Virus record (IMG/VR): IMGVR_UViG_3300025765_000001 | Source of the DNA: a virus | Lineage: Duplodnaviria > Heunggongvirae > Uroviricota > Caudoviricetes | Reading direction: 5' to 3' (one strand) | Length of the DNA: 64,000 nt | Shown here: one piece after another, positions 1 to 64,000 of the stretch | Layout: each line of letters starts with the position of its first letter | Numbering within the stretch: position 1 is the stretch's first letter | Notes under the pieces: generated by a model | The model's input: only the letters and a program-made list of their open reading frames with translations | Databases searched by the model: none | What the model was told of the DNA's origin: nothing | Made by a program: the position numbers and the translations under genes

Positions 1-23
1 CGCAAGGGCGGGCCTTGTAGTTT

Positions 24-1247
24 TTAACGGTTACTCAGACGTTCCAAAAGCAAAAGCTGGCAGGCGTTGAAGTCCTGGCTCTCGTCGGTGCAAACCAGAT
101 CAAACTTGGGGAACGGCAGATCGAGCAGGAGCGACAGGTAGAGCATGTCGTCAAACTCGATGTCCGTGACCTGATCTCCAGGGTACGGGACGCAGCCCAG
201 CACAACCCGGATCGTGTAATCGATCACCGCCGCTCGCACTTCAGCCGGGTTCGTGGCGTCGAAGGACTTGGGCATTTCCTCATCCTTCAAGTCATCGAAT
301 TCCGGGTCTTCGACTTCGTACTCATCGTACAGAGAGTCGATGAACTGTACCTGGGCATCGCTGAACTGCCAGCCCTGGCCCTCGACGTACTTGGGAAACA
401 CCGCCCAATTCTTGACGTAGCTCACCATCTCGATGACGGTGCTGGAGATGCGGTACTCGCCGATCTTGCGGACGGCCTTGAAATTCGGCCCGCTGTAGTC
501 CAAGCCCAGATCATCGCACAGGCATTGTGTGAACAGTTCCCGATTGAATTCTAGTTGGTCACGAGGTTTATACCCCTGCCGGTTGAGGGCAGTGAACCGC
601 TTCTTGAGAGCCGTGAAGCAGAACGAGTGGGTCGTGCGGGCCGGAACCCCGGTGCCCTGGAGCTTCTGCGAAAGCTCTTCCTGAATCTCCTTGTTGAATG
701 CAAGGTAGATGGCGTTCAGGCCACGGAGCAGCCCTCGCTTCTTCAGTTCACGAATGAGCCATACCAGCGTAGAAGTCTTGCCGCAGCCCGCCAGGGCACG
801 GATCAGCAGGTGGTCGCCCAACTGCGGATGGCCGCTCTCCAAGAGAGCGTCCAGAATCATCTGCTGGTACTCGTTGGCCTTGAAATCCTGGGCCACGGCC
901 ACAGGTGCAGGCGGCACCCAGCCGGGCTTGAGGGGCCACTGGACGGAGATATGGTAGACCTCGCCGGATGGGAAGAGCTTCTCCCGCTCTTCCGACGTGA
1001 GGTTGTCCTTCGACTTATAGGCGATCTGTGTGCCCGCCTTGAAGCGGGTGTGGGTGTGCATGTCGTAGCCATCGAACTTCGACGCCATGACCCGCATGTT
1101 GCAGACTAGGACACCACCAGGGATTTCCTTGTCACAAATCAGAGCATCGACCCCGCCATTGGCAGGCTTGGCGGTCGTGGTCGGCACGCTAATTGCCGGA
1201 CGGGAAGGGGTGCGGGGCGTCGGACGGTTGCGGTTGAAGCCAGCCAT
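24..1247 (-). CDS. UvrD/REP-family helicase N-terminal ATPase half (C-terminally truncated)
   Basis: Walker A AGCGKTST, LAFNKEI, THSF, Walker B DESQD; stop ~16 aa after motif II, so motifs III-VI are absent. Confidence 0.75.
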   Translation of the reverse strand: MAGFNRNRPTPRTPSRPAISVPTTTAKPANGGVDALICDKEIPGGVLVCNMRVMASKFDGYDMHTHTRFKAGTQIAYKSKDNLTSEEREKLFPSGEVYHISVQWPLKPGWVPPAPVAVAQDFKANEYQQMILDALLESGHPQLGDHLLIRALAGCGKTSTLVWLIRELKKRGLLRGLNAIYLAFNKEIQEELSQKLQGTGVPARTTHSFCFTALKKRFTALNRQGYKPRDQLEFNRELFTQCLCDDLGLDYSGPNFKAVRKIGEYRISSTVIEMVSYVKNWAVFPKYVEGQGWQFSDAQVQFIDSLYDEYEVEDPEFDDLKDEEMPKSFDATNPAEVRAAVIDYTIRVVLGCVPYPGDQVTDIEFDDMLYLSLLLDLPFPKFDLVCTDESQDFNACQLLLLERLSNR

Positions 1248-1293
1248 TGGTCAAGTCCCTCGTGCGATGAATGATGTCACAGCCTCACCACCC

Positions 1294-1321
1294 ATTATAA
1301 GCGTAGCATCACCGATGTCAA
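1294..1321 (-). promoter_or_regulatory. sigma70-type promoter
   Basis: TTGACA-16 nt-TATAAT upstream of the helicase gene. Confidence 0.8.
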
Positions 1322-1808
1322 GCGGGTTTACACCGATTTTTTGGTCAGATGGCAAATTTATTTTGGCCTTGCTCGATCTGGCCTGCCCGCAAGGGATTGC
1401 GGCAAGAGAGATTGTCCGCTGTATGTGGAAGGCAGCAACAACCTCTGCCTTGTCTGCCGGGCCAAACATATTTGTCGGAAATGGGGGCGGAATGAATGAG
1501 CGATGTAGAGACTGGAAGAAGCACAAGAGATGAAGGCATTACCAGTATGTTGAAATAAAATAACGAAACAAGAATTCTTGGATTGGGCCGTTTCTACGAC
1601 CAACTACACTGCAAACACGGCCCACTAGATGTGGGTGTTACCGTAGACAGCACCGACCAGAAAAAGTACGAAGGGGTGACTAAGTGCCTTTTGAAATTTT
1701 GCAGGGACTACAATACGAATGCGGAAAAAGCTGCCGAGTTTGCTTTGAAAGCAATTAGACTAGCAGGTATAAAGTAACACCTGGCATGATCGAATACCGG
1801 GCGTTTGG

Positions 1809-2411
1809 TTACATTTCCCTGATCGCTGTTTCTAGCCGTTTGTCGGCCTGGGCTTCTAGTTCCCTGATTCTGTCCCGTAGCTGCTTGTTCTCGGCTACTA
1901 GCTCCTCGGTTCGCTGGTGTGAGGCTATAAGCGTTTGGTAGGCTTCCTCGAAGCCTTCTTGCAATGCTTCCTCGGCTTCTAGCCGCATCTCCCGTAGTTG
2001 CTCGGTATGAGCAGACAACAGGTTTTCGATTCTGCTGAACCAGCGTCTAGCATCGTCAATCATCTCGGCCTGCAACAGCAGATAGCGGTCACGCCAAATA
2101 TCGGTTCCAGCACGCTTCTTGCCAGCCGCTAGAGCCGGGTCACACCCAGCACCCATGAAGAACCCATGCGGGCGACTGCTTCCCGACCGACCACGAGCGA
2201 AAGTAGTGGGCGACACTATGTTGGTTATTGCTTCCTTATTAAAGGAGGCGGGGTTGTAGTTTTTTGGCATATCCTCACAAGGGCCTGAGTAGGCCCCTGG
2301 ATGACAAGCCTCTCCTGAATAAGCATGAGCCACTGGTTGCTTGCAACATTCGTTCTTGGGCAGAGCTTCGTCTACCCTGGAGCATTTGGATTTGTTTTTT
2401 TGCTTCATCAT
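1809..2411 (-). CDS. hypothetical protein, C-terminal coiled coil
   Basis: 200-aa ORF coupled (ATGA overlap) to 2408..2599. Confidence 0.6.
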   Translation of the reverse strand: MMKQKNKSKCSRVDEALPKNECCKQPVAHAYSGEACHPGAYSGPCEDMPKNYNPASFNKEAITNIVSPTTFARGRSGSSRPHGFFMGAGCDPALAAGKKRAGTDIWRDRYLLLQAEMIDDARRWFSRIENLLSAHTEQLREMRLEAEEALQEGFEEAYQTLIASHQRTEELVAENKQLRDRIRELEAQADKRLETAIREM

Positions 2412-2599
2412 TTTCCTTGTTTGATGTTTATTTCTTCTACGACTTCAAGTACCCGTACCTTCACTATGTTCATCTTGTTGGACTCTGCGATCTCTCTGGC
2501 AATCTTCTTTGTCTTGGCTAGATCGTCGTTTCCCCAAGCTGTGTTGTGCCACTGGCCCACGTTTGAATCGGGTTCGGTCAATCTGAAAATCTGAATCAT
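2408..2599 (-). CDS. hypothetical protein
   Basis: 63-aa ORF overlapping next gene by 4 nt. Confidence 0.55.
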   Translation of the reverse strand: MIQIFRLTEPDSNVGQWHNTAWGNDDLAKTKKIAREIAESNKMNIVKVRVLEVVEEINIKQGK

Positions 2600-2658
2600 T
2601 CACACATAATATAGTAAGCGATTGCCGAAAACTAGAGCAACTCGAACTAAATAACAAC

Positions 2659-3375
2659 ATGACCTGGGATGCGAGAATACTTTGCGAAACCCGCCGTCTA
2701 GCTGGCTTAACGGACGCTATCGACCTTCGTGATCCACGAGGCTTTACGTCCCGCCATCTATACGAGCAACTGATGCGGCTCGATGAAATGTCGCTGGCCG
2801 CTACCAACACCACGGTCCTAGGAGGACCGCCGAAGCACGCTGGTCTCATCAGAAAAGCAACAAGTGCCTTTGACTGGATTCACAGGAACAGCATCCACGC
2901 CGTCATCATCGGCGGTGCCGCAGTGGTCAACTACCTGGACGGCGGCAGAGACCTAACCCCCGATATAGACTTCCTTGTGCCCGAAGTACGTTCGGTGATA
3001 GAGAAACTGAACCACGACGGCATCAAGTGGCAACAACTGCATGGCGAGGAAGGTGTGTTTTCAGGTGTTCAAGTCATGGCCTTCGATGCCGATTTCCTAG
3101 ACGGCAGTTACGGCAACCGAGTCCTCAATAACTACATCCTCTCCACGGCCATCTCGCAAATGGTCGGCGGTCAACAGTTCCCAATGATCGAGCCGCACGT
3201 TCTGGTCGTGCAGAAGTTCAGCAACCGCCGAGACAAGGACGACAACGACGCTTTCAAGCTGCTCGCCAAGCCGGGCCTGCTCAACAAGGCCGCTTTCAAG
3301 AAGGTTCTCCGTGATCTTCGGGGAGCCGTAGCTGTTGATGAAATAAAGGATTACATTCACATGATTACCGGGTGA
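2659..3375 (+). CDS. nucleotidyltransferase-fold protein (Pol-beta superfamily)
   Basis: IIGGAAV...TPDIDFLV signature, C-terminal K..RRDKD..D; TAAATA at 2648-2653. Confidence 0.75.
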   Translation: MTWDARILCETRRLAGLTDAIDLRDPRGFTSRHLYEQLMRLDEMSLAATNTTVLGGPPKHAGLIRKATSAFDWIHRNSIHAVIIGGAAVVNYLDGGRDLTPDIDFLVPEVRSVIEKLNHDGIKWQQLHGEEGVFSGVQVMAFDADFLDGSYGNRVLNNYILSTAISQMVGGQQFPMIEPHVLVVQKFSNRRDKDDNDAFKLLAKPGLLNKAAFKKVLRDLRGAVAVDEIKDYIHMITG

Positions 3376-3617
3376 CAAAGAGCCTGCCGGTGCCCATAAT
3401 GGACCTGGATTCTGTGAATCCCCTTGCTCTTGGACAATTCGGAAAGCGACAACGTAGAAGATCGCTACTTCATGAATAGCAATCCCTTTTTCAAGGGAGC
3501 CAAAATAGAAGGGAAGGGTTCGTGGCATTCTTAACTGATATTCAAGAGGAACAAAGTAGAAGAATTTCAGATTGAGCGGCACGGCGGCATAGCAATTGCC
3601 AAAATAGGAGAGTCAAC

Positions 3618-4392
3618 ATGAAAGCTGGCGAGATGAAGCAGGGATTGTAGCCATCGAGCAAGACAAAATACAAATCAGGCGTTTCGTGAACTCGGTTTTG
3701 AGAGCATCCCAAGCCAACTTTACATCCGAACCCCTGGTCGCTACAATACGACCATCGGCGTTGCCCAACTCACCTTGTCAAAAAGGCGTTACTCATGCAC
3801 ATGCACTTTCAAGTTCGGGCGTCCGGTAAGTGGCTGTTTCCGAAGTTCTTTCAGTGCCTCTTCGACGCCAAAGGAACCGCCCTTGAAGGCAAACCTGAGC
3901 AAGTCGTGCCCATGTTCGACCACTGTGTTGATACGCTCCAAGACCTCAAACAGACCCAGAATCAGCACGTCAACAAGCTCATGAATCTCTTCTGGATGCT
4001 TGTCGATAACAAGGTCACGCCCGCCGCTCTCATGGAACCCGAAGGCATTAAAAGTCTTTTCATGGCCTTAAGGGACGTGCGGCATCCATTTCTGGGCAGA
4101 AATCAAACCAGACCTCTACATGCAAATGGACGGTCTAGTTTTCAACGCCTCCGCTGCCGCCGACTTCGCAAACAACCAGCTAGGCAAATATACCCCGCTG
4201 CGGAACACCGCATACGAGGCCGAATTCCTCCTCTACATGCTCAGCAAACCCAAGGCGGGGTTTCAGCCTAACGTCTGGCAAACCGAAACCCTCAACCGGA
4301 TGCCCAAGGGACTAGACTCCCTGCCCGCTGAGGCTAGATATAAACTACGCCCGTTCCAAGAACACGACTTCGATCAATACTACAAGGGGTAA
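3618..4392 (+). pseudogene. frameshifted hypothetical gene
   Basis: RBS+ATG at 3618, protein-like reading continues across frames (3795..4271, then 4120..4392). Confidence 0.5.
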
Positions 4393-4394
4393 TC

Positions 4395-4634
4395 ATGATC
4401 CGCATCGCTTTCCGAAAAGACAAATTCTTGATTTTTCTCGGAGCCGACGACGAAGCCGAGTTGCACCAGACGGCAACGCTCGAAGGGGCCATCGTCCACG
4501 CCGCCAGGGAATGCGTTGTCATCGGACAGCGACTCGGCAAACCCAAGGCTATCCCACTCGTTATCGACCCCAGCGTGGCTAAACACTTCGCCACTCAGGG
4601 CTTCGACGGCGACCCCACGTTCAAAGATAAGTGA
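4395..4634 (+). CDS. hypothetical protein
   Basis: 79-aa ORF abutting previous stop. Confidence 0.6.
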   Translation: MIRIAFRKDKFLIFLGADDEAELHQTATLEGAIVHAARECVVIGQRLGKPKAIPLVIDPSVAKHFATQGFDGDPTFKDK

Positions 4635-4988
4635 AGCATGAGCGAGTGGCGACTACACCACTGAGATTAGAATAGACAACTATACGCCTCCACCAGAACA
4701 TATCGCCTGAGCACGATCAATGATCGCCATGATGAAGGACGGAGGCGTTTGGGTTGCCTCTGTTTCTCAATAAACCTACGTCTTCAAGAAGAGCATCAAC
4801 CAACTCTAGTTGATCCAGGGGTCGGACGATGAAGTAGCTAAAGACGTATTCGAGAAGAACAAAATCTTGTTTGGACAGTTGGGCTACAAAGTGCTAGATA
4901 AGCAGCATGAGTCCAACTGAAAATTCGAGATTTTGGATTTTCAGAAAAAGAGTAATCGTGACCTGACGACTTTAACGGAGACTCGCAC

Positions 4989-5195
4989 ATGGAAGGGGAT
5001 AGGACTACCTTCTTCTGTCTCGACTGTGGATACGAGAACAAGTACACTGTCGAGCAACTCATCGGGCGACTGCCGCTCACCTGCAAAAACTGCAAATCCA
5101 TCAACGTCCAGAGAGATTCTCACGCTCGCCACAAAAAAGATTGGCAACGAAAAGCCATTTCTGATATAAAATTGGCGAAACGCCATTGCCCATGA
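4989..5195 (+). CDS. zinc-ribbon protein
   Basis: CLDC...CKNC. Confidence 0.6.
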   Translation: MEGDRTTFFCLDCGYENKYTVEQLIGRLPLTCKNCKSINVQRDSHARHKKDWQRKAISDIKLAKRHCP

Positions 5196-5208
5196 AAGGA
5201 GTCTCACG

Positions 5209-5358
5209 ATGTCTGACTGGCTAATCGGAGTCCTGGTGTTCGTGGTGATCGCTGCCCTCATCATCTGGCTGCTCCCCACTTGGCTGTTCAAGTGGATCGG
5301 CATGGGCGTCGTCGCCATGTTTGTCCTGGGAGTCATCGCCAAGAAACGTATGAGCTAG
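5209..5358 (+). CDS. small membrane protein (49 aa, not in ORF track)
   Basis: AAGGAG RBS; MSDWLIGVLVFVVIAALIIWLLPTWLFKWIGMGVVAMFVLGVIAKKRMS; hairpin follows. Confidence 0.7.
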   Translation: MSDWLIGVLVFVVIAALIIWLLPTWLFKWIGMGVVAMFVLGVIAKKRMS

Positions 5359-5418
5359 AACGCCCACCCGCCATCAAAAACACGCCCACGACGTGGGCGT
5401 GTTAATGTGAGTTCAAGC

Positions 5419-6021
5419 ATGATCATAAAACTGTTGGAAGGACTGCCTCAACAAACAGTCCTCAAAATTGTTGTCATCAAGAAGAACGACCCCAAAGCCG
5501 TTCCCGCCCCCGGTGTCAACGATAGTGATGGTCTCGGTATCGTAAAAGAAGAATGGGACACACTCTACAAACTGTCCCAGGATTCTAGCTACCGTCATGT
5601 ACTCACGCTTTGCTCTCGCCCTGGTTCTAGCTACTTCGCTCGCTACCTGGAGTTGACCTACTTCCATCCAGATAAGCCAGAACTGAACAACCTGTTCGAC
5701 CAGAGATTTTTCAGGTGGAATGATCTCCACTTTACCATCTTAACTGTGCCAGCATCTTTCGATCACGTCCTGCACGAGACAGCCACGGTTGTTGGTGTGC
5801 GGTTGGTAGATCGAGCTTTACCAGTTCTCATCGGCGGCGGCAAAATCGAACGCCTCCCGCTACATGACTCCTATCTCTACACAATGGAAAACGCACCTGG
5901 ACATATGGTCTATACCCAGGGGTGGGAGAAGGCACACGAACAAGAAAACAAAGATGTGCAGACCATCGAGAACAAGAAGCTGACGCCGCACCATACAGTG
6001 CAGGGAGGCGATACCAAATGA
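5419..6021 (+). CDS. hypothetical protein
   Basis: ~200-aa ORF, coupled to next gene. Confidence 0.6.
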   Translation: MIIKLLEGLPQQTVLKIVVIKKNDPKAVPAPGVNDSDGLGIVKEEWDTLYKLSQDSSYRHVLTLCSRPGSSYFARYLELTYFHPDKPELNNLFDQRFFRWNDLHFTILTVPASFDHVLHETATVVGVRLVDRALPVLIGGGKIERLPLHDSYLYTMENAPGHMVYTQGWEKAHEQENKDVQTIENKKLTPHHTVQGGDTK

Positions 6022-6422
6022 GCCAACAACTATATATCCACGACAAGATCAGGGTTGACTTCCAGCGTGACGATACCTTCATGAAACGGCTCGCCTACGT
6101 CATGAAGGGCGAACTTCGGAAACACCAGCCGCAAGCCTATAAGGGCTGGGGCAAAAAAGAAACACCGCTCAGCAAGAAATTTATCTTCTGGGACGGCAAG
6201 CAATTCGTCTGTCTCAACGATGTCAAGAGCCTCACTGCCACAGCACAACTTGAGGCCACGCCCGATCTGACAGAACCCACTCAGCTATACTATAAGGGGC
6301 CTTATGGCAGCCCCATCAAAGAACTGTTCACCAAGCCGGTTCCCAAAGCTCAACGCCGTGGCAAATTACTGGTGCGTCATGCCCGAAGCGTTGAAGGAAA
6401 AACTCAAGAAACAGAAAAATAG
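6018..6422 (+). CDS. hypothetical protein, probably frameshifted near its 3' end
   Basis: GGAGG RBS + ATG 6018; protein-like reading (PEALKEKLKKQK) continues in another frame. Confidence 0.5.
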   Translation: MSQQLYIHDKIRVDFQRDDTFMKRLAYVMKGELRKHQPQAYKGWGKKETPLSKKFIFWDGKQFVCLNDVKSLTATAQLEATPDLTEPTQLYYKGPYGSPIKELFTKPVPKAQRRGKLLVRHARSVEGKTQETEK

Positions 6423-6620
6423 AAGGAGGCACACCCAAACGTCGAACGGTGCCAACTATCCAAGACCTTCATCAACAAGCAAGAACGAGAAGAACAAATT
6501 CGCCTACGTACCTACCTGCTCTCGGAGTCGATAGGACACCCAAAAGGATACGCTGATGCCTTTTGGAGACTCGCAGAACTAGAATGGTAATCCCACCATC
6601 CAGATGTAAGGAACCCCCGT

Positions 6621-6938
6621 ATGTTGTATGTTGAAGATGCCATCCATGAACTCGTCAAAATCGGCTTCACCCTGAACGATGCTGAGGCAGCACGGAAAAC
6701 TGTGGCTACGCAAGAGCCTAAGTTTGTCCACTATCGCTTGCTGTACCTCACCAAAGGCGGGTCCGTCGAGAAATGGCATCGGGTCGAAAAAGCCTTCCAG
6801 CAGGGGTTCCTCCGTATGCACCACGCCGCCATCCGGCATCAGCGTGACCACGACACAAAAACCTGCCCCATGTGCAAAGCAGAACGTGATCGTCTCAATG
6901 AGTGCCATAATGCGACCCTCGAAAAGAAGCAGGCTTAA
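6621..6938 (+). CDS. hypothetical protein
   Basis: 105-aa ORF, CPMC motif. Confidence 0.6.
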   Translation: MLYVEDAIHELVKIGFTLNDAEAARKTVATQEPKFVHYRLLYLTKGGSVEKWHRVEKAFQQGFLRMHHAAIRHQRDHDTKTCPMCKAERDRLNECHNATLEKKQA

Positions 6939-7240
6939 TAACCTATACGAACAGTGGGATTTTTTTCAAACACTCTCTATCGAGGATGGTTGTGAAATAG
7001 GTGCAATAACCAGACCCAGATGACATCATTGTTGTAGAAGAGATACCAGAACCGGCCCCCGCCTTCGCCCAACACTACGATGTCCTCTACGACGGCAAGA
7101 AAATCGGCAAAGTAAATGGAGCCGAATACAAGGACACAAAAAGCCTACGCCCTCGCCCAACAACACGGAGAGACAGCTAATCTCTCAAAAGTCCGCCTCA
7201 ACCAAGATAAGAAATCGGCAGCAGGTATACCCGACTACTG

Positions 7241-8164
7241 GTGATAACAATGAATGAAATCACCGTCCGAGACAAGATGCAACCAGACATCAAGACGATG
7301 TTTTATAACTACGTCGCTGGCGTCATCGACCAGGAAGGCGTCTACCCCTACCCCGCTATGTGGCACACCGTTGACCCCAATCTACTCAAAGACGGCTGCC
7401 CACCAGAAGAAGCCCTACGCCTCAACGTCGCCGCCCTCGACCTAAAACCCCACCAAGTTGTCCTCCACCTACTCAAACAACGCCTCGAAAGTGCCACGGA
7501 ACTCATCTATGGCATCGATCGCACCACCAAGGAAGGCCAAGGCACTACCCTCTCCGATGTACTAACCTGTGGCTATTGGTCCCAAACTACAGGTTGGCAA
7601 ATCGGCGTCATTGAATACAACGTCTCCAACCAGGGCAAAACCGTCCTCCCCTGGAACTGGAATAATCAGTTCTGGACGGAACTCGTCATGCAGGAAATCG
7701 AACATTATGAGCGGACAGTCAAAACACTTTCTCTCAAACTCGCTCACGCCAAAGCCATTCAGCGACAAGAACTTAACCGCCCTCTACTCGACCCACCTAC
7801 CCTCGAAAGGTATGAGGCCAAATTCCAGGCCGATCTCCAAGAAAATCCACCGGAACAAACAGCACCGCCGTACCTAAACCTTCGTGACATATACTTCGCT
7901 GGGTACTGGCTCGCAGATCGCCTAACAGAACTCAACGCCCCACAACACGAAATCTATGACGCCTGCCAAGTGCAAGGCCAACGCTCGTTTCTGTTTAACC
8001 CCTGGAAAGCCGCCCAGCTTGTCCTCGATAACTACAAGAAAGGAGTTAAAGAAACGCCCGGAGAACAACTCGCCCAACAAATCATGCTCGAAGAGATAAT
8101 CAGCCTCGATGACCTTAACCCCACCCAGGCTATCCGTTTTAACCTACGTGACCTAGACTCGTAA
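7241..8164 (+). CDS. hypothetical protein
   Basis: 307-aa ORF with local C-ending codon bias. Confidence 0.7.
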   Translation: MITMNEITVRDKMQPDIKTMFYNYVAGVIDQEGVYPYPAMWHTVDPNLLKDGCPPEEALRLNVAALDLKPHQVVLHLLKQRLESATELIYGIDRTTKEGQGTTLSDVLTCGYWSQTTGWQIGVIEYNVSNQGKTVLPWNWNNQFWTELVMQEIEHYERTVKTLSLKLAHAKAIQRQELNRPLLDPPTLERYEAKFQADLQENPPEQTAPPYLNLRDIYFAGYWLADRLTELNAPQHEIYDACQVQGQRSFLFNPWKAAQLVLDNYKKGVKETPGEQLAQQIMLEEIISLDDLNPTQAIRFNLRDLDS

Positions 8165-8202
8165 CCAATGGAAGGTTCCCGTCAGAAAGCGAGCGTACCG
8201 AG

Positions 8203-8604
8203 ATGCTCTTCACAGTGCCCCACACGAAAATGGATCAGGTAGCTTCCTACCTGATCGGCCTCGCCAGGAAATACCCCTGGCGAGCTACCAAAGAGCCAGT
8301 ACACCCCCGACACCGCTGCTCCCTACACCTGGGAAAGATCACCCTCACCCTCCAGTTCATGCTGGTCCAATACGGCGTGAGGAAGTTCTATTCCCTCAAG
8401 ATCATCTCCAGGGACCATATCCCGCCCCAAGACGATCTCTGTAACTACGTCAAAGGATACTTCTTCAAAGACCACCCCGAAGATGTATCCGAGATAAAGA
8501 GCAGCCACGCCTACATCCGTACCTTCATCAACGAAGAATTGAACTGCGACCACCAATGCGATACCTACCCATCAAAACACGCCTGCCAGGATGTTTCCCT
8601 CTGA
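8203..8604 (+). CDS. hypothetical protein
   Basis: 133-aa ORF. Confidence 0.6.
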   Translation: MLFTVPHTKMDQVASYLIGLARKYPWRATKEPVHPRHRCSLHLGKITLTLQFMLVQYGVRKFYSLKIISRDHIPPQDDLCNYVKGYFFKDHPEDVSEIKSSHAYIRTFINEELNCDHQCDTYPSKHACQDVSL

Positions 8605-8669
8605 CCTAGGAACATCCTACAGGATGTATCCTCCCACATAGGAGCATCCTGTACTGCAACGAGCCAATA

Positions 8670-8700
8670 AGAACGCCCTGGCCGTAGGCCAGGGCGTTCT
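8670..8700. terminator. perfect 14-bp hairpin (loop GTA) between convergent genes
   Basis: AGAACGCCCTGGCC-GTA-GGCCAGGGCGTTCT. Confidence 0.65.
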
Positions 8701-8712
8701 AGTTTCTGTGTC

Positions 8713-9099
8713 CTACATCAATCGCTCACCCGTCCTAAACGCCCCACGAGCCGCCTTGTACTTGCGATCCAATGCCTCTAACTTTAGCCAGTCTACGTTC
8801 GTCTGCGAACCACACATTGTACCGCCCTCCAAAACAACTCAAGCATTCGTGAACAATCCAATATCTTCTTTAACACCGCATCCCTGTCATAGCCAGCCTC
8901 ACGCAACGATAACAACGAAGAGGCACCATCCCGCTTCGACAACGGCTTGCCGTGTTGATGGCAAGAAACTAATGTCACACTCACGTACTAAACCTATCTC
9001 CTCTAACAACCGATACAATATGACCTGCTTGCCAGTGTTGCTCATGTGATCCGTACCCCTGATTATTAAATTGACTCCCTCATCATAGTCATCCGTAAC
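8713..9099 (-). pseudogene. glutamyl-tRNA synthetase / GluQ-RS-like C-terminal fragment, frameshifted
   Basis: DDYDEGVNLIIRGTDHMSNTGKQ (IRGxDH motif), GKPLSKRDGASS (KMSKS), VDWLKLEALDRKY in successive frames; no HIGH-motif half. Confidence 0.75.
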
Positions 9100-9164
9100 C
9101 CGGATCGCCCCTTTCCCTACAGGCGACTTCCACATAGGGCGTCCGACCCGCCTACAACTTTGCA

Positions 9165-9757
9165 TCAGTTATTATCAAGCCATACTCTAATAGCTCGTTC
9201 TCCAGCAGACTCATTCACAGTAAACTCACCGTGTTCCTTGTATATAACTGTGATTTTGCTTCTTGCATTTGTATAGATGGTTTTCAAGTAATCGTAGGTA
9301 TTTCCATGAGTTGCAACACATCTTGAAATGAATTCATCATTAGTAAGCCTCATGGACTCTGTGTCACAGAATTTACATATGTTCTCTTGCCGCTCTAGGG
9401 AACGGAATTAAATATGGTCAGGAGGTCAGCCCCAAGAACTTGAAAATACTCGGTAGGAAACACTCACTACGCTTTGATTTTACTGCGTACCATAAGGGCC
9501 AAACTGTCATAATCGAGTTCAACGGCAGGCAGCACTATGAGCCAATTAGACTCCGTTGTAAAAAACTGGAGAGTGGAGAGTGGCGATTGACAGATTTTGC
9601 TTATCAATAACTCAAAGATCAGTTCAAGAGAGATTGGTGTCGGATACGAAAACTACCTTTTATCGAGATACCGTATTGGGAATTCAAAAACATTCCTGAT
9701 TTGCTAGATGGCCTTTTGTTAAAACTCGACAGAATCGTTTCTACCCCCCAGATTTGA
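9165..9757. pseudogene. phage homing-endonuclease-like gene (DUF723-like N-terminus + PD-(D/E)xK C-terminus) broken by inversion
   Basis: N-half on minus (MRLTNDEFISRCVATHGNTYDY...GERAIRVWLDNN); C-half on plus (GIKYGQE...LRFD...IIEFNGRQHYEP...IEIPYWEFKNI). Confidence 0.7.
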
Positions 9758-9960
9758 AAAAACCGTTTCGCTGATACCGTAGTATATAAGCATTTAGATG
9801 CACTTGTTGTCTGTTAGTTGTCATAGCTTATTAAGTTGTCCTAGTCGCCGTTTCTTTGTAACTATAGAATCTCGACCCGTCACAGGCGACTAGACTAGTA
9901 AAACCACAGGTCTCATCTATAAAACCCCGACTAATCTAGTAACCGCCAAGGCCCGCCCGC

Positions 9961-10640
9961 AGTTCTAACAGATTGGGACTATAGAAACAAAATCTATACG
10001 AATGTGTTAGCTCCACCCCGGCGAAGCCGGGGTGGAGCCGGGGTGGAGCCGGGGTGGAGCCGGGGTGGAGCTAACATGCAGTTCTAACAGATTGGGACTA
10101 TAGAAACAAAATCTATACGAATGTGTTAGCTCCACCCCGGCTTCGCCGGGGTGGAGCTAGTCCTATCGCCTAGCTCGTGATTAGATGTGTAGGAACTCGT
10201 GCGGCCCACGAGTTTTTATAGACCGGTCTGTATGTAGGCGGGTTTCTAGGCCCGTCCGCAGTTCTAATAGATTGGGTCTATAGAAACAAAATCTATACGA
10301 ATGTGTAGGCGGGTTTCTAGGCCCGTCCGTAGTTCTAACAGATTGGGTCTATAGAAACAAAATCTATACGAATGTGTTAGCTCCACCCCGGCTTTGCCGG
10401 GGTGGAGCAGTTTAGCCCGATGGAGTTTAGGTTCGACCTCGGCTTTGCCGGGGTGGAGCAGTTTAGCCCGATGGAGTTTAGTAGTACGAGGTTCGACCTC
10501 GGCGAAGCTATATCTGAGCAGTTTAGCCCGGTGGAGTTTAGTAGTACGAGGCTCCCCGCCTGACGAATGTGTTGGCTTCCTATATCTGAGCAGTTTAGCC
10601 CGGTGGAGTTTAGTAGTACGAGGCTCCCCGCCGCCTGCTG
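9961..10640. repeat. complex direct-repeat/hairpin cluster (origin- or terminus-like)
   Basis: 4 copies of ~47-bp AGTTCTAACAGATTGGG(A/T)CTATAGAAACAAAATCTATACGAATGTGT (9961, 10080, 10260, 10331); 11-bp GCCGGGGTGGA x4 (10026-10070); GAGCAGTTTAGCCCG(A/G)TGGAGTTTAG x4; CTCCACCCCGGC hairpins. Confidence 0.9.
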
Positions 10641-10880
10641 GCGGGGTGTGGGAAAGTGTTCCGGGTCTCGTACAACTCATCTTGTGCCGCCGACATACGG
10701 GCATTTTGGACAGTTGGACCAGAGGAGTTTAGTTGTACGAAGACCGGCCGTGGCCCGGTCCACGAGTTAAGTAGTACTGCAACAGTATTTATGGGTTTTT
10801 GGGCAGTTGGACCAATTGAGATGCGTTGTACAAGGGGGTTGTACGAGGGGGTTTTGACAACCGAGGCACGAGGAACTATC

Positions 10881-11090
10881 ATGACCAGGAAAGACTTCGA
10901 GATGATCGCTGAGGCGGTAGCCGAGGCTCGTGAGGTTCTGAAGCAAGATCAGGCCCATAACGGTCCGGTGCTGGCTGACAGCGAGTGGGCCTACATCTTC
11001 AACCGGGTGGGGGAGTCGTTGGTACGGCAGCTTCGCCGGTCGAATCCGCAGTTTGACGCTGAGCGGTTTGTGAAGGCGTGTCGGCAGTAA
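10881..11090 (+). CDS. small hypothetical (MTRKDF...NPQFDAERFVKAC type)
   Basis: motif + CACGAGGA leader. Confidence 0.75.
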   Translation: MTRKDFEMIAEAVAEAREVLKQDQAHNGPVLADSEWAYIFNRVGESLVRQLRRSNPQFDAERFVKACRQ

Positions 11091-11211
11091 AAGTGGGCGG
11101 ATGGCTGACAAGTCATGATTAAGTTGTCGGCGGACTGCGGATGCGGGGTTTGTAGACCGATCTAGTTACGTGGTACAAGCGAGGCCGGGTTAATTAACGC
11201 ACGAGGGAACC

Positions 11212-11643
11212 ATGAAGCATAATTTCACGAAGAAGCAAGTAATGAGTGTGGCTCAGACGGGTCTGGAAAAGGCCGTCGCTGAGTGGCTCTGCGACCGGGC
11301 GGACGACTACGACGGTGATCCGTGCGGGCCGCTCCGTGACTTGTTTCAGGGCGGCTGCATGAGTGGGATGGTGTCGCATCTAGTTTATTATTGTGACACG
11401 GTGCCGTTCTACGAGCAGCACAAGGCGGACATTTGGGCCTTGGGCATCGAGCAGGCCGAAGACTTCGGCAACAAGAATGTGTTCGAGTTCTTTGCCGGGC
11501 TGAACGTGGGCAACCTAGGCGACCTGGGAGACTACAATCAGGTTGCGAATGGTTTGGCGTGGTACGGCTTTGAGGAAGCGGCTCGCCGGATTGAGAACGC
11601 CCTGAACAGCCTTGATGAAGAGGATGAGGATGATGAGGACTAG
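11212..11643 (+). CDS. acidic phage hypothetical protein
   Basis: GC.SGMV..LVYY.DT..FY...N.LAW.GFEE pattern typical of phage early proteins; motif upstream. Confidence 0.8.
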   Translation: MKHNFTKKQVMSVAQTGLEKAVAEWLCDRADDYDGDPCGPLRDLFQGGCMSGMVSHLVYYCDTVPFYEQHKADIWALGIEQAEDFGNKNVFEFFAGLNVGNLGDLGDYNQVANGLAWYGFEEAARRIENALNSLDEEDEDDED

Positions 11644-12050
11644 AAACAAAAACACCTGACAGACCGGATAGGATTTCCCTTCTCCGATCTGTCAGGTGGA
11701 AGCCTCCATTACATGAGTAGTAAGGCTTTCGCCTCCCTGGGTCATGCAGGGGTGAGGCTTTTTCAGCCTTGCGAGTTGCTTGTTTAGGGCTTCCCGCTTG
11801 GCCCCGATTACCTTACTGGTCTCGCATTCGGCTGTGAGACCGAACGTGATTTTTGGATAATCGAGTTGCTTGCCGGTGTTCTCCGTCAAGCGTTGGTCTC
11901 AATTTAATGATTCGTGGCCGGAGTTCAATAGCTCTTGGCGAATTTTTTCGAGATTTTCTCATCTGGTTGGCTCGTCTCGACTTGGGGAGTTTAGTTGTAC
12001 GGGGCGAGTGTGGAAAAGTTGTTGATAACTCAAGAGGGACCAGAATAACG

Positions 12051-12299
12051 ATGCCATTTCCGACTGATGTGAGAGATATCCGGCCTGGAGAAACCGTTGA
12101 GAAGGTGATGCCGCACAGCGAAGTGTGTATGCACATGCGGGTTGCGGGCAAGTGGATGAAGGTCCGGCTTCTTGAATCGGGCCGCATGTGCCAGTTATAC
12201 TTCCTGGACTTCAAACCGTTCAGCAGCCCGATTACAATTGGCGAGGCCGGTATTTTTCACCGGGACGACACGTTCTACTACTACCCAGACCTGGGCTAG
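12051..12299 (+). CDS. hypothetical protein
   Basis: motif 11988 + GAGG leader. Confidence 0.65.
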   Translation: MPFPTDVRDIRPGETVEKVMPHSEVCMHMRVAGKWMKVRLLESGRMCQLYFLDFKPFSSPITIGEAGIFHRDDTFYYYPDLG

Positions 12300-12366
12300 T
12301 TTAGTTACGAAACGTGTGATGCGGCGGTCACAACCCTTGAGGGTGATCAGGAGAATAGTGGCATCG

Positions 12367-12522
12367 AATGTACTGGGTGCCACGAAATCTTCTGTGACAA
12401 CTGCTACGACTGTAGCAAGGGCGATGGTTGCCACTGTCACGAGCAATGTACTGGGTGCCACGAAATCTTCTGTGACAACTGCTACGACTGTAGCAAGGGC
12501 GATGGTTGCCACTGTCACGAGC
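12367..12522 (+). repeat. exact 78-bp tandem duplication encoding Cys/His-rich unit CTGCHEIFCDNCYDCSKGDGCHCHEQ
   Basis: two identical copies, period 78; frame lacks its own start. Confidence 0.9.
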
Positions 12523-12619
12523 AGGATTACGAAGTACTCATCATCCACCGGGGGTGATTTGTAGTACAGTGAGGGTTGAGCGAGACAACCTGAGTCCCTA
12601 AGCATGAGGGGGTTACACA

Positions 12620-13180
12620 GTGGCGAAACCGATGACCCCGGTGGACCGACCGAAGCTGGAGGCTGCACTTCGGGAGGCAGAGAAGAACGGACCGCTCGCC
12701 AACATGGGTGAGTTGTGGAAGCGAGTTGCCGAATTATACAATGCCAACCCTGGCGTGCAGCAGATCACGTTCAGCGTGGTCTTGTTGCGGGTCAAGGAGT
12801 GGGGCATCCAGGTCAAGACGCAGCCCGGTCGCAAGGGCGGGCCGATGAGCGAGGAGCATAAGCAGGCCTTTGCCGTCAGCCGTGGGAAGAGGACGCCCAG
12901 GGCTGAGAAGATGAAGGAATTCAAGACCTTCGATCTGCTCCGTGCGGAGTTGGGCAAGGATAATCGTCGTCGGTTTCTGCCGGTGGTTGATGCTGCCGAG
13001 AAGGGCAGCCTGCGGGCGGCGATCAAACTGACCTGCCTGGACTGTTGCAACTGGCAGACTTCGGAAATCAAATTGTGCGGCATTGAGTCCTGTGCAATGT
13101 TCCCGCACCGGCCCTACAAGCTAGGGCAGGTGGTCGAAGTCGATGAGGGCGATGAAGAGATGGACGAGGCCGAAGGATGA
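12620..13180 (+). CDS. hypothetical protein with C-terminal Cys cluster
   Basis: AIKLTCLDCC...IKLC....C.MFPHRP. Confidence 0.8.
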   Translation: MAKPMTPVDRPKLEAALREAEKNGPLANMGELWKRVAELYNANPGVQQITFSVVLLRVKEWGIQVKTQPGRKGGPMSEEHKQAFAVSRGKRTPRAEKMKEFKTFDLLRAELGKDNRRRFLPVVDAAEKGSLRAAIKLTCLDCCNWQTSEIKLCGIESCAMFPHRPYKLGQVVEVDEGDEEMDEAEG

Positions 13181-13232
13181 ACTGGCCGAGGTCGTTTGAC
13201 TATGAGAACGGCCCGCCTTCGGCGGGCCGTTC

Positions 13233-14009
13233 TTGTCGGTCTTGATGAATTGTGAAACGCAGCACTTCCCCGTAGATGTTTACGCCGCAGTCGTTGCACC
13301 ACAGGGCCGACTTTGTACAACTAAACTCAGTCAGTCAGCGACAAAAGATAGATTTCCGCTGCATGAGGAGGACGAAGATGGTGAGAAACGCTTCAAGGTG
13401 CCTCAGCCGGAAACCCAGATCACGGTATATGTCGTGGCGTGGCAGTACAACACCGGGGTCGGGTTCGACTGGTATCGTCGCCCTGGCGATGCTGATGCCG
13501 CCTACGAGGAAGAGAAGGGCAACGCTGACGAGATGGCTGATGAGGGGTGGTCGGCCTATCGTTTCGACTATGTTGTGTCCTCGAAGATGAGCGACGAGCA
13601 GATTACGCAGTTGATCGACTCTGAACTGGACGATCTGTATGTCAAGGCCACGGAGAAGCACGAAAACGTCCTCGACAAGTACGGCAAGAAGTTGAGCGAG
13701 ATCAAGCAGAGCCGAGGCGTGGTTTACAAGGCGGTGTCGTTCTGCTACACCAACAAGAGCGGCGGCACGAACATGATACAGTGCGAATCCCCCAAGCTGA
13801 CCCAGTTCCAGCGGCTCTCGGCCCGCTACAAGGATCAGAAGGTGAAATGGTTGGCCGAGTTTACGATCCAAAAGCAGTGGCACGACTACGAGACGGGCGG
13901 GCGAATGATCGGCTTGCCGGTCAACAAGGAACTGAAAGCGTTCCTCAAGCGGCACGCTCATCCTGACAAGCAGGTGATCTACGTCAGCCAGCACGACCTG
14001 TTGAGATAA
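13233..14009 (+). CDS. hypothetical protein, 5' end uncertain (possibly chimeric)
   Basis: long ORF; first ~100 nt contain an inverted motif copy. Confidence 0.55.
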   Translation: MSVLMNCETQHFPVDVYAAVVAPQGRLCTTKLSQSATKDRFPLHEEDEDGEKRFKVPQPETQITVYVVAWQYNTGVGFDWYRRPGDADAAYEEEKGNADEMADEGWSAYRFDYVVSSKMSDEQITQLIDSELDDLYVKATEKHENVLDKYGKKLSEIKQSRGVVYKAVSFCYTNKSGGTNMIQCESPKLTQFQRLSARYKDQKVKWLAEFTIQKQWHDYETGGRMIGLPVNKELKAFLKRHAHPDKQVIYVSQHDLLR

Positions 14010-14058
14010 GTCGTACAGGCGAGACCGGTGACAAAACTATTCTCTGGAGGACCGAGCA

Positions 14059-14499
14059 GTGAGCGATACCCTTGTGAACGCCTTGAAACTCATCAAGGCC
14101 CTGCACGACAAGCCTGAGTGTGGGGCGTTGTTCGTGCAGTTCAACCAGTCGGTGCGGGAGCAGGTGTTGCTCGCACCGAAAACGCTGGAGCAGTTGACAG
14201 CGGCAATCGACGTGGCCGAGAAGCGGGCGGTCGAGCCTGAGTACGTCTCTGTGATCGTGGTTCGCAACGACGTGGTGGACCAGAACTATCTTTTCGTTGG
14301 GCCGAGCCGCATCATTGCGGCGTCCGCCGAGGAGAAGTTCAAGGAACTGGTGAAGGGTGAGGGCCTGGAGCCGGACGACCTGGAGGCCGTGCTGGAGGAT
14401 GGCTATTGGGAGTTCAAGGACGGCAATGGTTCTGTCTGTATCAACTGGCCTGAGCGTCTTGCAGCAACGACTCTGGGCCGGGGTCTCAACGTCAAGTAA
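14059..14499 (+). CDS. hypothetical protein
   Basis: motif 14004 + GGAGG. Confidence 0.75.
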   Translation: MSDTLVNALKLIKALHDKPECGALFVQFNQSVREQVLLAPKTLEQLTAAIDVAEKRAVEPEYVSVIVVRNDVVDQNYLFVGPSRIIAASAEEKFKELVKGEGLEPDDLEAVLEDGYWEFKDGNGSVCINWPERLAATTLGRGLNVK

Positions 14500-14597
14500 G
14501 CCGAGGGGCTATCGAAACCCTAGGCGGCGTGCCGCCTAGGGTTTTTTGTGTTGTACTGGGTGAGTTTAGTTGTACGGTGAGGAACGAGGAGGGCACG

Positions 14598-14819
14598 ATG
14601 GACGAACAAGAAGCGACCAACAAACTCGAAAAACTGGTGGGCAGTGTGGACTGTTGTTTCCGCCTGATGCGGCTCTATGTGAGTTGCGAGCAGGCGGCAT
14701 CTGGCAACCGATTCACTTTGCAGAAGCTATCGACTGCCGAGGAGCGGTTTCGCAAGCGTGCGAAGGAAGAGGGCTATAGCCAAGCGGCTATCAACCACTA
14801 CCTGAACCACATTTGCTGA
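14598..14819 (+). CDS. hypothetical protein
   Basis: motif 14563 + GAGGAGG. Confidence 0.7.
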   Translation: MDEQEATNKLEKLVGSVDCCFRLMRLYVSCEQAASGNRFTLQKLSTAEERFRKRAKEEGYSQAAINHYLNHIC

Positions 14820-14838
14820 AAAATCTACATCAACCCAC

Positions 14839-14866
14839 TTGACATGGACACTAGCTAGACTAGAAT
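14839..14866 (+). promoter_or_regulatory. sigma70-type promoter
   Basis: TTGACA-16-TAGAAT. Confidence 0.65.
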
Positions 14867-15131
14867 GCTTCATGTAGAAAGGACGTGGACTATGCAAACC
14901 GCACTTGGCACAATCACTCACCGTTACTGGTGGGATCAGGGCATCTACTTCCGGCAGGCTCTTCGGGGTGGGCCGGTGGAAACCTGGAACAGCCAGACCT
15001 GGGCTTGAGCTATGCCAAAAGAAGGTATGAATAAGCAGAAAGGCTGGTTGAGTTTCGGCGTACAAGAGAGATCGAGGCGATCGGCGGGGGCCTTCAATCC
15101 TGCCACAACAGCACGAGGAGGGTTCTATACT

Positions 15132-15512
15132 ATGCGTCCCATTTCCGAAAAGACCCAGGCCGTTCGCAACTTGCTCGACAAGAACCGTGGCACAACCTGG
15201 GGCGATGCGAAGGAAGGTCTCATCAAGGCGAAGCTGTTCGAGGACAACGACGCCGACGAGAGCTACTTCAACAACGTCAAGTCCCAATACCTCAAGCGGC
15301 TCGCCAGCGGCGGCAAGCGGAAGGCCCGGCGTGTGGCCCGGCCTCGTGTGGCTCGCACGGCGACGGTCGAGATCAGCCTGCCGGATGCCGTGGCTCTCAT
15401 CAACGCCAACGGCGGCAGCGTGACGGCGGTTCGTGGCCTGATCGCCAACCTGACGGCGGCAGTCGCCGTGGTCGAGGCCCAGGCATCGGCACTGACCAAG
15501 CTCGCCAGCTAA
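15132..15512 (+). CDS. basic hypothetical protein (possibly DNA-binding)
   Basis: motif 15051, CACGAGGAGG leader; K/R-rich centre. Confidence 0.75.
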   Translation: MRPISEKTQAVRNLLDKNRGTTWGDAKEGLIKAKLFEDNDADESYFNNVKSQYLKRLASGGKRKARRVARPRVARTATVEISLPDAVALINANGGSVTAVRGLIANLTAAVAVVEAQASALTKLAS

Positions 15513-15660
15513 CCCTCGTGCTGCCCTTGGCTCAAGGCCAGGGCCGGGGGAAGCAGACCCAGGGGCGGCGTCCGCCCCTGGGTTTTTCTAGCCTATCTGA
15601 TGAGTTAAGTTGTACAGGGCAGGGCGGACAGGACCAACAACTAGCACGAGGGACCAGACC

Positions 15661-16044
15661 ATGACCAAGAATCCCGTCGAGACCGGCGAGCTTATCCCGA
15701 TCACCACGCACGGCAGCCTGAACGTCATTGCGGCTGGACCGCTGACCAAGCAGCCGGGCACGATGCCATATCGCATCGTTATCCTCCAGGACTCCGATGG
15801 CAAGTACAGCGTCCACAATCAGGTCTACTCGGACCTGGGCAACCTCGTAGACCCCGACGTGAGGCTGCTGGCCGAGTTGGGGGCAACTTCCGACAAGCCG
15901 CCTTGTGCGAGCCTGTGCCACGGTCACTACTTCGGTGCCGGGGCTGAGGGGCTGACGAAGGCCACGATCAAGTTCTGCGAGAAGGTGCGGGACCATGCCC
16001 CGATGGTCGAGTCCATCTATCGGGAGGCCGTCGTAGTTTCGTAG
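15661..16044 (+). CDS. hypothetical protein
   Basis: motif 15603 + leader. Confidence 0.75.
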   Translation: MTKNPVETGELIPITTHGSLNVIAAGPLTKQPGTMPYRIVILQDSDGKYSVHNQVYSDLGNLVDPDVRLLAELGATSDKPPCASLCHGHYFGAGAEGLTKATIKFCEKVRDHAPMVESIYREAVVVS

Positions 16045-16097
16045 TACAGGGCAGGGTGAGGCGAGATAACTTTACCACTGGCACGAGGACCAAGACA

Positions 16098-16400
16098 ATG
16101 GCAGGCAAACGCAAGGCCAAGGCGAAGAAAGCCGAGTTCAAGGGTGTGAACATCGACTTCTCGTTCAGCGGCTACATCAACGGGGCACGGATCACGAAGG
16201 TAACGGAGAATCTCAAGCGTGCTCCGTACTTCCGGGTCATCAGCACCGAGGGCATGACGCCGAAGAAACTGGCTGCTAGCTTGAACAGCGGCAAGTACAC
16301 GATCAGCCTGGGCGACTTCCTGTACGAGAACAGCGAGGACCAGGAGATCGAGATTACGGACTTCCAAGAGTCCTACGAACAGTCGGGCGACGAGGACTAA
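16098..16400 (+). CDS. hypothetical protein
   Basis: motif 16035 + leader. Confidence 0.75.
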   Translation: MAGKRKAKAKKAEFKGVNIDFSFSGYINGARITKVTENLKRAPYFRVISTEGMTPKKLAASLNSGKYTISLGDFLYENSEDQEIEITDFQESYEQSGDED

Positions 16401-16455
16401 CCCTGTTGCGTAGTACATGTCAAGGCGACCAGCAACCACGAGGGAGGATACATCC

Positions 16456-16701
16456 ATGTTCGAGAACGATATGGCTTCCGAGGGTCAGTTGACCGTCGCC
16501 GATCTGCGGAAGCGGACGAAGGGTGTGGACGGTCGGGCCGTGGTTTGTGTGTGCGTGGATGGATTCTCTTACGCCCCGATCACGGATGCCAAGTTCGATG
16601 CACCGAGCGAGCAGGAGAAGGCGGAAGGGGCCATCGGCGTGTTCCTGCTGATGCCCGATCCGTCCAGCGAGTTGATCCAGTCGCTTCCTGGTGGTGAGTA
16701 G
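16456..16701 (+). CDS. hypothetical protein
   Basis: motif 16404 + leader. Confidence 0.7.
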   Translation: MFENDMASEGQLTVADLRKRTKGVDGRAVVCVCVDGFSYAPITDAKFDAPSEQEKAEGAIGVFLLMPDPSSELIQSLPGGE

Positions 16702-16853
16702 CCGCAAGGCGAGCCGGTACACCAGTGAGTTCCTATAGCTGGGCCGAAAGGGAGTTGCCCCTGGCCGGGTGGTTGTCACTGCCCGGCCAGGATTTATAAA
16801 ACCGGTTGAGTTGAGACGTACAAGAGAGGGCGAGGAATACAAGCTAATGTGAT

Positions 16854-16881
16854 TTGACATCGGTTGCGAGTTACTTATAAT
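16854..16881 (+). promoter_or_regulatory. sigma70-type promoter
   Basis: TTGACA-16-TATAAT; flanks resemble the promoter at 1294-1321. Confidence 0.8.
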
Positions 16882-16919
16882 GCTGGGTGAGGACTGACCC
16901 CTAGTACAAGGACAAGACC

Positions 16920-17900
16920 ATGACTAAGGAAAAGCTGACTCCGAGCGAAGTGGCCCTGCGACAACAGAAGATGTGGGCTGTTGTGTGTGGCCTAAGCAAG
17001 CTGCCGAACCTGCATCAGCCCTTGTTCGGCAAGAAGGGCGAGACCGAGGCGGGCGAGTACCACGAGCGGCTCGACTACATTCAAGAGATCGTCACCGAAG
17101 GATATGCGGAACCCGGCTACACCGATCCCCAGGTCGGTATCGTCACCGGCAATTGGAACGACGAAGAGCCGTGCATCTTGAGCGAGTTCGTGGACCCCGA
17201 CCACGAGGACACGGAGCCGGGTGAAATCATCACCCCTGGCCGTGCCCTGGAGCTTTTGGGGTGTGAACTGGAGTGGAGTGACGAGTGGGACTCGTGCCAT
17301 GACTGCATGAAGTTGGTGCGGTCCCAGCCCAACAGCTACGGCTGGAAGCGGGCGGCGTGGGTCAGCGACGACTGCGAGGTTTTCTGCCACGAGTGCGTCA
17401 AGGCCGATCCGTCGGACTACATTGAATCGCTGGTGGGCGTGGACAACAACGGCATCACCATCGAAGATATCGACCTGGAGAAGTATGGTTTCGTTAAGCT
17501 CCAGGACAATCTCGAAAACGGCTGGTACGGTGGTCAGAAGGCCGACCCCAAGGTGGTCGGCAAGGCCCTGCGGAAGCAAGGCATCGACCGCTACGTGTTC
17601 GTGATCGACAGCGTGGGTCAATTCGATCTGAGCTTCAGCGTGTGGGTGGACAAGGAACAGCTTGCGGCCACGGAGCTTGACCCTGAAAAGGGGTTGTCTT
17701 CCAGCGACACCGATGCTGAAGAAGACCCCGCCCATGTCATGCAGACATACCTATGTGACACTTTCAGGGCGATGGCTGAAGTGAAGCCAGGGGATGGGCC
17801 TGTCATCGTGCGGCCCGACCCTGAAGACCCGCACAAGGCCAAGGCCCGGCGTGTGTCTCTTGAAGACTTTATCGCTGGCAAGGCCCTGGACGACGAGTGA
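16920..17900 (+). CDS. acidic hypothetical protein with Zn-finger-like CxxC pairs
   Basis: 326 aa; CHDC...CHEC. Confidence 0.8.
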   Translation: MTKEKLTPSEVALRQQKMWAVVCGLSKLPNLHQPLFGKKGETEAGEYHERLDYIQEIVTEGYAEPGYTDPQVGIVTGNWNDEEPCILSEFVDPDHEDTEPGEIITPGRALELLGCELEWSDEWDSCHDCMKLVRSQPNSYGWKRAAWVSDDCEVFCHECVKADPSDYIESLVGVDNNGITIEDIDLEKYGFVKLQDNLENGWYGGQKADPKVVGKALRKQGIDRYVFVIDSVGQFDLSFSVWVDKEQLAATELDPEKGLSSSDTDAEEDPAHVMQTYLCDTFRAMAEVKPGDGPVIVRPDPEDPHKAKARRVSLEDFIAGKALDDE

Positions 17901-18231
17901 GGCGGGTGCAACCCCAGGGGTGCTGGTCCACCCCTGGGGTCTTTTCTACATAGCGACGAAGATACGCAAACGAGCGAAGCAAGCCGATGTCCATGTGTCG
18001 GACAGTGGCACCGTCTATTTAGTCACGCCCCTGAGCAGTGGGTCGAAGAGAACGTCCAGCTTGAGCCATACCAGTGCTGGCATCAAGACCACGCCAGGGC
18101 GAAGGGCCGGTCCACCAAAAGCCCGGCCTCCAGGCCGGGGCCGTTTCCTAGATCGACCTAGTTTAGTAGTACAAAGGAGGGCGGACCAAACAAGGCACGA
18201 GCCAAGACCAGACAACGGAAAGGAACATATC

Positions 18232-18774
18232 ATGAACAGTGAGACTATCGGCCAAATCCTAGTATTGATGGAATCCGGATTCAAGGCAGCAATCACCGAT
18301 CAAATGATCGGCACTTGGCTCTGTTGCGGCGTTCTCATTCGCCGTGACACCAACGGAGCACCGTTCACCGACGAATGGCATGTGGAAGGGCAGAAGTGCA
18401 AGGGTCGAGACGAAACGTGGGTGGCTTTCGCCCAAACTCTCAAGGCTCGTTACACACCCGTACCAGTCCCGAAAAAGAAGCGAGTGCCGACCACTCCCTT
18501 CCGTGTGTACGTCTCGTTCACCGGCATGATTGAAGTCTTGGTGCCCAAGTCGGTCCCAGCCGAACGTAGATTGGACTTGGCCGAGAAGAAGGCTCTGGCG
18601 GTCGTGGTGGCGACATTGGATAATCCCGATGCCCCGGAAGACGATGCCTGTTGCGAATACCAGGAACAACACGCCTTGACGAAAACTCGTGCCAACCGAG
18701 AGTGGGACACCACCGAGCTTGACAGCGTGAGTGGAAGCTGGACTGCGGTGGACACGGTGGAGTCAGGAAAATGA
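18232..18774 (+). CDS. hypothetical protein
   Basis: motif 18160; AAGGA RBS. Confidence 0.7.
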   Translation: MNSETIGQILVLMESGFKAAITDQMIGTWLCCGVLIRRDTNGAPFTDEWHVEGQKCKGRDETWVAFAQTLKARYTPVPVPKKKRVPTTPFRVYVSFTGMIEVLVPKSVPAERRLDLAEKKALAVVVATLDNPDAPEDDACCEYQEQHALTKTRANREWDTTELDSVSGSWTAVDTVESGK

Positions 18775-19481
18775 GTGACACGTGGCTGCGGGTCATTAAC
18801 CCGCCGCCCGAACAGCATACGGGCAACTGGATCGCCAAGTACATCCACCTTGAGGACGGCAAGCAGGAGTTCGATCACGACGCCACGCCGGGCGAGACGC
18901 ATACCGGCGACGAGTGGGCCAAGCTGCGACCCGATATGTTCAAGGAACATCTTGATGGGGCTGTCGGCCCCAACAGCATCTACCATTCGAGGAGGGACAA
19001 GGTGGACAAGACAAAATTATTTCAGGCCGTGGTGACGGTTCAGGTCGAGGGCAAGGACTTCACCACGAGCGAACTGGCGAGCGTTCTGGAAAAGTGTGTC
19101 ACCGTGGACCTTCTCATCGAGGACGGCGAACACGCTTTCGGCGACGACGGCGAGAACGAGGTCCAGGGCGTTTGCCTGGATTGGGAAACACTGCGGCTTG
19201 CTGGCAAGCCGGTTCATCTGCTACTCAAGGACATCAAGTGGGACAGCGACGGGATGCGGCCTGTCGAGGACTGCCTGTTGCCGCTCAACGTCCTGGCCCT
19301 CAACGCCCCTGCGAATTGGGATACGAAGGAGTATCGGGAAGCTCTGGCCGATGAGATCAGCAAGGTTTACGGCTTCCTGCATTACGGCTTCGAGATTGTG
19401 CCACACACGCCGGACAGTAAGGGCAAGCGGAACAATCCCCCGTTCCTGGCGGTGATGGAAGCTCCTGAACTGCCTGAGTAG
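18771..19481 (+). CDS. hypothetical protein
   Basis: ATGA-coupled 236-aa ORF. Confidence 0.7.
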   Translation: MSDTWLRVINPPPEQHTGNWIAKYIHLEDGKQEFDHDATPGETHTGDEWAKLRPDMFKEHLDGAVGPNSIYHSRRDKVDKTKLFQAVVTVQVEGKDFTTSELASVLEKCVTVDLLIEDGEHAFGDDGENEVQGVCLDWETLRLAGKPVHLLLKDIKWDSDGMRPVEDCLLPLNVLALNAPANWDTKEYREALADEISKVYGFLHYGFEIVPHTPDSKGKRNNPPFLAVMEAPELPE

Positions 19482-19528
19482 TGTAGTACAGGGCAGGGCG
19501 GACCAATAACACCCAACACGAGGAAGCC

Positions 19529-19804
19529 ATGAAGTTCAAAGAGATCAAAATGAAGCTGCCTCGCCACGATGCCGACGTGGTGATCGAGTTCCCTGGCGGT
19601 AAGACGTTGACGATCCAAGCACGGCCCAGCAATGCGGACGTGAACTACAACGGCTCGCTCGACATCATCCTGCCGGATAATCAGCACGTCACGAATTGGG
19701 AAGGTGACGACATGAAACCGGCTCGTGGCGTGCGGGGGCAGGCTTGCACTCGTATCGCAAAGCAACTGGTGACGGACCTTCCAGGGGATTACCATGACGA
19801 TTAG
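19529..19804 (+). CDS. hypothetical protein
   Basis: motif 19477 + leader. Confidence 0.75.
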   Translation: MKFKEIKMKLPRHDADVVIEFPGGKTLTIQARPSNADVNYNGSLDIILPDNQHVTNWEGDDMKPARGVRGQACTRIAKQLVTDLPGDYHDD

Positions 19805-20061
19805 GGAACTGACCAGCCGCTCGTCTGTGGCCGAAGGTGTGTACGATGCCCTGGGCGAGTTGATGGAAACAGACGACGGTGAGCCAAACACCATCACCAG
19901 CGTTAGTGGCCGGTCGGATCGTACTGCGGCGTCAGCGAGCCGTAGGGATCATCCCACTGGTGACGAATCACCCGGTCGCTGCCAGCGAACTTGTTCAGTG
20001 CCTCTTCGACCTGGACCTCGGCCCAATAGTCGCCCGCATCAGAAACCAAGAGGACCAAGTG

Positions 20062-20379
20062 ATGAAGCCGACTTACGACGAACTACACGATGCCCTGGAT
20101 GCCCTAGTGCATGAACTAGAGGAGTGGGACGTTCCGCAAACGGATGAAGAGGGCGAGTTCGGTCCCGATACTGCATTGGGCCACGCTCAGGCCCTCTTGA
20201 AGCGAGTCGAGGAACCAAGCTACGCCTTCCAGGTGCGGGACGGGGCACTATACGAAGGCGAATTGCTCCTGAGCGAGTGGGACGACGGCGAGTTTGTGCC
20301 GAGCCGCAAACTGCTGGAAATGCCTTCCAGCTACCAGCAGCAGGCCGACGCCTACGCACGAACCAACGGGCCGAGCTAG
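20062..20379 (+). CDS. acidic hypothetical protein
   Basis: GAGGA RBS, MKPTYDELHD... Confidence 0.6.
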   Translation: MKPTYDELHDALDALVHELEEWDVPQTDEEGEFGPDTALGHAQALLKRVEEPSYAFQVRDGALYEGELLLSEWDDGEFVPSRKLLEMPSSYQQQADAYARTNGPS

Positions 20380-20434
20380 TTACGTCGTACAGGGAAGGGC
20401 GAGATAACTTTACCACCACACGAGGACACGAAAC

Positions 20435-20866
20435 ATGACATGGCATCTGAACGCTGGCCGCAAGCGGAAGAACCCTCGCCCGATCAGGGCCGAGCGGACT
20501 ATCAAACGGCTCATCGCTCTGGTGAAGGGCACGAACCTGTGTTACAATCCCGAAGGCAAGGCCGAGTTTCACGACAAGGCCAGCGGCATCCTGTACTCGC
20601 TGGCCCTGGCCCTAGGATACAACGCCGACCAATTCGAGGTCCGGCACAACCAGGGCGGCATCGCTGTGTCTGGCGAAGTGACGCTCCATTCCGATACGTT
20701 GTACGTCCAGCTATCGCAAACGGCTCTGGGACCGAATTACGGTTTCATGTGGCGGACGTGCAGGGGGCGGCGTGACTTCACTGGTGGGCCGAACCAGTGG
20801 GCCAAGTGGGAGGAACTGCTGGACGTGGACGCCCTGGCCCGCAAGATGCAGGCCCAGGTTGAGTGA
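20435..20866 (+). CDS. phage hypothetical protein
   Basis: N.GGIAVSGEVTLH...LYVQ...R.C.GRRDFTGG.N pattern; motif upstream. Confidence 0.8.
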   Translation: MTWHLNAGRKRKNPRPIRAERTIKRLIALVKGTNLCYNPEGKAEFHDKASGILYSLALALGYNADQFEVRHNQGGIAVSGEVTLHSDTLYVQLSQTALGPNYGFMWRTCRGRRDFTGGPNQWAKWEELLDVDALARKMQAQVE

Positions 20867-21165
20867 TAAAAGACAACGGGCGGCTTTGCCGCCCGTTGTC
20901 TAGTCTTCCTGAGTTGAGTTGTACAGGGCGTTGTTGGAGAAGTACCCAGACGCCAGCCCTGGTGTGTTCAATGCCGAGTATTCGTCCGAGTGGGACGATC
21001 AACGAAATGCAAATACGATCCCACGCTCAAGCTGTGCTTCGACATCGAGGACAGCGGCGAGGCTCCTGACGGCACACTGACCGACGAGTGGGTCTGGTTC
21101 GCCGATGTTTAGTGGTACAGGACAGGACAGGGCGAGGCGAGAACAAGACACGAGGAACTAGACCG

Positions 21166-22188
21166 ATGCGACCCGCAAGCAACTACCTCAAGCTGGTGGA
21201 CGAGGGCAAGCTGCTGCCTTACGACGAGTACGACCATATCATCGTGAGCTACAGCGGCGGCAAGGATAGTCTGGCCCTGACCCTACTGGCGATTGAGGAT
21301 ATGCCGCTCGAAAAGGTCGAGCTTTGGCACCAGCACGTTGACGGCGAGCCGAGCCAGGACAACGGCCTGATGGACTGGCCTTGCACTCATGGTTACTGCA
21401 AGGCCACGGCTTCTGTGTTCGGTTTCCCGCTCTACTTCCAGTGGAAACACGGCGGGTTCCTGGGCGAAATGCTCCGAGAGAACAGCCGCACACAGGGCAT
21501 CAGCTATCAAGCGGTCGATGGCCGCACGATCTACCTGCCGCCCTCCGACCGTGGCAAGCTGGCGACCCGTCGCCTGTTCCCCCAGGTGTCGGCGGACCTG
21601 TCTGTGCGGTGGTGCAGTGCGTATCTCAAGATCGACGTGGCCCGGCGTGTCATCAACAACGACCCTCGCTTCGACAATGCGAAGGTGTTGTTCCTGACGG
21701 GCGAGCGTCGGCAGGAGTCCACGGCCCGCAGTAAGTACGCCGAGGTCGAAGAACACGCTTGCAGCGGCAAGCGGCGGCGTGTAGACCAGTGGCGTATGGT
21801 GATCGACTGGACCGAGGAAGATGTCTGGAACATCATCAAGACTCATCATGTTGTGCCACACCCAGCGTATCGGCTGGGTTGGGGCCGGGTGAGTTGCATG
21901 GCCTGCATCTTCGGCGATGCGGACCAGTGGGCCAGCGTGCGGAGGATCGCACAAGAGCGGTTCAACAGGATCGCCGCCTATGAAACCGAGTTCGGCAAGA
22001 CCATCAAGAAGGGCCTGACCGTGCTGCAACAGGCCGACAAGGGCCAGTCCTTCGTTGATGATGCACCGGAATGGCTCATCAAGCTGGCGATGAGTCCGAA
22101 CTACCCGACCGGTCAAGTGTTCTTCTCGCACGGCCAGCCGTGGGAGTTGCCTGCGGGAGCGTACAAGCGGTGCGGTGGACCGAGCTAA
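21166..22188 (+). CDS. phosphoadenosine-phosphosulfate (PAPS) reductase family protein
   Basis: PP-loop SYSGGKDS, RWCSAYLKI, GERRQES..R, HPAY..GWGRVSCMACIF. Confidence 0.9.
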   Translation: MRPASNYLKLVDEGKLLPYDEYDHIIVSYSGGKDSLALTLLAIEDMPLEKVELWHQHVDGEPSQDNGLMDWPCTHGYCKATASVFGFPLYFQWKHGGFLGEMLRENSRTQGISYQAVDGRTIYLPPSDRGKLATRRLFPQVSADLSVRWCSAYLKIDVARRVINNDPRFDNAKVLFLTGERRQESTARSKYAEVEEHACSGKRRRVDQWRMVIDWTEEDVWNIIKTHHVVPHPAYRLGWGRVSCMACIFGDADQWASVRRIAQERFNRIAAYETEFGKTIKKGLTVLQQADKGQSFVDDAPEWLIKLAMSPNYPTGQVFFSHGQPWELPAGAYKRCGGPS

Positions 22189-22282
22189 CAAAAGCACCCT
22201 GGGCCTTCGGCCCAGGGTGCTAGATCATCCTAGTTGTGTTGTACAGGACAGGGCGACGAGAACCCAAACACGAGGTATACCG

Positions 22283-22708
22283 ATGACCCCTGAGCAGATC
22301 AAGACCAAGTATGAACCCCGCATCCTCGTCATCCTCAACGCAATGCGGACGGCGTTGAATGAGGCGGGCCACAACTGCGGCGAGTCGTTTGACATGAGTT
22401 CGGACGACTACCGCTGGTCCATGATCATCAATGGCGATGATGGCAGCAACGGCATCAACATCAGCTTCATCATCGCCGAGAGTGAGTATTGGGACGGCGA
22501 GGAAAACGGCGTCAACTTTATGGTGGACGTGGTTGAGTTCGGCGGTCGCATGTTGGGAGGGCTGTGCCCGTACAACTACAGCAACAAGGTATGGGTCAGC
22601 CGTGATGATGAGGACGCTATCGAAGAGCGGTTCCGCATCTTCGAGCAGGCCGACCCCGCCGACATCATCAAATGCGTGGAACAGTCGGACATTTGCCCAT
22701 CGGCCTAA
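22283..22708 (+). CDS. acidic hypothetical protein
   Basis: motif 22232 + leader. Confidence 0.75.
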   Translation: MTPEQIKTKYEPRILVILNAMRTALNEAGHNCGESFDMSSDDYRWSMIINGDDGSNGINISFIIAESEYWDGEENGVNFMVDVVEFGGRMLGGLCPYNYSNKVWVSRDDEDAIEERFRIFEQADPADIIKCVEQSDICPSA

Positions 22709-22850
22709 GTCTGCGGTGAAGGCTCAACCCAATGAGGTAGGCCAGAGCGGATGGGAACAGCCCCAGGGCGAAAGCCCTGGGGCTGGCCGGTATACCAGGA
22801 GTTGTGTTGTACAGGGAAGGGCGAGGAACGAACCAACACGAGGACCAACC

Positions 22851-22951
22851 ATGTCAGTCAAGATGCGTCAGCACGTCGAGGCAACCCGTTGTCTACAACG
22901 CTGACACCCATGCTCAACGTCCTGGTCTATGAGTGGTTTCCAGACTGGTGA
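22851..22951 (+). pseudogene. internally deleted unit remnant
   Basis: starts MSVKMRQHVE (paralog of 23207 gene), then joins a sequence duplicated at 23551-23611. Confidence 0.7.
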
Positions 22952-23000
22952 GGTTGCGTAGTACAGGCGAGGGCGAGACACCTAACACGAGGACCAGACC

Positions 23001-23159
23001 ATGTGGGAAAACGCTTCCTATGAAACCAAGCTACGGATTCTCGAAGCCGAGTCCACGGTGATGATCGGCCTGCTGCTTGAGGATGTCACACTCGTTGACA
23101 TGATCCGGCGTGGTGAATCGCAGGCCGCTTGCCTGAACTACATCAACGAGAACTGGTAG
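23001..23159 (+). CDS. 52-aa hypothetical (not in ORF track)
   Basis: motif 22952 + CACGAGGACCAGACC-ATG; MWENASYETKLRILEAE... Confidence 0.7.
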   Translation: MWENASYETKLRILEAESTVMIGLLLEDVTLVDMIRRGESQAACLNYINENW

Positions 23160-23206
23160 AGTTGTGACGTACAAGGCAAATCAACCTATCACGAGGAACC
23201 AAGACC

Positions 23207-23536
23207 ATGAGCGTCAAGATGCGTCAGTGTGTCGAGCGGATCATCGCCCGTCGTGTTATTTTGGACCTGAAGGCGGCTGGCTTCCTGCTCAACATCAACA
23301 ACGGCGGGGATGACTATGAACTTCCCCGGCCCACGAATAACATCAAGGAATTGCTGGCGGCGATGTTCGCCACGGACGATGAGCGGCTGTACGTCTTCCG
23401 GCCCGGCCAGGAAAAACCCTTCGCCTGGGTGTGGTTCGTGTACGGAAATGATGGGTGGGACGTGGTGAGCGACTACACCACCAATATCGACGCCTACATG
23501 AAGGGGGCCAGCGAGTTAGCCAACAAGTACAGCTAA
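23207..23536 (+). CDS. hypothetical protein
   Basis: motif 23160; WVWFVYGNDGWDVVSDY. Confidence 0.8.
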   Translation: MSVKMRQCVERIIARRVILDLKAAGFLLNINNGGDDYELPRPTNNIKELLAAMFATDDERLYVFRPGQEKPFAWVWFVYGNDGWDVVSDYTTNIDAYMKGASELANKYS

Positions 23537-23667
23537 GATACGTCGTACAGGGCAACCCGTTGTCTACAACGCCGACACGTCCTGGTCTATGAGTGGTTTC
23601 CAGACTGGTGAGGTTGTGTAGTACAAGGCAGGGCGAGGCGGAAACGAACCCCAATACGAGGATGACC

Positions 23668-24300
23668 ATGAAGAAGCTCATCGTTCGGATCGAACACGAC
23701 AGCGACATTGAGAACCCCTGCGAGAACGGCGATAACCAGTGGACGCTGTATAGCTTCTGCTCTCGCCATGTCAACTTCAAGCATCCCGATGACCTAGGCG
23801 TGACCGTGGGCCGCAATCACGTCGAGAAGGTCAGCAACCGCACGCTCAAGCGTCGGCTCGAATGTGGGCACGCCTTCTGGCTGGGATACTTCGAGCATGG
23901 ACAGTCCTGCTGGTTCAGGACCAATACCCCGCCCGTTGGAGTTGAGTTCCAGTGGGACGGCGTTCGCTATGCTGGCCTGCTGGTCTGGGAACACAAGCCG
24001 TCCGAAATGGGAGCCAAGACCTATGAGGACCGGGCCAAGGACGCCGACCTTTTCCTGCGAGTCTATACGTCCTGGGCCAATGGCGAAGGGCTGTACTACG
24101 TCATCGAAGATGAGGACGGCGAGCATGTCGATTCGTGCGGCGGCTTCTACGGCTGCGATTCGGACTACATGCTGCGAGAAATGGCCCATGAATTGATCGG
24201 CCACGAGTTCGAGGTCCAAGGCTATGCAGACTACCTGGAAGATGATCTGCGATCCATCGTTCGAGAACTGGAAGCCAAGCAGGAAACGACAACGGCCTAA
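23668..24300 (+). CDS. phage hypothetical protein
   Basis: motif 23612; WD.....G....Y..W.NG...DSCGGFYG pattern. Confidence 0.8.
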   Translation: MKKLIVRIEHDSDIENPCENGDNQWTLYSFCSRHVNFKHPDDLGVTVGRNHVEKVSNRTLKRRLECGHAFWLGYFEHGQSCWFRTNTPPVGVEFQWDGVRYAGLLVWEHKPSEMGAKTYEDRAKDADLFLRVYTSWANGEGLYYVIEDEDGEHVDSCGGFYGCDSDYMLREMAHELIGHEFEVQGYADYLEDDLRSIVRELEAKQETTTA

Positions 24301-24556
24301 CATGGCCGGGCTGCACCCGCCGCAAGGCGGGTGCAGCTAGATCATCTAAGTTGTGTTGTACAGGGCAGGGCGAGATGGATGACATGACCGTCACTGGCGA
24401 CGAGATGGAGAGCGAACGCACTACCGATGCATAAGGTGTGCGTGTCGAACATTACTTGCAATCTACAACCGTGGTGATTTTCTAGTGCGAATCTAAATCG
24501 GTCTAGTTGTGTTGTACTAGAGAGGACGGAATCTCACAAGCACGAGGACCAGGACC

Positions 24557-24925
24557 ATGAGCGTCGATGCTGTCGAGGAAATGCCGCACGGCAACCGTAT
24601 CGTCAATGCCTTCGAGCGTAAAAAGGCCGAGATCGCCAAGCGAATCAAGGACGGCCTGACCACGGCGGAAAAGGTCGAGATCGCCCGCAAGAGCCTAGAC
24701 ATGAACCTGGAGGAATATATCTCGCTCCAAGAAGTCAAGTCCCTGGCCGTCGCAATGGAACTGCTCACCGTCGATGAGGGCCAGTCCATCTATGCGGCCC
24801 TTGAGGGCGGCATCGAGATATTCAACCGCCAGCCGGTCCATATCAAGCACGTCATCAACGGCTTGCACGTTCAGCTTCTCATCTGGAAGCGTGCAGGCTG
24901 CCCGGTCCCGAAGAAGAAAGACTAG
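24557..24925 (+). CDS. hypothetical protein
   Basis: motif 24505 + leader. Confidence 0.75.
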   Translation: MSVDAVEEMPHGNRIVNAFERKKAEIAKRIKDGLTTAEKVEIARKSLDMNLEEYISLQEVKSLAVAMELLTVDEGQSIYAALEGGIEIFNRQPVHIKHVINGLHVQLLIWKRAGCPVPKKKD

Positions 24926-24981
24926 GCCAGTTGTGTAGTACATGAGAAGGCGGATCAGTCACCTAATCAGGAGTTAGACTA

Positions 24982-25539
24982 ATGGCGACCATCACTCGTG
25001 ACGAACTGGAAACCATGCTTCGAGGTCTGGACCGCCCTCTCATCGCTACCCTGCTCACCGACGTTGAGCCGGAAATGGTGAAGAAGGATCGGGAAACCAA
25101 AGAGCCGAACCCCTACCTGGGCCGTGTCCGCAAGCAGTCCAGGGTCAACGGTATCATCGGTGCGTGGAACTACACGAACGCCGTCAACAACCAGCGGATG
25201 CGTGAGTCCGACGCCGAAACCGTGGAAGAGGTCGAGGCCGTGCCGATCTTCGAGGCACTGCCGAGAGCCTGGGGCGAACGGCTGACCGGAACTGCCCTGG
25301 TCCACCACAAGGGCCAGTATTACGTCGAGGTCAAGGTCGAGCGGGCTATCGAAACGGTCTACATGATCGACGGCAGACCGGCGAGCGAGGCCGAGGTCGA
25401 GGCCATCCGGCGATACCTGCCCAAGCGTGAAAACGAAGGGCAGCGGCAAGAGGTCGAGAAAATCGTGGTCCTTCGTGATTACAAGCTCGACTCCATCAAG
25501 GCCGTGCGTGTCGGCGGCGAACAGTATGACGTGAACTAA
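24982..25539 (+). CDS. phage hypothetical protein
   Basis: motif 24929, AGGAG RBS; NPY.GRVRK...Y.NAVNNQ. Confidence 0.8.
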   Translation: MATITRDELETMLRGLDRPLIATLLTDVEPEMVKKDRETKEPNPYLGRVRKQSRVNGIIGAWNYTNAVNNQRMRESDAETVEEVEAVPIFEALPRAWGERLTGTALVHHKGQYYVEVKVERAIETVYMIDGRPASEAEVEAIRRYLPKRENEGQRQEVEKIVVLRDYKLDSIKAVRVGGEQYDVN

Positions 25540-25644
25540 TCACAGGTTAGGCGGGCCATACGGCCCGCCTAACCTAGATCGGCTGTGTTCAGTTGTACGA
25601 GTGAGGGCGAGGTCGGAAGCGATAGCTCTAACCACGAGGTGACC

Positions 25645-25851
25645 ATGCACGCCAAGAAGGACAAGTACGACGGCTCAGGATACTACGAACTGCGGCACGA
25701 AAGCCGCTTGCTCAAGCGGGGAAATTATACCTACTGCGTTGCAGCCCTGCAATCGGTTTGCGGTTACTCCATCGAACGGGCTGCGGTCGAAGGCTACACC
25801 ATCCTGCCCATCGCCATGAACTGCTTGACCGGCGAGAACAAGATCGGCTAG
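25645..25851 (+). CDS. hypothetical protein
   Basis: motif 25586 + leader. Confidence 0.7.
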   Translation: MHAKKDKYDGSGYYELRHESRLLKRGNYTYCVAALQSVCGYSIERAAVEGYTILPIAMNCLTGENKIG

Positions 25852-25913
25852 TGAGGTTGTGTTGTACAGGGCAGGGCGAGGCGAATGACAAAACTATTCC
25901 GCACGAGGTCAAC

Positions 25914-26174
25914 ATGACTGACAAAACCAAGACCGAGGTTCGGCTGACTTCTACCCCCTGGATCAACACGCCCGGCGTGCTGCGATGGACAATCAACGGC
26001 TACAAGTTCAAGAAGAACCGCAAGGCCATGCGGTGGATTCTCACCAAGGGCTACAACCTGACCGATGAGGTTGCGGACGGCCTGCTCAGCGGCAAGATTC
26101 CGCACCGCATCGAGGGCGAGGACGTGGTTTTCGAGGTCGAGGACGAGTACAAGCGGGCTGCCGTTGTTATGTAG
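25914..26174 (+). CDS. hypothetical protein
   Basis: motif 25855 + leader. Confidence 0.75.
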   Translation: MTDKTKTEVRLTSTPWINTPGVLRWTINGYKFKKNRKAMRWILTKGYNLTDEVADGLLSGKIPHRIEGEDVVFEVEDEYKRAAVVM

Positions 26175-26220
26175 TACAGGACAGGGCGAGTAAGACAACA
26201 AACCCAAACCGAGGTAAAAC

Positions 26221-26799
26221 ATGAACACGATCAAGCGAACCCTGAACCTAGGCAAGATCGCCCTGACCGGCAAGACCAAGCGAAACGAAGTCAGCCTTGA
26301 GCTTACCATCGGCACCGAGGGCACTGCAAGCGTTCAACGTGATTGGGATACTCTCGCCGAGGTCAAGGGCGGTGTGCGTATCTCCATCTGCGGCCACGTC
26401 TGGAACGCAACTACCCGCACCAAGTTGGCGACGGGCGGGCAGATCATCGACGTTATCTGCACCTACTTCGACCACGATAGGCGGGTCATGCGGATTTGTG
26501 CCCTCTGGGACCGCTGGCACCTAAACGACATGAAGGCCGGGACCAGAGTACAGACTGCCTACCTGGACGGCTACAAGGCGGCTCTGTTCAACGCCGGATC
26601 GGTCCTCAAGGGGGCCGAGGCCGTGGCCCAGGTCGAGACGTTCCGCCGTCTGTTCCAAACGAACTACCATAAGACCGCAAGCGGCATCCTCAAAGCCGCT
26701 GGCCTGCTGGTGGACCGGGGCTATAAGTACGGGTCTGCGTGGCTGATCGAACAGCCCCCGGCCCAGGTCATCGAAGAACTACAGGAGTTGTTCAGCTAA
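26221..26799 (+). CDS. phage hypothetical protein
   Basis: GGQI...WDRWHLNDMKAG...GYKYGSAWL pattern. Confidence 0.8.
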   Translation: MNTIKRTLNLGKIALTGKTKRNEVSLELTIGTEGTASVQRDWDTLAEVKGGVRISICGHVWNATTRTKLATGGQIIDVICTYFDHDRRVMRICALWDRWHLNDMKAGTRVQTAYLDGYKAALFNAGSVLKGAEAVAQVETFRRLFQTNYHKTASGILKAAGLLVDRGYKYGSAWLIEQPPAQVIEELQELFS

Positions 26800-26898
26800 C
26801 ACCTAGAGGCCCGCCCCTACGGGGCGGGCCTCAGTTGACCGACTGTGTTGAGTAGTACAGAGCAGGGCGACCAAGCAAACCATGTTGCAAGGACTACC

Positions 26899-27069
26899 AT
26901 GAACGCCGATCGTGCGAAAGACAAGGCTCGAACCCTGGCCCGCAAGCAGGCCCGCAAACAGAAGCAGGACGGCTGGTTACCCATCACCCAGCAGCGGCCC
27001 ATGAAGCACGACCGGCCTCGCAAGGCACCGAAGGGCTGGGAATACGTCGAAACCAGCGTGGAGGATTAG
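26899..27069 (+). CDS. small basic hypothetical
   Basis: motif 26846. Confidence 0.65.
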   Translation: MNADRAKDKARTLARKQARKQKQDGWLPITQQRPMKHDRPRKAPKGWEYVETSVED

Positions 27070-27124
27070 TCTAGTTGGGTCGTACAGGCGAGGGTGAGCA
27101 ACGAAACCCCAAGGAGCTAGTCCC

Positions 27125-27397
27125 ATGACCAAGACTGTGCTTGCGTTCCTGGCGGATGGCGGCGACGGCAAGGCCCTGGTGGGCCGTCAGGTCAACTTCG
27201 TTCATTGCAGCGGCAATACCAAGACGGCCCGCCTGGAGTCGGTCAACGACAACGGCACGGCTACCATTCGCTACAACGGGCGAACCGATGCGGACTGGTA
27301 TTTGCCCTTCGCCCTGCCCCTGGGCGAGTTGACCCTGGAGCTAGGGGCCGATGAACTGCCCCCGTACTATGACGCCAGACCGCTCACCCAACGGTGA
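27125..27397 (+). CDS. hypothetical protein
   Basis: motif 27073, AAGGAG. Confidence 0.7.
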   Translation: MTKTVLAFLADGGDGKALVGRQVNFVHCSGNTKTARLESVNDNGTATIRYNGRTDADWYLPFALPLGELTLELGADELPPYYDARPLTQR

Positions 27398-27491
27398 GCG
27401 GTGGGCCGGGACTAGTCCCGGTCCTAAACCGGGTGAGTTGAGTAGTACGACTGAAGGCGAGGAACGATCACCCCGAACTGAGGACAACGCA

Positions 27492-27851
27492 ATGCACCCG
27501 AAGCTCAGCAAGCTCACCCGCCTGGGAAACAGCGTCTCTGTGTTCGTGCCTTCGCTTATCCACGCCACGGAGAACGACGGTGGAGCCAAGCAGAAGGAAT
27601 GGACCGACCGGCTCATGGTGGAACAGGCCAAGATGTTCGGCGGCGTCTCGGTCTACACCGTCGAAGGCGGCTGGTGGTCCGGCACGCATGGCTTGATTCG
27701 TGAAGGTGTCAAGGTGGTCCAGAGCATGGCTTCCGATGCCGACCTGGACGCCCATATCAAAACCGTCATCGGTCTGGCTGAACGAATGAAGGCTGACATG
27801 AGCCAGGAAGCGGTCTCGGTCATGGTCAACGGCGAAATGTATCTGGTCTGA
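27492..27851 (+). CDS. DUF3574-like small protein
   Basis: FGG.S.....GGW......LIRE.V..V...M.QEAV. Confidence 0.65.
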   Translation: MHPKLSKLTRLGNSVSVFVPSLIHATENDGGAKQKEWTDRLMVEQAKMFGGVSVYTVEGGWWSGTHGLIREGVKVVQSMASDADLDAHIKTVIGLAERMKADMSQEAVSVMVNGEMYLV

Positions 27852-28231
27852 CCAGAGCGACCGGCCCATAGGCCGGTCGCAATTTGCACCAGTCCGTGTA
27901 CAACGCATCTCACCAGGTCAAGAACAGGAGCGGGACAGCTAGCAATTTTATTTCGCCCACCTGTGTTGAGTTGTACGGGGGCGGGTGAAGGCCGAAACAA
28001 CCAGTCGAACCGAGGGCATCGCAATGCGGCGTCTCTTCTCCCACGGGCGGCGTAAGCTGTTCGGCAAACCCGTCTGGAGCAGCGGCTTGACGAACTGATT
28101 GCCGACCGCAAACGGATCACCCAACACCAACACCATCTGGGCGAGGCTGAGATCGAGCGGCGTATCCGGGGCTGATCTAGTTGTGTAGTACATGCAAGGG
28201 CGAAGTCGGAAGCATCCTCAGAGTGTGTCTC

Positions 28232-28438
28232 ATGAAGCTGGCTGACCTGGGCAACTGCAAGACCGGCTACTGGGTCGGGGTCCAGACCGGCAAGAAGGTC
28301 GTAGCTGTCTCGCCCGTCTTCACCTACAAGCAGCAGGCCGAGGCATGGAACGACCAGCAGAATCTCCCTAGCCGTGCCCTGGCATGGACGTACAAGGAAG
28401 CGGCCCGCTCCAGCGGGCCGCTTCGATCGGCACCCTGA
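28232..28438 (+). CDS. hypothetical protein
   Basis: motif 28179. Confidence 0.6.
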   Translation: MKLADLGNCKTGYWVGVQTGKKVVAVSPVFTYKQQAEAWNDQQNLPSRALAWTYKEAARSSGPLRSAP

Positions 28439-28474
28439 GTTAAGTAGTACAGGGTAGGGCGAGGAGGACAAAAC

Positions 28475-28705
28475 ATGATCCCGTTCCTGCTGGCTCTGCT
28501 GTTCCTGGCTTCCCCTGGCTTGATGGCCTTGCTCGCTGGCGGGCTGTCGTATTACGGCTATCGCCGTCACACGGTCCTGGGCGAGTGGTCCTGGGATGCC
28601 TTCGGCGATGGGCTGGTGATGTTCGCTGCCGTCTGGCTCGGTGCTGGTTGGCTGCTTTGCCCCGCTCATCTACATGAGCGGGGCGTGATGAGTAGTACAG
28701 TGTAG
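28475..28705 (+). CDS. small membrane protein
   Basis: two hydrophobic segments; GAGGAGG RBS. Confidence 0.65.
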   Translation: MIPFLLALLFLASPGLMALLAGGLSYYGYRRHTVLGEWSWDAFGDGLVMFAAVWLGAGWLLCPAHLHERGVMSSTV

Positions 28706-28741
28706 GGCGAAGTGGACGACACACAACCCAAACCGAGGACG

Positions 28742-29068
28742 ATGAACATGGCTCACCGACGTTGCGAAGACGCCCCCTGCTGCGGCTGCTGCCCGGACTA
28801 CACCCAGGCCGAACCCTACGACCCGGAGTTCATGGACCACGACTTCGACGACGTGGACCACGACTTCGATGACGTGGACCACGACTTCGACGATGACGTG
28901 GACCACGACTTCGACGATGACGTGGACCGGTCCTATGATGACGAAGAGCCGGACCAGTTCCGTGACGACGTGGAGGCCGATGCCGACGTGCTGCGGTCTG
29001 CTGGCTTCGGGACCGATGAGGACTACGGTGCCTATGAGGACATGGGCGATTGGGGCTATGGCGACTAG
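28742..29068 (+). CDS. very acidic protein with RCEDAPCCGCC motif and DHDFDD(D)V repeats
   Basis: 21/24-bp tandem repeats ~28833-28930. Confidence 0.75.
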   Translation: MNMAHRRCEDAPCCGCCPDYTQAEPYDPEFMDHDFDDVDHDFDDVDHDFDDDVDHDFDDDVDRSYDDEEPDQFRDDVEADADVLRSAGFGTDEDYGAYEDMGDWGYGD

Positions 29069-29088
29069 GGCTAGGCCCTAGCTCTGTG

Positions 29089-29127
29089 TGATATGGACCG
29101 GTCCATGCAATGGACCGGTCCATATCA
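29089..29127. repeat. nested perfect palindrome at right edge of array
   Basis: TGAT-ATGGACCGGTCCAT-GCA-ATGGACCGGTCCAT-ATCA. Confidence 0.9.
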
Positions 29128-29355
29128 TTATCAACAATGTGAAAATTATTTTGAAAAACCTAAAGAGTTAGGTAGTACATGGGGGGTAGGCGGCAGCCAT
29201 TACGCTTTTTTCTTTTGATCTCGTGTTTCAAAACTAGAAATACAGGAATTTGCATTTCTCCTATAGAAACTTGGTTCCATCTCATTGGGTGGTATAAAAG
29301 AAAAGAAAAAAGCAGGCGTAGCGGCCTGCTTTTTCCTCCCAGTCCAGGGGTTCCC

Positions 29356-30486
29356 CTAGCTCGCCTTGTCCATCTCCAGGTTTTGCTGAATGGCAACGAT
29401 GTCGAAATTGGCGGCAACGGCGACCCGAAGCACTTCTTGGACGAACTCTTCATAGATTCGCCGTTGTTCTGAGGACCGCCTCTTGGTGAGATCACGGACG
29501 ATGTTGATGTGGCTGGTATTGAGCCGGTGGGACATTTGGGCAATAATCTTGAAGACGCCGCTCTTGGTGGGTTGAACGTCTTGCAGGGCATGGAGGGCCT
29601 TGTCAAAAGCATCTTCACCAGTCACTTTCTCCAGCACCTTTCTGGATTTCGGGTTCTGCAAAATGGGAATGAGTTGCCGGGCCTTGTGGTTGTTGGGAAC
29701 TTTGTTTTCGGCGAAAGCCTGGATGAATCCCCGACGAACTTCCGGGTCGGCGTCTACGACTGCCTTGCTGGTTCCCGTTTTGAGGGCCTCGTAGATCGGA
29801 CTGTACTTCGTCCGAACATCCACCTTCTTGCGGATAGGGGAGCGTTGAATTTCGTCTACCATCTTGTGGTTGTAGATCGCCCGTTCGACTTCCTGTACTG
29901 AGATGCCCATCAAGGCGGCGACATCCTTGTTGTTGAGCTTACGGGCGAGCATGGAGATGTACTTGGCCCGTTCATAGGCATTCCAGCCCTTCTTCCCCTG
30001 GCAGTGGATTTGGCCGATGAAAACCTCGACGGTCAATTCATCGATTTCATTGCCAAGGATGTAGACCGGGACAAGCTGTTTCGACCAGAACTCGCTCGTC
30101 TCCTTGTCCTCTCGCAGATTGCGGTAGCAGCACCAGCGGCGGTTGCCCTCACGAACCACATACTTGCCATCCTTGCGGCGACGAACGAAGAGCGGCTCGA
30201 TCAGGCCCTTGTTCTGGAGGATAGAGTTCCTTAGCATCTTGGTGTCTTCGGCTTCATCGTTGGACCAGTAGTAGGCGTATACACCATCGGGGTCGAGACC
30301 CTTTAATTGACCGATGACCTGGAGATGGTAAGAATGCCTGGGGTTGGTTGGGTCGGGGACCAAATCCTCGAATTTGAGATTGGTGAGCGGCAAGTTGTAT
30401 TCTTGACCCAGGATTGTGACGGCGATTCCACAATCCGTTTCACGCATTGACGCCGTTCCCTTCGCTTTCAGTGTTTTGCTGGACAT
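29356..30486 (-). CDS. ParB/Srx N-terminal domain protein
   Basis: DPTNPR, SI...GLIEPLFV....YVVREGNRRW; HTH-like NKDVAALMGIS; AAGGAG RBS before ATG 30486. Confidence 0.8.
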   Translation of the reverse strand: MSSKTLKAKGTASMRETDCGIAVTILGQEYNLPLTNLKFEDLVPDPTNPRHSYHLQVIGQLKGLDPDGVYAYYWSNDEAEDTKMLRNSILQNKGLIEPLFVRRRKDGKYVVREGNRRWCCYRNLREDKETSEFWSKQLVPVYILGNEIDELTVEVFIGQIHCQGKKGWNAYERAKYISMLARKLNNKDVAALMGISVQEVERAIYNHKMVDEIQRSPIRKKVDVRTKYSPIYEALKTGTSKAVVDADPEVRRGFIQAFAENKVPNNHKARQLIPILQNPKSRKVLEKVTGEDAFDKALHALQDVQPTKSGVFKIIAQMSHRLNTSHINIVRDLTKRRSSEQRRIYEEFVQEVLRVAVAANFDIVAIQQNLEMDKAS

Positions 30487-31534
30487 CGGATAACTCCTTA
30501 GGCGATTGACCTGATTCTGATAATCCATCCAACGCTGGAGGATTCGACTCAAAGCATTGTAATCTCTCGCCCGCCGGTGTCAATGCGATATTTTTGATTT
30601 CAGGGAAACCCCTGAAAAATATCGCCTCATTAGTGATCTGCACAGTTACTTGCTCCACATCACGGTTTCGCTCCAATTGCGTGAAATACACACGAATGTG
30701 CGGCCAATCTTCGTCTCGGATCGTGATAACCTTGTTACGGTAAAAGCTGACGTAGCGATCCCCTAAAGATGTTACCACGTTCTCTTCTTCGGCCCTTTTG
30801 GTCGCAATCACATGGTATTCAGGGGATAATTCAGCACCGCTAAAAATGCGGTCGAGCCGCTTTGCGGCGAGTGCGGTTGTGCCGGTTCCCATGAAAGGAT
30901 CATACACTAAGTCGCCTTTATCTGAACACATGAGCAGTATTCGCTCAAGCAGCGTGTAAGGTAGCTGGCAGGGGTGACTCAGAAAGCGATCCTTGTTGTG
31001 GTTCAGACGGAAAATGTCATTCCAACAATCGGAAGTAAGGGAACCAAACGGGTGCAAAGTGTCCTTCTTGCCTCCGTGGTCCTTCATGAGACGGTTACAA
31101 GACTTGGCCCGGCAACGTCGGTGCGGCCCTCGAACTTGATAGAACGTGTTGGAAGAGGATTTAGAGAAATACAAAATTCCGTAATGGTTAGGGATTAGGG
31201 ACTTTCCCATTGGCCCTGCTGGGGAGTCCCAAGCGATCCAATGACGGAAGTTAGCTCCGTATTTTTCTAGGAGGGGTGCGATCTTGATTAACCAGTAGGG
31301 TATGTGGTGGATAAATATAGAACCATCGTCAGCAGTAATTCTGACTAGATGTGCTATCCATTTATCGCACCACTCTAGATACTCGGTTTCTACTACATTA
31401 TCCTTAAAGCCAGCACTATACTTCTTCTTGAGGTTAAAAGGAGGGTCGGCGAAAGTTATCTTGGCTATACGATCTGGCACATTTTCTAGATGATCCAGGC
31501 AGTCACCAAGGTATATTTGATTGGTGATTTCCAT
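30440..31534 (-). CDS. DNA N4/N6 methyltransferase (beta class)
   Basis: GDCLD, DPPF, HPCQLP, DPFMGTGTT. Confidence 0.9.
   Translation of the reverse strand: MEITNQIYLGDCLDHLENVPDRIAKITFADPPFNLKKKYSAGFKDNVVETEYLEWCDKWIAHLVRITADDGSIFIHHIPYWLIKIAPLLEKYGANFRHWIAWDSPAGPMGKSLIPNHYGILYFSKSSSNTFYQVRGPHRRCRAKSCNRLMKDHGGKKDTLHPFGSLTSDCWNDIFRLNHNKDRFLSHPCQLPYTLLERILLMCSDKGDLVYDPFMGTGTTALAAKRLDRIFSGAELSPEYHVIATKRAEEENVVTSLGDRYVSFYRNKVITIRDEDWPHIRVYFTQLERNRDVEQVTVQITNEAIFFRGFPEIKNIALTPAGERLQCFESNPPALDGLSESGQSPKELSDVQQNTESEGNGVNA
30556..30583 (-). promoter_or_regulatory. sigma70-type promoter for the parB-like gene (inside MTase 3' end)
   Basis: TTGACA-16-TACAAT. Confidence 0.7.
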
Positions 31535-31597
31535 ATTTTCTTCTCTTTTCCATGCCCGACTGTAATAGAAAAGAGTGGAACAGTCAATATCTACAGT

Positions 31598-32431
31598 ATG
31601 ATCCGCACCTTTCTAGAATGGCTCGAAGCTAAGCTAGGTTCAAACGAACACGAAAGCGATGAAGAAAAGCTAACAGCTACAGAGCCGCCAGAAAAAGAAG
31701 TCCCTATCACTCAGCAGACTCCTTTGGTCATGACCAAACGAGGCGGCATGGTAGGTGATGTGATCCCAGACGTGAGCAAAACCGGATTAGGCACCACGGC
31801 GATGGACTATAATACCAGAGTCGCTCGTGGCAAGGGCGTTGAAGAGAAGATTAAACAGGCTTTGAAGGACCAGCACGGTATAGAAATCAGGGATAGTAAG
31901 GTGGGAGAAGAGCGGACTTTGGATAAGAGAATCACCGACGATGTAGATGACGGCATTGATGGGTATTGGAACGGCAGGGATTCTGTGCAGATCAAGTACA
32001 GAGATACCGGCAAAGACATCCTCTTCGAGCTAATCAAGCCCCATAAGGCAGAGATGCCGATTCTACCTCACTCCGACGAAAAGCCACTTGGTGGTCAGTC
32101 GCCAGGGCGTGATTATATTTCAAAAGCAATGTATCATGTCGTACTATTGCCAAATGCCCAAAGAACAGCCTATAGCGTCCTCAAGGTAAAGTCTAAACAC
32201 GTCCGAGGTCTCATCAACCGGGCCATCAACGAATTAGGCGAGCCACGCAATGTGAGCAAGTATCCCAACGGAGTTCTATACAGGCCATTCACTTCAGCTA
32301 TGGGTATAACTTTGAATCCAACGATGGATCGCAGGACCGGGACGGCGAAGGTAGTTGCTTTCGTACCGGTAGTGGCCCTGAAAGCGTTGGGTGAGGTTAC
32401 GAAAGAGTACCCGGTTAATATAGCTGTCTAG
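31598..32431 (+). CDS. hypothetical protein with CTS-like N-terminus; possible PD-(D/E)xK fold
   Basis: MIRTFLEWLEAK; G..VE...DGIDGY....VQIK.R. Confidence 0.7.
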   Translation: MIRTFLEWLEAKLGSNEHESDEEKLTATEPPEKEVPITQQTPLVMTKRGGMVGDVIPDVSKTGLGTTAMDYNTRVARGKGVEEKIKQALKDQHGIEIRDSKVGEERTLDKRITDDVDDGIDGYWNGRDSVQIKYRDTGKDILFELIKPHKAEMPILPHSDEKPLGGQSPGRDYISKAMYHVVLLPNAQRTAYSVLKVKSKHVRGLINRAINELGEPRNVSKYPNGVLYRPFTSAMGITLNPTMDRRTGTAKVVAFVPVVALKALGEVTKEYPVNIAV

Positions 32432-32787
32432 CAGGCTGCCTTGGCGATCACCATGCCCTTCGATTTCAGTTTCGCCGAGCCTCTTACGCAGCCATCTTCT
32501 GACTGGTCACAAACGATATCGCACGGCATTGGGCTGGTGCTGATAGTGTCGGCAGATAGTTTGAATCTGAAAACCATCCGGTCGGTGGGGGTCAGTGCCC
32601 TTTTCTTCTCCATGATGGTTCCGCAGTCGAAATCACGAACGAGCAAGTCCAGGGTTGGACGCAGTTCGGGATCGGCCTCCAAGAAGTTCATGCCGTTGTC
32701 GATCATCATCTGGATGATCGCTTCGTGGTCAAGGATCAACTCATAGGTTGTAACAAGTTTGTTGCTCTCTCTACTGCATATCGTCAT
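32428..32787 (-). CDS. hypothetical protein
   Basis: 119-aa ORF. Confidence 0.6.
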   Translation of the reverse strand: MTICSRESNKLVTTYELILDHEAIIQMMIDNGMNFLEADPELRPTLDLLVRDFDCGTIMEKKRALTPTDRMVFRFKLSADTISTSPMPCDIVCDQSEDGCVRGSAKLKSKGMVIAKAAC

Positions 32788-32836
32788 GACAGTAGTATGT
32801 AGTCTGGCGGCGTCTCAATTTCTGACAGATATGGAA

Positions 32837-33178
32837 TCACCCCCTTAGTTCTGCCAGCTTGAGATCATCGATAGGGAAGCAAACGAATTGCGTTTTGGCA
32901 CACTCTTCGTGATACCGGTTTTCGGCTTCATCCGCAGAGACGCCACGACCAGCCATTTCGATCTTCCACTCGTCCAGAGTGGAAACATATTGCGGCTCGT
33001 CAAACCAGACTACAACCACAGGTTTTTTGTGCCACTCAGGAGATCGCTCCCTCCAGAACTTGTCGGGGTCGTGCTTCATCACCAGTTGAGTGAACTTGGG
33101 ATGGATCATGGCGATAACCGTGCCGTTGCCATTCACGGTCCCTTCAACAACCGTTGTCACTTGATCTCCGACGTTCAT
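32837..33178 (-). CDS. hypothetical protein
   Basis: 113-aa ORF coupled to upstream GT gene. Confidence 0.65.
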   Translation of the reverse strand: MNVGDQVTTVVEGTVNGNGTVIAMIHPKFTQLVMKHDPDKFWRERSPEWHKKPVVVVWFDEPQYVSTLDEWKIEMAGRGVSADEAENRYHEECAKTQFVCFPIDDLKLAELRG

Positions 33179-34026
33179 TGTTTCGCTCCTATAGTTTTCA
33201 GATATGACTCAGCCACGTCTCTCATGTAGGCGACGGCCTCCGATGCCTCCGGGTCGATGCTTAGCAGTGCGTTGATTGGCTCCATCAGAAGTTCGCTGCC
33301 TTTACACTTCTTCCACTGGTGTTTGTCAAACATCTGAAGTGGCTCGTAGTAGTGGATGAAGTGGTAACAGTACGCCGGGTCGCTCAGAATGCAGCAGTAG
33401 TCCTTCTTGGCTTCGATAGAGCAATTATACTCCATCATGGTTAAGTTGGTAGCGACCATTTCTGTAGGCCACCATCTAGTTCCTACAGCCTTGCCCTGTT
33501 CCACGATCAAATCGTGACACCATTCGATGACCCGCATTGGGAAGGTGTCTGGAATGTGCTGCATAACGTAAACCAAACCCACTGGCTTCCAGGCGTCTAG
33601 TTTGTTAATAGCTCTCAGGTGATGTTCGATGTGGCACTTGTTTTTGTTAATATGCTCCAGTGTCATCATGAAAGTCTCTTGTGCCGAGATATTAAGGTCG
33701 GCTGGTATAGGTACGATGGGTTTGACCATCACCATATCTGGGTCTATTAACACGAACTGTTCGTCGGGTTGTAGTCGCCCCGTCTTCATCGCCGTCCACA
33801 CCGCCAGCCACTTGTTCATAGGCAAGTAGTTTAGTTCGTGGCCGAGGTTGCGGTGCATCATGACTTCGACGCTGAACATGTTAATAGGGAAGACGTGCGG
33901 ATTCTCCGTGTCGGCCAAGCCGATGATGAGGTTGGACTGCTGGCTGTGCCTCTTGAAGCTCTCGACCATGAGTTCTAGCTGCCAATAGAAGTAAGGTTTG
34001 TTCTCAGCACTTACTATGTACTTCAT
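33175..34026 (-). CDS. glycosyltransferase, HPAT/SGT1 (GT95/GT96)-like
   Basis: SAEN..YFYWQ...M..SF, Y.PMNK, LIDPDMV (DxD), W.TEM. Confidence 0.65.
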   Translation of the reverse strand: MKYIVSAENKPYFYWQLELMVESFKRHSQQSNLIIGLADTENPHVFPINMFSVEVMMHRNLGHELNYLPMNKWLAVWTAMKTGRLQPDEQFVLIDPDMVMVKPIVPIPADLNISAQETFMMTLEHINKNKCHIEHHLRAINKLDAWKPVGLVYVMQHIPDTFPMRVIEWCHDLIVEQGKAVGTRWWPTEMVATNLTMMEYNCSIEAKKDYCCILSDPAYCYHFIHYYEPLQMFDKHQWKKCKGSELLMEPINALLSIDPEASEAVAYMRDVAESYLKTIGAKQ

Positions 34027-34055
34027 GGAATTATTGCCTCCAAGGTAAATAGAGT

Positions 34056-34475
34056 ATGAACTTTTGTTTTAGAGAATGATTAGAAAGCTCCGAAATGCCA
34101 AAGGTAAAGATCGGAGACCTGGAAAAGAACCACGCCTATTCTAACATCGACCTTGAGGACGATGAATTGCGGCAGCTTATAAATCACGTCTACGCAATTA
34201 CAAAACAAGACCCTGATGCGTTGATGGAACTTAATATGGCTATGATGCAAGGTCTCGACCATGTTGCTGGAAAGAGGTTCCAAGCTTATGGTATGACCAA
34301 GGGTTCCCTTACTTTTCAACTGACTTCGATGATTAAGTTCGTCACTCAAGGGGTGCCAGCAGCCCCGCTCGAACTATCTCCGGAAGAAAAGAGAGCAGGG
34401 TCGGCTATGAGAACGGCTGGAGGCACCGTGCAGTGGACGTTACCCAGAGCAGGGATGGTAAATTTATCTTCGTGA
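34056..34475 (+). pseudogene. late gene with in-frame TGA at codon 8 (or 126-aa CDS from 34095)
   Basis: TAAATA 34046, MNFCFRE*LESSE in frame with 34095..34475. Confidence 0.5.
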
Positions 34476-34604
34476 AAAACAGATTGAATGGTAGCTCTGT
34501 CAACGTGGCGTTGACGGATACGCCGGATGTGGCAAAACAAAAGATCAAGAAGTTGTTTTCGCTTCTATAACCAAAAGGGCCAGCGTTAGCTGGCCCTTTT
34601 TTGT

Positions 34605-34757
34605 TTACCTTGGAAGCGGACTAGTTCTTGGGTCCGCTTTCTGTTGATCCCGCTGATTATTGTCCTTCTTGAAGCCCTCAACCGGGTGACACCTATCGCA
34701 GCAGCCTGTCAAAGCAAAGACGACAAATAATAGTCCCAGAGACATGATATATCTCAT
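34605..34757 (-). CDS. small lipoprotein
   Basis: signal peptide with lipobox LTG-C. Confidence 0.6.
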   Translation of the reverse strand: MRYIMSLGLLFVVFALTGCCDRCHPVEGFKKDNNQRDQQKADPRTSPLPR

Positions 34758-34819
34758 ACAAACCTGCTTTCTAAAACCCATGAAAATCATGAGCCTCTAA
34801 AATCGCCCTCTTTCAAGGG

Positions 34820-36061
34820 CTAAACCTTGCTCCCTGCGAGCAGTTCTTGCAGGGAGACTTCGCCTCGGAGTTTTTCGCTCCGACACCAGATGTTGCCAAC
34901 AAACTCTTTTAGGTCTGCCAGACGAACCTGTAATCCTGTGAGGACGACTTCAACATTGTCGTTCAGATGCTTCCACATTGACCATGAATGTACTTTGCGA
35001 TTTCGGTACTTTTCTGCAAGAGTTCCCAAAACCAGTTCTTTCACTTTCTTTGCGTCAGCCTTATAGAATGACAACTTCTCGTTGTACCCAAGACCACGCC
35101 GACCTATCACGAAGGCGGCTGACTCATGGATACTTGTCTTGTGCATCCACCTGTACTTGTACTTGCCAATGATACTGGTGAACGCTGGATTTACTTTCTC
35201 GTACTGGATGCCGTTCTCCACACACTTGCGTTCCAGCAAAGTGATGAACTTCTTCCAGACAAAGTTGCTCTGCTTTCTCTTCCTCTTCTTGCTACCAACC
35301 TTGTCCTTGTCAAACTTCAAGTCCTCAAAAACGATCCCCTTGCCACGCTCCAGAGCGTAGCCGATGACCTTCTTGACCAAACAGCCAATGTCGTAGTTCC
35401 GCTTCTCCCTGCTGCCGTAAAGGATACGGTTGTTGATGAATGTCTCGGTAGCGACCAAGTTACCGTCTGCGGCTACATCAGCCACGGCGATACGATCAGG
35501 GTTCGTATCCACGCCGATGACGCCGTTCTTGAAGGTCGTGGTGACTGGCGGCTCATCCACCTGAAAGTCAATAATGACCTTGAAGTGCGTCTCATCCTTC
35601 CTTTTGAGCCTGACGTTGTACGCCTGCCCACTCGCCAGCATGATCTTCAACTCCTGCTGGTATTTGTCCGGCACAAACAACTTAAACGTCGCCCACTTCC
35701 TCGTCCCAACGGTGATGCGGAGCGTATCGTCTACGATCCTGATGTTGAGGTTGCCCTTCTGCGTCTTGTCGCCACGACAATAGATTTGGCTGTCTCGCCT
35801 CTTCAACCACTCGTCTTTCGTGATCGCACCGGCTTTCATGTCTTCCCATGCTTTACGACCACCGAAAACTACTTTTTTGCCTTTGAGTCGGGTGTTGTAC
35901 GCTTGAGCCTGAACTACGGCGTCGGATACCTGTCTGGTGTTCAACATCTGGTACTTGGCTTTTGCAGCCTTCCGCACGTCGTTGAACTCAAGTTTATTCT
36001 TTGAGAACCGACAGTACGAGAAGCGGACGCAGGACTGGAAATCTCTGATGAGTTGATCCAG
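34820..36061 (-). mobile_element. tnpB: IS200/IS605-related TnpB-like RuvC protein (Zn-finger-less subtype), 5'-truncated
   Basis: GVDTN (RuvC-I), VFEDLKF (RuvC-II), VNPAFTSIIG, HESAAFVIGRRGLG; frame open upstream (LDQLIRDFQSCVRFSY) without ATG; no tnpA nearby. Confidence 0.85.
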
Positions 36062-36329
36062 TTCCGTGAATAGCCGCTTGAGTGAATAACGTCGGCGTTC
36101 CGCTTCTTGACCGTTCCGCCGCCCTGCTCATCCGCCCACGCCTTTGCCGCCTCAAACGTATCAAAATACTTGGCACGATGGAGTTTTGGGTCAAAGTGCT
36201 TGTTATGTGCCAAGTAGGGTGTAAGGTATATAATGGACCTTCAAGTAGAATTTAGACTAATAAAGCACGCCGCAGATTAACAGGCAACGGCGAACGTAGT
36301 GAGCCGTTGCAAGGCTTCTTGATTGAATT

Positions 36330-36782
36330 TCAGAGACTCAATTAGGTCTATTTCGTGATTCTTGCAAGCGGTATACCATATCTTGCAAATGCGTTGCAGT
36401 TTGGTTTTCTTATCTTCTCTCTTCGCATTGCATCATCCATTTTGAGCGGATGAAATTGTCCTCCAAAGAGATGATTCTGAGATATCAACAGATGGGATGC
36501 CGGTAGGATTCTTTTCCAAGAACTCGGTAATTCTAGGCTTAGCCCAAGTCCACCACTCTTCTTTGGTCATTTTGAGTTCAACGTTTTTATACCCATGTTC
36601 GTTACCGCTGGTACGCCGTCTCATTCCATTCCATTCCATATTCTGCGAGTATATCCTTCTACGTTTCTTTCATAGCTGCGTTTTTTAGCACGGCAGGCAT
36701 CACATGTGCCATAGATTTTGCCAGTTCGAGGGTTTACCGAGAAGGCTTCGAGGTTGGTTTCTTTGCAAGAATGACACTTCAT
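36330..36782 (-). pseudogene. decayed HNH-type endonuclease
   Basis: MKCHSC...CDAC...IWNGMRRR...GYKNV...PSVD; extra TGGAA unit (3 copies at 36624-36638) shifts frame; catalytic segment after PSVD missing. Confidence 0.6.
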
Positions 36783-37200
36783 GGCTAGATTTTAATAAAG
36801 CGAATCTAGCAAATGCAAGCGAGGCGTACTAGTTCCTGTTATGCCTACGAATACGCCGTTGTCCTTTACGACGTTCACGGCCCAGGATAGCTCGCATGAT
36901 CTTGCGAAGTGCCCGCCACTGCATGTCGGTCATAGCGAAGTGGAAATCGCAGCCGCCGTGTCCACCGCCACTGTTGACTTCTATATTGAAACCTTTGCCG
37001 TTTCCCCAGCGGGTTGCAGAGACGTGTCCGTAGTCATCGAGATGATCAGAATAGGTAGCACTGACGATGAGTAGCTTTTTTGTTCGAGACTGTTGACGCC
37101 GAATTCTTTTTTCTTGCTCATTGTTTCCTAGGATCGGGCCAGAAGATGAGTAGAGCTAGGCAGCCTACTATAGCCATCCAGATGGCTTCGCTTTATAAGC

Positions 37201-37473
37201 TCAAACATCTCTGAACTCCAATCCCATCAATTCCCTAAATACGTCCCACATATCGATGAAACTGTCAAACTGGTCGCTGAAGACATCGGCAGTTTCACCC
37301 ACGCTATCAGTTCTCTCCCAATCTAGCTGATAGCGTTTATCCTGTGTGCGAGTGATTGTGAAGTCGGCCCAACCGTCTTCTACCTCCCCACTTTCGCTAT
37401 ATGGTTTTCCTCCTGCCTTTAGCAGTTTTTTGAGGAGGGCGTTTTTTAGCCCCATCTCTTGTTCTTGGTTCAT
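37201..37473 (-). CDS. hypothetical protein
   Basis: 90-aa ORF with GAGG RBS. Confidence 0.65.
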   Translation of the reverse strand: MNQEQEMGLKNALLKKLLKAGGKPYSESGEVEDGWADFTITRTQDKRYQLDWERTDSVGETADVFSDQFDSFIDMWDVFRELMGLEFRDV

Positions 37474-37739
37474 TCTTCAACCTCAAGCTGACAATGATTA
37501 CCTTATTCATTGACTTTACTGCCGCCTCCTGATCGCTTCAGCGTGCGTACTTGAACAGGAGTTCTATCACAGGCCAGATGAGCGTGGATGCTGGGCGGTT
37601 AGGCACAGCCATCTTCTTCCCGCCGAACCCTCCGATGCCAAGGATAGTTCAGCCATCGGCATCGCAGTGACCGATCTCTCGCAGTGTGATATATAGTCGG
37701 TTCGTCTACTTGATCTCGGTGCCAGTAATCTCAACTACT

Positions 37740-38042
37740 TCATTTTCCCTGGCAGTTTTCGTCTTCGTCTTTCCCACGGCATGTCTCCCTGATGGTAGAG
37801 TTCCACAGTTCATCCATCGACAGGCCATGTTCCTCGCACATGACCTGCATACGAAAATGAACAACCTCTCGAACGGCTGGGTCCGCCGCTTCTGGCGTGC
37901 GACGTGCAAACCATTTGTACCATTGGAGGAAGTTGAAAGCGGACGGGATGGACTGGCGAGGAATCAATTTTCCGTGATTTTGGTTTCCTTCGTCCGTGAA
38001 CATCCCCCACTGTCCAGCTTTAAGATAGTGAAAGTGTCCCAT
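37740..38042 (-). CDS. hypothetical protein
   Basis: 100-aa ORF abutting upstream gene. Confidence 0.55.
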   Translation of the reverse strand: MGHFHYLKAGQWGMFTDEGNQNHGKLIPRQSIPSAFNFLQWYKWFARRTPEAADPAVREVVHFRMQVMCEEHGLSMDELWNSTIRETCRGKDEDENCQGK

Positions 38043-38045
38043 AAC

Positions 38046-38600
38046 TCAATCCCGAATAATTGCGATTTTGCGTTCTGGCCTCATTCCGATAGTGTACCGT
38101 TCGGAGCATACATGATCGCAGTGAGCGAAGAGCTTCACCGTGAACTTAATTATATCAGGATGGGGTTGGTCATTGATAGAGAGAATTCTACCGATCAAGT
38201 GTATGCCTCGTTCGGCTTCTTCGTTGTGAATGGCAATCGTGATGATGTCGTTGACCAGGGTATTCGCCGCCATATCAATCAGTATTTTCATCAGCATCTC
38301 CTTCCGTGAGTACCCTTTTCCTGATGAGATGGGCCGTAGTTCAACACCGTGCCCAGGATCGGGCCGTTTGATAGTGCGTGGCTTGGGAAGGGGTTCGGGC
38401 TGGGTGACTTTTCTATAGCCGAGACTCACCAGAACTTCAAAGATTTCACTCCAGGTGGGGAAGGATCGGCGGTTGTTCTCCTTGTATTGTTGCATGGCGT
38501 TCATGAATACCAATTCTTCGTCTGTGTATTCCGGCTCGCCTGTAGCAGGATGGGGTTTTTGCGGTCCATTGCATCTCCTCCGAGAGAAGTGATCTCGCAT
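38046..38600 (-). CDS. protein with Planctomycete-type conserved domain
   Basis: YTDEELVFMNAMQQYK....RSFPTWSEIFEVLVSLGYRK. Confidence 0.7.
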   Translation of the reverse strand: MRDHFSRRRCNGPQKPHPATGEPEYTDEELVFMNAMQQYKENNRRSFPTWSEIFEVLVSLGYRKVTQPEPLPKPRTIKRPDPGHGVELRPISSGKGYSRKEMLMKILIDMAANTLVNDIITIAIHNEEAERGIHLIGRILSINDQPHPDIIKFTVKLFAHCDHVCSERYTIGMRPERKIAIIRD

Positions 38601-38640
38601 AGATTATATCAAGACATGCACATAATTGTACTCCAGAAAT

Positions 38641-38678
38641 GAAAAAGGCCCCGACCTCTCTAACCTAGAGGCCGGGGC
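38641..38678 (-). terminator. intrinsic terminator ending the ncRNA
   Basis: GCCCCGGCCTCT/AGAGGTCGGGGC stem + TTTTT on minus strand. Confidence 0.8.
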
Positions 38679-39331
38679 GGTATTGGGCAGGCGTTATGCG
38701 AGGCTGCAAGCATTCTCCGTTTAATCCGCACTGTGAGTCTGACATCGCCAGTGTGTTACCATTACACCACCCCCTCAGTAGTAGTAGTTGGGCGAAAGTG
38801 AGGGAGATCGAAATTGAATCGACATCCCGGCGAGCTTTGTTTTTAAGTGCGAACCTCGATTTCGCAGCCCTGCCCTGAGTTTAACCTAGAGTGATAGCTT
38901 GACACTGCGTTTCCAGTGAGATGTAACGAGGCTTATGACGCCCCGTTGCCTTCCAATCAGCCACCCCACGATAAGGGTTGAGGGAACAATCCGTGTTCCA
39001 CAGCACCGTTCAGAGTGCCAGTCTATATCATTAGACGCTCAACCTTTCGAGACTATCCTAGTCTCTGCGGCCTTCCGTGGTTGCCATCCGTAGACTTCAC
39101 CATCCTTGGTATGAGCATCCTCGCTCATTTGGGTTTGTGCCTGTCCTGGCCGAGCCATCCAACGCTCGCCGTTGAGCAATACCTTCCTTGGAAACGGTGG
39201 CCTTCCTAGCTCTACAAACCCTGCTCTCCAAAGCAGTCGTGGGGGCAGGAATCGAACCTGCATATTCACCACACCAAAATGAAACTAAGCCTAAGCCTGT
39301 CACTCAATACACACTTGTCAGTGTGCTTCCC
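38641..39331 (-). ncRNA. large structured ncRNA with two circularly permuted tRNA-like domains and a GGA-hairpin insert
   Basis: T-arms at 39245-39261 and 38807-38823, each followed by acceptor strands and then D-arms; long-range stems; no convincing ORF; 5' end approximate. Confidence 0.8.
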
Positions 39332-39497
39332 TAAAATATCGTCCTTCGCCGAACTGTCTATAGTAATTTGCCAAGATCGGCGAATTGTTGTTTTGTTAGG
39401 GCTGGCGGCTGCCGCCGCCAGCCCCAGAGTCTAAGAATCCAAAGGCCCGTCCTCCCTCAGATTCTTCGACTCACAGATACGTCCAGGCCCACTCGAC

Positions 39498-40238
39498 CTA
39501 GACGGCTGTTCTTGTGATGAAGTCCCAGATTTCACGACCGATCTTGACCGGCGTGACATTCAGTTGGTTCGCCTCCTCACGAGCGGACTTCACCGCCTCG
39601 ATCAGTTGACGAACACGAGCCAACATCAGGTTTTTCTTTTGTACGGGAATCGCCCCGCTGAACTTGATCGTGGTCCATTCGCCGATCTTCACGTCTTCCG
39701 TGAAGACCTCGACCTGGGCTGGATGCTTGTCGGTCGCCTCGGCCTTGACGTGGTTCTTCATCACCTTCTTGGTCTTGTTGGAGGTCGAAGGCTCCGACTT
39801 GAAACACGCCGCCGCTTCATCCCACTTCCAGGTCTCGGCGAGGTCCAGCGTTGGTAGATGCGAAAGGAAGGTCTGGATGTCCACCAACTGCTTCTCAAGG
39901 AACATCAAATGCGTCACCGGCACCTGTTCCTTGATGACCTTGCCATCTACCTTGATGTCCGCCTTGGCTTCGCAGTTGGCATAATCCTGCGTAGCCGTGC
40001 AGTCAAGTAGATCGGTCATCACTTCCGAGAAGGCGTCGATGGCCTCCTTGAGGCTATATTGAATGTTTTTCTTCTCTGGCGGAAACGTCTCGCCGTCCTC
40101 GTTCAAAGGACGATACGTGCGGGTCAGGCCGTCGAACAGCGAGGCCTTCTGGATTTGCTTGTAGATCAAGTCCCGCTCCTTCTTCAAGCGAGACTTCTTC
40201 CCCGTCGTCACGGCTACTATCTGGCACAGCTTCGCCAT
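39498..40238 (-). CDS. conserved uncharacterised protein (recalled as DUF7873-like), candidate partner of the downstream RNA
   Basis: MAKL.QIVAV..G, G..RTY.P..EDGE..PPE, VPVT.L.FLEKQL, AEATDKHPAQV, FSGA.P, AVK.AREEAN. Confidence 0.8.
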   Translation of the reverse strand: MAKLCQIVAVTTGKKSRLKKERDLIYKQIQKASLFDGLTRTYRPLNEDGETFPPEKKNIQYSLKEAIDAFSEVMTDLLDCTATQDYANCEAKADIKVDGKVIKEQVPVTHLMFLEKQLVDIQTFLSHLPTLDLAETWKWDEAAACFKSEPSTSNKTKKVMKNHVKAEATDKHPAQVEVFTEDVKIGEWTTIKFSGAIPVQKKNLMLARVRQLIEAVKSAREEANQLNVTPVKIGREIWDFITRTAV

Positions 40239-40289
40239 TGTTCTACTCCGTTCAAGTCAAATGAGTCCTTCGCTCGATTACGAGAGCCA

Positions 40290-40317
40290 AGTCTACCTGA
40301 TTGAAAATCGGCGTCAA
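40290..40317 (-). promoter_or_regulatory. sigma70-type promoter
   Basis: TTGACG-16-TAGACT. Confidence 0.65.
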
Positions 40318-40348
40318 TAGCTTTTCCACCGAAACCAGAAATCAGAAA

Positions 40349-40840
40349 TCAATCTTTTCCAAATGGCACAGGCCCAGGTGCATCATATATCTCTGGAACC
40401 AAACGCCACTGATCTTCACCGATACGTCGATATACTAAAACCCCACCGTTTCTAATAGTCGGGGCCGAGTCTGACAAAAATTCGTGTTCGTATACGCTCT
40501 TCGCCTTCACACGAAACATGTTCGGCAAACTCTCCCCCATCGCCTGCTCCAACACATTCCAACGAAACATGATTTCCTCTTCACCCAGGTTCTCCACCCG
40601 GTAATAGTAGACAAACTTGTTTTTCGTTTTGTCAAAACGCACACGATGCACCGCCTTCACATGCGACGTTCCTAGAGAATTGCTGATTTCGTAATGCGTC
40701 GGATACAGCAGTGGGGCCATAGGCTTCTCAGCCAAGAATTGATAGTACATGACCGCACACACAAACGCAGCCGTCAATAGCCCGCAAATGGCAATTAGCA
40801 TTTTCCACAATCTACGATTTGGCTTCTGATTCGCTTTCAT
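40349..40840 (-). CDS. membrane-anchored hypothetical protein
   Basis: N-terminal TM; AGGAGG RBS. Confidence 0.7.
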   Translation of the reverse strand: MKANQKPNRRLWKMLIAICGLLTAAFVCAVMYYQFLAEKPMAPLLYPTHYEISNSLGTSHVKAVHRVRFDKTKNKFVYYYRVENLGEEEIMFRWNVLEQAMGESLPNMFRVKAKSVYEHEFLSDSAPTIRNGGVLVYRRIGEDQWRLVPEIYDAPGPVPFGKD

Positions 40841-40897
40841 CTCTTGCCCTCCTAGCGTATATAAAGCAACCCTATTTATCCAACAGAGGGAGAGATT

Positions 40898-41164
40898 ATG
40901 GCTATTACCGTACAGCAACACGGTGAATTCGTCCAAATTAACGAATCCAGAATTCGCCATCGAGACCTAATAAATTACATTGGCTCCGATAACGAAGGCT
41001 ACGGCGGCAAAGGCCGCTATACCCTCAAAGTAGTCTACAAAGCTACCGGCAACGAACTCTACCAACTCAAAGTCCCTGCCGAGTCCAAAAACGACCTAGC
41101 CAATGCCCTCGATGCATTTGATGAAATCATGCGGAAAGTCTCCCAGCCTAACCCGCAGACTTAG
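40898..41164 (+). CDS. hypothetical protein
   Basis: RBS + 88-aa ORF. Confidence 0.7.
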   Translation: MAITVQQHGEFVQINESRIRHRDLINYIGSDNEGYGGKGRYTLKVVYKATGNELYQLKVPAESKNDLANALDAFDEIMRKVSQPNPQT

Positions 41165-41290
41165 AATTTTTGAAACTTTTCTTGAACCGCAACTATAATA
41201 TATCGTATAGTTTCTATAGAAGGGCTAGACCCCGGTGGGGCTAGCCAACGACTGGATGTATATCACAACAGTTACAGAAAGGAGAATAAC

Positions 41291-41767
41291 ATGACCAGTC
41301 TAATTCGTCGTAACGACAAATTGTCTACGCTCCGAGAAGATATCTTCTGGCCGCTGGAGCAACATTTCAACAACTTCTTCAACGAATTCTTCAAAGGGTC
41401 CAGCCTTCTCGACGGCGTTAAAGCCAGTTCTGGCTATCCACGCATGGATGTGCTGGTAGAGGACGACTATCTAACCGTTAAAATTGCTGTGCCGGGACTC
41501 AGCAGAGATAATCTCAAGGTCGAAGTTCTTCCCGACCGCATTCTACGAATCAGCGGCCAAATGTCCGAAGAATACCACTCGTCCAAAGACGCCAAAATGT
41601 ATGTACAAGAACTCCGTAAAGGCCAGTTCTCTAGACAACTCGCTCTGCCTGATTGGGTAGAAGGCGATCCGCAAGCAAGTCTCAAAGACGGTATCTTGAA
41701 ACTCCAATGGAAGGTACAAGAACCAGCCAAAGAAGAAACGAAACTGATCGAAGTGAAGGCAGAATAA
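41291..41767 (+). CDS. small heat-shock protein (Hsp20/alpha-crystallin)
   Basis: YPRMDV, VPGL....L.V, E...G.FSR...LP, ASLKDGILKL. Confidence 0.92.
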   Translation: MTSLIRRNDKLSTLREDIFWPLEQHFNNFFNEFFKGSSLLDGVKASSGYPRMDVLVEDDYLTVKIAVPGLSRDNLKVEVLPDRILRISGQMSEEYHSSKDAKMYVQELRKGQFSRQLALPDWVEGDPQASLKDGILKLQWKVQEPAKEETKLIEVKAE

Positions 41768-41959
41768 CAAAAACGCCCGCCGCAAAGCGGCGGGCGTTTC
41801 TATATTACCCTATGAAACAAGACCACTCCATCGACATCGGCCTCGCCATCGTCTTCCTGCTCCTCGTCACTACATACCTAATCATGGAAGCCATCGCCCC
41901 AAGTAGCGGCCCACTCTGCTGCGGATCGCCAATTTGTAGATAACCCAACTACATATCTC

Positions 41960-42412
41960 ATGAACTTCAAACTGTGGCTCGAAGCTCGATCCAAATGGCT
42001 CCCCTTCGAGGAACTTAACCCAACACAACAAGCTGCCGTCCTCCAAAGCACCAAAGGACTCCTCCCCCTCCACTGGCTCTACGATACCGACCGCTGGCGG
42101 CAACATGTCACCGACTACGCCCAACAACCCCAAGCCACCTTCGAGTTCAACGTCCAAACTATACCAACCCAACAACTCATCGACCGCTTCGCCAAATGGG
42201 ATTGGACCGAAGATGTCCTAGATAAAAAAGATTGGCAGCGTATCAAGAAAATCATGAAACTCCCCCGCTGGCCCTACGTCTCCTTCCTCGCCCCTAACTT
42301 CAAAAGTATCGAAGAACCATTCTTTCACGGCGATGGCTATCACAGAGTTTGGGCTGCTTATTTTAATAAGGAGCCAAGCATAGAAATCATCTACATCAGG
42401 AAAAAGAAATGA
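41960..42412 (+). CDS. CTS-like N-terminus, ParB/Srx-like C-terminal motif
   Basis: MNFKLWLEAR; DGYHRVWAA. Confidence 0.7.
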   Translation: MNFKLWLEARSKWLPFEELNPTQQAAVLQSTKGLLPLHWLYDTDRWRQHVTDYAQQPQATFEFNVQTIPTQQLIDRFAKWDWTEDVLDKKDWQRIKKIMKLPRWPYVSFLAPNFKSIEEPFFHGDGYHRVWAAYFNKEPSIEIIYIRKKK

Positions 42413-43029
42413 ACGATAAAGTCAAACAACGCCACGAACTACGCCCCGCCAGCCGCTACACCCCAGATGTCAAATCCTGCCGAGGCTCCATTCCCGGTAT
42501 CGCTAACGGTTGGTGCCATACCCTCGATGCCGCCGAATACCAACGCCTAGCTTCCCTAGTCTCTAACGGCAATATCATCGAAATCGGTTCCTACGAGGGC
42601 CTCTCCCTCTACCATATCAAAGATATCTGTAAAGCTAATAACGCCAAACTCTATTGCGTCGATTTCATCGCTTGGCCCAAATTAGTAGAAAATTGCGAAG
42701 CCTGGGGCATCCCTTTTATTAACAAGCCCTCCGTGGATGCCGCCCTCGATTTCCCCGACGACTTCTTCGATCTAGTCTATATCGACGCCGATCATCATAA
42801 GTCGGAGTGTGCCTGGGATATCTGGGCTTGGCTGCCGAAACTCAAAAAGACCGGAACCATCTGCGGCCACGATTTTGATAACAAGAATGTCCGCAGGGCA
42901 CTCAAGTACGTCTTCGGCACCATAGAACCGGATGTGATAAACGTAGGAGGGTTCGTGTGGTCGGTCACTAATCCACACGAAAAAGTGAAATGCTGGCCCG
43001 AACAGGCCAAGTATAATGATGCAAAGTGA
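42409..43029 (+). CDS. class I SAM-dependent methyltransferase (Methyltransf_24-like)
   Basis: IEIGSYEGLS, FDLVYIDADH, PKLKKTG.I.GHD. Confidence 0.88.
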   Translation: MNDKVKQRHELRPASRYTPDVKSCRGSIPGIANGWCHTLDAAEYQRLASLVSNGNIIEIGSYEGLSLYHIKDICKANNAKLYCVDFIAWPKLVENCEAWGIPFINKPSVDAALDFPDDFFDLVYIDADHHKSECAWDIWAWLPKLKKTGTICGHDFDNKNVRRALKYVFGTIEPDVINVGGFVWSVTNPHEKVKCWPEQAKYNDAK

Positions 43030-43069
43030 AATGCAGACGCCCCGCCGCAAAGCGGCGGGGCGTCCTTCC

Positions 43070-43502
43070 TTAGTCCAATACTAGTTTGTAGAAGGCGACT
43101 CCTATCACACAAACCACCGCCAAAGCAACCAACCCGCCAACCAGTCCCACGGCCATTGCCCTCGTCGGCAAATCCGGCTTGTATTGTACCTGCCGGGGTG
43201 GTAACGGCGGTTGATAGTTGGAATAGTTCCGAGAATCGTCCTGCCGCCAGCGTTCGTGAACTACCACTACCCTAAAGGGTAGCGTCAGCCGACTGATAGT
43301 TCAGCCGGATCGTATCTGAGTCCGTGGGTTTTGCGGATGGTGTTTTGTCCTATTTGACCAAGTGTTACTCTGCTTCAAAAGGACTGAGTTTTTCGAGGCG
43401 ATCTTTAGTCCATCGCCTTCATCCCCTCCCCTAAAGGGCTTTTGGCTCCGAAGAATGGTAAAGTTGCTCCCGTTCTTCCCAGATCGTCATCTGACCCTTC
43501 AT
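43070..43502 (-). pseudogene. small membrane protein gene interrupted by IS605-type MITE
   Basis: removing 43256-43457 restores MKGQMTIWEEREQLY|ERWRQDD...TM. Confidence 0.75.
43256..43457 (-). mobile_element. 202-bp non-autonomous IS200/IS605-family element
   Basis: inserted 3' of TTAC, ends ...GGTAGTTCAC, CCCTTTAGGG subterminal hairpins at both ends, no TSD. Confidence 0.75.
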
Positions 43503-43667
43503 TGGTGTTGCTAGGACAAGCACGCCGCCGTAGGCGGCGTGCTATTTCAGTGTGCGATAGCTCGTGCTATTTGATCATCATCTGACCCTTCATTGATGTT
43601 GCTAGGACAAGCACGCCGCCTACGGCGGCGTGCTATTTCAGTGTGCGATAGCTCGTGCTATTTGATC
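43482..43667. repeat. 91-bp tandem duplication containing a hairpin
   Basis: two near-identical copies; hairpin loop GTA vs TAC. Confidence 0.9.
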
Positions 43668-43925
43668 GTAGCTCCAGTTCTCCATGACGGCCTGTAGAAA
43701 TAGGTCAGGATGCTCCCGAATAGCGTTGACCCACGCCAAAGCGAAGAAACACTTGTGTGCTTCTACCCGTTCATGCGTAGCGAACTGAGACACAGTGCCG
43801 CCACGCTTCACGAATGTTAGCACCCTGTGACCGCCTTCTAGCAAAATGTCCGCTACAGTCGCTTCATATGCTTGTGAGCATTGAACAGGAGTTTTGTCGC
43901 CAATGGCTTTGACGTTGCCTAGCAT
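43638..43925 (-). CDS. hypothetical protein
   Basis: 95-aa ORF. Confidence 0.6.
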   Translation of the reverse strand: MLGNVKAIGDKTPVQCSQAYEATVADILLEGGHRVLTFVKRGGTVSQFATHERVEAHKCFFALAWVNAIREHPDLFLQAVMENWSYDQIARAIAH

Positions 43926-43928
43926 GGT

Positions 43929-45044
43929 TTATCTCCATAGGAAAAGTTGCGGGTAGGTCTTAGCAAATATGTAGAACCCGTAGAGAATTCCAGCAAGGCC
44001 CAGCATGGACCAAGCCCAGCCAGCACTCTTCCAGGGAATTTCGTAATACCTTTCCAGCAGCCAGATGTAGAAGAACGTCCCGGCTACACCCAGCAGCGTT
44101 GGCAACTGGAAAACTGAGCCGAGATAGATGGCAGCAATGCCGGAAAGTATGGCTAATAGCGTTGTAGCAATGTAAGCGGAATCGTTTTGGTAACAGTACC
44201 ATTTGTTGGCAACGATCAGCAGACCCAAGAAGTAGATGAAACAACCGATAAATACGAAGCTCGCCTTGAACGTCTGGTAGTGCGGAAAAGCGAAGTTACC
44301 GATCTCCATCACAAGGTAAACTACCAGCATTGTGAGAGCGGCAAACATGGTTCGTGGGATATAAGCATCCTTCTCGAAGCCGATGCCTATACAACCTGGG
44401 ATCATGAAAGCTGAAAACCCCAGATAGACCATCAAAGCGAGAACGCTGATGAAGCCGAGTACTTGACTGCCATAGAAAATGGCGGCGGCTGCCCAGGCCA
44501 CGGCGATAGTCAAAAAGGAGACGCTGCTGGTCAGTTCTAGTTCACGGCGAGTGATGGAGTAAGCGAGAACGCCGTAAAGTGCCAGACACGCTGGGAATGC
44601 GACAAGCATTTGCCAGTCTTCACCCATGAAGAACTTCGGCAAAATTATTCCGGCTGCCACACCAGCGTACATAAGAAATTCGAGGATCGGGGGCGGAATT
44701 GCCAAGACAAGTTCGAGTATGTAGATGCCGAAAAGCCAGCAGATGGCGATTGTCATAAAGATGCCAGCCGTGACCCAAAGGATGTTGGCGAAAGTGACAA
44801 AGCCGACGAGCTTATCCCACATGCTGGGTGGGGTTTCGCTCAGTTGCATGAACTCATCGACCGTGACTTTTTTGCCGATGATCTCTTGTGCTCTTTTTTC
44901 GAGGGGAGCTATAGTTTCGGGTGGGATATAGCCACGCTGTTCTAGCCTGCGGAATGCTTCAACGTCTTTGCGAATCTCCTGCATCTCAGGCGAGGGTGTT
45001 TGCCCTATGAGTGCGGCGGTCAGCAATAATGCGGTTGCGTTCAT
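43929..45044 (-). CDS. multi-pass membrane protein
   Basis: signal-like N-terminus + ~10 hydrophobic segments. Confidence 0.85.
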   Translation of the reverse strand: MNATALLLTAALIGQTPSPEMQEIRKDVEAFRRLEQRGYIPPETIAPLEKRAQEIIGKKVTVDEFMQLSETPPSMWDKLVGFVTFANILWVTAGIFMTIAICWLFGIYILELVLAIPPPILEFLMYAGVAAGIILPKFFMGEDWQMLVAFPACLALYGVLAYSITRRELELTSSVSFLTIAVAWAAAAIFYGSQVLGFISVLALMVYLGFSAFMIPGCIGIGFEKDAYIPRTMFAALTMLVVYLVMEIGNFAFPHYQTFKASFVFIGCFIYFLGLLIVANKWYCYQNDSAYIATTLLAILSGIAAIYLGSVFQLPTLLGVAGTFFYIWLLERYYEIPWKSAGWAWSMLGLAGILYGFYIFAKTYPQLFLWR

Positions 45045-45099
45045 GGCGTGTCTCTTAAATGGTGTGAATCAAAGGAGTCTACGTTTTATTCTTCCTAAA

Positions 45100-45810
45100 T
45101 CATTGCATGTTCTCCAAAAAGCATCGTATGTTGTCACGAGCCTTAGCCTCGAAGTTCTCACGGAAATACGGTGTGCGGTAGATGGTTGGCTTGTCAGCCA
45201 TTTTCTTTATGAAGACCGCACGGCCCTTCTTGAAGTCTTTATCGGAAATGTGGGCAAATTCCTGGCGAACTAACTCGCCCATGCACAGGAACGTGTCGTA
45301 GTCGGCTGAGAAACTCCAGATGTCCAAATCTAGAATTTGCTCATCTGTGCTGGGGTAGGGCATGGCTGAGTCGTGAAACGCCGTCGCCATGATAAACCGA
45401 CGTACTTCTAGAGCGGACTCACTTTTCAACCAGGGTGTCAGCAATGCGGCAGCGAAATCCGCACTCTGCGTTTCGTTAAAGCCGAACGGTGCATTGGGCA
45501 AGTAGATGGCGTCGTGAAACCACAGAGCTAGATGCTGCGTGTTGCTCAGGGGCGGTGGGTTGTCGGCATTCTGATAGAATTGATGAATGCCCAGGATATG
45601 AACGGGCGTGTGATAGTGCAAGCTGCTATCGCCCATGCGGAATAGCAGACTGAAGGCGATGGCCTCTGCGGTACTGAGTGGAACATCAAACGATTCGCAG
45701 AGCAACCCCACTAGGTTGTTCACAAAATCGTCTTGTGTCGCATTACGTTCGTACTGCGAGGCAGTAGCCAGATCGAAGCATGTTGTGTAAGAGAGGTTGA
45801 AATCGTACAT
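45100..45810 (-). CDS. HD-superfamily metal-dependent phosphohydrolase (COG4339-like)
   Basis: YHT..HI, WFHDAIY, E..SA, LD.D, VRQEF, GR..F, AR.NI. Confidence 0.85.
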   Translation of the reverse strand: MYDFNLSYTTCFDLATASQYERNATQDDFVNNLVGLLCESFDVPLSTAEAIAFSLLFRMGDSSLHYHTPVHILGIHQFYQNADNPPPLSNTQHLALWFHDAIYLPNAPFGFNETQSADFAAALLTPWLKSESALEVRRFIMATAFHDSAMPYPSTDEQILDLDIWSFSADYDTFLCMGELVRQEFAHISDKDFKKGRAVFIKKMADKPTIYRTPYFRENFEAKARDNIRCFLENMQ

Positions 45811-46003
45811 ATTACATCGGCTGTGACCAGTCCCATAATTGTTCTTTTTGCTCCCGGTCGCACTTGCTACAGTGCGTGCTCTCCAGAGGCTCGTCACACC
45901 TTGGGCATTTGCGGATTTCCTTGGGTATCCTAACCTCTTTCGGCTTCTTGTCAAGGTATTCTATTAGCCGTTCCATAGTCCGTTACCCCTTTAGGAAACT
46001 ACG

Positions 46004-46459
46004 TTAGTTAGGCACCTTTGGGTAGACCGGGTAGGCAAACTGTTTCCAATAGTTTCGGCTTCTGACATCAACTTCTTTTTCGGCTTCTAGCCAGAAGTTC
46101 TTGCCGTCGCCTTCTGGTCTACCGGCTTGTTCCCATTTTTGATAGGCAAGTTCTCTGATTTCTGCCTCCTTGCACGCTTTCAGTTCCAGCGTGGGCTGGC
46201 AGAGGTTTAGAGGCGGCAATGGTGGAAGGACTATGTTTTCCGGTATCTTGATCTTACAGGGAATGTCTGGGGGCACTGGAAGACTAAAAACTTCAGGCAC
46301 AGGCTCCGGTATTTTATCAAGGATGATCTGCGGCATTCCTTCCGGAGGCAGCGTAATAGGAATCTGTTGAGGCGGATCGACCTTTTTCTCTTTCTTGCCG
46401 AAAAGTAGTTTGTTGAGGGCACAAATGCTGTTGGCTAGTTCCCTGGTTAAATCACCCAT
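46004..46459 (-). CDS. Pro-rich protein with DUF2934 domain
   Basis: IRELAYQKWEQAGRPEGDG..FWLEAE. Confidence 0.8.
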   Translation of the reverse strand: MGDLTRELANSICALNKLLFGKKEKKVDPPQQIPITLPPEGMPQIILDKIPEPVPEVFSLPVPPDIPCKIKIPENIVLPPLPPLNLCQPTLELKACKEAEIRELAYQKWEQAGRPEGDGKNFWLEAEKEVDVRSRNYWKQFAYPVYPKVPN

Positions 46460-47526
46460 AGTATTTCCTCTCTTGCTCTAGATGCTGCCGTATAGGTCCA
46501 GCGTTTGTGGTCCCATTTCGAGCAAAATTGCTCAAATACCATGATCCTGTTCCACTCATCTCCCTGTGATTTGTGGCAGGTAATGGCATCAGCGAAGTCA
46601 AACGGGTCCGGGTCATCATGGTTCGGTGAGAAGTCGTACTTCTCTTTGTTGAACTGCGAGGGATCGTAGAACACCTGATAGGCGTTACCATCCGACAGGA
46701 ACTCCATTTTAGGAGACCCGAATCTAGAATTGGCAACCCATTCAACCGTGCCCTGCATCCCGTTGAAGAGGCCCTTCATGCGGTTGTTCCGCAGACACAT
46801 GACCTTATCACCGACTTGCGGCTCGTCGCCTTTGAATCCCTTGACCTCTCGAACCTGGAAGTTCAACCCAACCCTGGTTTTGTTGAATGCACAGATGATT
46901 TGGTCCACCGACGCCATATGGGGTATTGCTTGGCGGTTCGTTAGGAATTTTATCTTGCCCTCGTACTCCGGTTGCTTCTTGAAATCGAGGGTGGGTTTCC
47001 CCATTCGCAACCACTCGGCAAAGTGAGCGATCTCGCCAGCGTTTCGGTGAATCTGCTCTAACTTATAGTCAGGATTTTGCATCAGGAATACGTCCTGACC
47101 CACCGGCTCTAGTTGGCCGTGATCGCCGACGAAAATGATCGGTCTACAGAAAGAGAGTAGGTCTTGGTGGATTTCCTTTGAGACCATTGAAGCTTCATCC
47201 ACGATGAAGCCTTCGCAGAGTAGATCGCTGGGATGCTTGAGTACCCAAACGGTCCTGCCGCCGTAATCGACGGCCTTGTAGATTAGGCTATGTATAGTTT
47301 GAGCGGAGGGGAGGCCCTTCTTGCGAAGGATATTGGCCGCTTTACCGGTAAAAGCACAGACGGCGAAATTGGGCAGCAACCTTGATAGATGACTGATAAC
47401 AGTCGTCTTACCGGTGCCTGCATAACCGCCGAGTGTCTGCACTCGCTTGTTGAACTTCAGAAGCGAGTGGAGAACCTGTTTTTGTTCGCCGGTCAATTCT
47501 ACAGAGACACTATCAAGGGTATCCAT
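46447..47526 (-). CDS. RecD/Dda-like SF1B DNA helicase
   Basis: GYAGTGKT, TIHSLIY, VDEASMV, GDHGQLEPV, AITCHKSQG.EW, YTAASRA. Confidence 0.92.
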   Translation of the reverse strand: MDTLDSVSVELTGEQKQVLHSLLKFNKRVQTLGGYAGTGKTTVISHLSRLLPNFAVCAFTGKAANILRKKGLPSAQTIHSLIYKAVDYGGRTVWVLKHPSDLLCEGFIVDEASMVSKEIHQDLLSFCRPIIFVGDHGQLEPVGQDVFLMQNPDYKLEQIHRNAGEIAHFAEWLRMGKPTLDFKKQPEYEGKIKFLTNRQAIPHMASVDQIICAFNKTRVGLNFQVREVKGFKGDEPQVGDKVMCLRNNRMKGLFNGMQGTVEWVANSRFGSPKMEFLSDGNAYQVFYDPSQFNKEKYDFSPNHDDPDPFDFADAITCHKSQGDEWNRIMVFEQFCSKWDHKRWTYTAASRAREEILWVI

Positions 47527-47556
47527 CAGCTTCCTCTCTATTCAAGAGGGTCTACC

Positions 47557-48180
47557 TTAACCGAAACCAAAAGTCATGTCTACTGTAATTTTGGTCGTGA
47601 AGAATGGAACCTTAATGTGATTTGCTAGTTTATGCTTCTTGACTTCGGCGGCTGGCAAGAACCAGTCAGCGTGTTTCTTGCTATCAACTATCTTTAAGAA
47701 GTAGTCTGAGTCTTGATGGCCGCAGTTCTTCGCCATCTTGTGAAAGATATACGTGTTGAGACGATCTGCTTCCTTGGTCCTAGCCTTCATTTCCTCGATT
47801 TTGCCAAATTCCATCGAGCTTACTTCATGGATCATCACTGTGGCGTTGGCATCGATGTAACGATGTCCTTCGGTGCCACAGGAGAAGAGGACTGATCCGC
47901 AACTCATAGCTTTGCCAACTGCTATAGTTGCTACAGGTAATTTGGCGTTTTCTATATCTGCAATCATGGCAAGCAAACTGTAGACTTGCCCGCCATAGGA
48001 ATCGATGACTACAGGAATAATTGGCTGTCCTGTGTTGTGGGCTTTTGCCATAGCAACGGAAAACTCTTCTGCCGCCTTCTCGTTAAACTCCTTTACACGA
48101 ACGACAACTGGCTCAGCTATAAGCTCTTCATGCTTCGACCGTATTTTGGGGTCTACCTTTAGGTGATGTTTCATTATCAT
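47557..48180 (-). CDS. clpP: ClpP-family protease
   Basis: IDSYGG.V, G.AMSCGS (Ser), MIHEVS (His), DWF. Confidence 0.88.
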   Translation of the reverse strand: MIMKHHLKVDPKIRSKHEELIAEPVVVRVKEFNEKAAEEFSVAMAKAHNTGQPIIPVVIDSYGGQVYSLLAMIADIENAKLPVATIAVGKAMSCGSVLFSCGTEGHRYIDANATVMIHEVSSMEFGKIEEMKARTKEADRLNTYIFHKMAKNCGHQDSDYFLKIVDSKKHADWFLPAAEVKKHKLANHIKVPFFTTKITVDMTFGFG

Positions 48181-48826
48181 AGCCTTTATCGCACACGAAG
48201 TCGTGCCTCCCCATCCATATCAATTTAGGTCCATCTAGATAAGTCACACTGGTCTTTGGAAGGTAGTGCTTCCATTCTGGATGTTTCTCTACGTCGCAAC
48301 CGTAGCACGCACGTACTAGATTTGCGATTAGATTGCAGTGTGACACGATTATACTCCTACTAAACAGATTCCTCAAGACAGATTTCACCCGATTGAGGAA
48401 ATCGTGTTCCGACTCATCGGGCACGACATCCATCAAGTCGTAGTTTACCTCGAAATCTATGTTAAGGAACTTTGAAAACACTTCGGCAGTTTCTACACAC
48501 CGTCTAGCTGGACTACAAACACCTTGGAAGGTATTTATTTCTCGAATCTGTTGTTTAATGAAAAAGGCCGCACGTTCTGAATGTATGCGGCCTTCGTCGT
48601 TGATTCCTGGGTCTTCTTCGTTGTCAATCTCGGAGTGCCTGAAGCAGATCAGCTTCTTGGCATAGAACTCGATTTCGTCTGACATGAACTTACCAGTGAT
48701 AGGGTCGAGGAATCCAGAGATCAACTCGTTGCGTTCGGTGTCAGACAGTTTGCCAAACGCTTCACCGTGATGAATCCCTGTTACCACTCTACCCGCTGCT
48801 GTGTAGAGAGCGGCAACGTACTGCAT
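48128..48826 (-). CDS. histidine phosphatase superfamily protein
   Basis: FRHS, SPARRC.ETA, IVSH. Confidence 0.8.
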   Translation of the reverse strand: MQYVAALYTAAGRVVTGIHHGEAFGKLSDTERNELISGFLDPITGKFMSDEIEFYAKKLICFRHSEIDNEEDPGINDEGRIHSERAAFFIKQQIREINTFQGVCSPARRCVETAEVFSKFLNIDFEVNYDLMDVVPDESEHDFLNRVKSVLRNLFSRSIIVSHCNLIANLVRACYGCDVEKHPEWKHYLPKTSVTYLDGPKLIWMGRHDFVCDKGYDNETSPKGRPQNTVEA

Positions 48827-48869
48827 GATTCCCTCCTTTTGTTACTATAGATTCTTACTAGTAACAAAA

Positions 48870-49715
48870 TCAATCGTGCTTCTTATAGGAACGCACGACT
48901 TTTTGTACAAAGTCCGTGTTTGAAGTCGGATTTTGTTCTAGCAGTGCCTCCATTGGGTCGTCATTACCGATGGTGAAAATTGTACCCTGGTAGTCATAGG
49001 CGAAATATTTCTTATGAAAAACTGGCGGTAGTCCGAATTTGTAGTGGATGAAGTTGATTTCGGGGGTGTCGTGTAATAGTGAGGTCTCCATCTTCTTAGC
49101 CATACCGCTAATCCTCGCAAGATAATCATACATTGTCAATATCCAGGCCCCACGCTCCGCCCACTTCTCAGGGCCATATTCATCTAGCAGCTTTTCCATG
49201 CGGACGCCAACTCGATAGAAGAAAGCCGTAGGTATGTCCTTCAAGAAAGCTATAACATCGCCCAAAGGAATCCAGGGCACGGAATCTTTTGATAGTCCTA
49301 TGTCACTCTTGATTCGCAGAATTTCCGATTCTAGTTTGTCCTTGAGATTCTCGTCTTCCGAGTAGTCGAAGATGAGGTTATGTGTAGTATCTTCTTTGAA
49401 GTCCAGCGGATTCTGCAAAATCATATCCGGGTGAATCATTGCGAAAGGCTGCTTTAGCAAACCATTCTCTAGTGCAATGATGACGGCGAAGGTCTTGTTG
49501 AGCGGCAGGTATTTTCTGTCACGACCTACATTCTCATGTAGAAACTTGTTCTTGTGGGCCGTGATATTCTTGGACCAGATTCCCCTAGAATCGTCATTCT
49601 TGGCAACCCCAATGACCAACTGATCTTCTAGTTTTTGCATCTTGAAACTTTCGATCAACAACTCAACCTGCCAATGGTGGTATGGAGTGTTCTCTATGCT
49701 TACGAAGTATTGCAT
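48870..49715 (-). CDS. second HPAT/SGT1-like glycosyltransferase paralog
   Basis: SIEN.PY..WQ.ELL.ESFK, YLPLNK, HPDM; clearly similar to 33175..34026. Confidence 0.65.
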   Translation of the reverse strand: MQYFVSIENTPYHHWQVELLIESFKMQKLEDQLVIGVAKNDDSRGIWSKNITAHKNKFLHENVGRDRKYLPLNKTFAVIIALENGLLKQPFAMIHPDMILQNPLDFKEDTTHNLIFDYSEDENLKDKLESEILRIKSDIGLSKDSVPWIPLGDVIAFLKDIPTAFFYRVGVRMEKLLDEYGPEKWAERGAWILTMYDYLARISGMAKKMETSLLHDTPEINFIHYKFGLPPVFHKKYFAYDYQGTIFTIGNDDPMEALLEQNPTSNTDFVQKVVRSYKKHD

Positions 49716-49752
49716 GTTCACCTTTCTTGATTCTTCCCTTGAAGGAATAGAG

Positions 49753-50085
49753 TTATTCAATGCAAAACTTTTGCTCAAAGATGCAGTACACTTCAGAATA
49801 AGCTACACCCCAAGCAGCGTCATGCACCTTTTCGCTAAATTCGTTTGCATCCATTGAATCATGGAGATGGTTCCAGGCACGAGCATGTGCCCATTCGTGT
49901 AGGAGGGCGTCGATGGCTCGATGCTCATCGACTATTTTTCTATTTATGCGGATATAGAACTTATTCTTGTGCTTGCTGCAATCACCGTCATCACCGTCCG
50001 CCATCCGAACCCTCCTAACCGTCACCGGGTACGCACAAGGACATTCTCTTTTCAAGAAATAGATCAGTCTACGAAAGTTGGTCAT
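49753..50085 (-). CDS. small zinc metallopeptidase-like protein
   Basis: LLHEWAH; H.AAW. Confidence 0.7.
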   Translation of the reverse strand: MTNFRRLIYFLKRECPCAYPVTVRRVRMADGDDGDCSKHKNKFYIRINRKIVDEHRAIDALLHEWAHARAWNHLHDSMDANEFSEKVHDAAWGVAYSEVYCIFEQKFCIE

Positions 50086-50131
50086 GTCAAACCTCCCAAG
50101 ACATCCATACTATATCTGACAGGAGGTTGGT

Positions 50132-51068
50132 ATGAAAAGTGATACAATTCTAAGGCTAGTTTGCTGTAGCTTGCCGTTTCTATTAACTTTCGCCCTGCTC
50201 TACAAACTACACCTGAAATCACGGTTAGCCCCGCCGCTGGTAGAGAGGCCCAATCCGTTTGTACATCCTCATATCCAGCCGCCAGCAGACCCGCCCAAGC
50301 CACCTAAAGTCCTACCGCCACAGAAGATAGAGCCAGAATGGACGAACTACCCCCCCGCTCAGGAATGTAACTGACGCTAGGTTAGGCAGGGTGTTGGCGG
50401 ACATCGAATCACACATGCCCGCTGGTCATATCTATAAGGACAACGATTTAATTACTTGGGGTCATGAAACCACCCACGGTATCAATAGTCATCTTCGCAT
50501 GAAATTCCAGCGGGGAGGTTACGGCTGGGATGGCAAGCAATGGCTAATCACTCAACAGGCCAGAATCAATGGATTTTACGTTCTAGAGAATCGGGCTGCA
50601 ATCATTAACGAGCCAAACACCACTATTAGGGCAGCCGCCGCCCTGGTGCCGAGAACGCTACGTAGCGGGGTCTATAACCTCTACATGGTACAACAAGCCG
50701 GTCAATGGAATGATACCCCTCTCTATGTGTTCGATGAGTGGGTAGCTTATACAAATGGATCGGCTGTGAGACTTAACCTCAAGATCACCAGCAGAGGGGA
50801 AACAGTTCTCTACATGCTAGAGTTCAACAACTACGCCATTGCTGTAGCAATGGCTTGTAAGACCGAGAATCAGCAGTTCAAGAAGTTCCTTATGTGGCAC
50901 TTGGAGAGGACGATGGAGTTGTACCGCCAGAATTTGTTGCTTGGCGACGTTTCTCAGGCCACAGCCTACTTAGAAAAGACGAAGACTTCGCCGGACGCTG
51001 AGGAGCTTCGGGCGTTTGCTCGCCAGTATTTTGGGACAGAGTGGACGCAGCGAGTGTTGGGATACTAG
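50132..51068 (+). pseudogene. membrane-anchored HExxH protein split by a +1 frameshift in a C7 run
   Basis: deleting one C at 50350-50356 fuses 50132..50374 to 50391..51068 (NYPPLRNVTDARLGRVLADIESH...HETTH). Confidence 0.7.
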
Positions 51069-52191
51069 GTTGTGGGTGGGCCACGGTCTGCGGAAGCAGT
51101 TTCAATATCTTCCTGGCGAACTCGCCGTGTTCCGGGTGGTCCTTCATATTCTCTGCCCACTGGCCCATGTAAAAGTAACCATAGGAAACAGCCTTCGCTA
51201 GACCGGCAGCTATAGCTTCGCCAATGCCCGGAGCAATCGCAGCCCCTACTAGCATGGCTAGAGGTATAGTCGCACCACTATAGACGCTTAGCTTGCCTAC
51301 TTCGGACATCCAATGAAGGAGATTTTCACGATTGCCTCTATCTAGCGGGTTCTTCATAAATTTGGCTAGAGCAAACACAAACATAATTTTGGCATAGATT
51401 GCTTTGGGCAACGTGGCAAGAAACTTCTTCAACCCAACCCATTTATCTACTTTGCCAATGAGTCCAAAGAATCTACTAACTGCATTCTCAACATTTTGTG
51501 CGACCTCTGGATCGACCACGGCTACACCGAACTCGATAGCTCCCTGGGTAAACATTTCTTGAATGAATGTCACATCTTGCTCTAGTTCCATCCACTCCTT
51601 GAAGTTCAATGGTGCAACTGGAATTGGAGGATTCGTTGATTGGTTGTTGATAGGTGGAACATGTTCTTTGGCTGGCGGGTGTCCCGGTTTGTTAGATGTC
51701 CACGGCGAGTCATCCGCTGCCAGTGTGTATTTCAGCGTGATCTTACCAAACATCCTGTTGAGTTCATTTGTTTTAATAGACTGGTCAGGTCCGATGATCT
51801 TCTGAATGATATCATCGGCACGTTGACCATAGCCTCTCAAGAAGAGTTCGGCTTTATTGTCGATAATGAGATTGGGTCTACTGTCTGGCCTGTGAGTCCA
51901 AAACTCCTCTTTCTCCCCCGGCATGGTATTTGATTTTATAGTGGTGAAATGCTGATTGATGATCGGGTCGATGTCCATATTGATGAATTTTCGACCAGCC
52001 TCCCTATCCATTTTCCACCTAGACTGAAGGAACAGGTAATCGCCAGGATACGGCTGTGCGTATTGCCAATCAAATGCGTCGGTAGGGTAAAGATAGCTGC
52101 CGAAGAACCAGTCCGAGCCGCTATCGTCAAATCCGGCCTCAGACAGTACCTTCTCCTTCTTTGCCAGCCACTCTTTGAAACTCATCCCCAT
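50890..52191 (-). CDS. CTS-like virion-associated hypothetical protein
   Basis: TAAATA 52196-52201; MSFKEWL...LSEA; second internal LNFKEWMELE; 3' end overlaps convergent gene. Confidence 0.65.
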   Translation of the reverse strand: MGMSFKEWLAKKEKVLSEAGFDDSGSDWFFGSYLYPTDAFDWQYAQPYPGDYLFLQSRWKMDREAGRKFINMDIDPIINQHFTTIKSNTMPGEKEEFWTHRPDSRPNLIIDNKAELFLRGYGQRADDIIQKIIGPDQSIKTNELNRMFGKITLKYTLAADDSPWTSNKPGHPPAKEHVPPINNQSTNPPIPVAPLNFKEWMELEQDVTFIQEMFTQGAIEFGVAVVDPEVAQNVENAVSRFFGLIGKVDKWVGLKKFLATLPKAIYAKIMFVFALAKFMKNPLDRGNRENLLHWMSEVGKLSVYSGATIPLAMLVGAAIAPGIGEAIAAGLAKAVSYGYFYMGQWAENMKDHPEHGEFARKILKLLPQTVAHPQPSIPTLAASTLSQNTGEQTPEAPQRPAKSSSFLSRLWPEKRRQATNSGGTTPSSSPSAT

Positions 52192-52194
52192 GCG

Positions 52195-52824
52195 TTATTT
52201 AGGTGGGTTGCGAGGAATTATCATAGTTCTAGGGTAAACGTCGATGCTGAAAAGGAGCTTGTACAGCATCTCGTTCTCGCATCTGTTTCCATTCATGTCG
52301 TGCGTGAACCTCCAAGCGTTGTCGAGTGTCTCTATGTCTATCTGGTATTTGGTCCCGCTCGCCGGGTCTGCGATAGTGAATTGCTTCTCGTTGAAGCCGA
52401 TAACTACAACAAAATGCCACGTCGTCTCACTGCTCCTCAGCAAAACAATGACGGGCCTGTCGTCAGAAATGAAGTGCTTTATGTTCGTTGTGCTACCCCA
52501 CCTGAGTTGAGCCGGAACGCCTAGATCGTTCATGGCTTTCTTGACCATAGATGGAGCGGTCATGCCTACGGGGGTTCCCTTCCAGGTGAACCATTCTGTT
52601 TTGGCGGCTTTCTCCACTTCCTTTATGGTCACGTCTTTACCATAATACTGTAGAACCATCGCACAGCTAGTTGGGCCACATGTTATATTATTTGGCTGTA
52701 CTAGCAGTTTGTCGAAACCATCTAACTCTTTTTCAGGTAGATGTGTTTCAAAGTGAGCATGGTATAAACCCAGCCCAATGAAACCGGCAACGCAAATAGC
52801 TAACAAAATAAAGGTCTTTCTCAT
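52195..52824 (-). CDS. C39-like cysteine peptidase with signal/TM
   Basis: Q....TCGPTS.AM, HFVVVIG, IADP. Confidence 0.88.
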   Translation of the reverse strand: MRKTFILLAICVAGFIGLGLYHAHFETHLPEKELDGFDKLLVQPNNITCGPTSCAMVLQYYGKDVTIKEVEKAAKTEWFTWKGTPVGMTAPSMVKKAMNDLGVPAQLRWGSTTNIKHFISDDRPVIVLLRSSETTWHFVVVIGFNEKQFTIADPASGTKYQIDIETLDNAWRFTHDMNGNRCENEMLYKLLFSIDVYPRTMIIPRNPPK

Positions 52825-53491
52825 GAGATTAGTCGTTTACGATTTCGATGGCACCCTTGCCACTGTACCAACCAAGCCAGACAAGGCTACTGCCAAACAG
52901 ATCGGCTGGGATGGTAAAGATTGGTGGGGCAGCGAAGCATCGCTAGTCCTCGAAAGTATAGTACCCAACGAAGAAGTAATCTCTGCGATGAAAGCAGACA
53001 AGCTAGACTCTAGTACCAAAGTTATTTTGGCAACGGGTCGTCGTGGGGTAGTAGCCCACCTTGTCAGAGCCTTCTTGCGGAGCCAGGGACTCTACGGAAA
53101 AAGGATGATTCCAGAAAGCAACAAGGATGCTCTTCGCAGGTTTCAACAGAGACTAGAGGCTGGCAAAGACTTGATCCATCCAGAAGAGACCCACCTGGAA
53201 TACTTCTGTGGAGATTTCGGGACCGAGGATGATTTCCCGAAGGGGAAGAAGGGCAAGCCCATTAGCGATACCATAGTCCACAAAAAGTATGTGATTGCCA
53301 AACACCTGCCGGTCAAGAAACTAGAGTTCTGGGAGGATCGAGACGACCACGTTCCGTTCTTCATTCGGATGGGACTCGACTGGCTTAAAAAGGGACTAGC
53401 AGAGGAGGTCTTGCTACACAAGGTCTTCGAGGTTCCTGAGAACCAGCCATACGTTCAACACATCCCGATCAAAGACGGGATGAAGAAATGA
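52823..53491 (+). CDS. HAD-family phosphatase (Swiss-Army-Knife RNA-repair-like)
   Basis: VYDFDGTL, WW....SL, LATGR, FWEDR..H. Confidence 0.8.
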   Translation: MRLVVYDFDGTLATVPTKPDKATAKQIGWDGKDWWGSEASLVLESIVPNEEVISAMKADKLDSSTKVILATGRRGVVAHLVRAFLRSQGLYGKRMIPESNKDALRRFQQRLEAGKDLIHPEETHLEYFCGDFGTEDDFPKGKKGKPISDTIVHKKYVIAKHLPVKKLEFWEDRDDHVPFFIRMGLDWLKKGLAEEVLLHKVFEVPENQPYVQHIPIKDGMKK

Positions 53492-53531
53492 AAAAACGCC
53501 CGGCTTCGCCGGGCGTTTTTTCATTTCTTCA
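53481..53531. terminator. bidirectional terminator; perfect 24-bp-arm palindrome
   Basis: TGAAGAAATGAAAAAACGCCCGGC-TTC-GCCGGGCGTTTTTTCATTTCTTCA. Confidence 0.85.
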
Positions 53532-53661
53532 AGGCTTTTGCTTTCAGTGCCGCCTGCTGCCTCTGTTGTAGTTGTTGCAACGTAATCAGTGGCACAAGGG
53601 CATTGGTTTTTCTAGGTGGGGCAGCGTTGTTTCTACTCCCACAGCCTCTACAGCATCCCAT
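53521..53661 (-). CDS. 46-aa protein (MGCCRGCG...)
   Basis: ORF not in track, follows CCA-like gene. Confidence 0.55.
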   Translation of the reverse strand: MGCCRGCGSRNNAAPPRKTNALVPLITLQQLQQRQQAALKAKALKK

Positions 53662-53684
53662 AGGATTTACCCCGCAACAAGTCA

Positions 53685-55154
53685 TTAGTCGTCTTTCATG
53701 AACTTTTCGACTTCCATATCGTCCACGATCTTGTTCTTCTTGAACTCGTCCTCATCGCCCTTGGCTTTACCAGATTTTACGGCGTCATCGAACTTCGTGG
53801 TCTTTCTCCAACCGGCAAACTTCTTGACGTGTTTAGCCCACCAAGGTCTCCGGTTTCTCTCTGTGCCTTTGATCTTGAACATATCTACCCAATCTTCGAT
53901 CTGTTGTTTGGATAGACCGGTTCCTTCTCGCTGAGCCATCATCTTCGGCAGATGTTCTGGTGCGAATTCCTTAAGCTTCAACAGGAAGCAAACGGCATTC
54001 TTTTCGTCGTCGCCCCAGCCCGACTTTTTTATCTGGCCGTTGTCGTCTTCGTAATCACCAGCTAGAGCCTTCTCGACGGCTTCGACAGGATTGTGTTGGA
54101 GCAACCATGCCAAGGCAAGGGCTTTGTCCTTCTTGTCGGAAATCTCAACCGGGACGCCCGAAGGCGGATCGAACTTGAGTCCTGGGAAGACCTTTTTGAG
54201 TAGATCGGTCTTCTTGTACATGTTGATATAGCACTTTGGATCGATATCTGGGTGTAGCAGACCCTTGAGAAACTCTTCTTTCACCTGATCCCCTGGCACG
54301 CCGTCTAGGTCACGGAATCTGCCGATAGCTTTCTCGATCTTCTCGTCCATTGGACCCTTACCATAGCGGCAATGCAGTCTCACGGCACGCATGACACGAA
54401 TCTTGTCTTCCTTGAATTTCTGCTCTGGGTCGCCGATTGTCTTGATAACACCTTGCATTGTGTCGTAGTGCCCAGTCTCGGTTGGATCGTATAACTTAGT
54501 GTTGGGGCCGTCCGATTTACTCAACTCGATGTAATTTGCGTTCATGGTCAAGTCACGGCCTTGGGCGTCATCCTTGGGGTTATCGGTGAAATCGGCGTTA
54601 GCCGAGCCAAACGAAACCTTGGGGTCACGTCTCATGGTATTGATGTCAAACTCCTCGCCCTCGACCGTGGCCTTGATAGAGTATGCCTTCTTCTCCTTGC
54701 TATTGTCTTTGGCTCCGCAGTTCCAGATGAGCTTGTCACCTTCCTTTGCCACTTCTGGCTTAAAGGTGAGTTTGAGGTTTTCAGTCGGACAATCCCCAGC
54801 CATCTTGAAGCCAGCGGAGTGTAAAATCTGTGCGGTTTGTTCAGGAGTGGCGTTTGTTACCAAGCTGTATTTTCTAACAGACTTGCCACGGAGGAAGTCA
54901 CGCACAGAGCCTCCGGTGAGGAAGAGACTCTTCTTAGGCATCGTCATTTCCTTAGTGGTGTCGCCCATGATCTTTACTTCGGCACTCTTCACGAATGCAT
55001 CAATAATCGGACGTAGTTTCGGGGGTGGAACGAAACCTGGATCAATCTGGGTGAACTTCTTCTTCCAGTCTTTGTCGGCTCCACTTTCGCCACTTCCAGA
55101 AGGGTTGTCGCCTTCCTTCAGCAACACATAGTCTTTGAATGATTTGAAACTCAT
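53685..55154 (-). CDS. CCA-adding/poly(A) polymerase family protein, catalytic Asp residues substituted
   Basis: GGSVRD, (D)A.GRDLTMNA, EDKIRVMRAVR; DxD position reads KYS. Confidence 0.85.
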   Translation of the reverse strand: MSFKSFKDYVLLKEGDNPSGSGESGADKDWKKKFTQIDPGFVPPPKLRPIIDAFVKSAEVKIMGDTTKEMTMPKKSLFLTGGSVRDFLRGKSVRKYSLVTNATPEQTAQILHSAGFKMAGDCPTENLKLTFKPEVAKEGDKLIWNCGAKDNSKEKKAYSIKATVEGEEFDINTMRRDPKVSFGSANADFTDNPKDDAQGRDLTMNANYIELSKSDGPNTKLYDPTETGHYDTMQGVIKTIGDPEQKFKEDKIRVMRAVRLHCRYGKGPMDEKIEKAIGRFRDLDGVPGDQVKEEFLKGLLHPDIDPKCYINMYKKTDLLKKVFPGLKFDPPSGVPVEISDKKDKALALAWLLQHNPVEAVEKALAGDYEDDNGQIKKSGWGDDEKNAVCFLLKLKEFAPEHLPKMMAQREGTGLSKQQIEDWVDMFKIKGTERNRRPWWAKHVKKFAGWRKTTKFDDAVKSGKAKGDEDEFKKNKIVDDMEVEKFMKDD

Positions 55155-55192
55155 ATCTGCTCCTGTGCTATTTAGAACGCCGCCTGCTAGTT

Positions 55193-55894
55193 TTAGAACC
55201 TATTGGCACCTATATTTCTCCTTTGACCTGCCGTGTCCTGAGATTGGGCACCAACCTTGTCGAAGTTCAAGGCATCGCTCAATTGATTGCCGTAGAAGAT
55301 GTCGTCTCTCGGCCAACGGTATTGTCCGTATGCCACGATTTTCCACTGCCCGTTCCCTAAGTCCTGTTCATCGCCGTACTCGTTATGGTGTGGCGGCTTG
55401 TGTGCCAACAACACGGCTGCATTGGGCTGAACTGGTTTGTACTCACCTTCTTTCCAGAAAGCGGGTTTACCACCGCTGCCGGAAAAGTTGCCCAGGTATT
55501 GATCTCGCATGAAGTCATTCATCTTTCGATGCAACTCCAATCTCATCTGCTTGGCTTCGTTGACATCCCTGGCCTGAACGGTCTCTTCTTTTTCTAGAGT
55601 AAAGTAGTTCTGACTTCGGCTGGATTGTAGCTCATAATCGCTGAAGAAAGGCTGGAACATCCCAGAGTTAGGCACTTCCGTACTGCCGCCACGAGCTTTA
55701 TCAATAGCACCGAATAAAGCACCGGTTGCAATGTTCATGGTGTCTAGGCCGGGACGAATTCTCTGTCTATTACGCCAGTAGTCGTAGGCATCACCGCCTT
55801 GTCCTTGGCTCCAGAGGGTACTGCCTCTCACTTTGTAGCCGTGCTCCGGTGCTTCTTCTTGTTCCCGAAGCCAATCCTTGAATGAAATGTTCAT
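55193..55894 (-). CDS. CTS-like hypothetical protein
   Basis: TAAATA 55900-55905; MNISFKDWLREQE. Confidence 0.75.
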   Translation of the reverse strand: MNISFKDWLREQEEAPEHGYKVRGSTLWSQGQGGDAYDYWRNRQRIRPGLDTMNIATGALFGAIDKARGGSTEVPNSGMFQPFFSDYELQSSRSQNYFTLEKEETVQARDVNEAKQMRLELHRKMNDFMRDQYLGNFSGSGGKPAFWKEGEYKPVQPNAAVLLAHKPPHHNEYGDEQDLGNGQWKIVAYGQYRWPRDDIFYGNQLSDALNFDKVGAQSQDTAGQRRNIGANRF

Positions 55895-55970
55895 GTTGGT
55901 ATTTATGATCTGCTTGGGGAAAACCACTTTACGCAGAGCCTTTTTGCACTAGAATGGAGATGGAGGTTAT

Positions 55971-56231
55971 ATGGCTACGTTTCAAGCAGTCCGGTGTTCG
56001 GTTTGCGGGCTAACAGTTCGGCCCGGCAATTACGGCGACCAGAAACAGGCGATTCCTGGCCCTCACTGGCCTGTTACGAACGAAGATACGTTTATGGCGT
56101 ACCAATCGGACTATTGGGGCGATGCCGACTTCAGCACGTTCTGCCAGGGGAGTGACAAACCGGGGCCAGTTGTGAATTGTGAGTTGCTCTCGCCGCCCGA
56201 ATCGTTCATCCCTTTCTTGGATGAGAATTAG
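55971..56231 (+). CDS. hypothetical protein
   Basis: GGAGG RBS; CSVC. Confidence 0.65.
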   Translation: MATFQAVRCSVCGLTVRPGNYGDQKQAIPGPHWPVTNEDTFMAYQSDYWGDADFSTFCQGSDKPGPVVNCELLSPPESFIPFLDEN

Positions 56232-56635
56232 GGTACTGCTGGTGCCTGAAGCCCCAACTTGAACAGCAAGTAAGCCGCCAGCAAGACCCAAAGAATCTGC
56301 AAAACGAACCCGCCTATAGTCTTCCACCGGTTCTCGGAAGCGGCGGTAGATTTCTCTACACCCGCCATCTTCAGTTCCATCTGATGGAACGATTCTTTCA
56401 TCTTCTCTACATCGTTCTGCATGGCAGCACCATTCCGTGACTCCAACATCGTCACTCGGATTGCCAAGGCATTGATCTCTTTCAGTTGTGCATCGATCTT
56501 ATCCTCTAGGTCTTCTTGTTTCTTCATCATGAGTTGAACCCTTTCATCAACCCTCGTAGTCAACTCGAAGATAGATTGGATGGATTCTTGCACTTGTGAG
56601 TAATACGAGGCTTCATTTTGATTCGGCATTGCCAC
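56228..56635 (-). CDS. coiled-coil protein with C-terminal TM (holin/XhlA-like architecture)
   Basis: heptads then one TM. Confidence 0.65.
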   Translation of the reverse strand: MAMPNQNEASYYSQVQESIQSIFELTTRVDERVQLMMKKQEDLEDKIDAQLKEINALAIRVTMLESRNGAAMQNDVEKMKESFHQMELKMAGVEKSTAASENRWKTIGGFVLQILWVLLAAYLLFKLGLQAPAVP

Positions 56636-56679
56636 TCCACAAGGTTAAGATTCCTAGTTGTCACCGTATATATCATGTT

Positions 56680-57168
56680 ATGACTAAAGAAGACCGAGCA
56701 GAAACCAAAATTGAGGAGAAGACACCACTTTCGACGCCGGAATTAGAAAAACTACTTCCAACTATGAATGTGGGCATGGTCCCGCAGAAACAAGAAGAGG
56801 GTGGCGAACTATCTCGCCTCATCAGCGACGACGCTCTTCTAGGGGTCTATGCAGAGATCATGGGCAACCTTCGTGACGACCGCAAAGAGCTAGATGAATA
56901 CATATCAACTTTCGCCAACATGGTCCTGAATGACGGTGATGCTACTACATCAAGTAAAGAGGCGTTGGTGAATCTGGTGAAGATCAAGAGTGACATCCCA
57001 GACAAGATGGCGAAGGTCGCCGATCTGATGACCAGGATCAAGCTGAAAGAGCGTGATACTTTCCCAAGATATTTGGCGGCACACCAGAACAACACCATCA
57101 ACATAGGCGAAGGCGGCTCCAAGCGAGCCTTGTTAGAAGCCATCGAACAAGCGAAGAAGGGCAAGTAA
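56680..57168 (+). CDS. hypothetical protein
   Basis: first gene of tightly packed + strand cluster. Confidence 0.7.
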   Translation: MTKEDRAETKIEEKTPLSTPELEKLLPTMNVGMVPQKQEEGGELSRLISDDALLGVYAEIMGNLRDDRKELDEYISTFANMVLNDGDATTSSKEALVNLVKIKSDIPDKMAKVADLMTRIKLKERDTFPRYLAAHQNNTINIGEGGSKRALLEAIEQAKKGK

Positions 57169-58479
57169 ATGAGAGACTATATCATTCAGGACTGGCTTAA
57201 AACTCTAAAGGAGGCTGACATACCCGCTGCCGGTGGTCAACCTGATCCTGCCGCTGGTGGACCGCCCGCTAGCGATTCAGGGCTAGCCAATGCCGGAAAC
57301 CCGATGCCCGGCGATCCCAATGTAGCGGCTCAACCCGCACCCGACATGGGCCAGGGTGGACCGGCACCTGTAGATGTAAACCAAGACCCGGCTACGCCAG
57401 ATATGCCCGACGAGGAGCCACAGGCCAAAGACTTTGAGGTATGGAAGAAGAACTACCTCAAGGAGTCAGTTAAGGGTGATGTAAACATACTGAAGAGTCT
57501 GTTGAGTCAGGTTCGTGACAAAGAACTAGATGCTTACCAAACCAAGTTTGTTGAAGATAATTGGAGCGTCCAGTTGATCCGTGAGAACGCCAATGTGCTG
57601 AAGTGTTCCAAAGAAGTACGTTCAATGTTGAAGGATCAACTTGATAGAAACAATCCAGCTACTTCTTTGGTAAACCACATCACCACGTCGCTAGAAACGG
57701 TGCCGATGCTGTCCACCATCTTCTTAAAGCTCGCTGGTTACGGAGCGTTGAAGGGCGATTTACACCGCAAGTTTGTCTGTGCCTTGATGGGCGGCGTTCA
57801 AGTCGGCAGTGGAGCCAATCTGGAAGACCTTATCTACAACGAGAAAGACTTCGCTATCCTTATCTCCACTCGATTCAATTCTCAGTGGGGCGACGTAATG
57901 TTGGGAGACTGGTCCCTGAAAGAAGACGACCCCAAGAAGTACCTGTCGGCCCCGGAACTAAAAAAGCTCACGTCCGGCAGCCCAGAAGAGAAAGATGTCC
58001 TTCGACGCCGTGTGGTGGTCGAATCGATAGCGAAGCAGTTCGAGACCAGAGCATTCATCATCAGCGTTGTTGACGAAGACGGGACAATCTACTGGTTTGG
58101 TTGGGATATAGCCAACTCTCTGAGGACGGCCTACTCCGATGGCAAACTGGTGGTCAGAACTAAGGCTTCCGACAACAGCGAGGCCATGATAAACGGCAAG
58201 GGTGAGATAATTCCTCTGCTTGGTCTAAGTCTGCATTATGTCAAGAAGACCGGACGGCAGGGCGAGGACGGCTTACCTGAGAAAGAAGAGTTGGAGTTCC
58301 TAGAGAGGAAGCAGGGCACTTTGTTCCTGTCGGCTAGTCTACAGACACTCAAAGAGGCTTCGATGTCTTTGGCCGGGGCTGTGTTCAAGGGAGTGCCCTA
58401 CAACGGCAATCCGAGTGATTTGAAAGTGCTGAAGAGATGCGTTTACTCGGCACACGACCTAATTATGAGGCAGTGCTAA
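57169..58479 (+). CDS. putative virion protein
   Basis: IQDWLKTLKEA N-terminus + Pro/Ala-rich linker. Confidence 0.7.
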   Translation: MRDYIIQDWLKTLKEADIPAAGGQPDPAAGGPPASDSGLANAGNPMPGDPNVAAQPAPDMGQGGPAPVDVNQDPATPDMPDEEPQAKDFEVWKKNYLKESVKGDVNILKSLLSQVRDKELDAYQTKFVEDNWSVQLIRENANVLKCSKEVRSMLKDQLDRNNPATSLVNHITTSLETVPMLSTIFLKLAGYGALKGDLHRKFVCALMGGVQVGSGANLEDLIYNEKDFAILISTRFNSQWGDVMLGDWSLKEDDPKKYLSAPELKKLTSGSPEEKDVLRRRVVVESIAKQFETRAFIISVVDEDGTIYWFGWDIANSLRTAYSDGKLVVRTKASDNSEAMINGKGEIIPLLGLSLHYVKKTGRQGEDGLPEKEELEFLERKQGTLFLSASLQTLKEASMSLAGAVFKGVPYNGNPSDLKVLKRCVYSAHDLIMRQC

Positions 58480-59003
58480 TGACTCACAAGAAAAAGAAGA
58501 CCTTCAGGGAGTTCATTGACAAGAAGACCAGAGAAACCAAACGGCAACTCGGTATCGTGCAAAAGATACTAGAGCAGCATGGTTTTGTTGTTACTGATTA
58601 CTTGAAAGAGTCCGATCCATACATCTTCGTTAGGTCTTCTGAGAAACGTCTATCTTTTGACGGCGTTAGAGTCTACAAGGTCGGAAAGTGCATGGCTTTT
58701 CGTGTGCAGAAGGAGTCTCAGACTCATCCTTACGGGGAGCCGTATTCGTTAGACGTAGAAGAAATGTACAACGACCTTATCTCCGAAGATAAGTACGACG
58801 AGGAACGGGCAGGCAAGGCTGTAATTAAGGCAGTGGTTGCCGAGATCAAGAATTTCTTTGCCAAGAGTGCCGAAGCCGAAAAAGAAAACGACGCCGATAA
58901 AGCCGATGGTGTGGATGATCCGCTAAGTAGAGTGGCTCTCAAGGTTACAGGAACCGATTACGCTACCCAGGTAAGCTCGAAGGCGTTCTCTAGGATACCG
59001 TAA
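58479..59003 (+). CDS. hypothetical protein
   Basis: KTFREFID N-terminus; TAATG coupling. Confidence 0.7.
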   Translation: MTHKKKKTFREFIDKKTRETKRQLGIVQKILEQHGFVVTDYLKESDPYIFVRSSEKRLSFDGVRVYKVGKCMAFRVQKESQTHPYGEPYSLDVEEMYNDLISEDKYDEERAGKAVIKAVVAEIKNFFAKSAEAEKENDADKADGVDDPLSRVALKVTGTDYATQVSSKAFSRIP

Positions 59004-59012
59004 TGGAGATAG

Positions 59013-59654
59013 ATGCCACCACTACCGCAGCCACAAACGCCGCAGGCCCCGAACTCTCAAACCGCTGCGGTGGGACAACTCTTTACACCGGCCAGTCGCC
59101 AGACGCCTCTTAACAACACGGTGCGTCGTGGGGCGATCATAATGTTCACCTACCAAAACTGGATGCACGATCCTTCTCCTATGGTTTTGGTAACTGATGT
59201 ACAACCTGGGAACCGGGTTCGTGGCGTCAATTTGCACTACTTGACGTTTCCAGTCATCAAGCAACTGTTGAACACTGCTAAGATGTCACTTGGGGGTATT
59301 TCATACCGAAATATCACAGGACAGCAATATATAGTAAGTGCATTTCGCAGCTATAAATGGCAGTCAATTCGACAGCTAAAAGTCCTAGACGTTAATTACG
59401 TCCTCAATGCTCTCGCCACGGTCAGAAGTTTTGATCCCGCCGAAGTGGAAAAGATGAGGAGAGTAATCCAAGAGCAGCTTAGGAGACAGGTAAATCCACG
59501 AGCCGAAGGCCCAGAGCCGGAAGCCGAGGGCATAAATACCCAGCAGCCTCAGATTGAATCAGCAGGCACTAATTTAGTTCCAACTGCTGCACCTAATGTA
59601 CCAACAGTTGGTACGGTCCCTGTCGTCGGACAGCCACAGCAGGGCATCGAGTAA
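59013..59654 (+). CDS. T4 gp2-like DNA end-protector protein
   Basis: G.I.MF.Y....D..P, G.NLHYL, FRSY. Confidence 0.6.
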   Translation: MPPLPQPQTPQAPNSQTAAVGQLFTPASRQTPLNNTVRRGAIIMFTYQNWMHDPSPMVLVTDVQPGNRVRGVNLHYLTFPVIKQLLNTAKMSLGGISYRNITGQQYIVSAFRSYKWQSIRQLKVLDVNYVLNALATVRSFDPAEVEKMRRVIQEQLRRQVNPRAEGPEPEAEGINTQQPQIESAGTNLVPTAAPNVPTVGTVPVVGQPQQGIE

Positions 59655-59663
59655 CGGAGAAAA

Positions 59664-62600
59664 ATGGCACAAATTGAAGACCTATTAGGAAGGGTAGTAG
59701 AGAACACGCAGCCTATTGCAGAAATGCGAGAGTTCCTGCGTTCGTTGCTCAAAGCTCCTGCCCCGAACAAGACGGTCATGCCAGAAACGAAAGGACCGGA
59801 AGAAGAGACTCCGACCGATGCGAGACGAAATGAAATCTTGGGCGACATTCAGAAGATTCTTGAAAGGTCCGAAGAGAACTTCAAAGAGCAAATGAAAGAA
59901 GGCCAGAAGGCCGTAGATGACACTAAGGCACTTCTAGAAGAGATCGCAGCAGCCAAAGCAGCCCAGGGTGGAGATAAGCCCTCAACAACTAACGTGACGG
60001 TAGTTGTGCCCGCTGCCCAGCCAATCGAAGCAGGTGCAAGCGGTCTGACCGACAAACTCTTGGCTGGTCTTCTGGATATTCAGAAAAACATGCTCAGGTC
60101 TACATTGGACCTGAATGCTACTAGTAGATCAGTCGAGAAAACGCTGGCCTTCCTAACCAAAGAAGCAACTACACAGGGGTCAATTTGGGTCAAGGGCACA
60201 GTCACCGTCCTTTCTCCAACTATAGAAAGTGGCATAAGGAGTGTAACCGAAGCCATTAAAAGTGTCAAGACAGCAATGGCCTCTTCTCCAGTGGCTATGC
60301 CGGTGCCGCCTGTAGCTACCCCTGTGCCCACTCCACCAGCCCCAGCAGCGGCAACCAAACCAGTTACATCACTCCTTGGCAAACTCAAGGCGATGATCCC
60401 GGCAATGATCCGGCCAAAGGCACCTGCTCCACCCGCACCACCGAAGCCGCCTGCTCCACCAGGAGGAGTGGCCCCAGAAGGAGGCGGTGGTAAACCGGTG
60501 AAGGTAGGCGTAGACCTTCCGGACGAGAAGAAAGGTAAGAAAGCTGCCGATGATATCGGTGCAGGTTTTTCCAAGGGGATCGACGATTGGCGGGCTGAAT
60601 GGAAGAAGATGCTCCTAGACCCCTTCAACATCATGGCTAAGTCATGGATGGAGGTTCAAAAAGCAATCTTCGGAGGCATCGAAGAGGAACTAGAGTACCA
60701 AAAGCAAATTAGAGCTATAGCTTTCCAGACCCAAGGGGTGACAAGAGCCACAGAAGACCTGCAAAGACAGTTTGTTGATCTAGGAAAAACTGTTGGTGAA
60801 ACCGGCCAAAATCTGACCGCCATGCAGCAAGAATATCTAAAGAACCTCCGTAAAGGCAACATGAGTCGGAAGCAAGCTCTGACTATGACCAAAATTGGTC
60901 TTAACCTAGAAACCATGATTGGTGCGGAAGGGCAGGGCGTCTCCGAGACCCTGTACGATTGGAGTTTGCATCTTAGGCTCTCTGTGAACCAATCAGCACA
61001 AATCAGCAGAGAAGTTCAAGACGTTGCTCGGTGGACTGGAATAACCGGGGATAAACTAGCAGGTGCCGTCAAGAAGGCAACTGAACTGGCAAAGGTTCTA
61101 GACCACGCCGGTACAGCAACAGCACAGTCCGTAGCCAACCTCATTAGGTTGAATGCCATCGCCGAAAAATTCAACGTCGGTGATGCGGTGAATGACCTTA
61201 ACTCTGCTCTTACTAGTAGCCACACACTGTTCATGAAGGCAAGCCCACAGGTCCAAAACCTGCTATTCGGGGCAACAGCCGCCGTTGGCAAACTAGGGCA
61301 ATTGAAGCAAGGCATCATCCTTCAAAGCCGTGAAGGTATGAGGGATATGGCCCAGGGTATGGAAATGATGCTGAGTAGGTTCGGCGTCACCTTGGAGGAA
61401 ATTGAAAATCTAGACCCAGAGAGATTGATGAGACTCAACCTGCAACTAGGTGAAGCCTATGGTATGCAGGCCAATGAGATCAAGAAGGTCATCGAAACCT
61501 ATCGTGAGGCCAGCAAGGGGTTCGGCGATCGAATGTGGGATATCAATAAGGAGCTTGAGAATGGCAACCTCACAGCACAAGAAAGACTGAAACTGGAAAG
61601 AGATCGTCAGCAGTTGGTGATGGGCGAGGGCTTCAGATTCCTCACCATGTTTGATGAGGCTGCCAAGAAGGGCGGTGATATGGCGTCGGTCATGGCGAAC
61701 ATGACCGGCAAGATGTCTACTGATATAAGGAAAGACCTAGAACAAATGGGCGTCTCTGTGACCGGCGATGCCAAAATGATGGGTCAAATCTTCAACCTAA
61801 CCACCAAAAAACTCAAGGAAGCAGGAAGTAAGGTAGATTTTACTCCTCAGATCGAGGAGGCAATGGCATCGGGCAATGTCATCAAGATGCGTGAAGTCCT
61901 CGAAAAGATGAACGAGGAACAAAGGAAGTTGGGTGTCGAGACCGCCAAGAAGCTCGACCCGATGGCCGAGATAGCACACACCCTCAATAAGATCAACGAG
62001 TACACTAGAACCCTGGGCGGCAAGATGATAATGGGCATTGCCGCTCTCATGGGGCCTTTGGGCATCATTGCCTTCCACACAGGCGTAATGGCTGCCGCTA
62101 TGATGCCAAGTGGTTTGTTTACTAGCTTGTTTGGAAAACTAGGAGGAATGTTCAAGGGTGGGGCAGGAGCCGCCGCCACTGGAGCAGGTAAGGCCGCTGC
62201 AAATGTCGGTGATGGTGCCATCGCACTGGCACCCGCTGCCGCTCAACAGGCCATCAAAAGCACCGCCCCGACGATAGCAAAAACCATCACTCCAGCGGTC
62301 ACAAATGCCGCCACTCAAAATGCATCTGCCGCCATCACACAATCTACAATTGCTGCTTCTAGTACCGTTGCCGCCAAAGCCGCTCCTGCTGCTGCCGAAC
62401 AAATGAGCCAAGCACTCGGCAAGGCTCCTAAAGGCTTTAAGTTCCCAGCAATGAACATCAAGGGCATGGGCAGTTTCGCTGCACAACTAGCTCTTGGTGC
62501 GTTGGCACTAACCGCAGTAGCCGTGGGCTTGGTTGCTATGGCTTTGGTCATCATCAAAGTCACCGACGCAATACTAGGCATCGGTGGAATGGATGCCGAG

Positions 62601-64000
62601 AAGGCTGCGAAGGCCGCACTAAACATCGCAGCCCTCATGGGTGCAATGGCTGTGTTGATGGGTGCCGTCACGGTCAACGCCGCACTCATGACCGGCGTTG
62701 GGTATGCTTTGACACAAGTAGAGTTCATTGCACCGGCCTTGATAGCTGGTGCCCTGGCTCTAGCCGTTCTAACCCCTGCAATGATTTTGATGGCTGTCGC
62801 CATCATCAAAATAGCTGACGCCTGTGCCGGTCTCGGCGTAGACTTCAAGACCGGCCTAGAAGTGGCACGTAAAGTCGGCGAATTGATCGGTGTTGCAGCA
62901 CTTATCTCCGGTGCTGTTGTGGCAGCCGCCGCTGGTCTAACCGGCGTTGGTATGCTGTACCCGTATGTTGGCTATATGCTTCTGGGTGCCGCTACCCTTC
63001 TATTGTTGACACCTGCCATCATCAAACTAGCTCTTGCCATCATAAATTTAGCAAATGGTCTGAGCAAAGGATTTGATCCTAAATACGGAGCAGTGGTTGG
63101 AAAACAAGTTGCCGACATTCTCATAGCTGCTGGGAAGATAACAGGAGCTATTTTGCTTGCCGGTGGTGCTTTGGTCGGTATTAGCCTGTTGTCCATACTA
63201 ACGCCATTCATGTATATCGGTGCCGTGGTTCTATATGGCATGACAGATGGCATCATTAGATTAGCCCAAGCCATCATAAATCTGTCCGACAAGCTCATCA
63301 AAAAACTCAAGATGGACCCGGCTGCCGTCGCAAAGACGGCAAAACAGGTAGCGGTCATATTTGAAGCAGTTGGGCAAATTACCAGTGCTGTAACCTCTTA
63401 TGCGGGCAAACTGATTGGCCTTGGCTCTATGGGTCTACTTGGCCAGATCATGAGCCTGGGGGCAAGTCAACTGGAAAGTATCATCCCGAAGATGAAAAAG
63501 TTGGCTATTGCTGTAGCCACAATGGGAGCGGAGCTTCGTGAAGCGACTGGAGAGATGAGCGGCGAGGATATAGTCAAGAGCGTGCAACAGATGCAGAAGG
63601 TCTTAATGGCCGTAACAGCGGTCATGAGCGACTTGATCGATAATGTTGCACCTATGGCCCAGAGTTTCCTCTGGTGGGATTCGCCACTAGAAGACCTAGA
63701 AGAATCTATCGATCCATTCGTTGCCAGCTTTAAGAACGTCGGCAAGATGTTCAGAAAGTTGATCGAAGTAATACAGAGCGACTTTGGAACGATCAGGGAC
63801 ATGGCAGACCTTGTGCCGCAAATTCAGGGTGCGGGCAAAGTGCTTATGACTGTTACTGCCGTCATGCAAGATATGATCGATAAAGTAACTCCTATGGCAG
63901 ATAGTTTCTTGTGGTTTGATTCGCCGCTAGAAGACTTGGACGAGGCCATGCCTTCATTCTTGTCGAGCTTCAAGAAGGTCGGCACCCTATTCAAAGAATT
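59664..64000 (+). CDS. tape measure protein (partial, runs off window)
   Basis: GGAG RBS + ATG 59664; no terminated + strand ORF in the track, consistent with an open >1440-aa frame; Ala/Gly-rich helical and hydrophobic tracts; 80-aa repeat (63651/63891). Confidence 0.8.
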   Translation, partial: MAQIEDLLGRVVENTQPIAEMREFLRSLLKAPAPNKTVMPETKGPEEETPTDARRNEILGDIQKILERSEENFKEQMKEGQKAVDDTKALLEEIAAAKAAQGGDKPSTTNVTVVVPAAQPIEAGASGLTDKLLAGLLDIQKNMLRSTLDLNATSRSVEKTLAFLTKEATTQGSIWVKGTVTVLSPTIESGIRSVTEAIKSVKTAMASSPVAMPVPPVATPVPTPPAPAAATKPVTSLLGKLKAMIPAMIRPKAPAPPAPPKPPAPPGGVAPEGGGGKPVKVGVDLPDEKKGKKAADDIGAGFSKGIDDWRAEWKKMLLDPFNIMAKSWMEVQKAIFGGIEEELEYQKQIRAIAFQTQGVTRATEDLQRQFVDLGKTVGETGQNLTAMQQEYLKNLRKGNMSRKQALTMTKIGLNLETMIGAEGQGVSETLYDWSLHLRLSVNQSAQISREVQDVARWTGITGDKLAGAVKKATELAKVLDHAGTATAQSVANLIRLNAIAEKFNVGDAVNDLNSALTSSHTLFMKASPQVQNLLFGATAAVGKLGQLKQGIILQSREGMRDMAQGMEMMLSRFGVTLEEIENLDPERLMRLNLQLGEAYGMQANEIKKVIETYREASKGFGDRMWDINKELENGNLTAQERLKLERDRQQLVMGEGFRFLTMFDEAAKKGGDMASVMANMTGKMSTDIRKDLEQMGVSVTGDAKMMGQIFNLTTKKLKEAGSKVDFTPQIEEAMASGNVIKMREVLEKMNEEQRKLGVETAKKLDPMAEIAHTLNKINEYTRTLGGKMIMGIAALMGPLGIIAFHTGVMAAAMMPSGLFTSLFGKLGGMFKGGAGAAATGAGKAAANVGDGAIALAPAAAQQAIKSTAPTIAKTITPAVTNAATQNASAAITQSTIAASSTVAAKAAPAAAEQMSQALGKAPKGFKFPAMNIKGMGSFAAQLALGALALTAVAVGLVAMALVIIKVTDAILGIGGMDAEKAAKAALNIAALMGAMAVLMGAVTVNAALMTGVGYALTQVEFIAPALIAGALALAVLTPAMILMAVAIIKIADACAGLGVDFKTGLEVARKVGELIGVAALISGAVVAAAAGLTGVGMLYPYVGYMLLGAATLLLLTPAIIKLALAIINLANGLSKGFDPKYGAVVGKQVADILIAAGKITGAILLAGGALVGISLLSILTPFMYIGAVVLYGMTDGIIRLAQAIINLSDKLIKKLKMDPAAVAKTAKQVAVIFEAVGQITSAVTSYAGKLIGLGSMGLLGQIMSLGASQLESIIPKMKKLAIAVATMGAELREATGEMSGEDIVKSVQQMQKVLMAVTAVMSDLIDNVAPMAQSFLWWDSPLEDLEESIDPFVASFKNVGKMFRKLIEVIQSDFGTIRDMADLVPQIQGAGKVLMTVTAVMQDMIDKVTPMADSFLWFDSPLEDLDEAMPSFLSSFKKVGTLFKE

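Follow-up and report, generated by a model that had tools for sequence, protein, structure and literature searches.

Organization of the array and its genes

The stretch of DNA analysed here (the window, 64,000 nt) belongs to the viral genome IMGVR_UViG_3300025765_000001 (hereafter W; genome sequence 435,946 bp, ~85% complete), which contains a gp23-type capsid gene. The window holds a dense array of small plus-strand genes that is preceded by a repeat-rich control region and bordered on the right by ParB_N-like and DNA methylase genes (Table 1). The initial annotation had described about 35 small genes, each with its own copy of one motif; within the block, we detected ~37 plus-strand ORFs with coding potential, of which roughly 31-33 have a site of their own. 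The block is richer in GC, as had been suspected (GC 58% vs. 50%; GC3 0.76 vs. 0.59 for the rest). Codon adaptation to the 62 tRNAs of the phage was considered as an explanation of the high GC3 and rejected (exact-tRNA codons 77.5% vs. 74%).

In curated Pfam, only the DUF7222 gene and the PAPS-reductase-family gene scored above the cut-off, and three array ORFs matched PHROG families of unknown function. For most array ORFs, there was no match in Pfam or PHROGs and no fold match, and one Atlas search gave no usable result. The 185-aa protein yielded a confident structure model, with no match among solved structures.

Table 1. Features mapped in and around the array (positions in the window).
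Feature	Position	Strand	Remarks
Head control region	9949..10408		Four ~90-nt units, each TCTATACGAA box + GC hairpin; plus 11-bp tandem repeats
Array, ~40 co-oriented motif sites and ~37 small plus-strand genes	10475..29178	+	Putative hyperplastic accessory block, 18.7 kb
Gene-less cluster at array head	10475..10831	+	Five to six motif copies
DUF7222 gene	11212..11643	+	143 aa
Host-type promoter sequence TTGACA-N16-TATAAT, perfect	16854..16881	+	Between motif variant 16809 and gene at 16920
PAPS-reductase-family gene	21166..22188	+	340 aa
Type cassette, whole	22193..22285	+	Aligned with L012 in alignment A2
Type cassette, hairpin	22193-22221		13-bp stem; then TAGATC
Type cassette, motif AGTTGTGTTGTAC	22232-22244		Then G-tract AGGACAGGGCGA, leader ACACGAGG, ATG at 22283
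Internal duplication, gene tail + motif	22880..22977	+	84% identity; second copy 23551..23637 (+)
185-aa gene	24982..25539	+	Widespread phage family (alignment A4); in all four arrays
Cassette: gene end, hairpin, motif, leader, first 13 nt of ORF	26765..26911	+
Terminal cassette	29085..29186	+	Two TATGGACCGGTCCATA-like palindromes, AT-rich stretch, last motif, no gene behind
Right edge: ParB_N-like gene + N6/N4 DNA methylase gene	29356..31534	-

A 13-mer cassette confined to the array

The core of the repeated unit is the 13-mer AGTTnnGTnGTAC. The pattern WGWTNNGTNGTAC had 37 matches in the window vs. 0.21 expected from shuffles, all of them within 10475-29178 and 34 of the 37 on the plus strand, in agreement with the earlier remark that the motif had not been noticed elsewhere in the window. 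When the whole 435,946-bp genome was scanned, as the initial annotation had proposed, with a weight matrix 36 nt wide (cut-off of at least 12 bits), 45 matches were obtained, namely 40 on the plus strand in 10475-29166, three on the minus strand there, and two elsewhere; each of five shuffled genomes with preserved composition had 1-7 matches. The 40 plus-strand sites correspond to the ~40 co-oriented copies of WGWT-NN-GT-N-GTAC that had been reported, and the only two sites outside the array lie just left of the window, both in duplicated cassettes. Avoidance of GTAC elsewhere in the genome is slight (observed/expected 0.80).

The usual unit consists, in this order, of a GC-rich tetraloop hairpin, TnGACC-N5-AGTTnnGTnGTAC-rGGnnAGGGCGA, a CACGAGG ribosome-binding leader, and the ATG. 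Thus, the 13-bp motif described initially is genuine but incomplete, since the upstream TnGACC element had been missed, whereas the other features reported, namely G-rich tract, CACGAGG(A) leader and near-constant spacing to the start codon, proved to be real: the ATG lies 35-50 nt past GTAC in the window array and at median motif position 57 when the four arrays introduced below are pooled. ORF coordinates and sequences likewise bear out that the motif runs over the last codons or stop of the previous gene at 14004, 16035, 19477, 20378, 26165 and 28686; the AGTA variant at 19477 arises because a TAG stop codon falls within the motif. Hairpins of -18 kcal/mol or lower were present within 48 nt upstream of 43% of 87 sites vs. 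10% of controls (p = 2e-8), and the sites without a strong upstream hairpin overlap the end of the previous gene. These hairpins have stable RNA tetraloops, and the majority are without a U-run. The G-tract is fused to the ribosome-binding sequence in six W-clade genes. The promoter-leader cassette, ~40-60 bp long, is the sole sequence repeated between units.

Conservation of the array in related phages

Arrays of the 13-mer were found at the matching genomic position, with unlike gene content, in three partial metagenomic relatives (L012, L013 and L014) and in the distant G001 (IMG/VR 3300031885_000016). The 52 sites of the three closer relatives display an identical 37-nt logo despite a synonymous divergence of 0.4-1.5. 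In G001, co-oriented AGTTWAGTTGTAC sites number 38 within the first 21 kb, and the 36 kb that follow are free of them; the G001 flank is syntenic with the right flank of W (27-63% amino-acid identity, mostly 43-63%), and only three array genes are common to both. The G001 sites have neither the upstream element nor the G-tract, and in eight genes the ribosome-binding sequence starts 3-5 nt past GTAC. The ParB_N-like/methylase right edge is absent in L012, and a methylase homolog is located at the end of the G001 array.

A search of a phage collection for a near match to W found none, and single-protein scans, in which two array/flank proteins and both sigma proteins of W were run against viral contigs, gave no match either. 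Neither viral contigs nor 185,579 species genomes contained the exact W-type extended motif, the G001-type word was found in G001 itself plus single chance matches only, and a literature search on the motif words returned only primers.

A putative phage-specific promoter class

On the indirect evidence of its position and orientation, the hairpins that precede it and its conservation despite gene turnover, we regard a promoter class as the best explanation of the motif. The 13-mer would be the core of a phage-specific promoter, accompanied in the W clade by TnGACC upstream and rGGnnAGGGCGA downstream, and the GC-rich tetraloop hairpin (~40% of units) may be the terminator of the preceding gene or a structure at its 3' end. 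With a promoter for each gene and a hairpin upstream, each small gene would thus form its own transcription unit. The block itself probably represents hyperplastic accessory DNA of a jumbo phage of the gp23 type (T4-related, 'group 2'). Taken together, the locus is probably best described as a hyperplastic accessory block whose genes have a phage-specific class of promoters, frequently paired with terminators, and which recombines like the PeSL cassettes discussed below. If so, the motif provides a clean, testable consensus of the predicted promoters in an uncultured clade of phages of roughly 0.4-0.5 Mb and defines a co-regulated gene set.

A more far-reaching version of this proposal, which we offer tentatively, is that these phages represent a megaphage clade with a previously undescribed promoter of 13 bp that abuts the start site, has no -35/-10 elements and is read by an unusual sigma or an unrecognised polymerase or factor; its cassette might at the same time supply the homology for a self-expressing, GC3-rich gene-capture platform that exchanges genes between phages faster than the core diverges.

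A phage sigma acting with the host polymerase would be the likeliest reader of this promoter, although the geometry is unusual. The initial annotation had suggested a phage RNA polymerase or sigma or a host ECF sigma; a phage polymerase finds no support in the 436 kb of sequence, and a phage sigma is plausible. Because no phage RNA polymerase is detectable, redirection of the host core polymerase by a phage factor seems most likely, and the leading candidates would be the two sigma-70-family ORFs of the W genome. One of them (at L009) has a terminator and a host-type promoter, CTTTACA-N17-TATAAT, so the array would be transcribed as a delayed-early or middle region. W resembles phages with promoter classes of their own sigma factors, such as T4 (gp55, late promoters TATAAATA) and SPO1 (gp28 and gp33/34), in combining sigma-family genes and a conserved non-host promoter word with no detected RNA polymerase. 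The T4 late promoter TATAAATA occupies -13 to -6, and AGTTnnGT would occupy the same positions if transcription starts directly after GTAC. However, the sequence of the W motif is unrelated, no gp55 homolog was found in W, the motif is absent from the structural-gene regions, and its conservation reaches the putative start site and beyond.

Several known promoter types were examined and rejected. Promoters of the sigma-70 family have -35 and -10 elements 16-18 bp apart, with the start ~7 nt past the -10 element. Here, the invariant block of 13 nt is uninterrupted and apparently adjoins the start site, and the TnGACC element lies only ~5 bp upstream and is not present in G001, consistent with the initial view that the motif is not a sigma70 promoter. 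A T4 late (gp55) promoter was rejected on the missing gp55 homolog, the absence of the motif outside the array and its unlikeness to T4 late promoters; TATAAATA occurs three times in the W genome. Sigma-54 promoters have an invariant GG at -24 and GC at -12, neither of which is found in the motif, and no Sigma54_DBD domain was detected in W. A SigB/FliA-style reading (-35 = AGTT, -10 = GGGCGA) conflicts with the six genes whose G-tract is fused to the ribosome-binding sequence and with the lack of the tract in G001. The motif is also unlike the FliA consensus, and in LR756511.1, where the motif is lacking, the FliA-like sigma has a homolog with 39% identity.

A promoter read by an unrecognised phage or virion RNA polymerase, with no phage sigma or host polymerase involved, is unlikely. 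It would account for a contiguous, high-information element (13-25 bp) that seems to abut the start site and is followed in the W clade by a conserved purine/G-rich initial transcribed tract, as in the promoters of single-subunit polymerases (T7, T3, SP6), in which a contiguous ~20-bp element precedes a purine/G-rich start at many genes. As the genome is ~85% complete, the polymerase gene could be located in the missing ~15%. However, PF00940 (T7-type RNA polymerase) had no match in the W genome even at E <= 1 (T7 control, 9.9e-110), and a multisubunit or YonO-type polymerase was rejected since neither PF00562 nor PF00623 matched and no NADFDGD-like motif occurs in the six frames of the genome. 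A giant ORF (4142 aa, no assigned function) situated 30 kb to the right was considered as a virion polymerase and gave only a weak tape-measure match. Moreover, RNA polymerase genes have been reported to be absent from group 2 (gp23-type) jumbo phages, which carry sigma factors (PMC7824862). Under the preferred promoter reading, the locus raises a sharp question, namely which factor, in a phage where no polymerase could be recognised, reads a 13-mer that seems to reach the start site.

Even less likely, the motif could be a regulator box beside a weak host-type promoter, bound by an activator (T4 MotA/AsiA-like) or a repressor or serving as a GTAC methylation switch. AGTTTAG is present twice in each unit of the head repeats, the GTAC core is palindromic, a DNA methylase gene lies at the array edge in both W and G001, and TACATT past the box in G001 resembles a -10 hexamer; however, the corresponding hexamer in the W clade, TACAGG, is without the critical T at its end, there is no other conserved -10-like element, and the spacing between box and ATG would leave short-leader genes without a leader.

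Strict co-orientation with the genes, hairpins with stable RNA tetraloops that mostly have no U-run, and a position just 5' of the ribosome-binding sites would also suit a signal acting in RNA, by which a polycistron is cut into monocistronic mRNAs whose 3' ends are protected by the hairpins. We consider this improbable, as there is no obvious enzyme here for sequence-specific cleavage at a 13-nt RNA site, no Rfam family matched in the region 9000-30000, and the gene-less tandem copies at the array head and the copies heading relocated genes on the opposite strand are hard to explain by processing.

Gene turnover and probable recombination between cassettes

Comparison of gene gain and loss among the relatives, another suggestion of the initial annotation, revealed synteny breaks inside the promoter-leader cassette. 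The ortholog map contains two translocated genes, two W-only genes, about six L012-only slots, and an L013 remnant of the PAPS-reductase-family gene that has shrunk to 51 aa. In alignments A1 and A2, the hairpin, motif and leader are common and unrelated ORFs follow, and an orphan cassette copy was found in a tRNA region of a relative (alignment A3). Ends of similarity blocks fell within -30 to +65 of a motif in 48% of cases vs. 20% under the null, although block ends are expected near gene boundaries anyway, and the enrichment alone is therefore no proof of recombination within cassettes. The breakpoints are scattered over the cassette and lie at the motif 5' edge, in the leader, at the start codon or 10-13 nt inside the ORF.

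Two cassettes also have inverted copies just outside the window. The cassette at 26765..26911 is 100% identical over 147 bp to genome positions 341599-341453, ~1 kb left of the window, and the terminal cassette is 97% identical over 102 bp to positions 337455-337354, where the copy heads an AAA-ATPase gene; exact repeats of 102-147 bp could have produced an assembly error at the inversion.

It had been proposed that the motif is a recombination site that makes genes exchangeable. The cassette breakpoints among relatives agree with exchange, while a site-specific event at GTAC does not appear to be involved, the breakpoints being scattered and a Pfam scan of ten ORFs in the two flanks giving no integrase or recombinase domain. 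Integron attC sites have an adjacent integrase, imperfect inverted repeats and recombination at one fixed point. An attC-like site acted on by a dedicated recombinase is thus highly improbable here, despite the palindromic GTAC core, the gene-sized units and the gene turnover, as the motif is also without attC-like inverted repeats and its fixed spacing and orientation to start codons are the mark of an expression signal. Recombination between cassettes looks homologous rather than site-specific: being the sole repeated sequence between units, the cassettes would serve as the homology by which genes are deleted, inserted, translocated and copied.

Such a process resembles that of the promoter-early stem-loop (PeSL) cassettes in hyperplastic regions of T4-type phages, for which one sequenced mini-circle has a crossover flanked by the -10 box and the Shine-Dalgarno sequence (Arbiol et al. 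2010, PMC2839356; Comeau et al. 2014, PMC4122927). In both systems, composites of stem-loop and promoter (predicted in W) precede many small ORFan genes, variable blocks lie between conserved core genes of gp23-type phages (here, with the syntenic right flank and the three array genes shared with G001), and insertions, deletions, replacements and translocations end in cassettes (here, in A1-A3, the ortholog map and, with its gene-boundary caveat, the enrichment of block ends). On the other hand, PeSLs are strong host sigma-70 early promoters, whereas the 13-mer is non-sigma-70 and has no -35/-10; the hairpin is found in only ~40% of units; and the 18.7-kb array is uninterrupted, its GC3 exceeding that of the remaining genome by 17 points. 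What appears to be new here is that the known reshuffling of T4-like accessory genes is extended to a non-standard promoter-like signal, which would carry the PeSL idea, in which promoter-terminator cassettes act in recombination as modules, to promoters other than those of host sigma-70 and to phages outside the ordinary T4-like group.

The host-takeover early modules of SPO1 and T5 have host-sigma early promoters and are situated in terminal or first-entering DNA. They share with the array dense small genes with many promoters and terminators (predicted, in the case of the array). Genes for host takeover and anti-defence, a candidate role of the block, would naturally be sought here in these phages.

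The array head and host-type promoters

Boxes similar to those of the head control region, TCTATAC(G/A)AA, also occur in the array head of L014, which has six tandem motif copies. The gene-less motif cluster at the head of the W array might perhaps represent tandem promoters. Tandem promoters are also predicted within the array, where the perfect host-type promoter sequence is combined with the motif variant at 16809; TTGACA-type promoters number only two or three across the array.

Architecture and composition of the cassette array

A pattern search of the window revealed 37 copies of WGWTNNGTNGTAC against an expectation of 0.21, all within positions 10475-29178, and a 36-nt weight matrix applied to the whole genome recovered 40 plus-strand sites in the same interval. 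The observation of a gene array with repeated copies of one 13-bp motif, as reported in the initial annotation, is real and strong. The initial annotation had noticed no copies elsewhere in the window; in the rest of the genome, the matrix scan found two further sites, both minus-strand and located a short distance to the left of the window. The consensus in this phage consists of T-n-G-A-y-C, N5, AGTTnnGTnGTAC and rGGnnAGGGCGA, and is followed by a CACGAGG(A) Shine-Dalgarno leader. As had been noted, the start codon lies at a nearly constant distance (in the window array, 35-50 nt past GTAC; median ATG at motif position 57 when four arrays are pooled), and the motif is kept even at sites where the previous gene's stop or final codons run into it. 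In six genes of this phage and its close relatives the G-tract is fused to the Shine-Dalgarno sequence.

Hairpins of -18 kcal/mol or lower were found within 48 nt upstream of 43% of 87 sites in the four arrays compared with 10% of control positions; most have GC stems of 10-14 bp with stable tetraloops, and a U-run is present only in a minority. The CACGAGG leader is not specific to the motif; in the nearby region at 330-345 kb, it is also found after TTGACA-N16/17-TATAAT promoters of the canonical type. More generally, ribosome-binding sequences differ by region, with CACGAGG(A) in the array and in the small-gene regions at 310-370 kb, and AGGAG elsewhere.

GC content is also higher in the array than in the remaining genome (58% vs 50%; GC3, 0.76 vs 0.59), as initially proposed, and all four arrays lie 8-11 GC points above their own flanks. 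The tRNA set of the phage was considered as a cause of the high GC3 and rejected, because the tRNAs do not account for it.

Conservation of the motif and turnover of array genes

No near relative was found among 50,697 deposited phage genomes. An exact-pattern scan of metagenome contigs identified three partial relatives (L012 from Ga0187892; L013, L014, and L015 from Ga0163150), whose nucleotide identity to the array is 65-88% and which contain 23, 20, and 15 sites. A distant relative of 56.7 kb (G001, IMGVR_UViG_3300031885_000016) was then retrieved with a profile built from the 185-aa array protein, which is conserved; in G001, 38 co-oriented AGTTWAGTTGTAC sites occupy the initial 21 kb, and the next 36 kb contain none. 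All of these relatives are genome fragments. The right flank of G001 is syntenic with window positions 30.8-64 kb and beyond (27-63% amino-acid identity, mostly 43-63%), and homologs in the window array exist for only three of the G001 array genes. The TnGACC element and the G-tract are missing from G001, ATT follows the 13-mer instead, and in eight genes the Shine-Dalgarno sequence begins 3-5 nt past GTAC. The 13-mer is therefore the conserved core, which was kept while the genes behind it turned over almost completely.

Turnover is also evident among the closer relatives. In the stretch shared with L012, 14 of 16 window genes have orthologs and two are specific to the window phage, while L012 has approximately six additional promoter-headed slots; two window genes occupy other slots in L012 (W25914 behind the PAPS-reductase gene and W23207 behind the W25645 ortholog). 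In L013, the PAPS-reductase gene is cut to a 51-aa remnant and three window genes are missing. The array genes are under purifying selection (dN/dS 0.15-0.40). Collinear genes show a synonymous divergence of 0.4-0.6, compared with 1.3-1.5 in the two genes that were translocated, a pattern that fits mosaic ancestry. The single flank gene measured between the window phage and L012 has a value of 2.6, against 0.4-0.6 in the array.

The initial annotation had proposed that the motif might be a recombination site that makes genes exchangeable. Besides the gene turnover, two cassette alignments (A1 and A2) favor gene exchange at the cassettes: hairpin, motif, and leader are conserved, and the sequences diverge into unrelated ORFs at the start codon or immediately ahead of it. 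An exact cassette copy that includes ~10 nt from the beginning of its ORF lies beside a tRNA gene in the Ga0163150 phage, and the genome under study contains two inverted copies 28-34 kb to the left, one of 147 bp (100% identical, with 13 nt of the ORF) and one of 102 bp (97% identical), although this inversion is bounded by exact repeats and may be an assembly error. The 102-bp copy heads the AAA-ATPase gene with which the L014 array begins. When breakpoints were compared among the relatives, 48% of similarity-block ends fell at -30 to +65 of a motif vs 20% by chance; taken by itself, this excess is weak evidence, as block ends would tend to lie close to gene boundaries in any case. Pfam scans of ten ORFs in the two flanks detected no recombinase domain.

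Candidate reader of the motif

The window corresponds to bases 342608-406607 of a linear IMG/VR record of 435,946 bp that is ~85% complete. Neither T7-family, beta-type, nor beta'-type RNA polymerases were detected in this genome (T7 itself, as a positive control, was detected), nor was an NADFDGD-like motif in any frame or a sigma-54 gene; a gp23-family major capsid gene and two sigma-70-family ORFs (L009:1216-2034 and L010:1474-2025) are present. This profile matches that of the "group 2" jumbo phages, which have a gp23-type capsid and phage sigma factors and lack their own polymerase (Iyer et al. 2021, PMC7824862). ARAGORN predicted 62 tRNA genes with 42 anticodons at 12-250 kb of the genome, two of which (labelled Pyl and SeC; anticodons CTA and TCA) would read amber and opal stops. 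GCGC occurs four times and CGCG not at all in the 436 kb, where ~800 of each are expected, suggesting strong avoidance of restriction sites.

The motif does not have the -35/-10 geometry of a sigma-70 promoter, in agreement with the initial annotation. T4 late promoters have TATAAATA at about -13 to -6, and if transcription started at or just past GTAC, AGTTnnGT would occupy about the same position. However, no gp55 homolog was found and structural genes are not preceded by the motif; the initial annotation had likewise excluded a TAAATA promoter. A start at or just after GTAC would be needed to include in the mRNA those Shine-Dalgarno sequences that lie near GTAC (the six and eight genes mentioned), although these sequences might act on transcripts that read through from promoters further upstream.

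As a polymerase gene is not detectable, a phage sigma factor acting with the host core enzyme would be the most economical reader of the putative promoter. One of the phage sigma genes (locus L009) is equipped with a terminator and a CTTTACA-N17-TATAAT promoter of its own, so that its product could be synthesized early and subsequently activate the array. In LR756511.1, the FliA-like sigma has a homolog, whereas neither a homolog of the L009 sigma nor the motif is detectable, which is a weak hint that the L009 sigma may be the reader.

Comparison with other modular arrays

In T4-type phages, modular shuffling within hyperplastic regions is mediated by promoter-early stem-loop (PeSL) cassettes, which combine a promoter and a terminator (PMC2839356, PMC4122927). 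The cassette studied here has the same anatomy but differs in its putative promoter, which does not belong to the host sigma-70 class. Of the initial alternatives (a promoter class, a recombination site, or both), the most likely is a promoter cassette specific to this lineage that at the same time promotes the modular shuffling of genes, with a phage RNA polymerase as a less likely reader. The cassettes would thereby extend the PeSL principle to another promoter type.

Homologs of the 185-aa protein gene are found in analogous arrays with host-type signals in other phages, which supports an early-region, accessory character of such blocks. Unrelated low-GC phages in IMG/VR (L038-L045) carry, around a homolog of this gene, ~25 cassettes per 20 kb, each with a terminator and TTGCAA...TTATCTTTG, a Bacteroidota-type promoter signal, and another locus (L032) has 16 copies of CTTGACATT. 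PeSL-like arrays look widespread.

Array genes and edges

Among the ~37 array genes, Pfam and PHROGs gave matches only for a DUF7222 gene, a gene of the PAPS-reductase family, and members of three PHROG families that have no assigned function. The 185-aa protein (window 24982-25539) belongs to a family present in 32 IMG/VR loci (L020-L051); its AlphaFold model is confident (pLDDT 92), and Foldseek returned no similar solved structure at E <= 0.001.

Features at the edges of and within the array
Feature	Window position	Content	Location
Array head	9949-10408	Four ~90-nt units (TCTATACGAA box and GC hairpin) and 11-bp tandem repeats	
Perfect 79-bp tandem duplication	12367-12523		
ParB_N-like gene and N6/N4 DNA methylase gene	29356-31534 (- strand)		Array right edge

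The array head might bind a regulator or serve as an origin of replication; TCTATAC(G/A)AA boxes also occur in the head region of L014. The ParB_N-like/methylase pair is missing in L012, and a methylase homolog is located at the array end in G001. Further right, a 4142-aa ORF (window 59664-64000 and beyond; genome 402271-414699) shows only a weak PHROG tape-measure match and a short WI12-like Pfam match.

What the first reader, a model, noticed from the sequence alone, without database searches (positions are those of the whole stretch)
38972..39236. CsrB/RsmZ-like GGA-hairpin sponge inserted into the acceptor stem of tRNA-like domain A
Seen: the 265-nt insert has 12 GGA on the minus strand versus 2 on the plus. 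Many sit in short hairpin loops: ACCA-AGGA-TGGT, ATGAGC-GAGGAT-GCTCAT, GAGACTA-GGA-TAGTCTC, GGAACA-CGGAT-TGTTCC, CTGCT-TTGGAG-AGCAG. Others are CAAGGAAG, TACGGATG, CACGGAAG, CCAGGACA and CTAGGAAG. Known: CsrA/RsmA binds A(N)GGA in hairpin loops and is titrated by multi-site sRNAs, and Planctomycetota encode CsrA homologs. Inference: a phage CsrA sponge carried on a stable tRNA-like scaffold. It could derepress host mRNAs, or the GAGGA-containing leaders of the phage's own array.
Basis: partly seen in the sequence, partly recalled or inferred. Interest (0 to 1): 0.85.

Follow-up and report, generated by a model that had tools for sequence, protein, structure and literature searches.

The report
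Phage GGA-hairpin decoy in tRNA-like RNA
A giant phage of Planctomycetota-like hosts has added a 265-base array of hairpins to a widespread tRNA-like RNA; the hairpins show the docking motif of the regulator CsrA, which the phage also encodes twice, so this is probably a virus-borne CsrA decoy, though binding is untested.

Summary
Window 38972-39236 (minus strand) has 12 GGA against 2 on the plus strand. Eight of the 12 sit in loops of short local hairpins, 13-27 nt apart. The raw count is only modestly above shuffles (p 0.014-0.04). GGA in minimum-free-energy hairpin loops is far above them (5 observed, mean 1.06, 0 of 300 shuffles). Density and loop display match E. coli CsrB and CsrC scored the same way.

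The piece is a lineage-specific expansion of the loop that closes the acceptor stem of a circularly permuted tRNA-Met-like domain. That domain belongs to a roughly 690-nt RNA that follows the DUF7873 gene in many bacterial phyla and phages. At least one such unit was found in 143 of 160 loci, and the loops there are mostly 4-38 nt.

One related phage contig (L010) has a 179-nt version with 9 GGA, 8 of them in hairpin loops, with compensatory stem changes. The phage encodes two CsrA homologs, and Planctomycetota genomes carry up to 17.

The CsrA-decoy reading is therefore the best supported (about 0.55), but binding, release and target are untested. It has no homology to known Csr/Rsm RNAs, and four other csrA-carrying phages lack the insert. 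This scan has flagged smaller phage CsrA-hairpin modules on other DNA.

The parts
38972..39236 (-). The 265-nt GGA-hairpin insert: an expanded loop closing the acceptor stem of domain A. It has 12 GGA, 8 of them in local hairpin loops. It ends in a conserved three-way junction at about 39044-38976.
   Evidence: Absent from bacterial and most phage homologs. Present as a 179-nt version in L010.
39099..39112 (-). Hairpin UACCA-AGGA-UGGUG. It contains CAAGGAUG, an exact published CsrA recognition motif.
   Evidence: the motif is quoted in bioRxiv 10.1101/2025.07.22.666180
39111..39128 (-). Hairpin AUGAGC-GAGGAU-GCUCAU. Its L010 counterpart is GGGC-GAAGGAU-GCCC.
39051..39067 (-). Hairpin GAGACUA-GGA-UAGUCUC. 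Its L010 counterpart is CCGCUA-GGA-UAGCGG, with compensatory stem changes.
38982..38998 (-). Hairpin GGAACA-CGGAU-UGUUCC inside the conserved three-way junction. Its L010 counterpart is GAAC-ACGGAU-GUUC.
39237..39261 (-). Domain A: T arm GCAGG-UUCGAUU-CCUGC (39261-39245), 3' acceptor strand CCCCACG (39244-39238) and discriminator-like A39237.
   Evidence: (Rfam tRNA model positions 9-63, 20.4 bits, below threshold)
38927..38971 (-). Domain A: U38971, 5' acceptor strand CGUGGGG (38970-38964), U8-G9, D arm, and an anticodon-like arm with CAU at 38937-38935.
   Evidence: ARAGORN calls tRNA-Met(CAU) in 20 of 20 in-silico re-permuted joins.
38752..38823 (-). Domain B: T arm GUCGA-UUCAAUU-UCGAU, acceptor strands CUCCCUC / GAGGGGG closed by a 22-23-nt loop, then a D arm. 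This is the YrlA-like order.
38648..38678 (-). Intrinsic terminator ending the RNA: 12-bp stem followed by a U run.
39333..39360 (-). Promoter-like site (TAGACA, 16 nt, TATTTT) just upstream of the RNA. A matching TGGACA, 16 nt, TATCCT lies at the same place in L010.
39498..40238 (-). DUF7873 gene (246 aa), the conserved upstream partner of the RNA.

Best explanation
The 265-nt piece is a multi-site decoy for CsrA-family RNA-binding proteins. A lineage of giant phages added it to the acceptor-stem loop of a permuted tRNA-Met-like domain of the DUF7873-linked RNA.

Shown: it displays about eight A(N)GGA motifs in loops of short hairpins spaced 13-27 nt apart. This is the architecture by which CsrB, CsrC and RsmX/Y/Z titrate CsrA dimers. 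The phage supplies two CsrA paralogs, and likely Planctomycetota hosts supply one to many.

Inferred: transcription starts at its own promoter-like site near 39333-39360, or reads through from DUF7873, and stops at the terminator at 38648-38678. The array then sequesters CsrA (viral, host or both) and so changes translation or stability of CsrA-controlled mRNAs during infection.

Inferred: because the array hangs on a 7-bp acceptor stem with U at -1 and A after the stem, RNase P and a 3' tRNA-processing nuclease may cut it free as a discrete small RNA. If not cut, the compact tRNA-like fold would serve as a stable handle.
For: 1. Twelve GGA on the transcribed strand against 2 on the other. Five lie in minimum-free-energy hairpin loops, against a shuffle mean of 1.06 (0 of 300 reach 5). 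Eight of 12 lie in local hairpins.
2. E. coli CsrB and CsrC scored by the same script give similar values. Densities are 6.0 and 5.7 GGA per 100 nt, against 4.5 (window) and 5.0 (L010). Minimum-free-energy loop counts are 9/22 and 4/14.
3. Nine of 12 motifs in the window and 7 of 9 in L010 read A(N)GGA, and GGAU dominates. One site contains CAAGGAUG, a published CsrA motif.
4. Site spacing is 13-27 nt in the window and 15-30 nt in L010. From recalled knowledge, one CsrA dimer bridges two sites 10-63 nt apart, best near 18 nt (Mercante 2009).
5. L010 comes from another sample and its DUF7873 is 89% identical. Its insert is 179 nt with large indels, yet 8 of 9 GGA are in hairpin loops. At least three homologous hairpins keep the loop while their stems change on both sides. 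Fold z-score is -5.2.
6. The phage encodes CsrA1, which aligns without gaps to E. coli CsrA over 58 residues and keeps L2, L4, R6, V40, V42, H43 and R44. It also encodes a divergent CsrA2.
7. CsrA is found in 58 of 151 Planctomycetota genomes, at up to 17 copies.
8. The insert is dispensable for the scaffold. At least one permuted unit was found in 143 of 160 homologous loci, with loops mostly 4-38 nt, and the closest insert-free relatives have 6-9 nt. So the insert is an added function.
9. M. smegmatis YrlA has the same T arm / 7-bp acceptor hairpin / D arm order. It is cut by RNase P and receives CCA (PMC4201824).
Against: The raw GGA count is only marginally above composition-matched shuffles (p 0.014-0.04). 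The piece is G- and A-rich.

There is no significant match to any Rfam Csr/Rsm model; the best is CsrC at 10.4 bits, E=2.

Conservation rests on two sequences only. No further relatives were found.

Four other large viral records carry both DUF7873-RNA and csrA but have 17-22-nt loops. Planctomycete chromosomes rich in csrA also lack the insert. So csrA content does not predict it.

By the crude local-hairpin rule, four other windows of the phage genome score 7-8, mostly in stretches with long stop-free frames. That rule alone is therefore not specific.

Four of the 12 GGA are partly paired in the minimum-free-energy fold.
Confidence: 0.55

Rival explanations
1. The insert is a structural expansion or a docking platform for some other protein (a phage factor, or a partner of the DUF7873 ribonucleoprotein). 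The GGA-containing loops serve tertiary contacts or another reader, not CsrA.
For: The acceptor loop of this RNA family varies in length, with loops of 59-131 nt in a few members that lack GGA arrays. The insert folds into a closed multibranch domain with a conserved three-way junction that carries few GGA. DUF7873 has no known fold or function, so unknown partners are plausible. Four csrA-carrying phages lack the insert.
Against: No other known protein family reads arrays of A(N)GGA hairpin loops at about 18-nt spacing (recalled knowledge). What is kept between the two phages is the GGA loop, while the stems and the number of hairpins change. That pattern fits a repeated linear motif better than a fixed 3-D architecture. 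DUF7873 partners in 143 loci do without the insert.
Confidence: 0.22
2. The insert is an inert or selfish intervening sequence: cargo or a remnant of a mobile insertion in a permissive loop, removed or tolerated without a function of its own.
For: In L072 the same acceptor loop holds a 607-nt insertion that encodes an HNH homing endonuclease. The ORF is 186 aa; Pfam HNH E=3e-15, HNH_repeat E=2e-11. So the loop is a landing site for foreign DNA. The 7-bp acceptor stem could let tRNA-processing enzymes remove anything placed there.
Against: There is no ORF conserved between the window and L010, and the indels are not multiples of three. No intron or ribozyme family matched. There are no matches elsewhere in the phage genome, in 401 Planctomycetota genomes or in phage collections, so it is not a repeated mobile element. 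Fold energy and loop-GGA counts are far from random, and the hairpins show compensatory changes.
Confidence: 0.12
3. The GGA-rich hairpins mimic Shine-Dalgarno sequences and titrate 30S subunits or the 16S anti-SD tail, rather than CsrA.
For: GGA is the core of the SD sequence, and the piece is purine-rich.
Against: Only 1 of 12 motifs reads GGAG and none reads GGAGG. GGAU (6) and GGAA (4) dominate, as in CsrA sites, and the motifs are held in small hairpin loops.
Confidence: 0.05
4. The region encodes a small protein (the 77-aa or 68-aa ORF at 39039-39303, minus strand) and the GGA bias is a codon effect.
For: Two ORFs with GTG starts overlap the insert.
Against: They run across the T arm and acceptor strand. 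The L010 homolog differs by indels of 5, 17, 34 and 28 nt, which destroy any frame. No start context was identified.
Confidence: 0.02

Closest known systems
CsrB/CsrC (Enterobacteria) and RsmX/RsmY/RsmZ (Pseudomonas) CsrA-sequestering sRNAs
   Same: Many A(N)GGA motifs at 4.5-6 per 100 nt, mostly in loops of short hairpins spaced 13-30 nt apart. A cognate CsrA gene is in the same genome.
   Different: No sequence or covariance-model homology. Encoded by a virus of a non-proteobacterial host. Not a free-standing gene with its own terminator, but the loop of an acceptor stem inside a roughly 690-nt tRNA-like RNA. Control by a GacA/UvrY-type promoter was not examined.
YrlA-type bacterial Y RNAs (Chen et al. 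2014, PMC4201824)
   Same: The scaffold has the YrlA order of T arm, acceptor stem closed by a loop, then D arm. M. smegmatis YrlA, which has a 7-bp acceptor stem, is cut by RNase P and receives CCA.
   Different: The scaffold lies next to DUF7873, not Ro60. The phage TROVE gene is about 228 kb away. There are two domains in tandem. Domain A keeps a full anticodon arm and is opened at the variable loop. No Rfam family matched. No YrlA is known to carry a cargo domain in the acceptor loop.
Phage-encoded csrA genes (Sobrero and Valverde 2020, PMC7366521: 30 of 2517 phage genomes)
   Same: This phage also carries csrA, in two copies.
   Different: That survey describes protein genes only. No virus-borne multi-site sponge RNA was found in the paper library.
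3'ETS-leuZ sponge of E. coli and tRNA-flanked small RNAs such as MALAT1-mascRNA (recalled knowledge, not checked here)
   Same: A regulatory RNA whose ends would be made by tRNA-processing enzymes acting on an adjoining tRNA or tRNA-like fold.
   Different: Those pieces lie beside a normal tRNA fold, not inside the acceptor loop of a permuted one. 3'ETS-leuZ sponges base-pairing sRNAs, not a protein. Processing is only inferred here.
Circularly permuted tRNA genes of Cyanidioschyzon merolae and two-piece (permuted) tmRNA genes (recalled knowledge)
   Same: The 3' half (T arm and 3' acceptor strand) lies upstream of the 5' half, with an intervening segment closing the acceptor stem.
   Different: Here the intervening segment is 265 nt and carries its own motif array. 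There is no alanine identity pair (U3-A70). ARAGORN finds no tmRNA here. The phage has a separate standard tmRNA.

Membership tests
Csr/Rsm CsrA-sequestering sRNAs | Multiple GGA motifs at high density on the transcribed strand | tested here: met
   12 in 265 nt (4.5 per 100 nt) and 9 in 179 nt in L010 (5.0). CsrB scores 6.0 and CsrC 5.7 by the same script.
Csr/Rsm CsrA-sequestering sRNAs | GGA presented in loops of short hairpins, in A(N)GGA context | tested here: met
   8/12 (window) and 8/9 (L010) lie in local hairpins. Minimum-free-energy loop counts are 5 and 6, against shuffle means of 1.06 and 0.82 (0 of 300). A(N)GGA context in 9/12 and 7/9.
Csr/Rsm CsrA-sequestering sRNAs | Homology to a described family (Rfam CsrB, CsrC, RsmX, RsmY, PrrB_RsmZ and others) | tested here: not met
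   No match at gathering score. The best at E<=10 is a 28-nt local CsrC match: 10.4 bits against 61 needed, E=2.
Csr/Rsm CsrA-sequestering sRNAs | A CsrA protein available in the same system | tested here: met
   Two phage CsrA genes (90.7 and 55.6 bits to PF02599). CsrA1 aligns to E. coli CsrA without gaps. Host phylum: 58 of 151 genomes.
Csr/Rsm CsrA-sequestering sRNAs | Direct high-affinity binding and titration of CsrA | not testable with these tools
   Needs EMSA, ITC or CLIP. No RNA-protein modelling tool and no RNA-seq were available.
Csr/Rsm CsrA-sequestering sRNAs | Free-standing small RNA gene with its own terminator | tested here: not met
   The array is embedded between the two acceptor strands of domain A. 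The only terminator is 290 nt further downstream. Release by processing is inferred only.
YrlA-type Y RNA | tRNA-like module in the order T arm, acceptor stem-loop, D arm | tested here: met
   Both domains have this order. T and acceptor stems covary in 38 family members, with 11 of 12 pairs showing compensatory changes. Caveat: those members were picked by requiring pairing.
YrlA-type Y RNA | Encoded next to a Ro60 (TROVE) gene and bound by it | tested here: not met
   The neighbour is DUF7873 in all loci. The phage TROVE gene lies at genome 153 kb, against 381 kb for the RNA. Binding is not testable here.
tRNA | Cloverleaf with acceptor, D, anticodon and T arms | tested here: met
   Domain A only: after in-silico re-permutation ARAGORN calls tRNA-Met(CAU) in 20 of 20 joins. 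Domain B fails.
tRNA | Contiguous 5'-to-3' gene order with free acceptor ends | tested here: not met
   ARAGORN finds no tRNA in the window. The Rfam tRNA model reaches 20.4 bits against 29 needed, on a partial match. The halves are permuted and joined by the insert.

The most novel reading that the evidence does not exclude
A giant phage runs a self-contained Csr circuit. It brings two CsrA paralogs and a multi-site CsrA sponge. The sponge is carried as cargo in the acceptor loop of a permuted tRNA-Met mimic and is released by the host's RNase P and 3' tRNA-processing enzymes. If so, tRNA maturation capacity would gate when CsrA is titrated during infection. This would be the first viral Csr-type sponge, the first Csr sponge for the Planctomycetota lineage, and the first tRNA-like 'cargo slot' RNA.
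Probability: 0.3. Interest if true: 0.85.

Novelty: new variant of a known kind. Interest (0 to 1): 0.72.

Why it matters
CsrA is a global translation regulator, and its sponge RNAs are known almost only from Proteobacteria. How the many CsrA paralogs of Planctomycetota, or the csrA genes carried by about 1% of phages, are controlled is unknown. A virus-borne array of CsrA-type hairpins next to viral csrA genes would show that phages can import both halves of the Csr switch.

Its position inside a processable tRNA-like stem suggests a new way to make a regulatory RNA with defined ends.

It also marks the acceptor loop of the widespread, undescribed DUF7873-linked tRNA-like RNA as a cargo site, because a homing-endonuclease gene sits at the same spot in another member. 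This gives an experimental handle on that RNA family.

Tried and rejected
- Rfam at gathering score on the whole window, and at E<=10 on 38400-39600: no family. Only sub-threshold tRNA (20.4 bits) and CsrC (10.4 bits) fragments.
- ARAGORN on the window: no tRNA or tmRNA.
- blastn of the whole RNA against 50,697 phage records: no match.
- Exact-pattern scans for two stretches conserved between the window and L010, in IMG/VR and JGI metagenome contigs: nothing.
- blastn of the insert against 401 Planctomycetota genomes: only chance 22-nt hits, so no host sRNA source was identified.
- The closest phage relative in JGI (L006, 87% protein identity) ends at the DUF7873 stop codon, so its RNA is not available.
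- DUF7873 structure: a confident model (pLDDT 84) has no Foldseek match in the PDB. VIA-align gives only background-level helical matches (Z<=9.4), and no paper mentions the family.
- Rfam around the phage TROVE gene: no Y RNA.
Four csrA-positive giant phages and csrA-rich planctomycete genomes have short loops.
- Other windows of the phage genome that are rich in GGA hairpins mostly lie in stretches with long stop-free frames and were not pursued.
- The coding and Shine-Dalgarno-mimic readings were rejected on indel pattern and motif spectrum.

Full report
**What is in the sequence**

On the minus strand, an ORF-poor stretch of about 850 nt lies between the DUF7873 gene (39498-40238) and the next ORF (38046-38600). 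It has a promoter-like site at 39360-39333 and a strong intrinsic terminator at 38678-38648.

It contains two tRNA-like units in permuted order.
- Domain A: T arm 39261-39245, 3' acceptor strand CCCCACG 39244-39238, and A39237. Then come the 265 nt under study (39236-38972). After them lie U38971, the 5' acceptor strand CGUGGGG 38970-38964, U8-G9, a D arm, and an anticodon-like arm reading CAU.
- Domain B (38823-38752): the same order, with a 22-23-nt loop.

ARAGORN and Rfam find no standard tRNA or any known family. When the two halves of domain A are rejoined in tRNA order in silico, ARAGORN calls tRNA-Met(CAU) in 20 of 20 junction variants. The minimum-free-energy fold closes the insert with the acceptor helix.

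**Checking the observation**

The insert has 12 GGA on the minus strand and 2 on the plus strand.
- Against shuffles of the same 265 nt, the raw count is only modestly high: p=0.014 for mononucleotide and p=0.038 for dinucleotide shuffles.
- Against all 265-nt windows of the 64-kb window, it is at the maximum; 0.04% reach 12.

The stronger signal is how the motifs are presented.
- Eight of the 12 lie in loops of local hairpins with 4-7 bp stems.
- Five lie in hairpin loops of the minimum-free-energy fold. Dinucleotide shuffles give a mean of 1.06, and none of 300 reached 5.
- Successive motifs are 13-27 nt apart, apart from one 59-nt gap and one 7-nt pair.
- Nine of 12 read A(N)GGA, and GGAU and GGAA dominate.
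- One site contains CAAGGAUG, quoted as a CsrA recognition motif in bioRxiv 10.1101/2025.07.22.666180.

As a positive control I scored E. coli CsrB and CsrC, taken from NC_000913, with the same script. They have 6.0 and 5.7 GGA per 100 nt, with 9/22 and 4/14 in minimum-free-energy hairpin loops. The insert has 4.5 per 100 nt and 5/12.

Across the whole 436-kb phage genome, a crude local-hairpin rule puts the insert in the top ~0.05% of windows. Four other windows score as high; most of them lie in stretches with long stop-free frames. That rule alone is therefore not specific.

**What the scaffold is**

DUF7873 is a highly conserved protein of unknown function. It has 1575 homologs in the near-length search, at about 50% identity across phyla. 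It occurs in Planctomycetota, Actinomycetota (Streptomyces, Nocardia), Chloroflexota, Cyanobacteria and others. It also occurs in hundreds of viral contigs and in cultured phages such as Gordonia phage GodonK, Arthrobacter phage Mimi and Pseudanabaena phage PA-SR01. It is always annotated as hypothetical.

In 143 of 160 loci examined, at least one permuted tRNA-like unit follows the gene within about 100 nt, and 93 loci show two.
- Gimesia aquarii and two other bacterial loci show the same RNA, with shared motifs and a terminator.
- In GodonK the gene lies inside the tRNA array, with about 500 unannotated nt after it.
- The T and acceptor helices covary: 11 of 12 pairs show compensatory changes in 38 members. 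Those members were selected by requiring pairing, so this is supportive rather than independent.

The order T arm, acceptor stem-loop, D arm is that of YrlA Y RNAs. M. smegmatis YrlA, which has a 7-bp acceptor stem, is cut by RNase P and receives CCA in vivo (PMC4201824). This RNA is nevertheless not filed as a Y RNA. Its partner gene is DUF7873, not Ro60. The phage's TROVE gene is about 228 kb away, with no Rfam Y RNA beside it. DUF7873 gave a confident model with no informative fold match, and no paper mentions it.

**The insert is a lineage-specific addition**

Across the family, the loop closing the acceptor stem is mostly 4-38 nt, with a few of 59-131 nt. The closest insert-free relatives (DUF7873 65-68% identical) have 6-9 nt.

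Only one other sequence carries a long GGA-rich insert. This is L010, a 2.3-kb contig from a different sample whose DUF7873 is 89% identical.
- Its insert is 179 nt, counted with the base after the stem, and differs from the window's by several large indels.
- It has 9 GGA. Eight are in hairpin loops with 4-9 bp stems, at 15-30 nt spacing.
- It folds far better than shuffles (z=-5.2).
- Homologous hairpins keep the loop while the stems change on both sides:
  - GAGACUA-GGA-UAGUCUC against CCGCUA-GGA-UAGCGG
  - AUGAGC-GAGGAU-GCUCAU against GGGC-GAAGGAU-GCCC
  - GGAACA-CGGAU-UGUUCC against GAAC-ACGGAU-GUUC
- A three-way junction at the 3' end of the insert is conserved.

Indels that are not multiples of three rule out a conserved reading frame.

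**CsrA in the phage and in likely hosts**

The window lies in a 435,946-bp IMG/VR virus record. That record carries about 63 tRNA genes and a tmRNA.

It encodes two CsrA homologs.
- CsrA1 scores 90.7 bits to PF02599. It aligns without gaps to E. coli CsrA over 58 residues and keeps L2, L4, R6, V40, V42, H43 and R44.
- CsrA2 is a divergent 63-aa protein scoring 55.6 bits.

The nearest DUF7873 relatives are planctomycete. Four planctomycete genomes that carry the RNA hold 5-11 CsrA paralogs each. Of 151 sampled Planctomycetota genomes, 58 have CsrA, some with 8-17 copies.

Phage csrA genes are already described, in 30 of 2517 phage genomes (PMC7366521). A virus-borne multi-site sponge was not found in the paper library. 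Earlier agents of this scan have flagged smaller CsrA-type hairpin modules in other phages on other DNA. I did not test those.

**Most likely mechanism**

Shown: a transcribed-strand array of about eight loop-displayed A(N)GGA motifs at CsrB-like density and spacing. It is kept with covarying stems in a related phage. It was added to a scaffold that works without it elsewhere, in a genome that encodes canonical CsrA.

Inferred: the array binds CsrA dimers, viral and/or host, and titrates them. This would shift translation of CsrA-controlled messages during infection.

Also inferred: the 7-bp acceptor stem, with U at -1 and A after the stem, could be cut by RNase P and a 3' tRNA-processing nuclease. 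That would release the array as a discrete RNA of about 265 nt and leave a two-piece tRNA-Met mimic. If it is not cut, the tRNA-like fold acts as a stable handle.

The loop tolerates other cargo. L072 has a 607-nt insertion at the same position that encodes an HNH homing endonuclease.

**Evidence against, and rival readings**

- There is no homology to known Csr/Rsm RNAs. It may work like them but is not a member.
- The insert does not track csrA. Four of ten other large DUF7873-carrying viral records encode CsrA yet have 17-22-nt loops, and csrA-rich planctomycete chromosomes also have short loops.
- No host sRNA resembling the insert was found in 401 Planctomycetota genomes.

Rival readings:
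- a platform for another protein or a purely structural expansion (0.22)
- inert or selfish intervening sequence (0.12)
- Shine-Dalgarno mimic (0.05; only one GGAG and no GGAGG)
- small protein (0.02)

**Verdict**

It remains unproven, so I rate it partly supported, with 0.55 confidence in CsrA-family binding. I class it as a new variant of a known kind: a Csr-type multi-site decoy in a viral, non-proteobacterial setting, embedded in a tRNA-like scaffold. Interest is 0.72.

Noticed in passing
window 38640-40238 (-); L009:4001-5340; L008:154-1330; L177:2501-3735; 160 loci L011-L090 and L097-L176: DUF7873 plus a downstream RNA with two permuted tRNA-like domains is a widespread, apparently undescribed module. 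It occurs in Planctomycetota, Actinomycetota, Chloroflexota, Cyanobacteria and many phages. In Gordonia phage GodonK it sits inside the tRNA gene array, and the RNA is unannotated.
   Followed up: partly
L072:3814-4421 (ORF 3857-4417 +): In this viral contig the acceptor loop of domain A holds a 607-nt insertion encoding a 186-aa HNH homing endonuclease (Pfam HNH E=3e-15, HNH_repeat E=2e-11). The same loop is therefore a landing site for mobile cargo.
   Followed up: partly
genome G000:C1 240884-241039 (+) and 249140-249295 (-) (L004, L005): The phage has two csrA genes about 8 kb apart. One is canonical (about 65 aa from the MMLVLSRK start). The other is a divergent 63-aa form with a 5-residue insertion in the first beta hairpin.
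   Followed up: partly
genome G000:C1 about 153053-154978 (+) (L003:1231-3156): The phage encodes a 641-aa TROVE-domain (Ro60-like) protein. No Rfam Y RNA was found in the 3 kb around it, so its RNA partner is unknown.
   Followed up: partly
genome G000:C1 12-18 kb, 165-191 kb and 100789-101150: ARAGORN finds 64 genes in the 436-kb record: about 63 tRNAs in arrays, and a tmRNA with tag GETPAYRMAA. None lies in this window.
   Followed up: no
L007:5010-5050 versus L008:1165-1310: Two assemblies of the same bacterial locus differ by a deletion of about 140 nt. It removes the 5' acceptor strand, the D arm and the tail of domain B in the MAG contig. This is either an assembly artefact or a natural deletion variant.
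   Followed up: no
window 34820-35977 (-): A 385-aa ORF has a weak Cas12f1-like TNB domain match (25.5 bits, just under the cut-off), suggesting a TnpB-like gene.
   Followed up: no
Planctomycetota genomes G075, G100, G003: Some planctomycete genomes carry 11-17 CsrA paralogs, an unusually large expansion for which no antagonist RNAs are described.
   Followed up: no
window 39290-39300 (-); L010:1755-1780: A loosely 6-nt-periodic tract (AGGCUU AGGCUU; longer in L010) precedes domain A. Part of it pairs with the conserved AAGCUAUCACUC stretch downstream of the anticodon-like arm, forming the helix that closes domain A.
   Followed up: no

What the first reader, a model, noticed from the sequence alone, without database searches (positions are those of the whole stretch)
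38911..39279. Domain A has an anticodon-like arm reading CAU: a full cloverleaf opened at the variable loop
Seen: after the D-arm comes AACGGGGC-GTCATAA-GCCTCGTT (38947-38925), a 7-nt loop with U33-CAU-A37 geometry, although the stem is longer than the canonical 5 bp. TTTTGGTG/CACTGGAA closes the domain at the variable-arm position. Known: permuted tRNA genes exist in red algae and some archaea, and two-piece tmRNAs are matured by RNase P plus 3' trimming. Inference: RNase P/Z cleavage could excise the 265-nt insert, releasing the sponge and leaving a two-piece Met/Ile2-like tRNA mimic.
Basis: partly seen in the sequence, partly recalled or inferred. Interest (0 to 1): 0.7.

Follow-up and report, generated by a model that had tools for sequence, protein, structure and literature searches.

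The report
Phage tRNA mimic with anticodon-like arm
A giant phage carries a back-to-front tRNA look-alike that, unusually for its RNA family, keeps an anticodon-like hairpin with a conserved CAU loop and has a 265-base protein-sponge-like module spliced into its acceptor stem; it is a real, conserved structure, but nothing yet shows that it is cut into a working two-piece tRNA.

Summary
On the minus strand, 39279-38911 folds into a T arm, a 7-bp acceptor stem interrupted by 265 nt, a D arm, and an 8-bp hairpin with loop GUCAUAA (38947-38925). A closing helix leaves at the variable-arm position.

It is domain A of a roughly 685-nt RNA, from a promoter-like site near 39360 to the terminator at 38678-38641. 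This is the two-headed tRNA-mimic RNA that follows DUF7873 genes in hundreds of bacteria and viral contigs. It has no Rfam match, and this scan has noted the family before on other DNA.

The hairpin is special to a small clade. Seven distinct relatives, with proteins 63-89% identical, keep it. Their stems covary, and the loop keeps YCAU.

It does not obey anticodon-arm rules:
- stems are 6-8 bp rather than 5;
- two loops have 8 nt;
- position 37 is usually a pyrimidine.

Most family members lack the hairpin and close the acceptor stem with 4-10 nt.

RNase P/Z excision is plausible. M. smegmatis YrlA is a precedent, A73 is conserved, CCA is often encoded in the closing loop, and the phage has genes of the CCA-adding enzyme family. 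It remains untested here. A Met/Ile2-like identity is unlikely.

The best reading is a protein-recruiting tRNA-shaped handle whose acceptor loop tolerates insertions, here a GGA-hairpin module. The phage encodes two CsrA homologues.

The parts
39498..40238 (-). DUF7873 protein gene (246 aa), the conserved partner gene just upstream of the RNA.
   Evidence: Pfam PF25283, E 1.1e-97. 1575 homologues found. No PADLOC, PHROGs or NCBIfam match. AlphaFold2 model with pLDDT 86.7 has no clear PDB relative.
39333..39360 (-). Promoter-like site for the RNA: -35 TAGACA, 16-nt spacer, -10 TATTTT.
   Evidence: Consensus scan only. Not shown to function.
39285..39305 (-). 5' strand of the outer helix P1 (GAGUGA, 39305-39300), followed by hexamer repeats GGCUUA GGCUUA (39297-39285).
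   Evidence: P1 pairs with UCACUC at 38894-38889. It is 100% paired in 7 relatives and appears as GGAGCG/CGCUCC in the family consensus. Repeats of the form RRCUNA are seen across the family.
39267..39279 (-). 5' strand of the closing helix at the variable-arm position (UUUUGGUG, then GGUG).
   Evidence: MFE fold. Duplex of -12.2 kcal/mol with 38923-38909. L090 keeps the helix through GU-to-GC changes.
39245..39261 (-). T arm of domain A (GCAGG-UUCGAUU-CCUGC).
   Evidence: Rfam tRNA model gives a partial match of 20.4 bits. 100% paired in relatives. Covaries across 61 family members.
39237..39244 (-). Acceptor 3' strand CCCCACG plus A at the discriminator position.
   Evidence: The stem is 7 bp in 85 of 88 family members and has A73 in 81 of 88. 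4 of its 7 pairs change on both sides among the 7 relatives.
38972..39236 (-). 265-nt multi-hairpin, GGA-rich insert in the acceptor-closing loop (sponge-like module).
   Evidence: It interrupts the family HMM exactly here. 12 GGA against 6.7 +/- 2.1 in shuffles, with 7 of the 12 mostly unpaired in the fold. L090 has a related 178-nt insert. The phage encodes two CsrA-domain ORFs elsewhere.
38964..38970 (-). Acceptor 5' strand CGUGGGG.
   Evidence: Pairs with 39244-38238's counterpart strand 39244-39238.
38948..38963 (-). U8-like UG, then the D arm (GCU-GAUUGGAA-GGC) with the GG of a D loop.
   Evidence: 90.5% paired in relatives.
38925..38947 (-). Anticodon-like hairpin: 8-bp stem with 7-nt loop GUCAUAA (CAU at 38937-38935).
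   Evidence: The loop core YCAU is kept in all 7 relatives while the stems covary.
38909..38923 (-). 3' strand of the closing helix (CAUC, U, CACUGGAAAC).
38886..38897 (-). Family-wide conserved motif CUAUCACUCUAG, which contains the P1 3' strand.
38684..38876 (-). Domain B, the second permuted tRNA-like domain: T arm, 7-bp acceptor closed by a 22-nt loop, D arm, and the GGAUUAAACGG motif.
   Evidence: Read. Covered by the HMM hit 38983-38710. The family-wide domain B helices covary.
38641..38678 (-). Intrinsic terminator: 12-bp stem followed by a U run.

Best explanation
Domain A is one of the two circularly permuted tRNA-mimic domains of the structured RNA that accompanies DUF7873 genes.

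In this phage and a small clade of relatives it has all four tRNA arms:
- a T arm;
- a loop-closed 7-bp acceptor stem with A73;
- a D arm;
- an extra hairpin at the anticodon-arm position, whose loop keeps YCAU.

The rest of the RNA leaves through a helix at the variable-arm position.

I think it works as a tRNA-shaped, protein-recruiting handle inside one long RNA (probably an RNP with DUF7873), not as a decoding or chargeable tRNA. On this reading the conserved UCAU loop is a specific contact point for a protein or RNA partner.

The acceptor-closing loop is a site that tolerates insertions. Here it carries a 265-nt module of GGA hairpins of the CsrA-binding type, so the stable tRNA-like fold presents or stabilises that module.

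Shown:
- the structure;
- its conservation and covariation;
- membership of the DUF7873-linked RNA family;
- the restriction of the hairpin and the insert to particular clades.

Inferred:
- RNP formation;
- the role of the loop;
- sponge function;
- that the RNA stays in one piece.
For: Structure and conservation:
- All helices are recovered by free folding.
- The family HMM hits both flanks of the insert, E 4.8e-7 and 1.8e-11.
- RNAalifold on 61 family members gives 45 pairs, 41 with compensatory changes.
- The hairpin is kept in 7 relatives with covarying stems and a YCAU loop.

The arm departs from the anticodon-arm rules that decoding requires:
- stems are 6-8 bp rather than 5;
- two loops have 8 nt;
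- position 37 is C or U in five of the seven.

The acceptor loop is a variable site in both domains. Its median length is 9 nt, it reaches 162 nt in the set sampled and 265 nt here. Short closed loops dominate, which fits an uncut RNA.

The gene-RNA pairing is conserved while flanking genes vary.

The insert is enriched in GGA, with over half of the motifs mostly unpaired in the predicted fold, and the phage has two CsrA-domain ORFs.

The phage already has two ordinary tRNA(CAU) genes and about 60 other tRNAs, so it has no evident need for another Met or Ile2 tRNA.
Against: - There is no expression, end-mapping or binding data of any kind.
- DUF7873 has no recognisable fold or RNA-binding domain.
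- Positions 74-76 read CCA in 22 of 88 (domain A) and 28 of 88 (domain B) closing loops, far above chance. M. smegmatis YrlA is cut at the equivalent place (PMC4201824). Cleavage may therefore be part of the family's biology.
- The hairpin clade is only 7 sequences from one lineage, so some of the loop conservation could be shared ancestry.
- The closing helix is not supported column by column.
Confidence: 0.55

Rival explanations
1. RNase P cuts 5' of C38970, and RNase Z or exonucleases trim after A39237. The 265-nt GGA module is released as a free sponge. A two-piece, CCA-ended tRNA mimic is left, held together by the acceptor stem, the closing helix and P1.
For: - The stem is 7 bp with A73 and a canonical T arm and D loop, which are the RNase P determinants.
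- M. smegmatis YrlA, with a 7-bp closed acceptor, is cut by M1 RNA in vitro and carries CCA in vivo (PMC4201824).
- CCA or C74 is strongly enriched after the discriminator across the family.
- The phage encodes two PolyA_pol / CCA-adding family ORFs.
- Two-piece tmRNAs from permuted genes are an established precedent (my own knowledge, not checked here).
Against: - Untested: no read or end data were available.
- Here positions 74-76 read CUG, not CCA.
- Most relatives have 4-10-nt closing loops and so nothing to release.
- S. Typhimurium YrlA and D. radiodurans Yrn1 are not cut (PMC4201824).
- Nothing requires the insert to be free in order to bind CsrA.
Confidence: 0.22
2. A functional Met- or Ile2-like tRNA or close mimic. 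The CAU loop would be read by MetRS, TilS or the ribosome, and the processed RNA would be charged or would enter translation.
For: - The window's own loop, GUCAUAA, has U33-CAU-A37 geometry.
- In-silico un-permuted constructs are called tRNA-Met(cat) by ARAGORN in 5 of 7 relatives.
- A73 is present.
Against: - The stem is 8 bp rather than 5, which moves the loop about 3 bp further from the elbow.
- Relatives have 8-nt loops, a pyrimidine at position 37 and a purine at position 32.
- ARAGORN is permissive in this test. Family members without any hairpin also received tRNA calls in up to about 50 of 148 constructs.
- No TILS homologue was found above the cut-off.
- There is no C1xA72 mismatch, and the acceptor pairs differ from what I recall of E. 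coli Met and Ile2 identity sets (my own knowledge).
- The phage already has two tRNA(CAU) genes.
Confidence: 0.04
3. A Ro60-bound Y RNA of the YrlA type. The tRNA-like domains would tether the phage's own TROVE protein to another factor.
For: - It has the same permuted topology as YrlA.
- The phage encodes a TROVE-domain ORF.
- Jumbo phages with TROVE proteins and tRNA-like partners are described (PMC7824862).
Against: - The Rfam YrlA model RF02553 scores 10.9 bits here against a gathering score of 69. Nothing reached E 10 in the local scan.
- The TROVE ORF lies about 228 kb away.
- The RNA is instead tightly linked to DUF7873 in hundreds of genomes whose flanking genes vary.
- The published GNCGAAN0-1G motif is not matched exactly in this window (read).
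Confidence: 0.08
4. The hairpin is only a lineage-specific expansion segment at a permissive site. It would have no tRNA-related meaning, and the CAU would be incidental.
For: - Most family members lack any hairpin at this site.
- Other lineages carry unrelated hairpins there, with loops of 5-9 nt (L125, L149, L099, L101, L229).
Against: - Within the clade the stems changed at 5 of 8 positions while the loop core stayed YCAU. That points to selection on the loop.
- L125 has canonical 5-bp stem and 7-nt loop geometry, which hints at real anticodon-arm ancestry.
Confidence: 0.11

Closest known systems
YrlA-type bacterial and phage Y RNAs (Rfam RF02553; Chen et al. 2014, PMC4201824)
   Same: - A permuted tRNA-like module with a T arm, a loop-closed acceptor stem and a D arm, with the 5' and 3' ends leaving through a long helix.
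- One member (M. smegmatis) is cut by RNase P and receives CCA.
- Members are found in phages.
   Different: - There is no match to the YrlA model (10.9 bits against 69).
- It is not next to Ro60, but directly downstream of DUF7873.
- It has two tandem tRNA-like domains plus hexamer repeats.
- This clade adds a fourth, anticodon-like arm, so the exit helix sits at the variable-arm rather than the anticodon-stem position.
- It carries a 265-nt insert in the acceptor loop.
DUF7873-associated two-headed tRNA-mimic RNA
   Same: - Same gene order, the same two domains, and the same conserved motifs (CUAUCRCUCYAG, UUAAACG).
- The HMM gives E 1.8e-11 and 4.8e-7.
   Different: - Typical members are described as lacking an anticodon arm and close acceptor A with 4-10 nt.
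- This phage clade has the YCAU hairpin.
- This phage and L090 also have a large GGA-rich insert.
Two-piece tmRNA from permuted ssrA genes, and permuted tRNA genes of red algae
   Same: The acceptor 3' half is encoded upstream of the 5' half with an intervening segment. Maturation by end-processing enzymes is conceivable.
   Different: - ARAGORN finds no tmRNA or tRNA at this locus.
- There is no G3:U70 pair, tag reading frame or pseudoknots.
- The phage has a separate standard tmRNA.
- There is no bulge-helix-bulge motif or circularisation logic.
- The arm geometry is non-canonical.
CsrB/RsmZ-type protein sponges (for the insert only)
   Same: Multiple hairpins present GGA, often as AGGAUG, in their loops. 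CsrA homologues are encoded by the same phage.
   Different: - There is no significant Rfam match (CsrC 10.4 bits, E 2).
- The module is embedded in a tRNA-like acceptor stem rather than being a free sRNA.
- Binding is untested.

Membership tests
DUF7873-associated double tRNA-mimic RNA | Located directly downstream of a DUF7873 gene on the same strand. | tested here: met
   The gene is at 40238-39498 (-) and the RNA at about 39325-38641 (-). Nearly all of the 80 genome loci show the same arrangement.
DUF7873-associated double tRNA-mimic RNA | Sequence and profile similarity to the family, including two T arms, two closed 7-bp acceptor stems and the conserved linker motifs. | tested here: met
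   nhmmer with a profile of 75 relatives gives E 1.8e-11 (38983-38710) and 4.8e-7 (39306-39235). The motifs were read.
YrlA / Y RNA (RF02553) | Match to the Rfam covariance model at or above its gathering score. | tested here: not met
   10.9 bits against 69 at this locus. No YrlA hit at E <= 10 in the local scan.
YrlA / Y RNA (RF02553) | Encoded next to a Ro60/TROVE gene and bound by it. | tested here: not met
   The only TROVE ORF of the record is about 228 kb away. Binding cannot be tested with these tools.
YrlA / Y RNA (RF02553) | Permuted tRNA-like domain with a T arm, a closed acceptor stem and a D arm. | tested here: met
Canonical tRNA (tRNA-Met / tRNA-Ile2) | Recognised as a tRNA gene in its native order. 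| tested here: not met
   ARAGORN finds none in the window. The Rfam tRNA model gives 20.4 bits against 29, and only over the T arm.
Canonical tRNA (tRNA-Met / tRNA-Ile2) | A 5-bp anticodon stem and a 7-nt loop with Y32, U33 and R37. | tested here: not met
   The window has an 8-bp stem and loop G-U-CAU-A-A. In relatives, stems are 6-8 bp, two loops have 8 nt, and position 37 is C or U in five of seven.
Canonical tRNA (tRNA-Met / tRNA-Ile2) | Free 5' end and CCA 3' end, with aminoacylation. | not testable with these tools
This needs RACE and charging assays.
Two-piece tmRNA | tRNA-Ala-like acceptor (G3:U70), tag reading frame and pseudoknots, and detection by ARAGORN. | tested here: not met
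   No tmRNA call at the locus. The third acceptor pair is U:A. A separate tmRNA lies elsewhere in the phage.
CsrB/RsmZ-type sponge (insert) | Many GGA motifs presented in hairpin loops. | tested here: inconclusive
   12 GGA against 6.7 +/- 2.1 expected, 7 of them mostly unpaired in the predicted fold. There is no Rfam family match, and binding is untested.

The most novel reading that the evidence does not exclude
A phage RNA in which host RNase P/Z processing of a permuted, four-armed tRNA-Met-like cloverleaf does two things at once. It liberates a CsrA-type sponge, and it creates a two-piece, CCA-ended tRNA mimic whose conserved CAU loop engages Met- or initiator-specific machinery or AUG start sites. 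Release of a regulatory RNA would thus be coupled to the tRNA-maturation pathway.
Probability: 0.08. Interest if true: 0.9.

Novelty: new variant of a known kind. Interest (0 to 1): 0.6.

Why it matters
Bacterial tRNA mimics of the Y-RNA type are known only as partners of Ro60, and they lack an anticodon arm.

Here, a member of a widespread and apparently undescribed family linked to DUF7873 has three unusual features:
- it keeps a full set of tRNA arms;
- its anticodon-like loop is conserved;
- its acceptor-closing loop serves as a docking site for a large, sponge-like module, in a 436-kb phage that also encodes CsrA homologues, a TROVE protein, enzymes of the CCA-adding family, a tmRNA and about 60 tRNAs.

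If the RNA is cut at the acceptor stem, it would be a natural example of a regulatory RNA released by the tRNA-processing machinery. If it is not cut, it would be a natural "tRNA scaffold" for presenting an RNA module.

Either way, it offers a concrete construct for working out what the DUF7873 RNA-protein pair does. It also provides clade-specific features that can be mutated, namely the UCAU loop and the insert.

Tried and rejected
Searches that found nothing at the locus:
- Rfam at gathering scores over the whole window found nothing. At E <= 10 it found only a partial tRNA hit on the T arm and chance-level sRNA hits.
- ARAGORN on the native sequence found nothing.
- blastn of the locus against 50,697 phage records found no match.
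- A single-protein scan of viral contigs found nothing. The alignment-based scan then worked.

Attempts that failed or could not be made:
- A degenerate D-arm DNA pattern gave only chance matches in viral and genome contigs. This wasted two collection scans.
- Foldseek and VIA-align searches with the DUF7873 model gave no clear relative. The Cas7 rows had E about 0.01 and TM about 0.12, and the remaining hits were helical-bundle rows, so I do not build on them.
- PADLOC, PHROGs and NCBIfam gave nothing for DUF7873.
- Complex prediction was not used, because it takes no RNA chain.

Ideas tested and dropped:
- I looked by eye for a conserved partner complementary to the UCAU loop in the domain B D loop, the leader and the insert. 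None was consistent across relatives.
- ARAGORN on in-silico un-permuted constructs calls tRNA-Met(cat). The control showed that ARAGORN also calls tRNAs in family members without the hairpin, so I treat this as weak evidence only.
- Column-wise covariation of the closing helix failed on the MAFFT alignment, because the helix registers differ between sequences.
- I considered a permuted tmRNA at the start and rejected it, because the locus has no tag frame and no G3:U70 pair, and the phage has a separate tmRNA.

Full report
**What is there**

The window is part of a 436-kb virus record, G000:C1:342608-406607. All features lie on the minus strand.

Reading 39330-38850 confirms every letter and coordinate in the finding:

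| Element | Letters | Coordinates |
|---|---|---|
| Closing helix, 5' strand | UUUUGGUG | 39279-39272 |
| T arm | GCAGG-UUCGAUU-CCUGC | 39261-39245 |
| Acceptor 3' strand | CCCCACG | 39244-39238 |
| Discriminator position | A | 39237 |
| Insert | 265 nt | 39236-38972 |
| Acceptor 5' strand | CGUGGGG | 38970-38964 |
| U8-like dinucleotide | UG | 38963-38962 |
| D arm | GCU-GAUUGGAA-GGC | 38961-38948 |
| Hairpin | AACGGGGC-GUCAUAA-GCCUCGUU | 38947-38925 |
| Closing helix, 3' strand | CACUGGAA | 38918-38911 |

An unconstrained MFE fold of 39300-38900 recovers the T arm, the acceptor stem, the D arm, the hairpin and a closing helix.

ARAGORN and Rfam at gathering scores find nothing in the window. 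The Rfam tRNA model touches only the T arm, at 20.4 bits.

**Context**

The gene just upstream on the same strand (40238-39498) is a DUF7873 protein, E 1.1e-97. DUF7873 has at least 1575 homologues. They occur in Planctomycetota, Verrucomicrobiota, Actinomycetota, Chloroflexota, Cyanobacteria, Deinococcales and others. At least 374 stretches in IMG/VR contigs also encode it.

In nearly all of the 80 genome loci, one or two T-loop motifs lie about 100 and 250 nt downstream of the gene. The flanking genes differ from locus to locus.

Structure of the family RNA:
- An alignment of 61 downstream regions gives a consensus of about 330 nt. RNAalifold finds 45 pairs, 41 with compensatory changes. They form two T arms, two loop-closed 7-bp acceptor stems, two D arms and the long-range helices that close domain B.
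- My own RNAalifold run on a trimmed core adds an outer helix P1, GGAGCG/CGCUCC. In the window this is GAGUG(A) at 39305-39300 pairing with the conserved CUAUCACUCUAG at 38897-38886. A CUGA/UCAG helix follows.
- The leader carries 3-4 hexamer repeats of the form RRCUNA.

Membership of the window in this family:
- A profile HMM built from 75 relatives, without the phage and without L090, hits the phage genome best at window 38983-38710 (E 1.8e-11) and 39306-39235 (E 4.8e-7). The gap between the two hits is exactly the 265-nt insert.
- A promoter-like site (-35 at 39360, -10 ending at 39333) and an intrinsic terminator (38678-38648 plus a U run) bound a unit of about 685 nt.

The finding's "domain A" is therefore the first of two permuted tRNA-like domains of a widespread RNA linked to DUF7873. 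The family is absent from Rfam 15. A scan of 20 relatives' loci returned only one weak tRNA hit. The YrlA model RF02553 scores 10.9 bits at this locus against a gathering score of 69. I found no paper on DUF7873. This scan has noted the family on other DNA many times.

**The anticodon-like arm**

In most family members the D arm is followed by one nucleotide and then directly by the strand that pairs with the region just 5' of the T arm. That is the YrlA topology, with no anticodon arm.

The phage and six other distinct sequences insert a hairpin exactly between that nucleotide and the strand. These six are L090, L091, L496, L094, L009 and L495. Their DUF7873 proteins are the closest to the phage's, at 63-89% identity.

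The loops are:

| Sequence | Loop |
|---|---|
| Window | GUCAUAA |
| L090 | AUCAUCU |
| L091 | AAUCAUCA |
| L496 | GAUCAUCA |
| L094 | ACCAUUU |
| L009 | AUCAUUU |
| L495 | AUCAUUC |

Evidence that the hairpin is under selection:
- The stems differ at 5 of 8 positions with compensating changes. Each stem pairs with its own partner at 6.6 of 7 positions, against 4.7 of 7 when strands are swapped between sequences.
- On a plain MAFFT alignment the hairpin is 85% paired, with 5 pairs changed on both sides. The whole proposed structure is 84.6% paired, against 38-48% when partners are slid, and 0 of 500 shuffles reach its covariation score.
- The hairpin is therefore real and selected, and its loop core YCAU is conserved.

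The closing helix is present in every one of the seven as a duplex of -7 to -17 kcal/mol. In L090 it is kept by GU-to-GC changes. Its register differs between sequences, however, so column-wise support is poor (49%).

With the hairpin in place, the exit helix sits where a long variable arm would.

**Is it an anticodon arm in function?**

Arguments against:
- Stems are 6-8 bp rather than 5. In L496 the stem is 4 bp plus an interrupted extension.
- Two loops have 8 nt.
- Position 32 is a purine.
- Position 37 is C or U in five of the seven.
- Only the window's own loop looks like the UCAUAA of Met tRNAs.

I also undid the permutation in silico. ARAGORN then calls tRNA-Met(cat) for five of the seven. 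The control showed that ARAGORN also calls assorted tRNAs for family members that have no hairpin, in up to about 50 of 148 constructs. This adds little.

Other lineages carry unrelated hairpins at the same site. L125 has a canonical 5-bp stem and 7-nt loop, CUAAUAC. L149, L099, L101 and L229 have loops of 5-9 nt. The site is therefore either a repeatedly lost ancestral anticodon arm or a permissive expansion point. I cannot decide between these.

Further points bearing on identity:
- The phage already has two ordinary tRNA(CAU) genes among 62 tRNAs, and its own tmRNA.
- It has no TilS above the cut-off.

A Met/Ile2-like identity is unlikely. I put it at about 4%.

**Processing**

The case for RNase P/Z excision rests on analogy and on family statistics.

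In favour:
- The acceptor stem is 7 bp in 85 of 88 domain A copies, with A at position 73 in 81 of 88.
- Positions 74-76 read CCA in 22 of 88 (domain A) and 28 of 88 (domain B) closing loops. Position 74 is C in 61 and 76 of 88. This is far above chance.
- M. smegmatis YrlA, which has a 7-bp closed acceptor stem, is cut by M1 RNA in vitro and carries CCA in vivo (PMC4201824).
- The phage encodes two PolyA_pol / CCA-adding family ORFs.

Against:
- Here positions 74-76 read CUG.
- The median closing loop is 9 nt, so for most members nothing would be released.
- S. Typhimurium YrlA and D. radiodurans Yrn1 are not cut (PMC4201824).
- I could obtain no reads or ends.

I give the processing model about 22%.

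**The insert**

The acceptor-closing loop is length-variable in both domains, from 4 to 162 nt in the set sampled.

Only the phage (265 nt) and L090 (178 nt) carry the GGA-rich module. GGA occurs 12 and 9 times, against 6.7 +/- 2.1 and 4.5 +/- 1.8 in shuffles. Of these, 7 and 6 are mostly unpaired in the predicted fold, and the two inserts share a 3' substructure.

The phage encodes two CsrA-domain ORFs elsewhere, at 90 and 54 bits. A Csr/Rsm-type sponge is therefore a reasonable reading of the insert. There is no Rfam match, and binding is untested.

**The protein**

The AlphaFold2 model of DUF7873 is confident (pLDDT 86.7). It has no clear relative in the PDB by Foldseek or by VIA-align, none by sequence, and none in PADLOC, PHROGs or NCBIfam. 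Its role is unknown, and RNP formation is inferred from gene linkage only.

The phage also has a TROVE/Ro60-like ORF about 228 kb away. Such proteins are known in jumbo phages (PMC7824862). A Ro-type partner cannot be excluded, and I put it at about 8%.

**Verdict**

The topology and the loop conservation hold. The tRNA-Met/Ile2 identity is unlikely, and excision is plausible but untested.
- The best reading, at about 55%, is a tRNA-shaped, protein-recruiting domain of the DUF7873 RNA. It has acquired or retained an anticodon-like recognition hairpin, and its acceptor loop serves as an insertion site for a sponge-like module.
- This is a new variant of the tRNA-mimic (YrlA-like) kind. The family itself appears undescribed in Rfam 15 and in the papers I could search, but it has already been seen by this scan on other DNA.

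Noticed in passing
outside the window: G000:C1:240884-241039 (+) and 249140-249295 (-): The phage encodes two CsrA-domain ORFs (90 and 54 bits; the first lies inside a 319-aa ORF). They are possible partners of the GGA-rich insert.
   Followed up: partly
outside the window: G000:C1:153323-154177 (+): A TROVE/Ro60-like ORF of 654 aa lies about 228 kb from the tRNA-mimic RNA. No YrlA-model hit lies near it.
   Followed up: partly
outside the window: G000:C1:100789-101150 and the tRNA clusters at about 12-18 kb and 165-193 kb: By ARAGORN the phage has its own standard tmRNA (tag GETPAYRMAA) and 62 tRNAs. These include tRNAs with CUA and UCA anticodons, which may be suppressors and may point to stop-codon reassignment.
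   Followed up: no
window about 54444-54926 (-), and G000:C1:323566-323937 (-): Two ORFs of the PolyA_pol / CCA-adding nucleotidyltransferase family (504 and 746 aa).
   Followed up: no
window 39285-39297 (-), and the same place in relatives: The leader carries hexamer repeats of the form RRCUNA. The window has GGCUUA twice. L090 has four (GGCUUA, GGCUGA, GGCUAA, GGCUCA). The family consensus is GCUGAA ACUGAA GCUCAG ACUGA. The 6-nt period suggests a repeated protein-binding track.
   Followed up: partly
family loci L009-L256: The closing loops of both acceptor stems often encode CCA right after the discriminator (22 and 28 of 88), and position 74 is C in 61 and 76 of 88.
   Followed up: yes
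L097/L098, L498, L499, L500: Some DUF7873 genes, several in phage-like contexts, have no recognisable tRNA-mimic RNA in the 300-560 nt downstream that I read. The pairing is therefore not universal.
   Followed up: no
window 39398-39425 (-): A GC-rich hairpin (GGGCUGGCGGC...GCCGCCAGCCC) lies right after the DUF7873 stop codon and has no U run. It gives weak chance-level Rfam hits (P26, Acido-1). It may separate the mRNA from the RNA unit.
   Followed up: no
window 34820-35977 (-): A 385-aa ORF has a sub-threshold Cas12f1-like/TnpB TNB-domain match (25.5 bits against 26.3).
   Followed up: no
window 41291-41767 (+): An Hsp20/alpha-crystallin ORF (E 2.8e-15) lies close to the locus.
   Followed up: no
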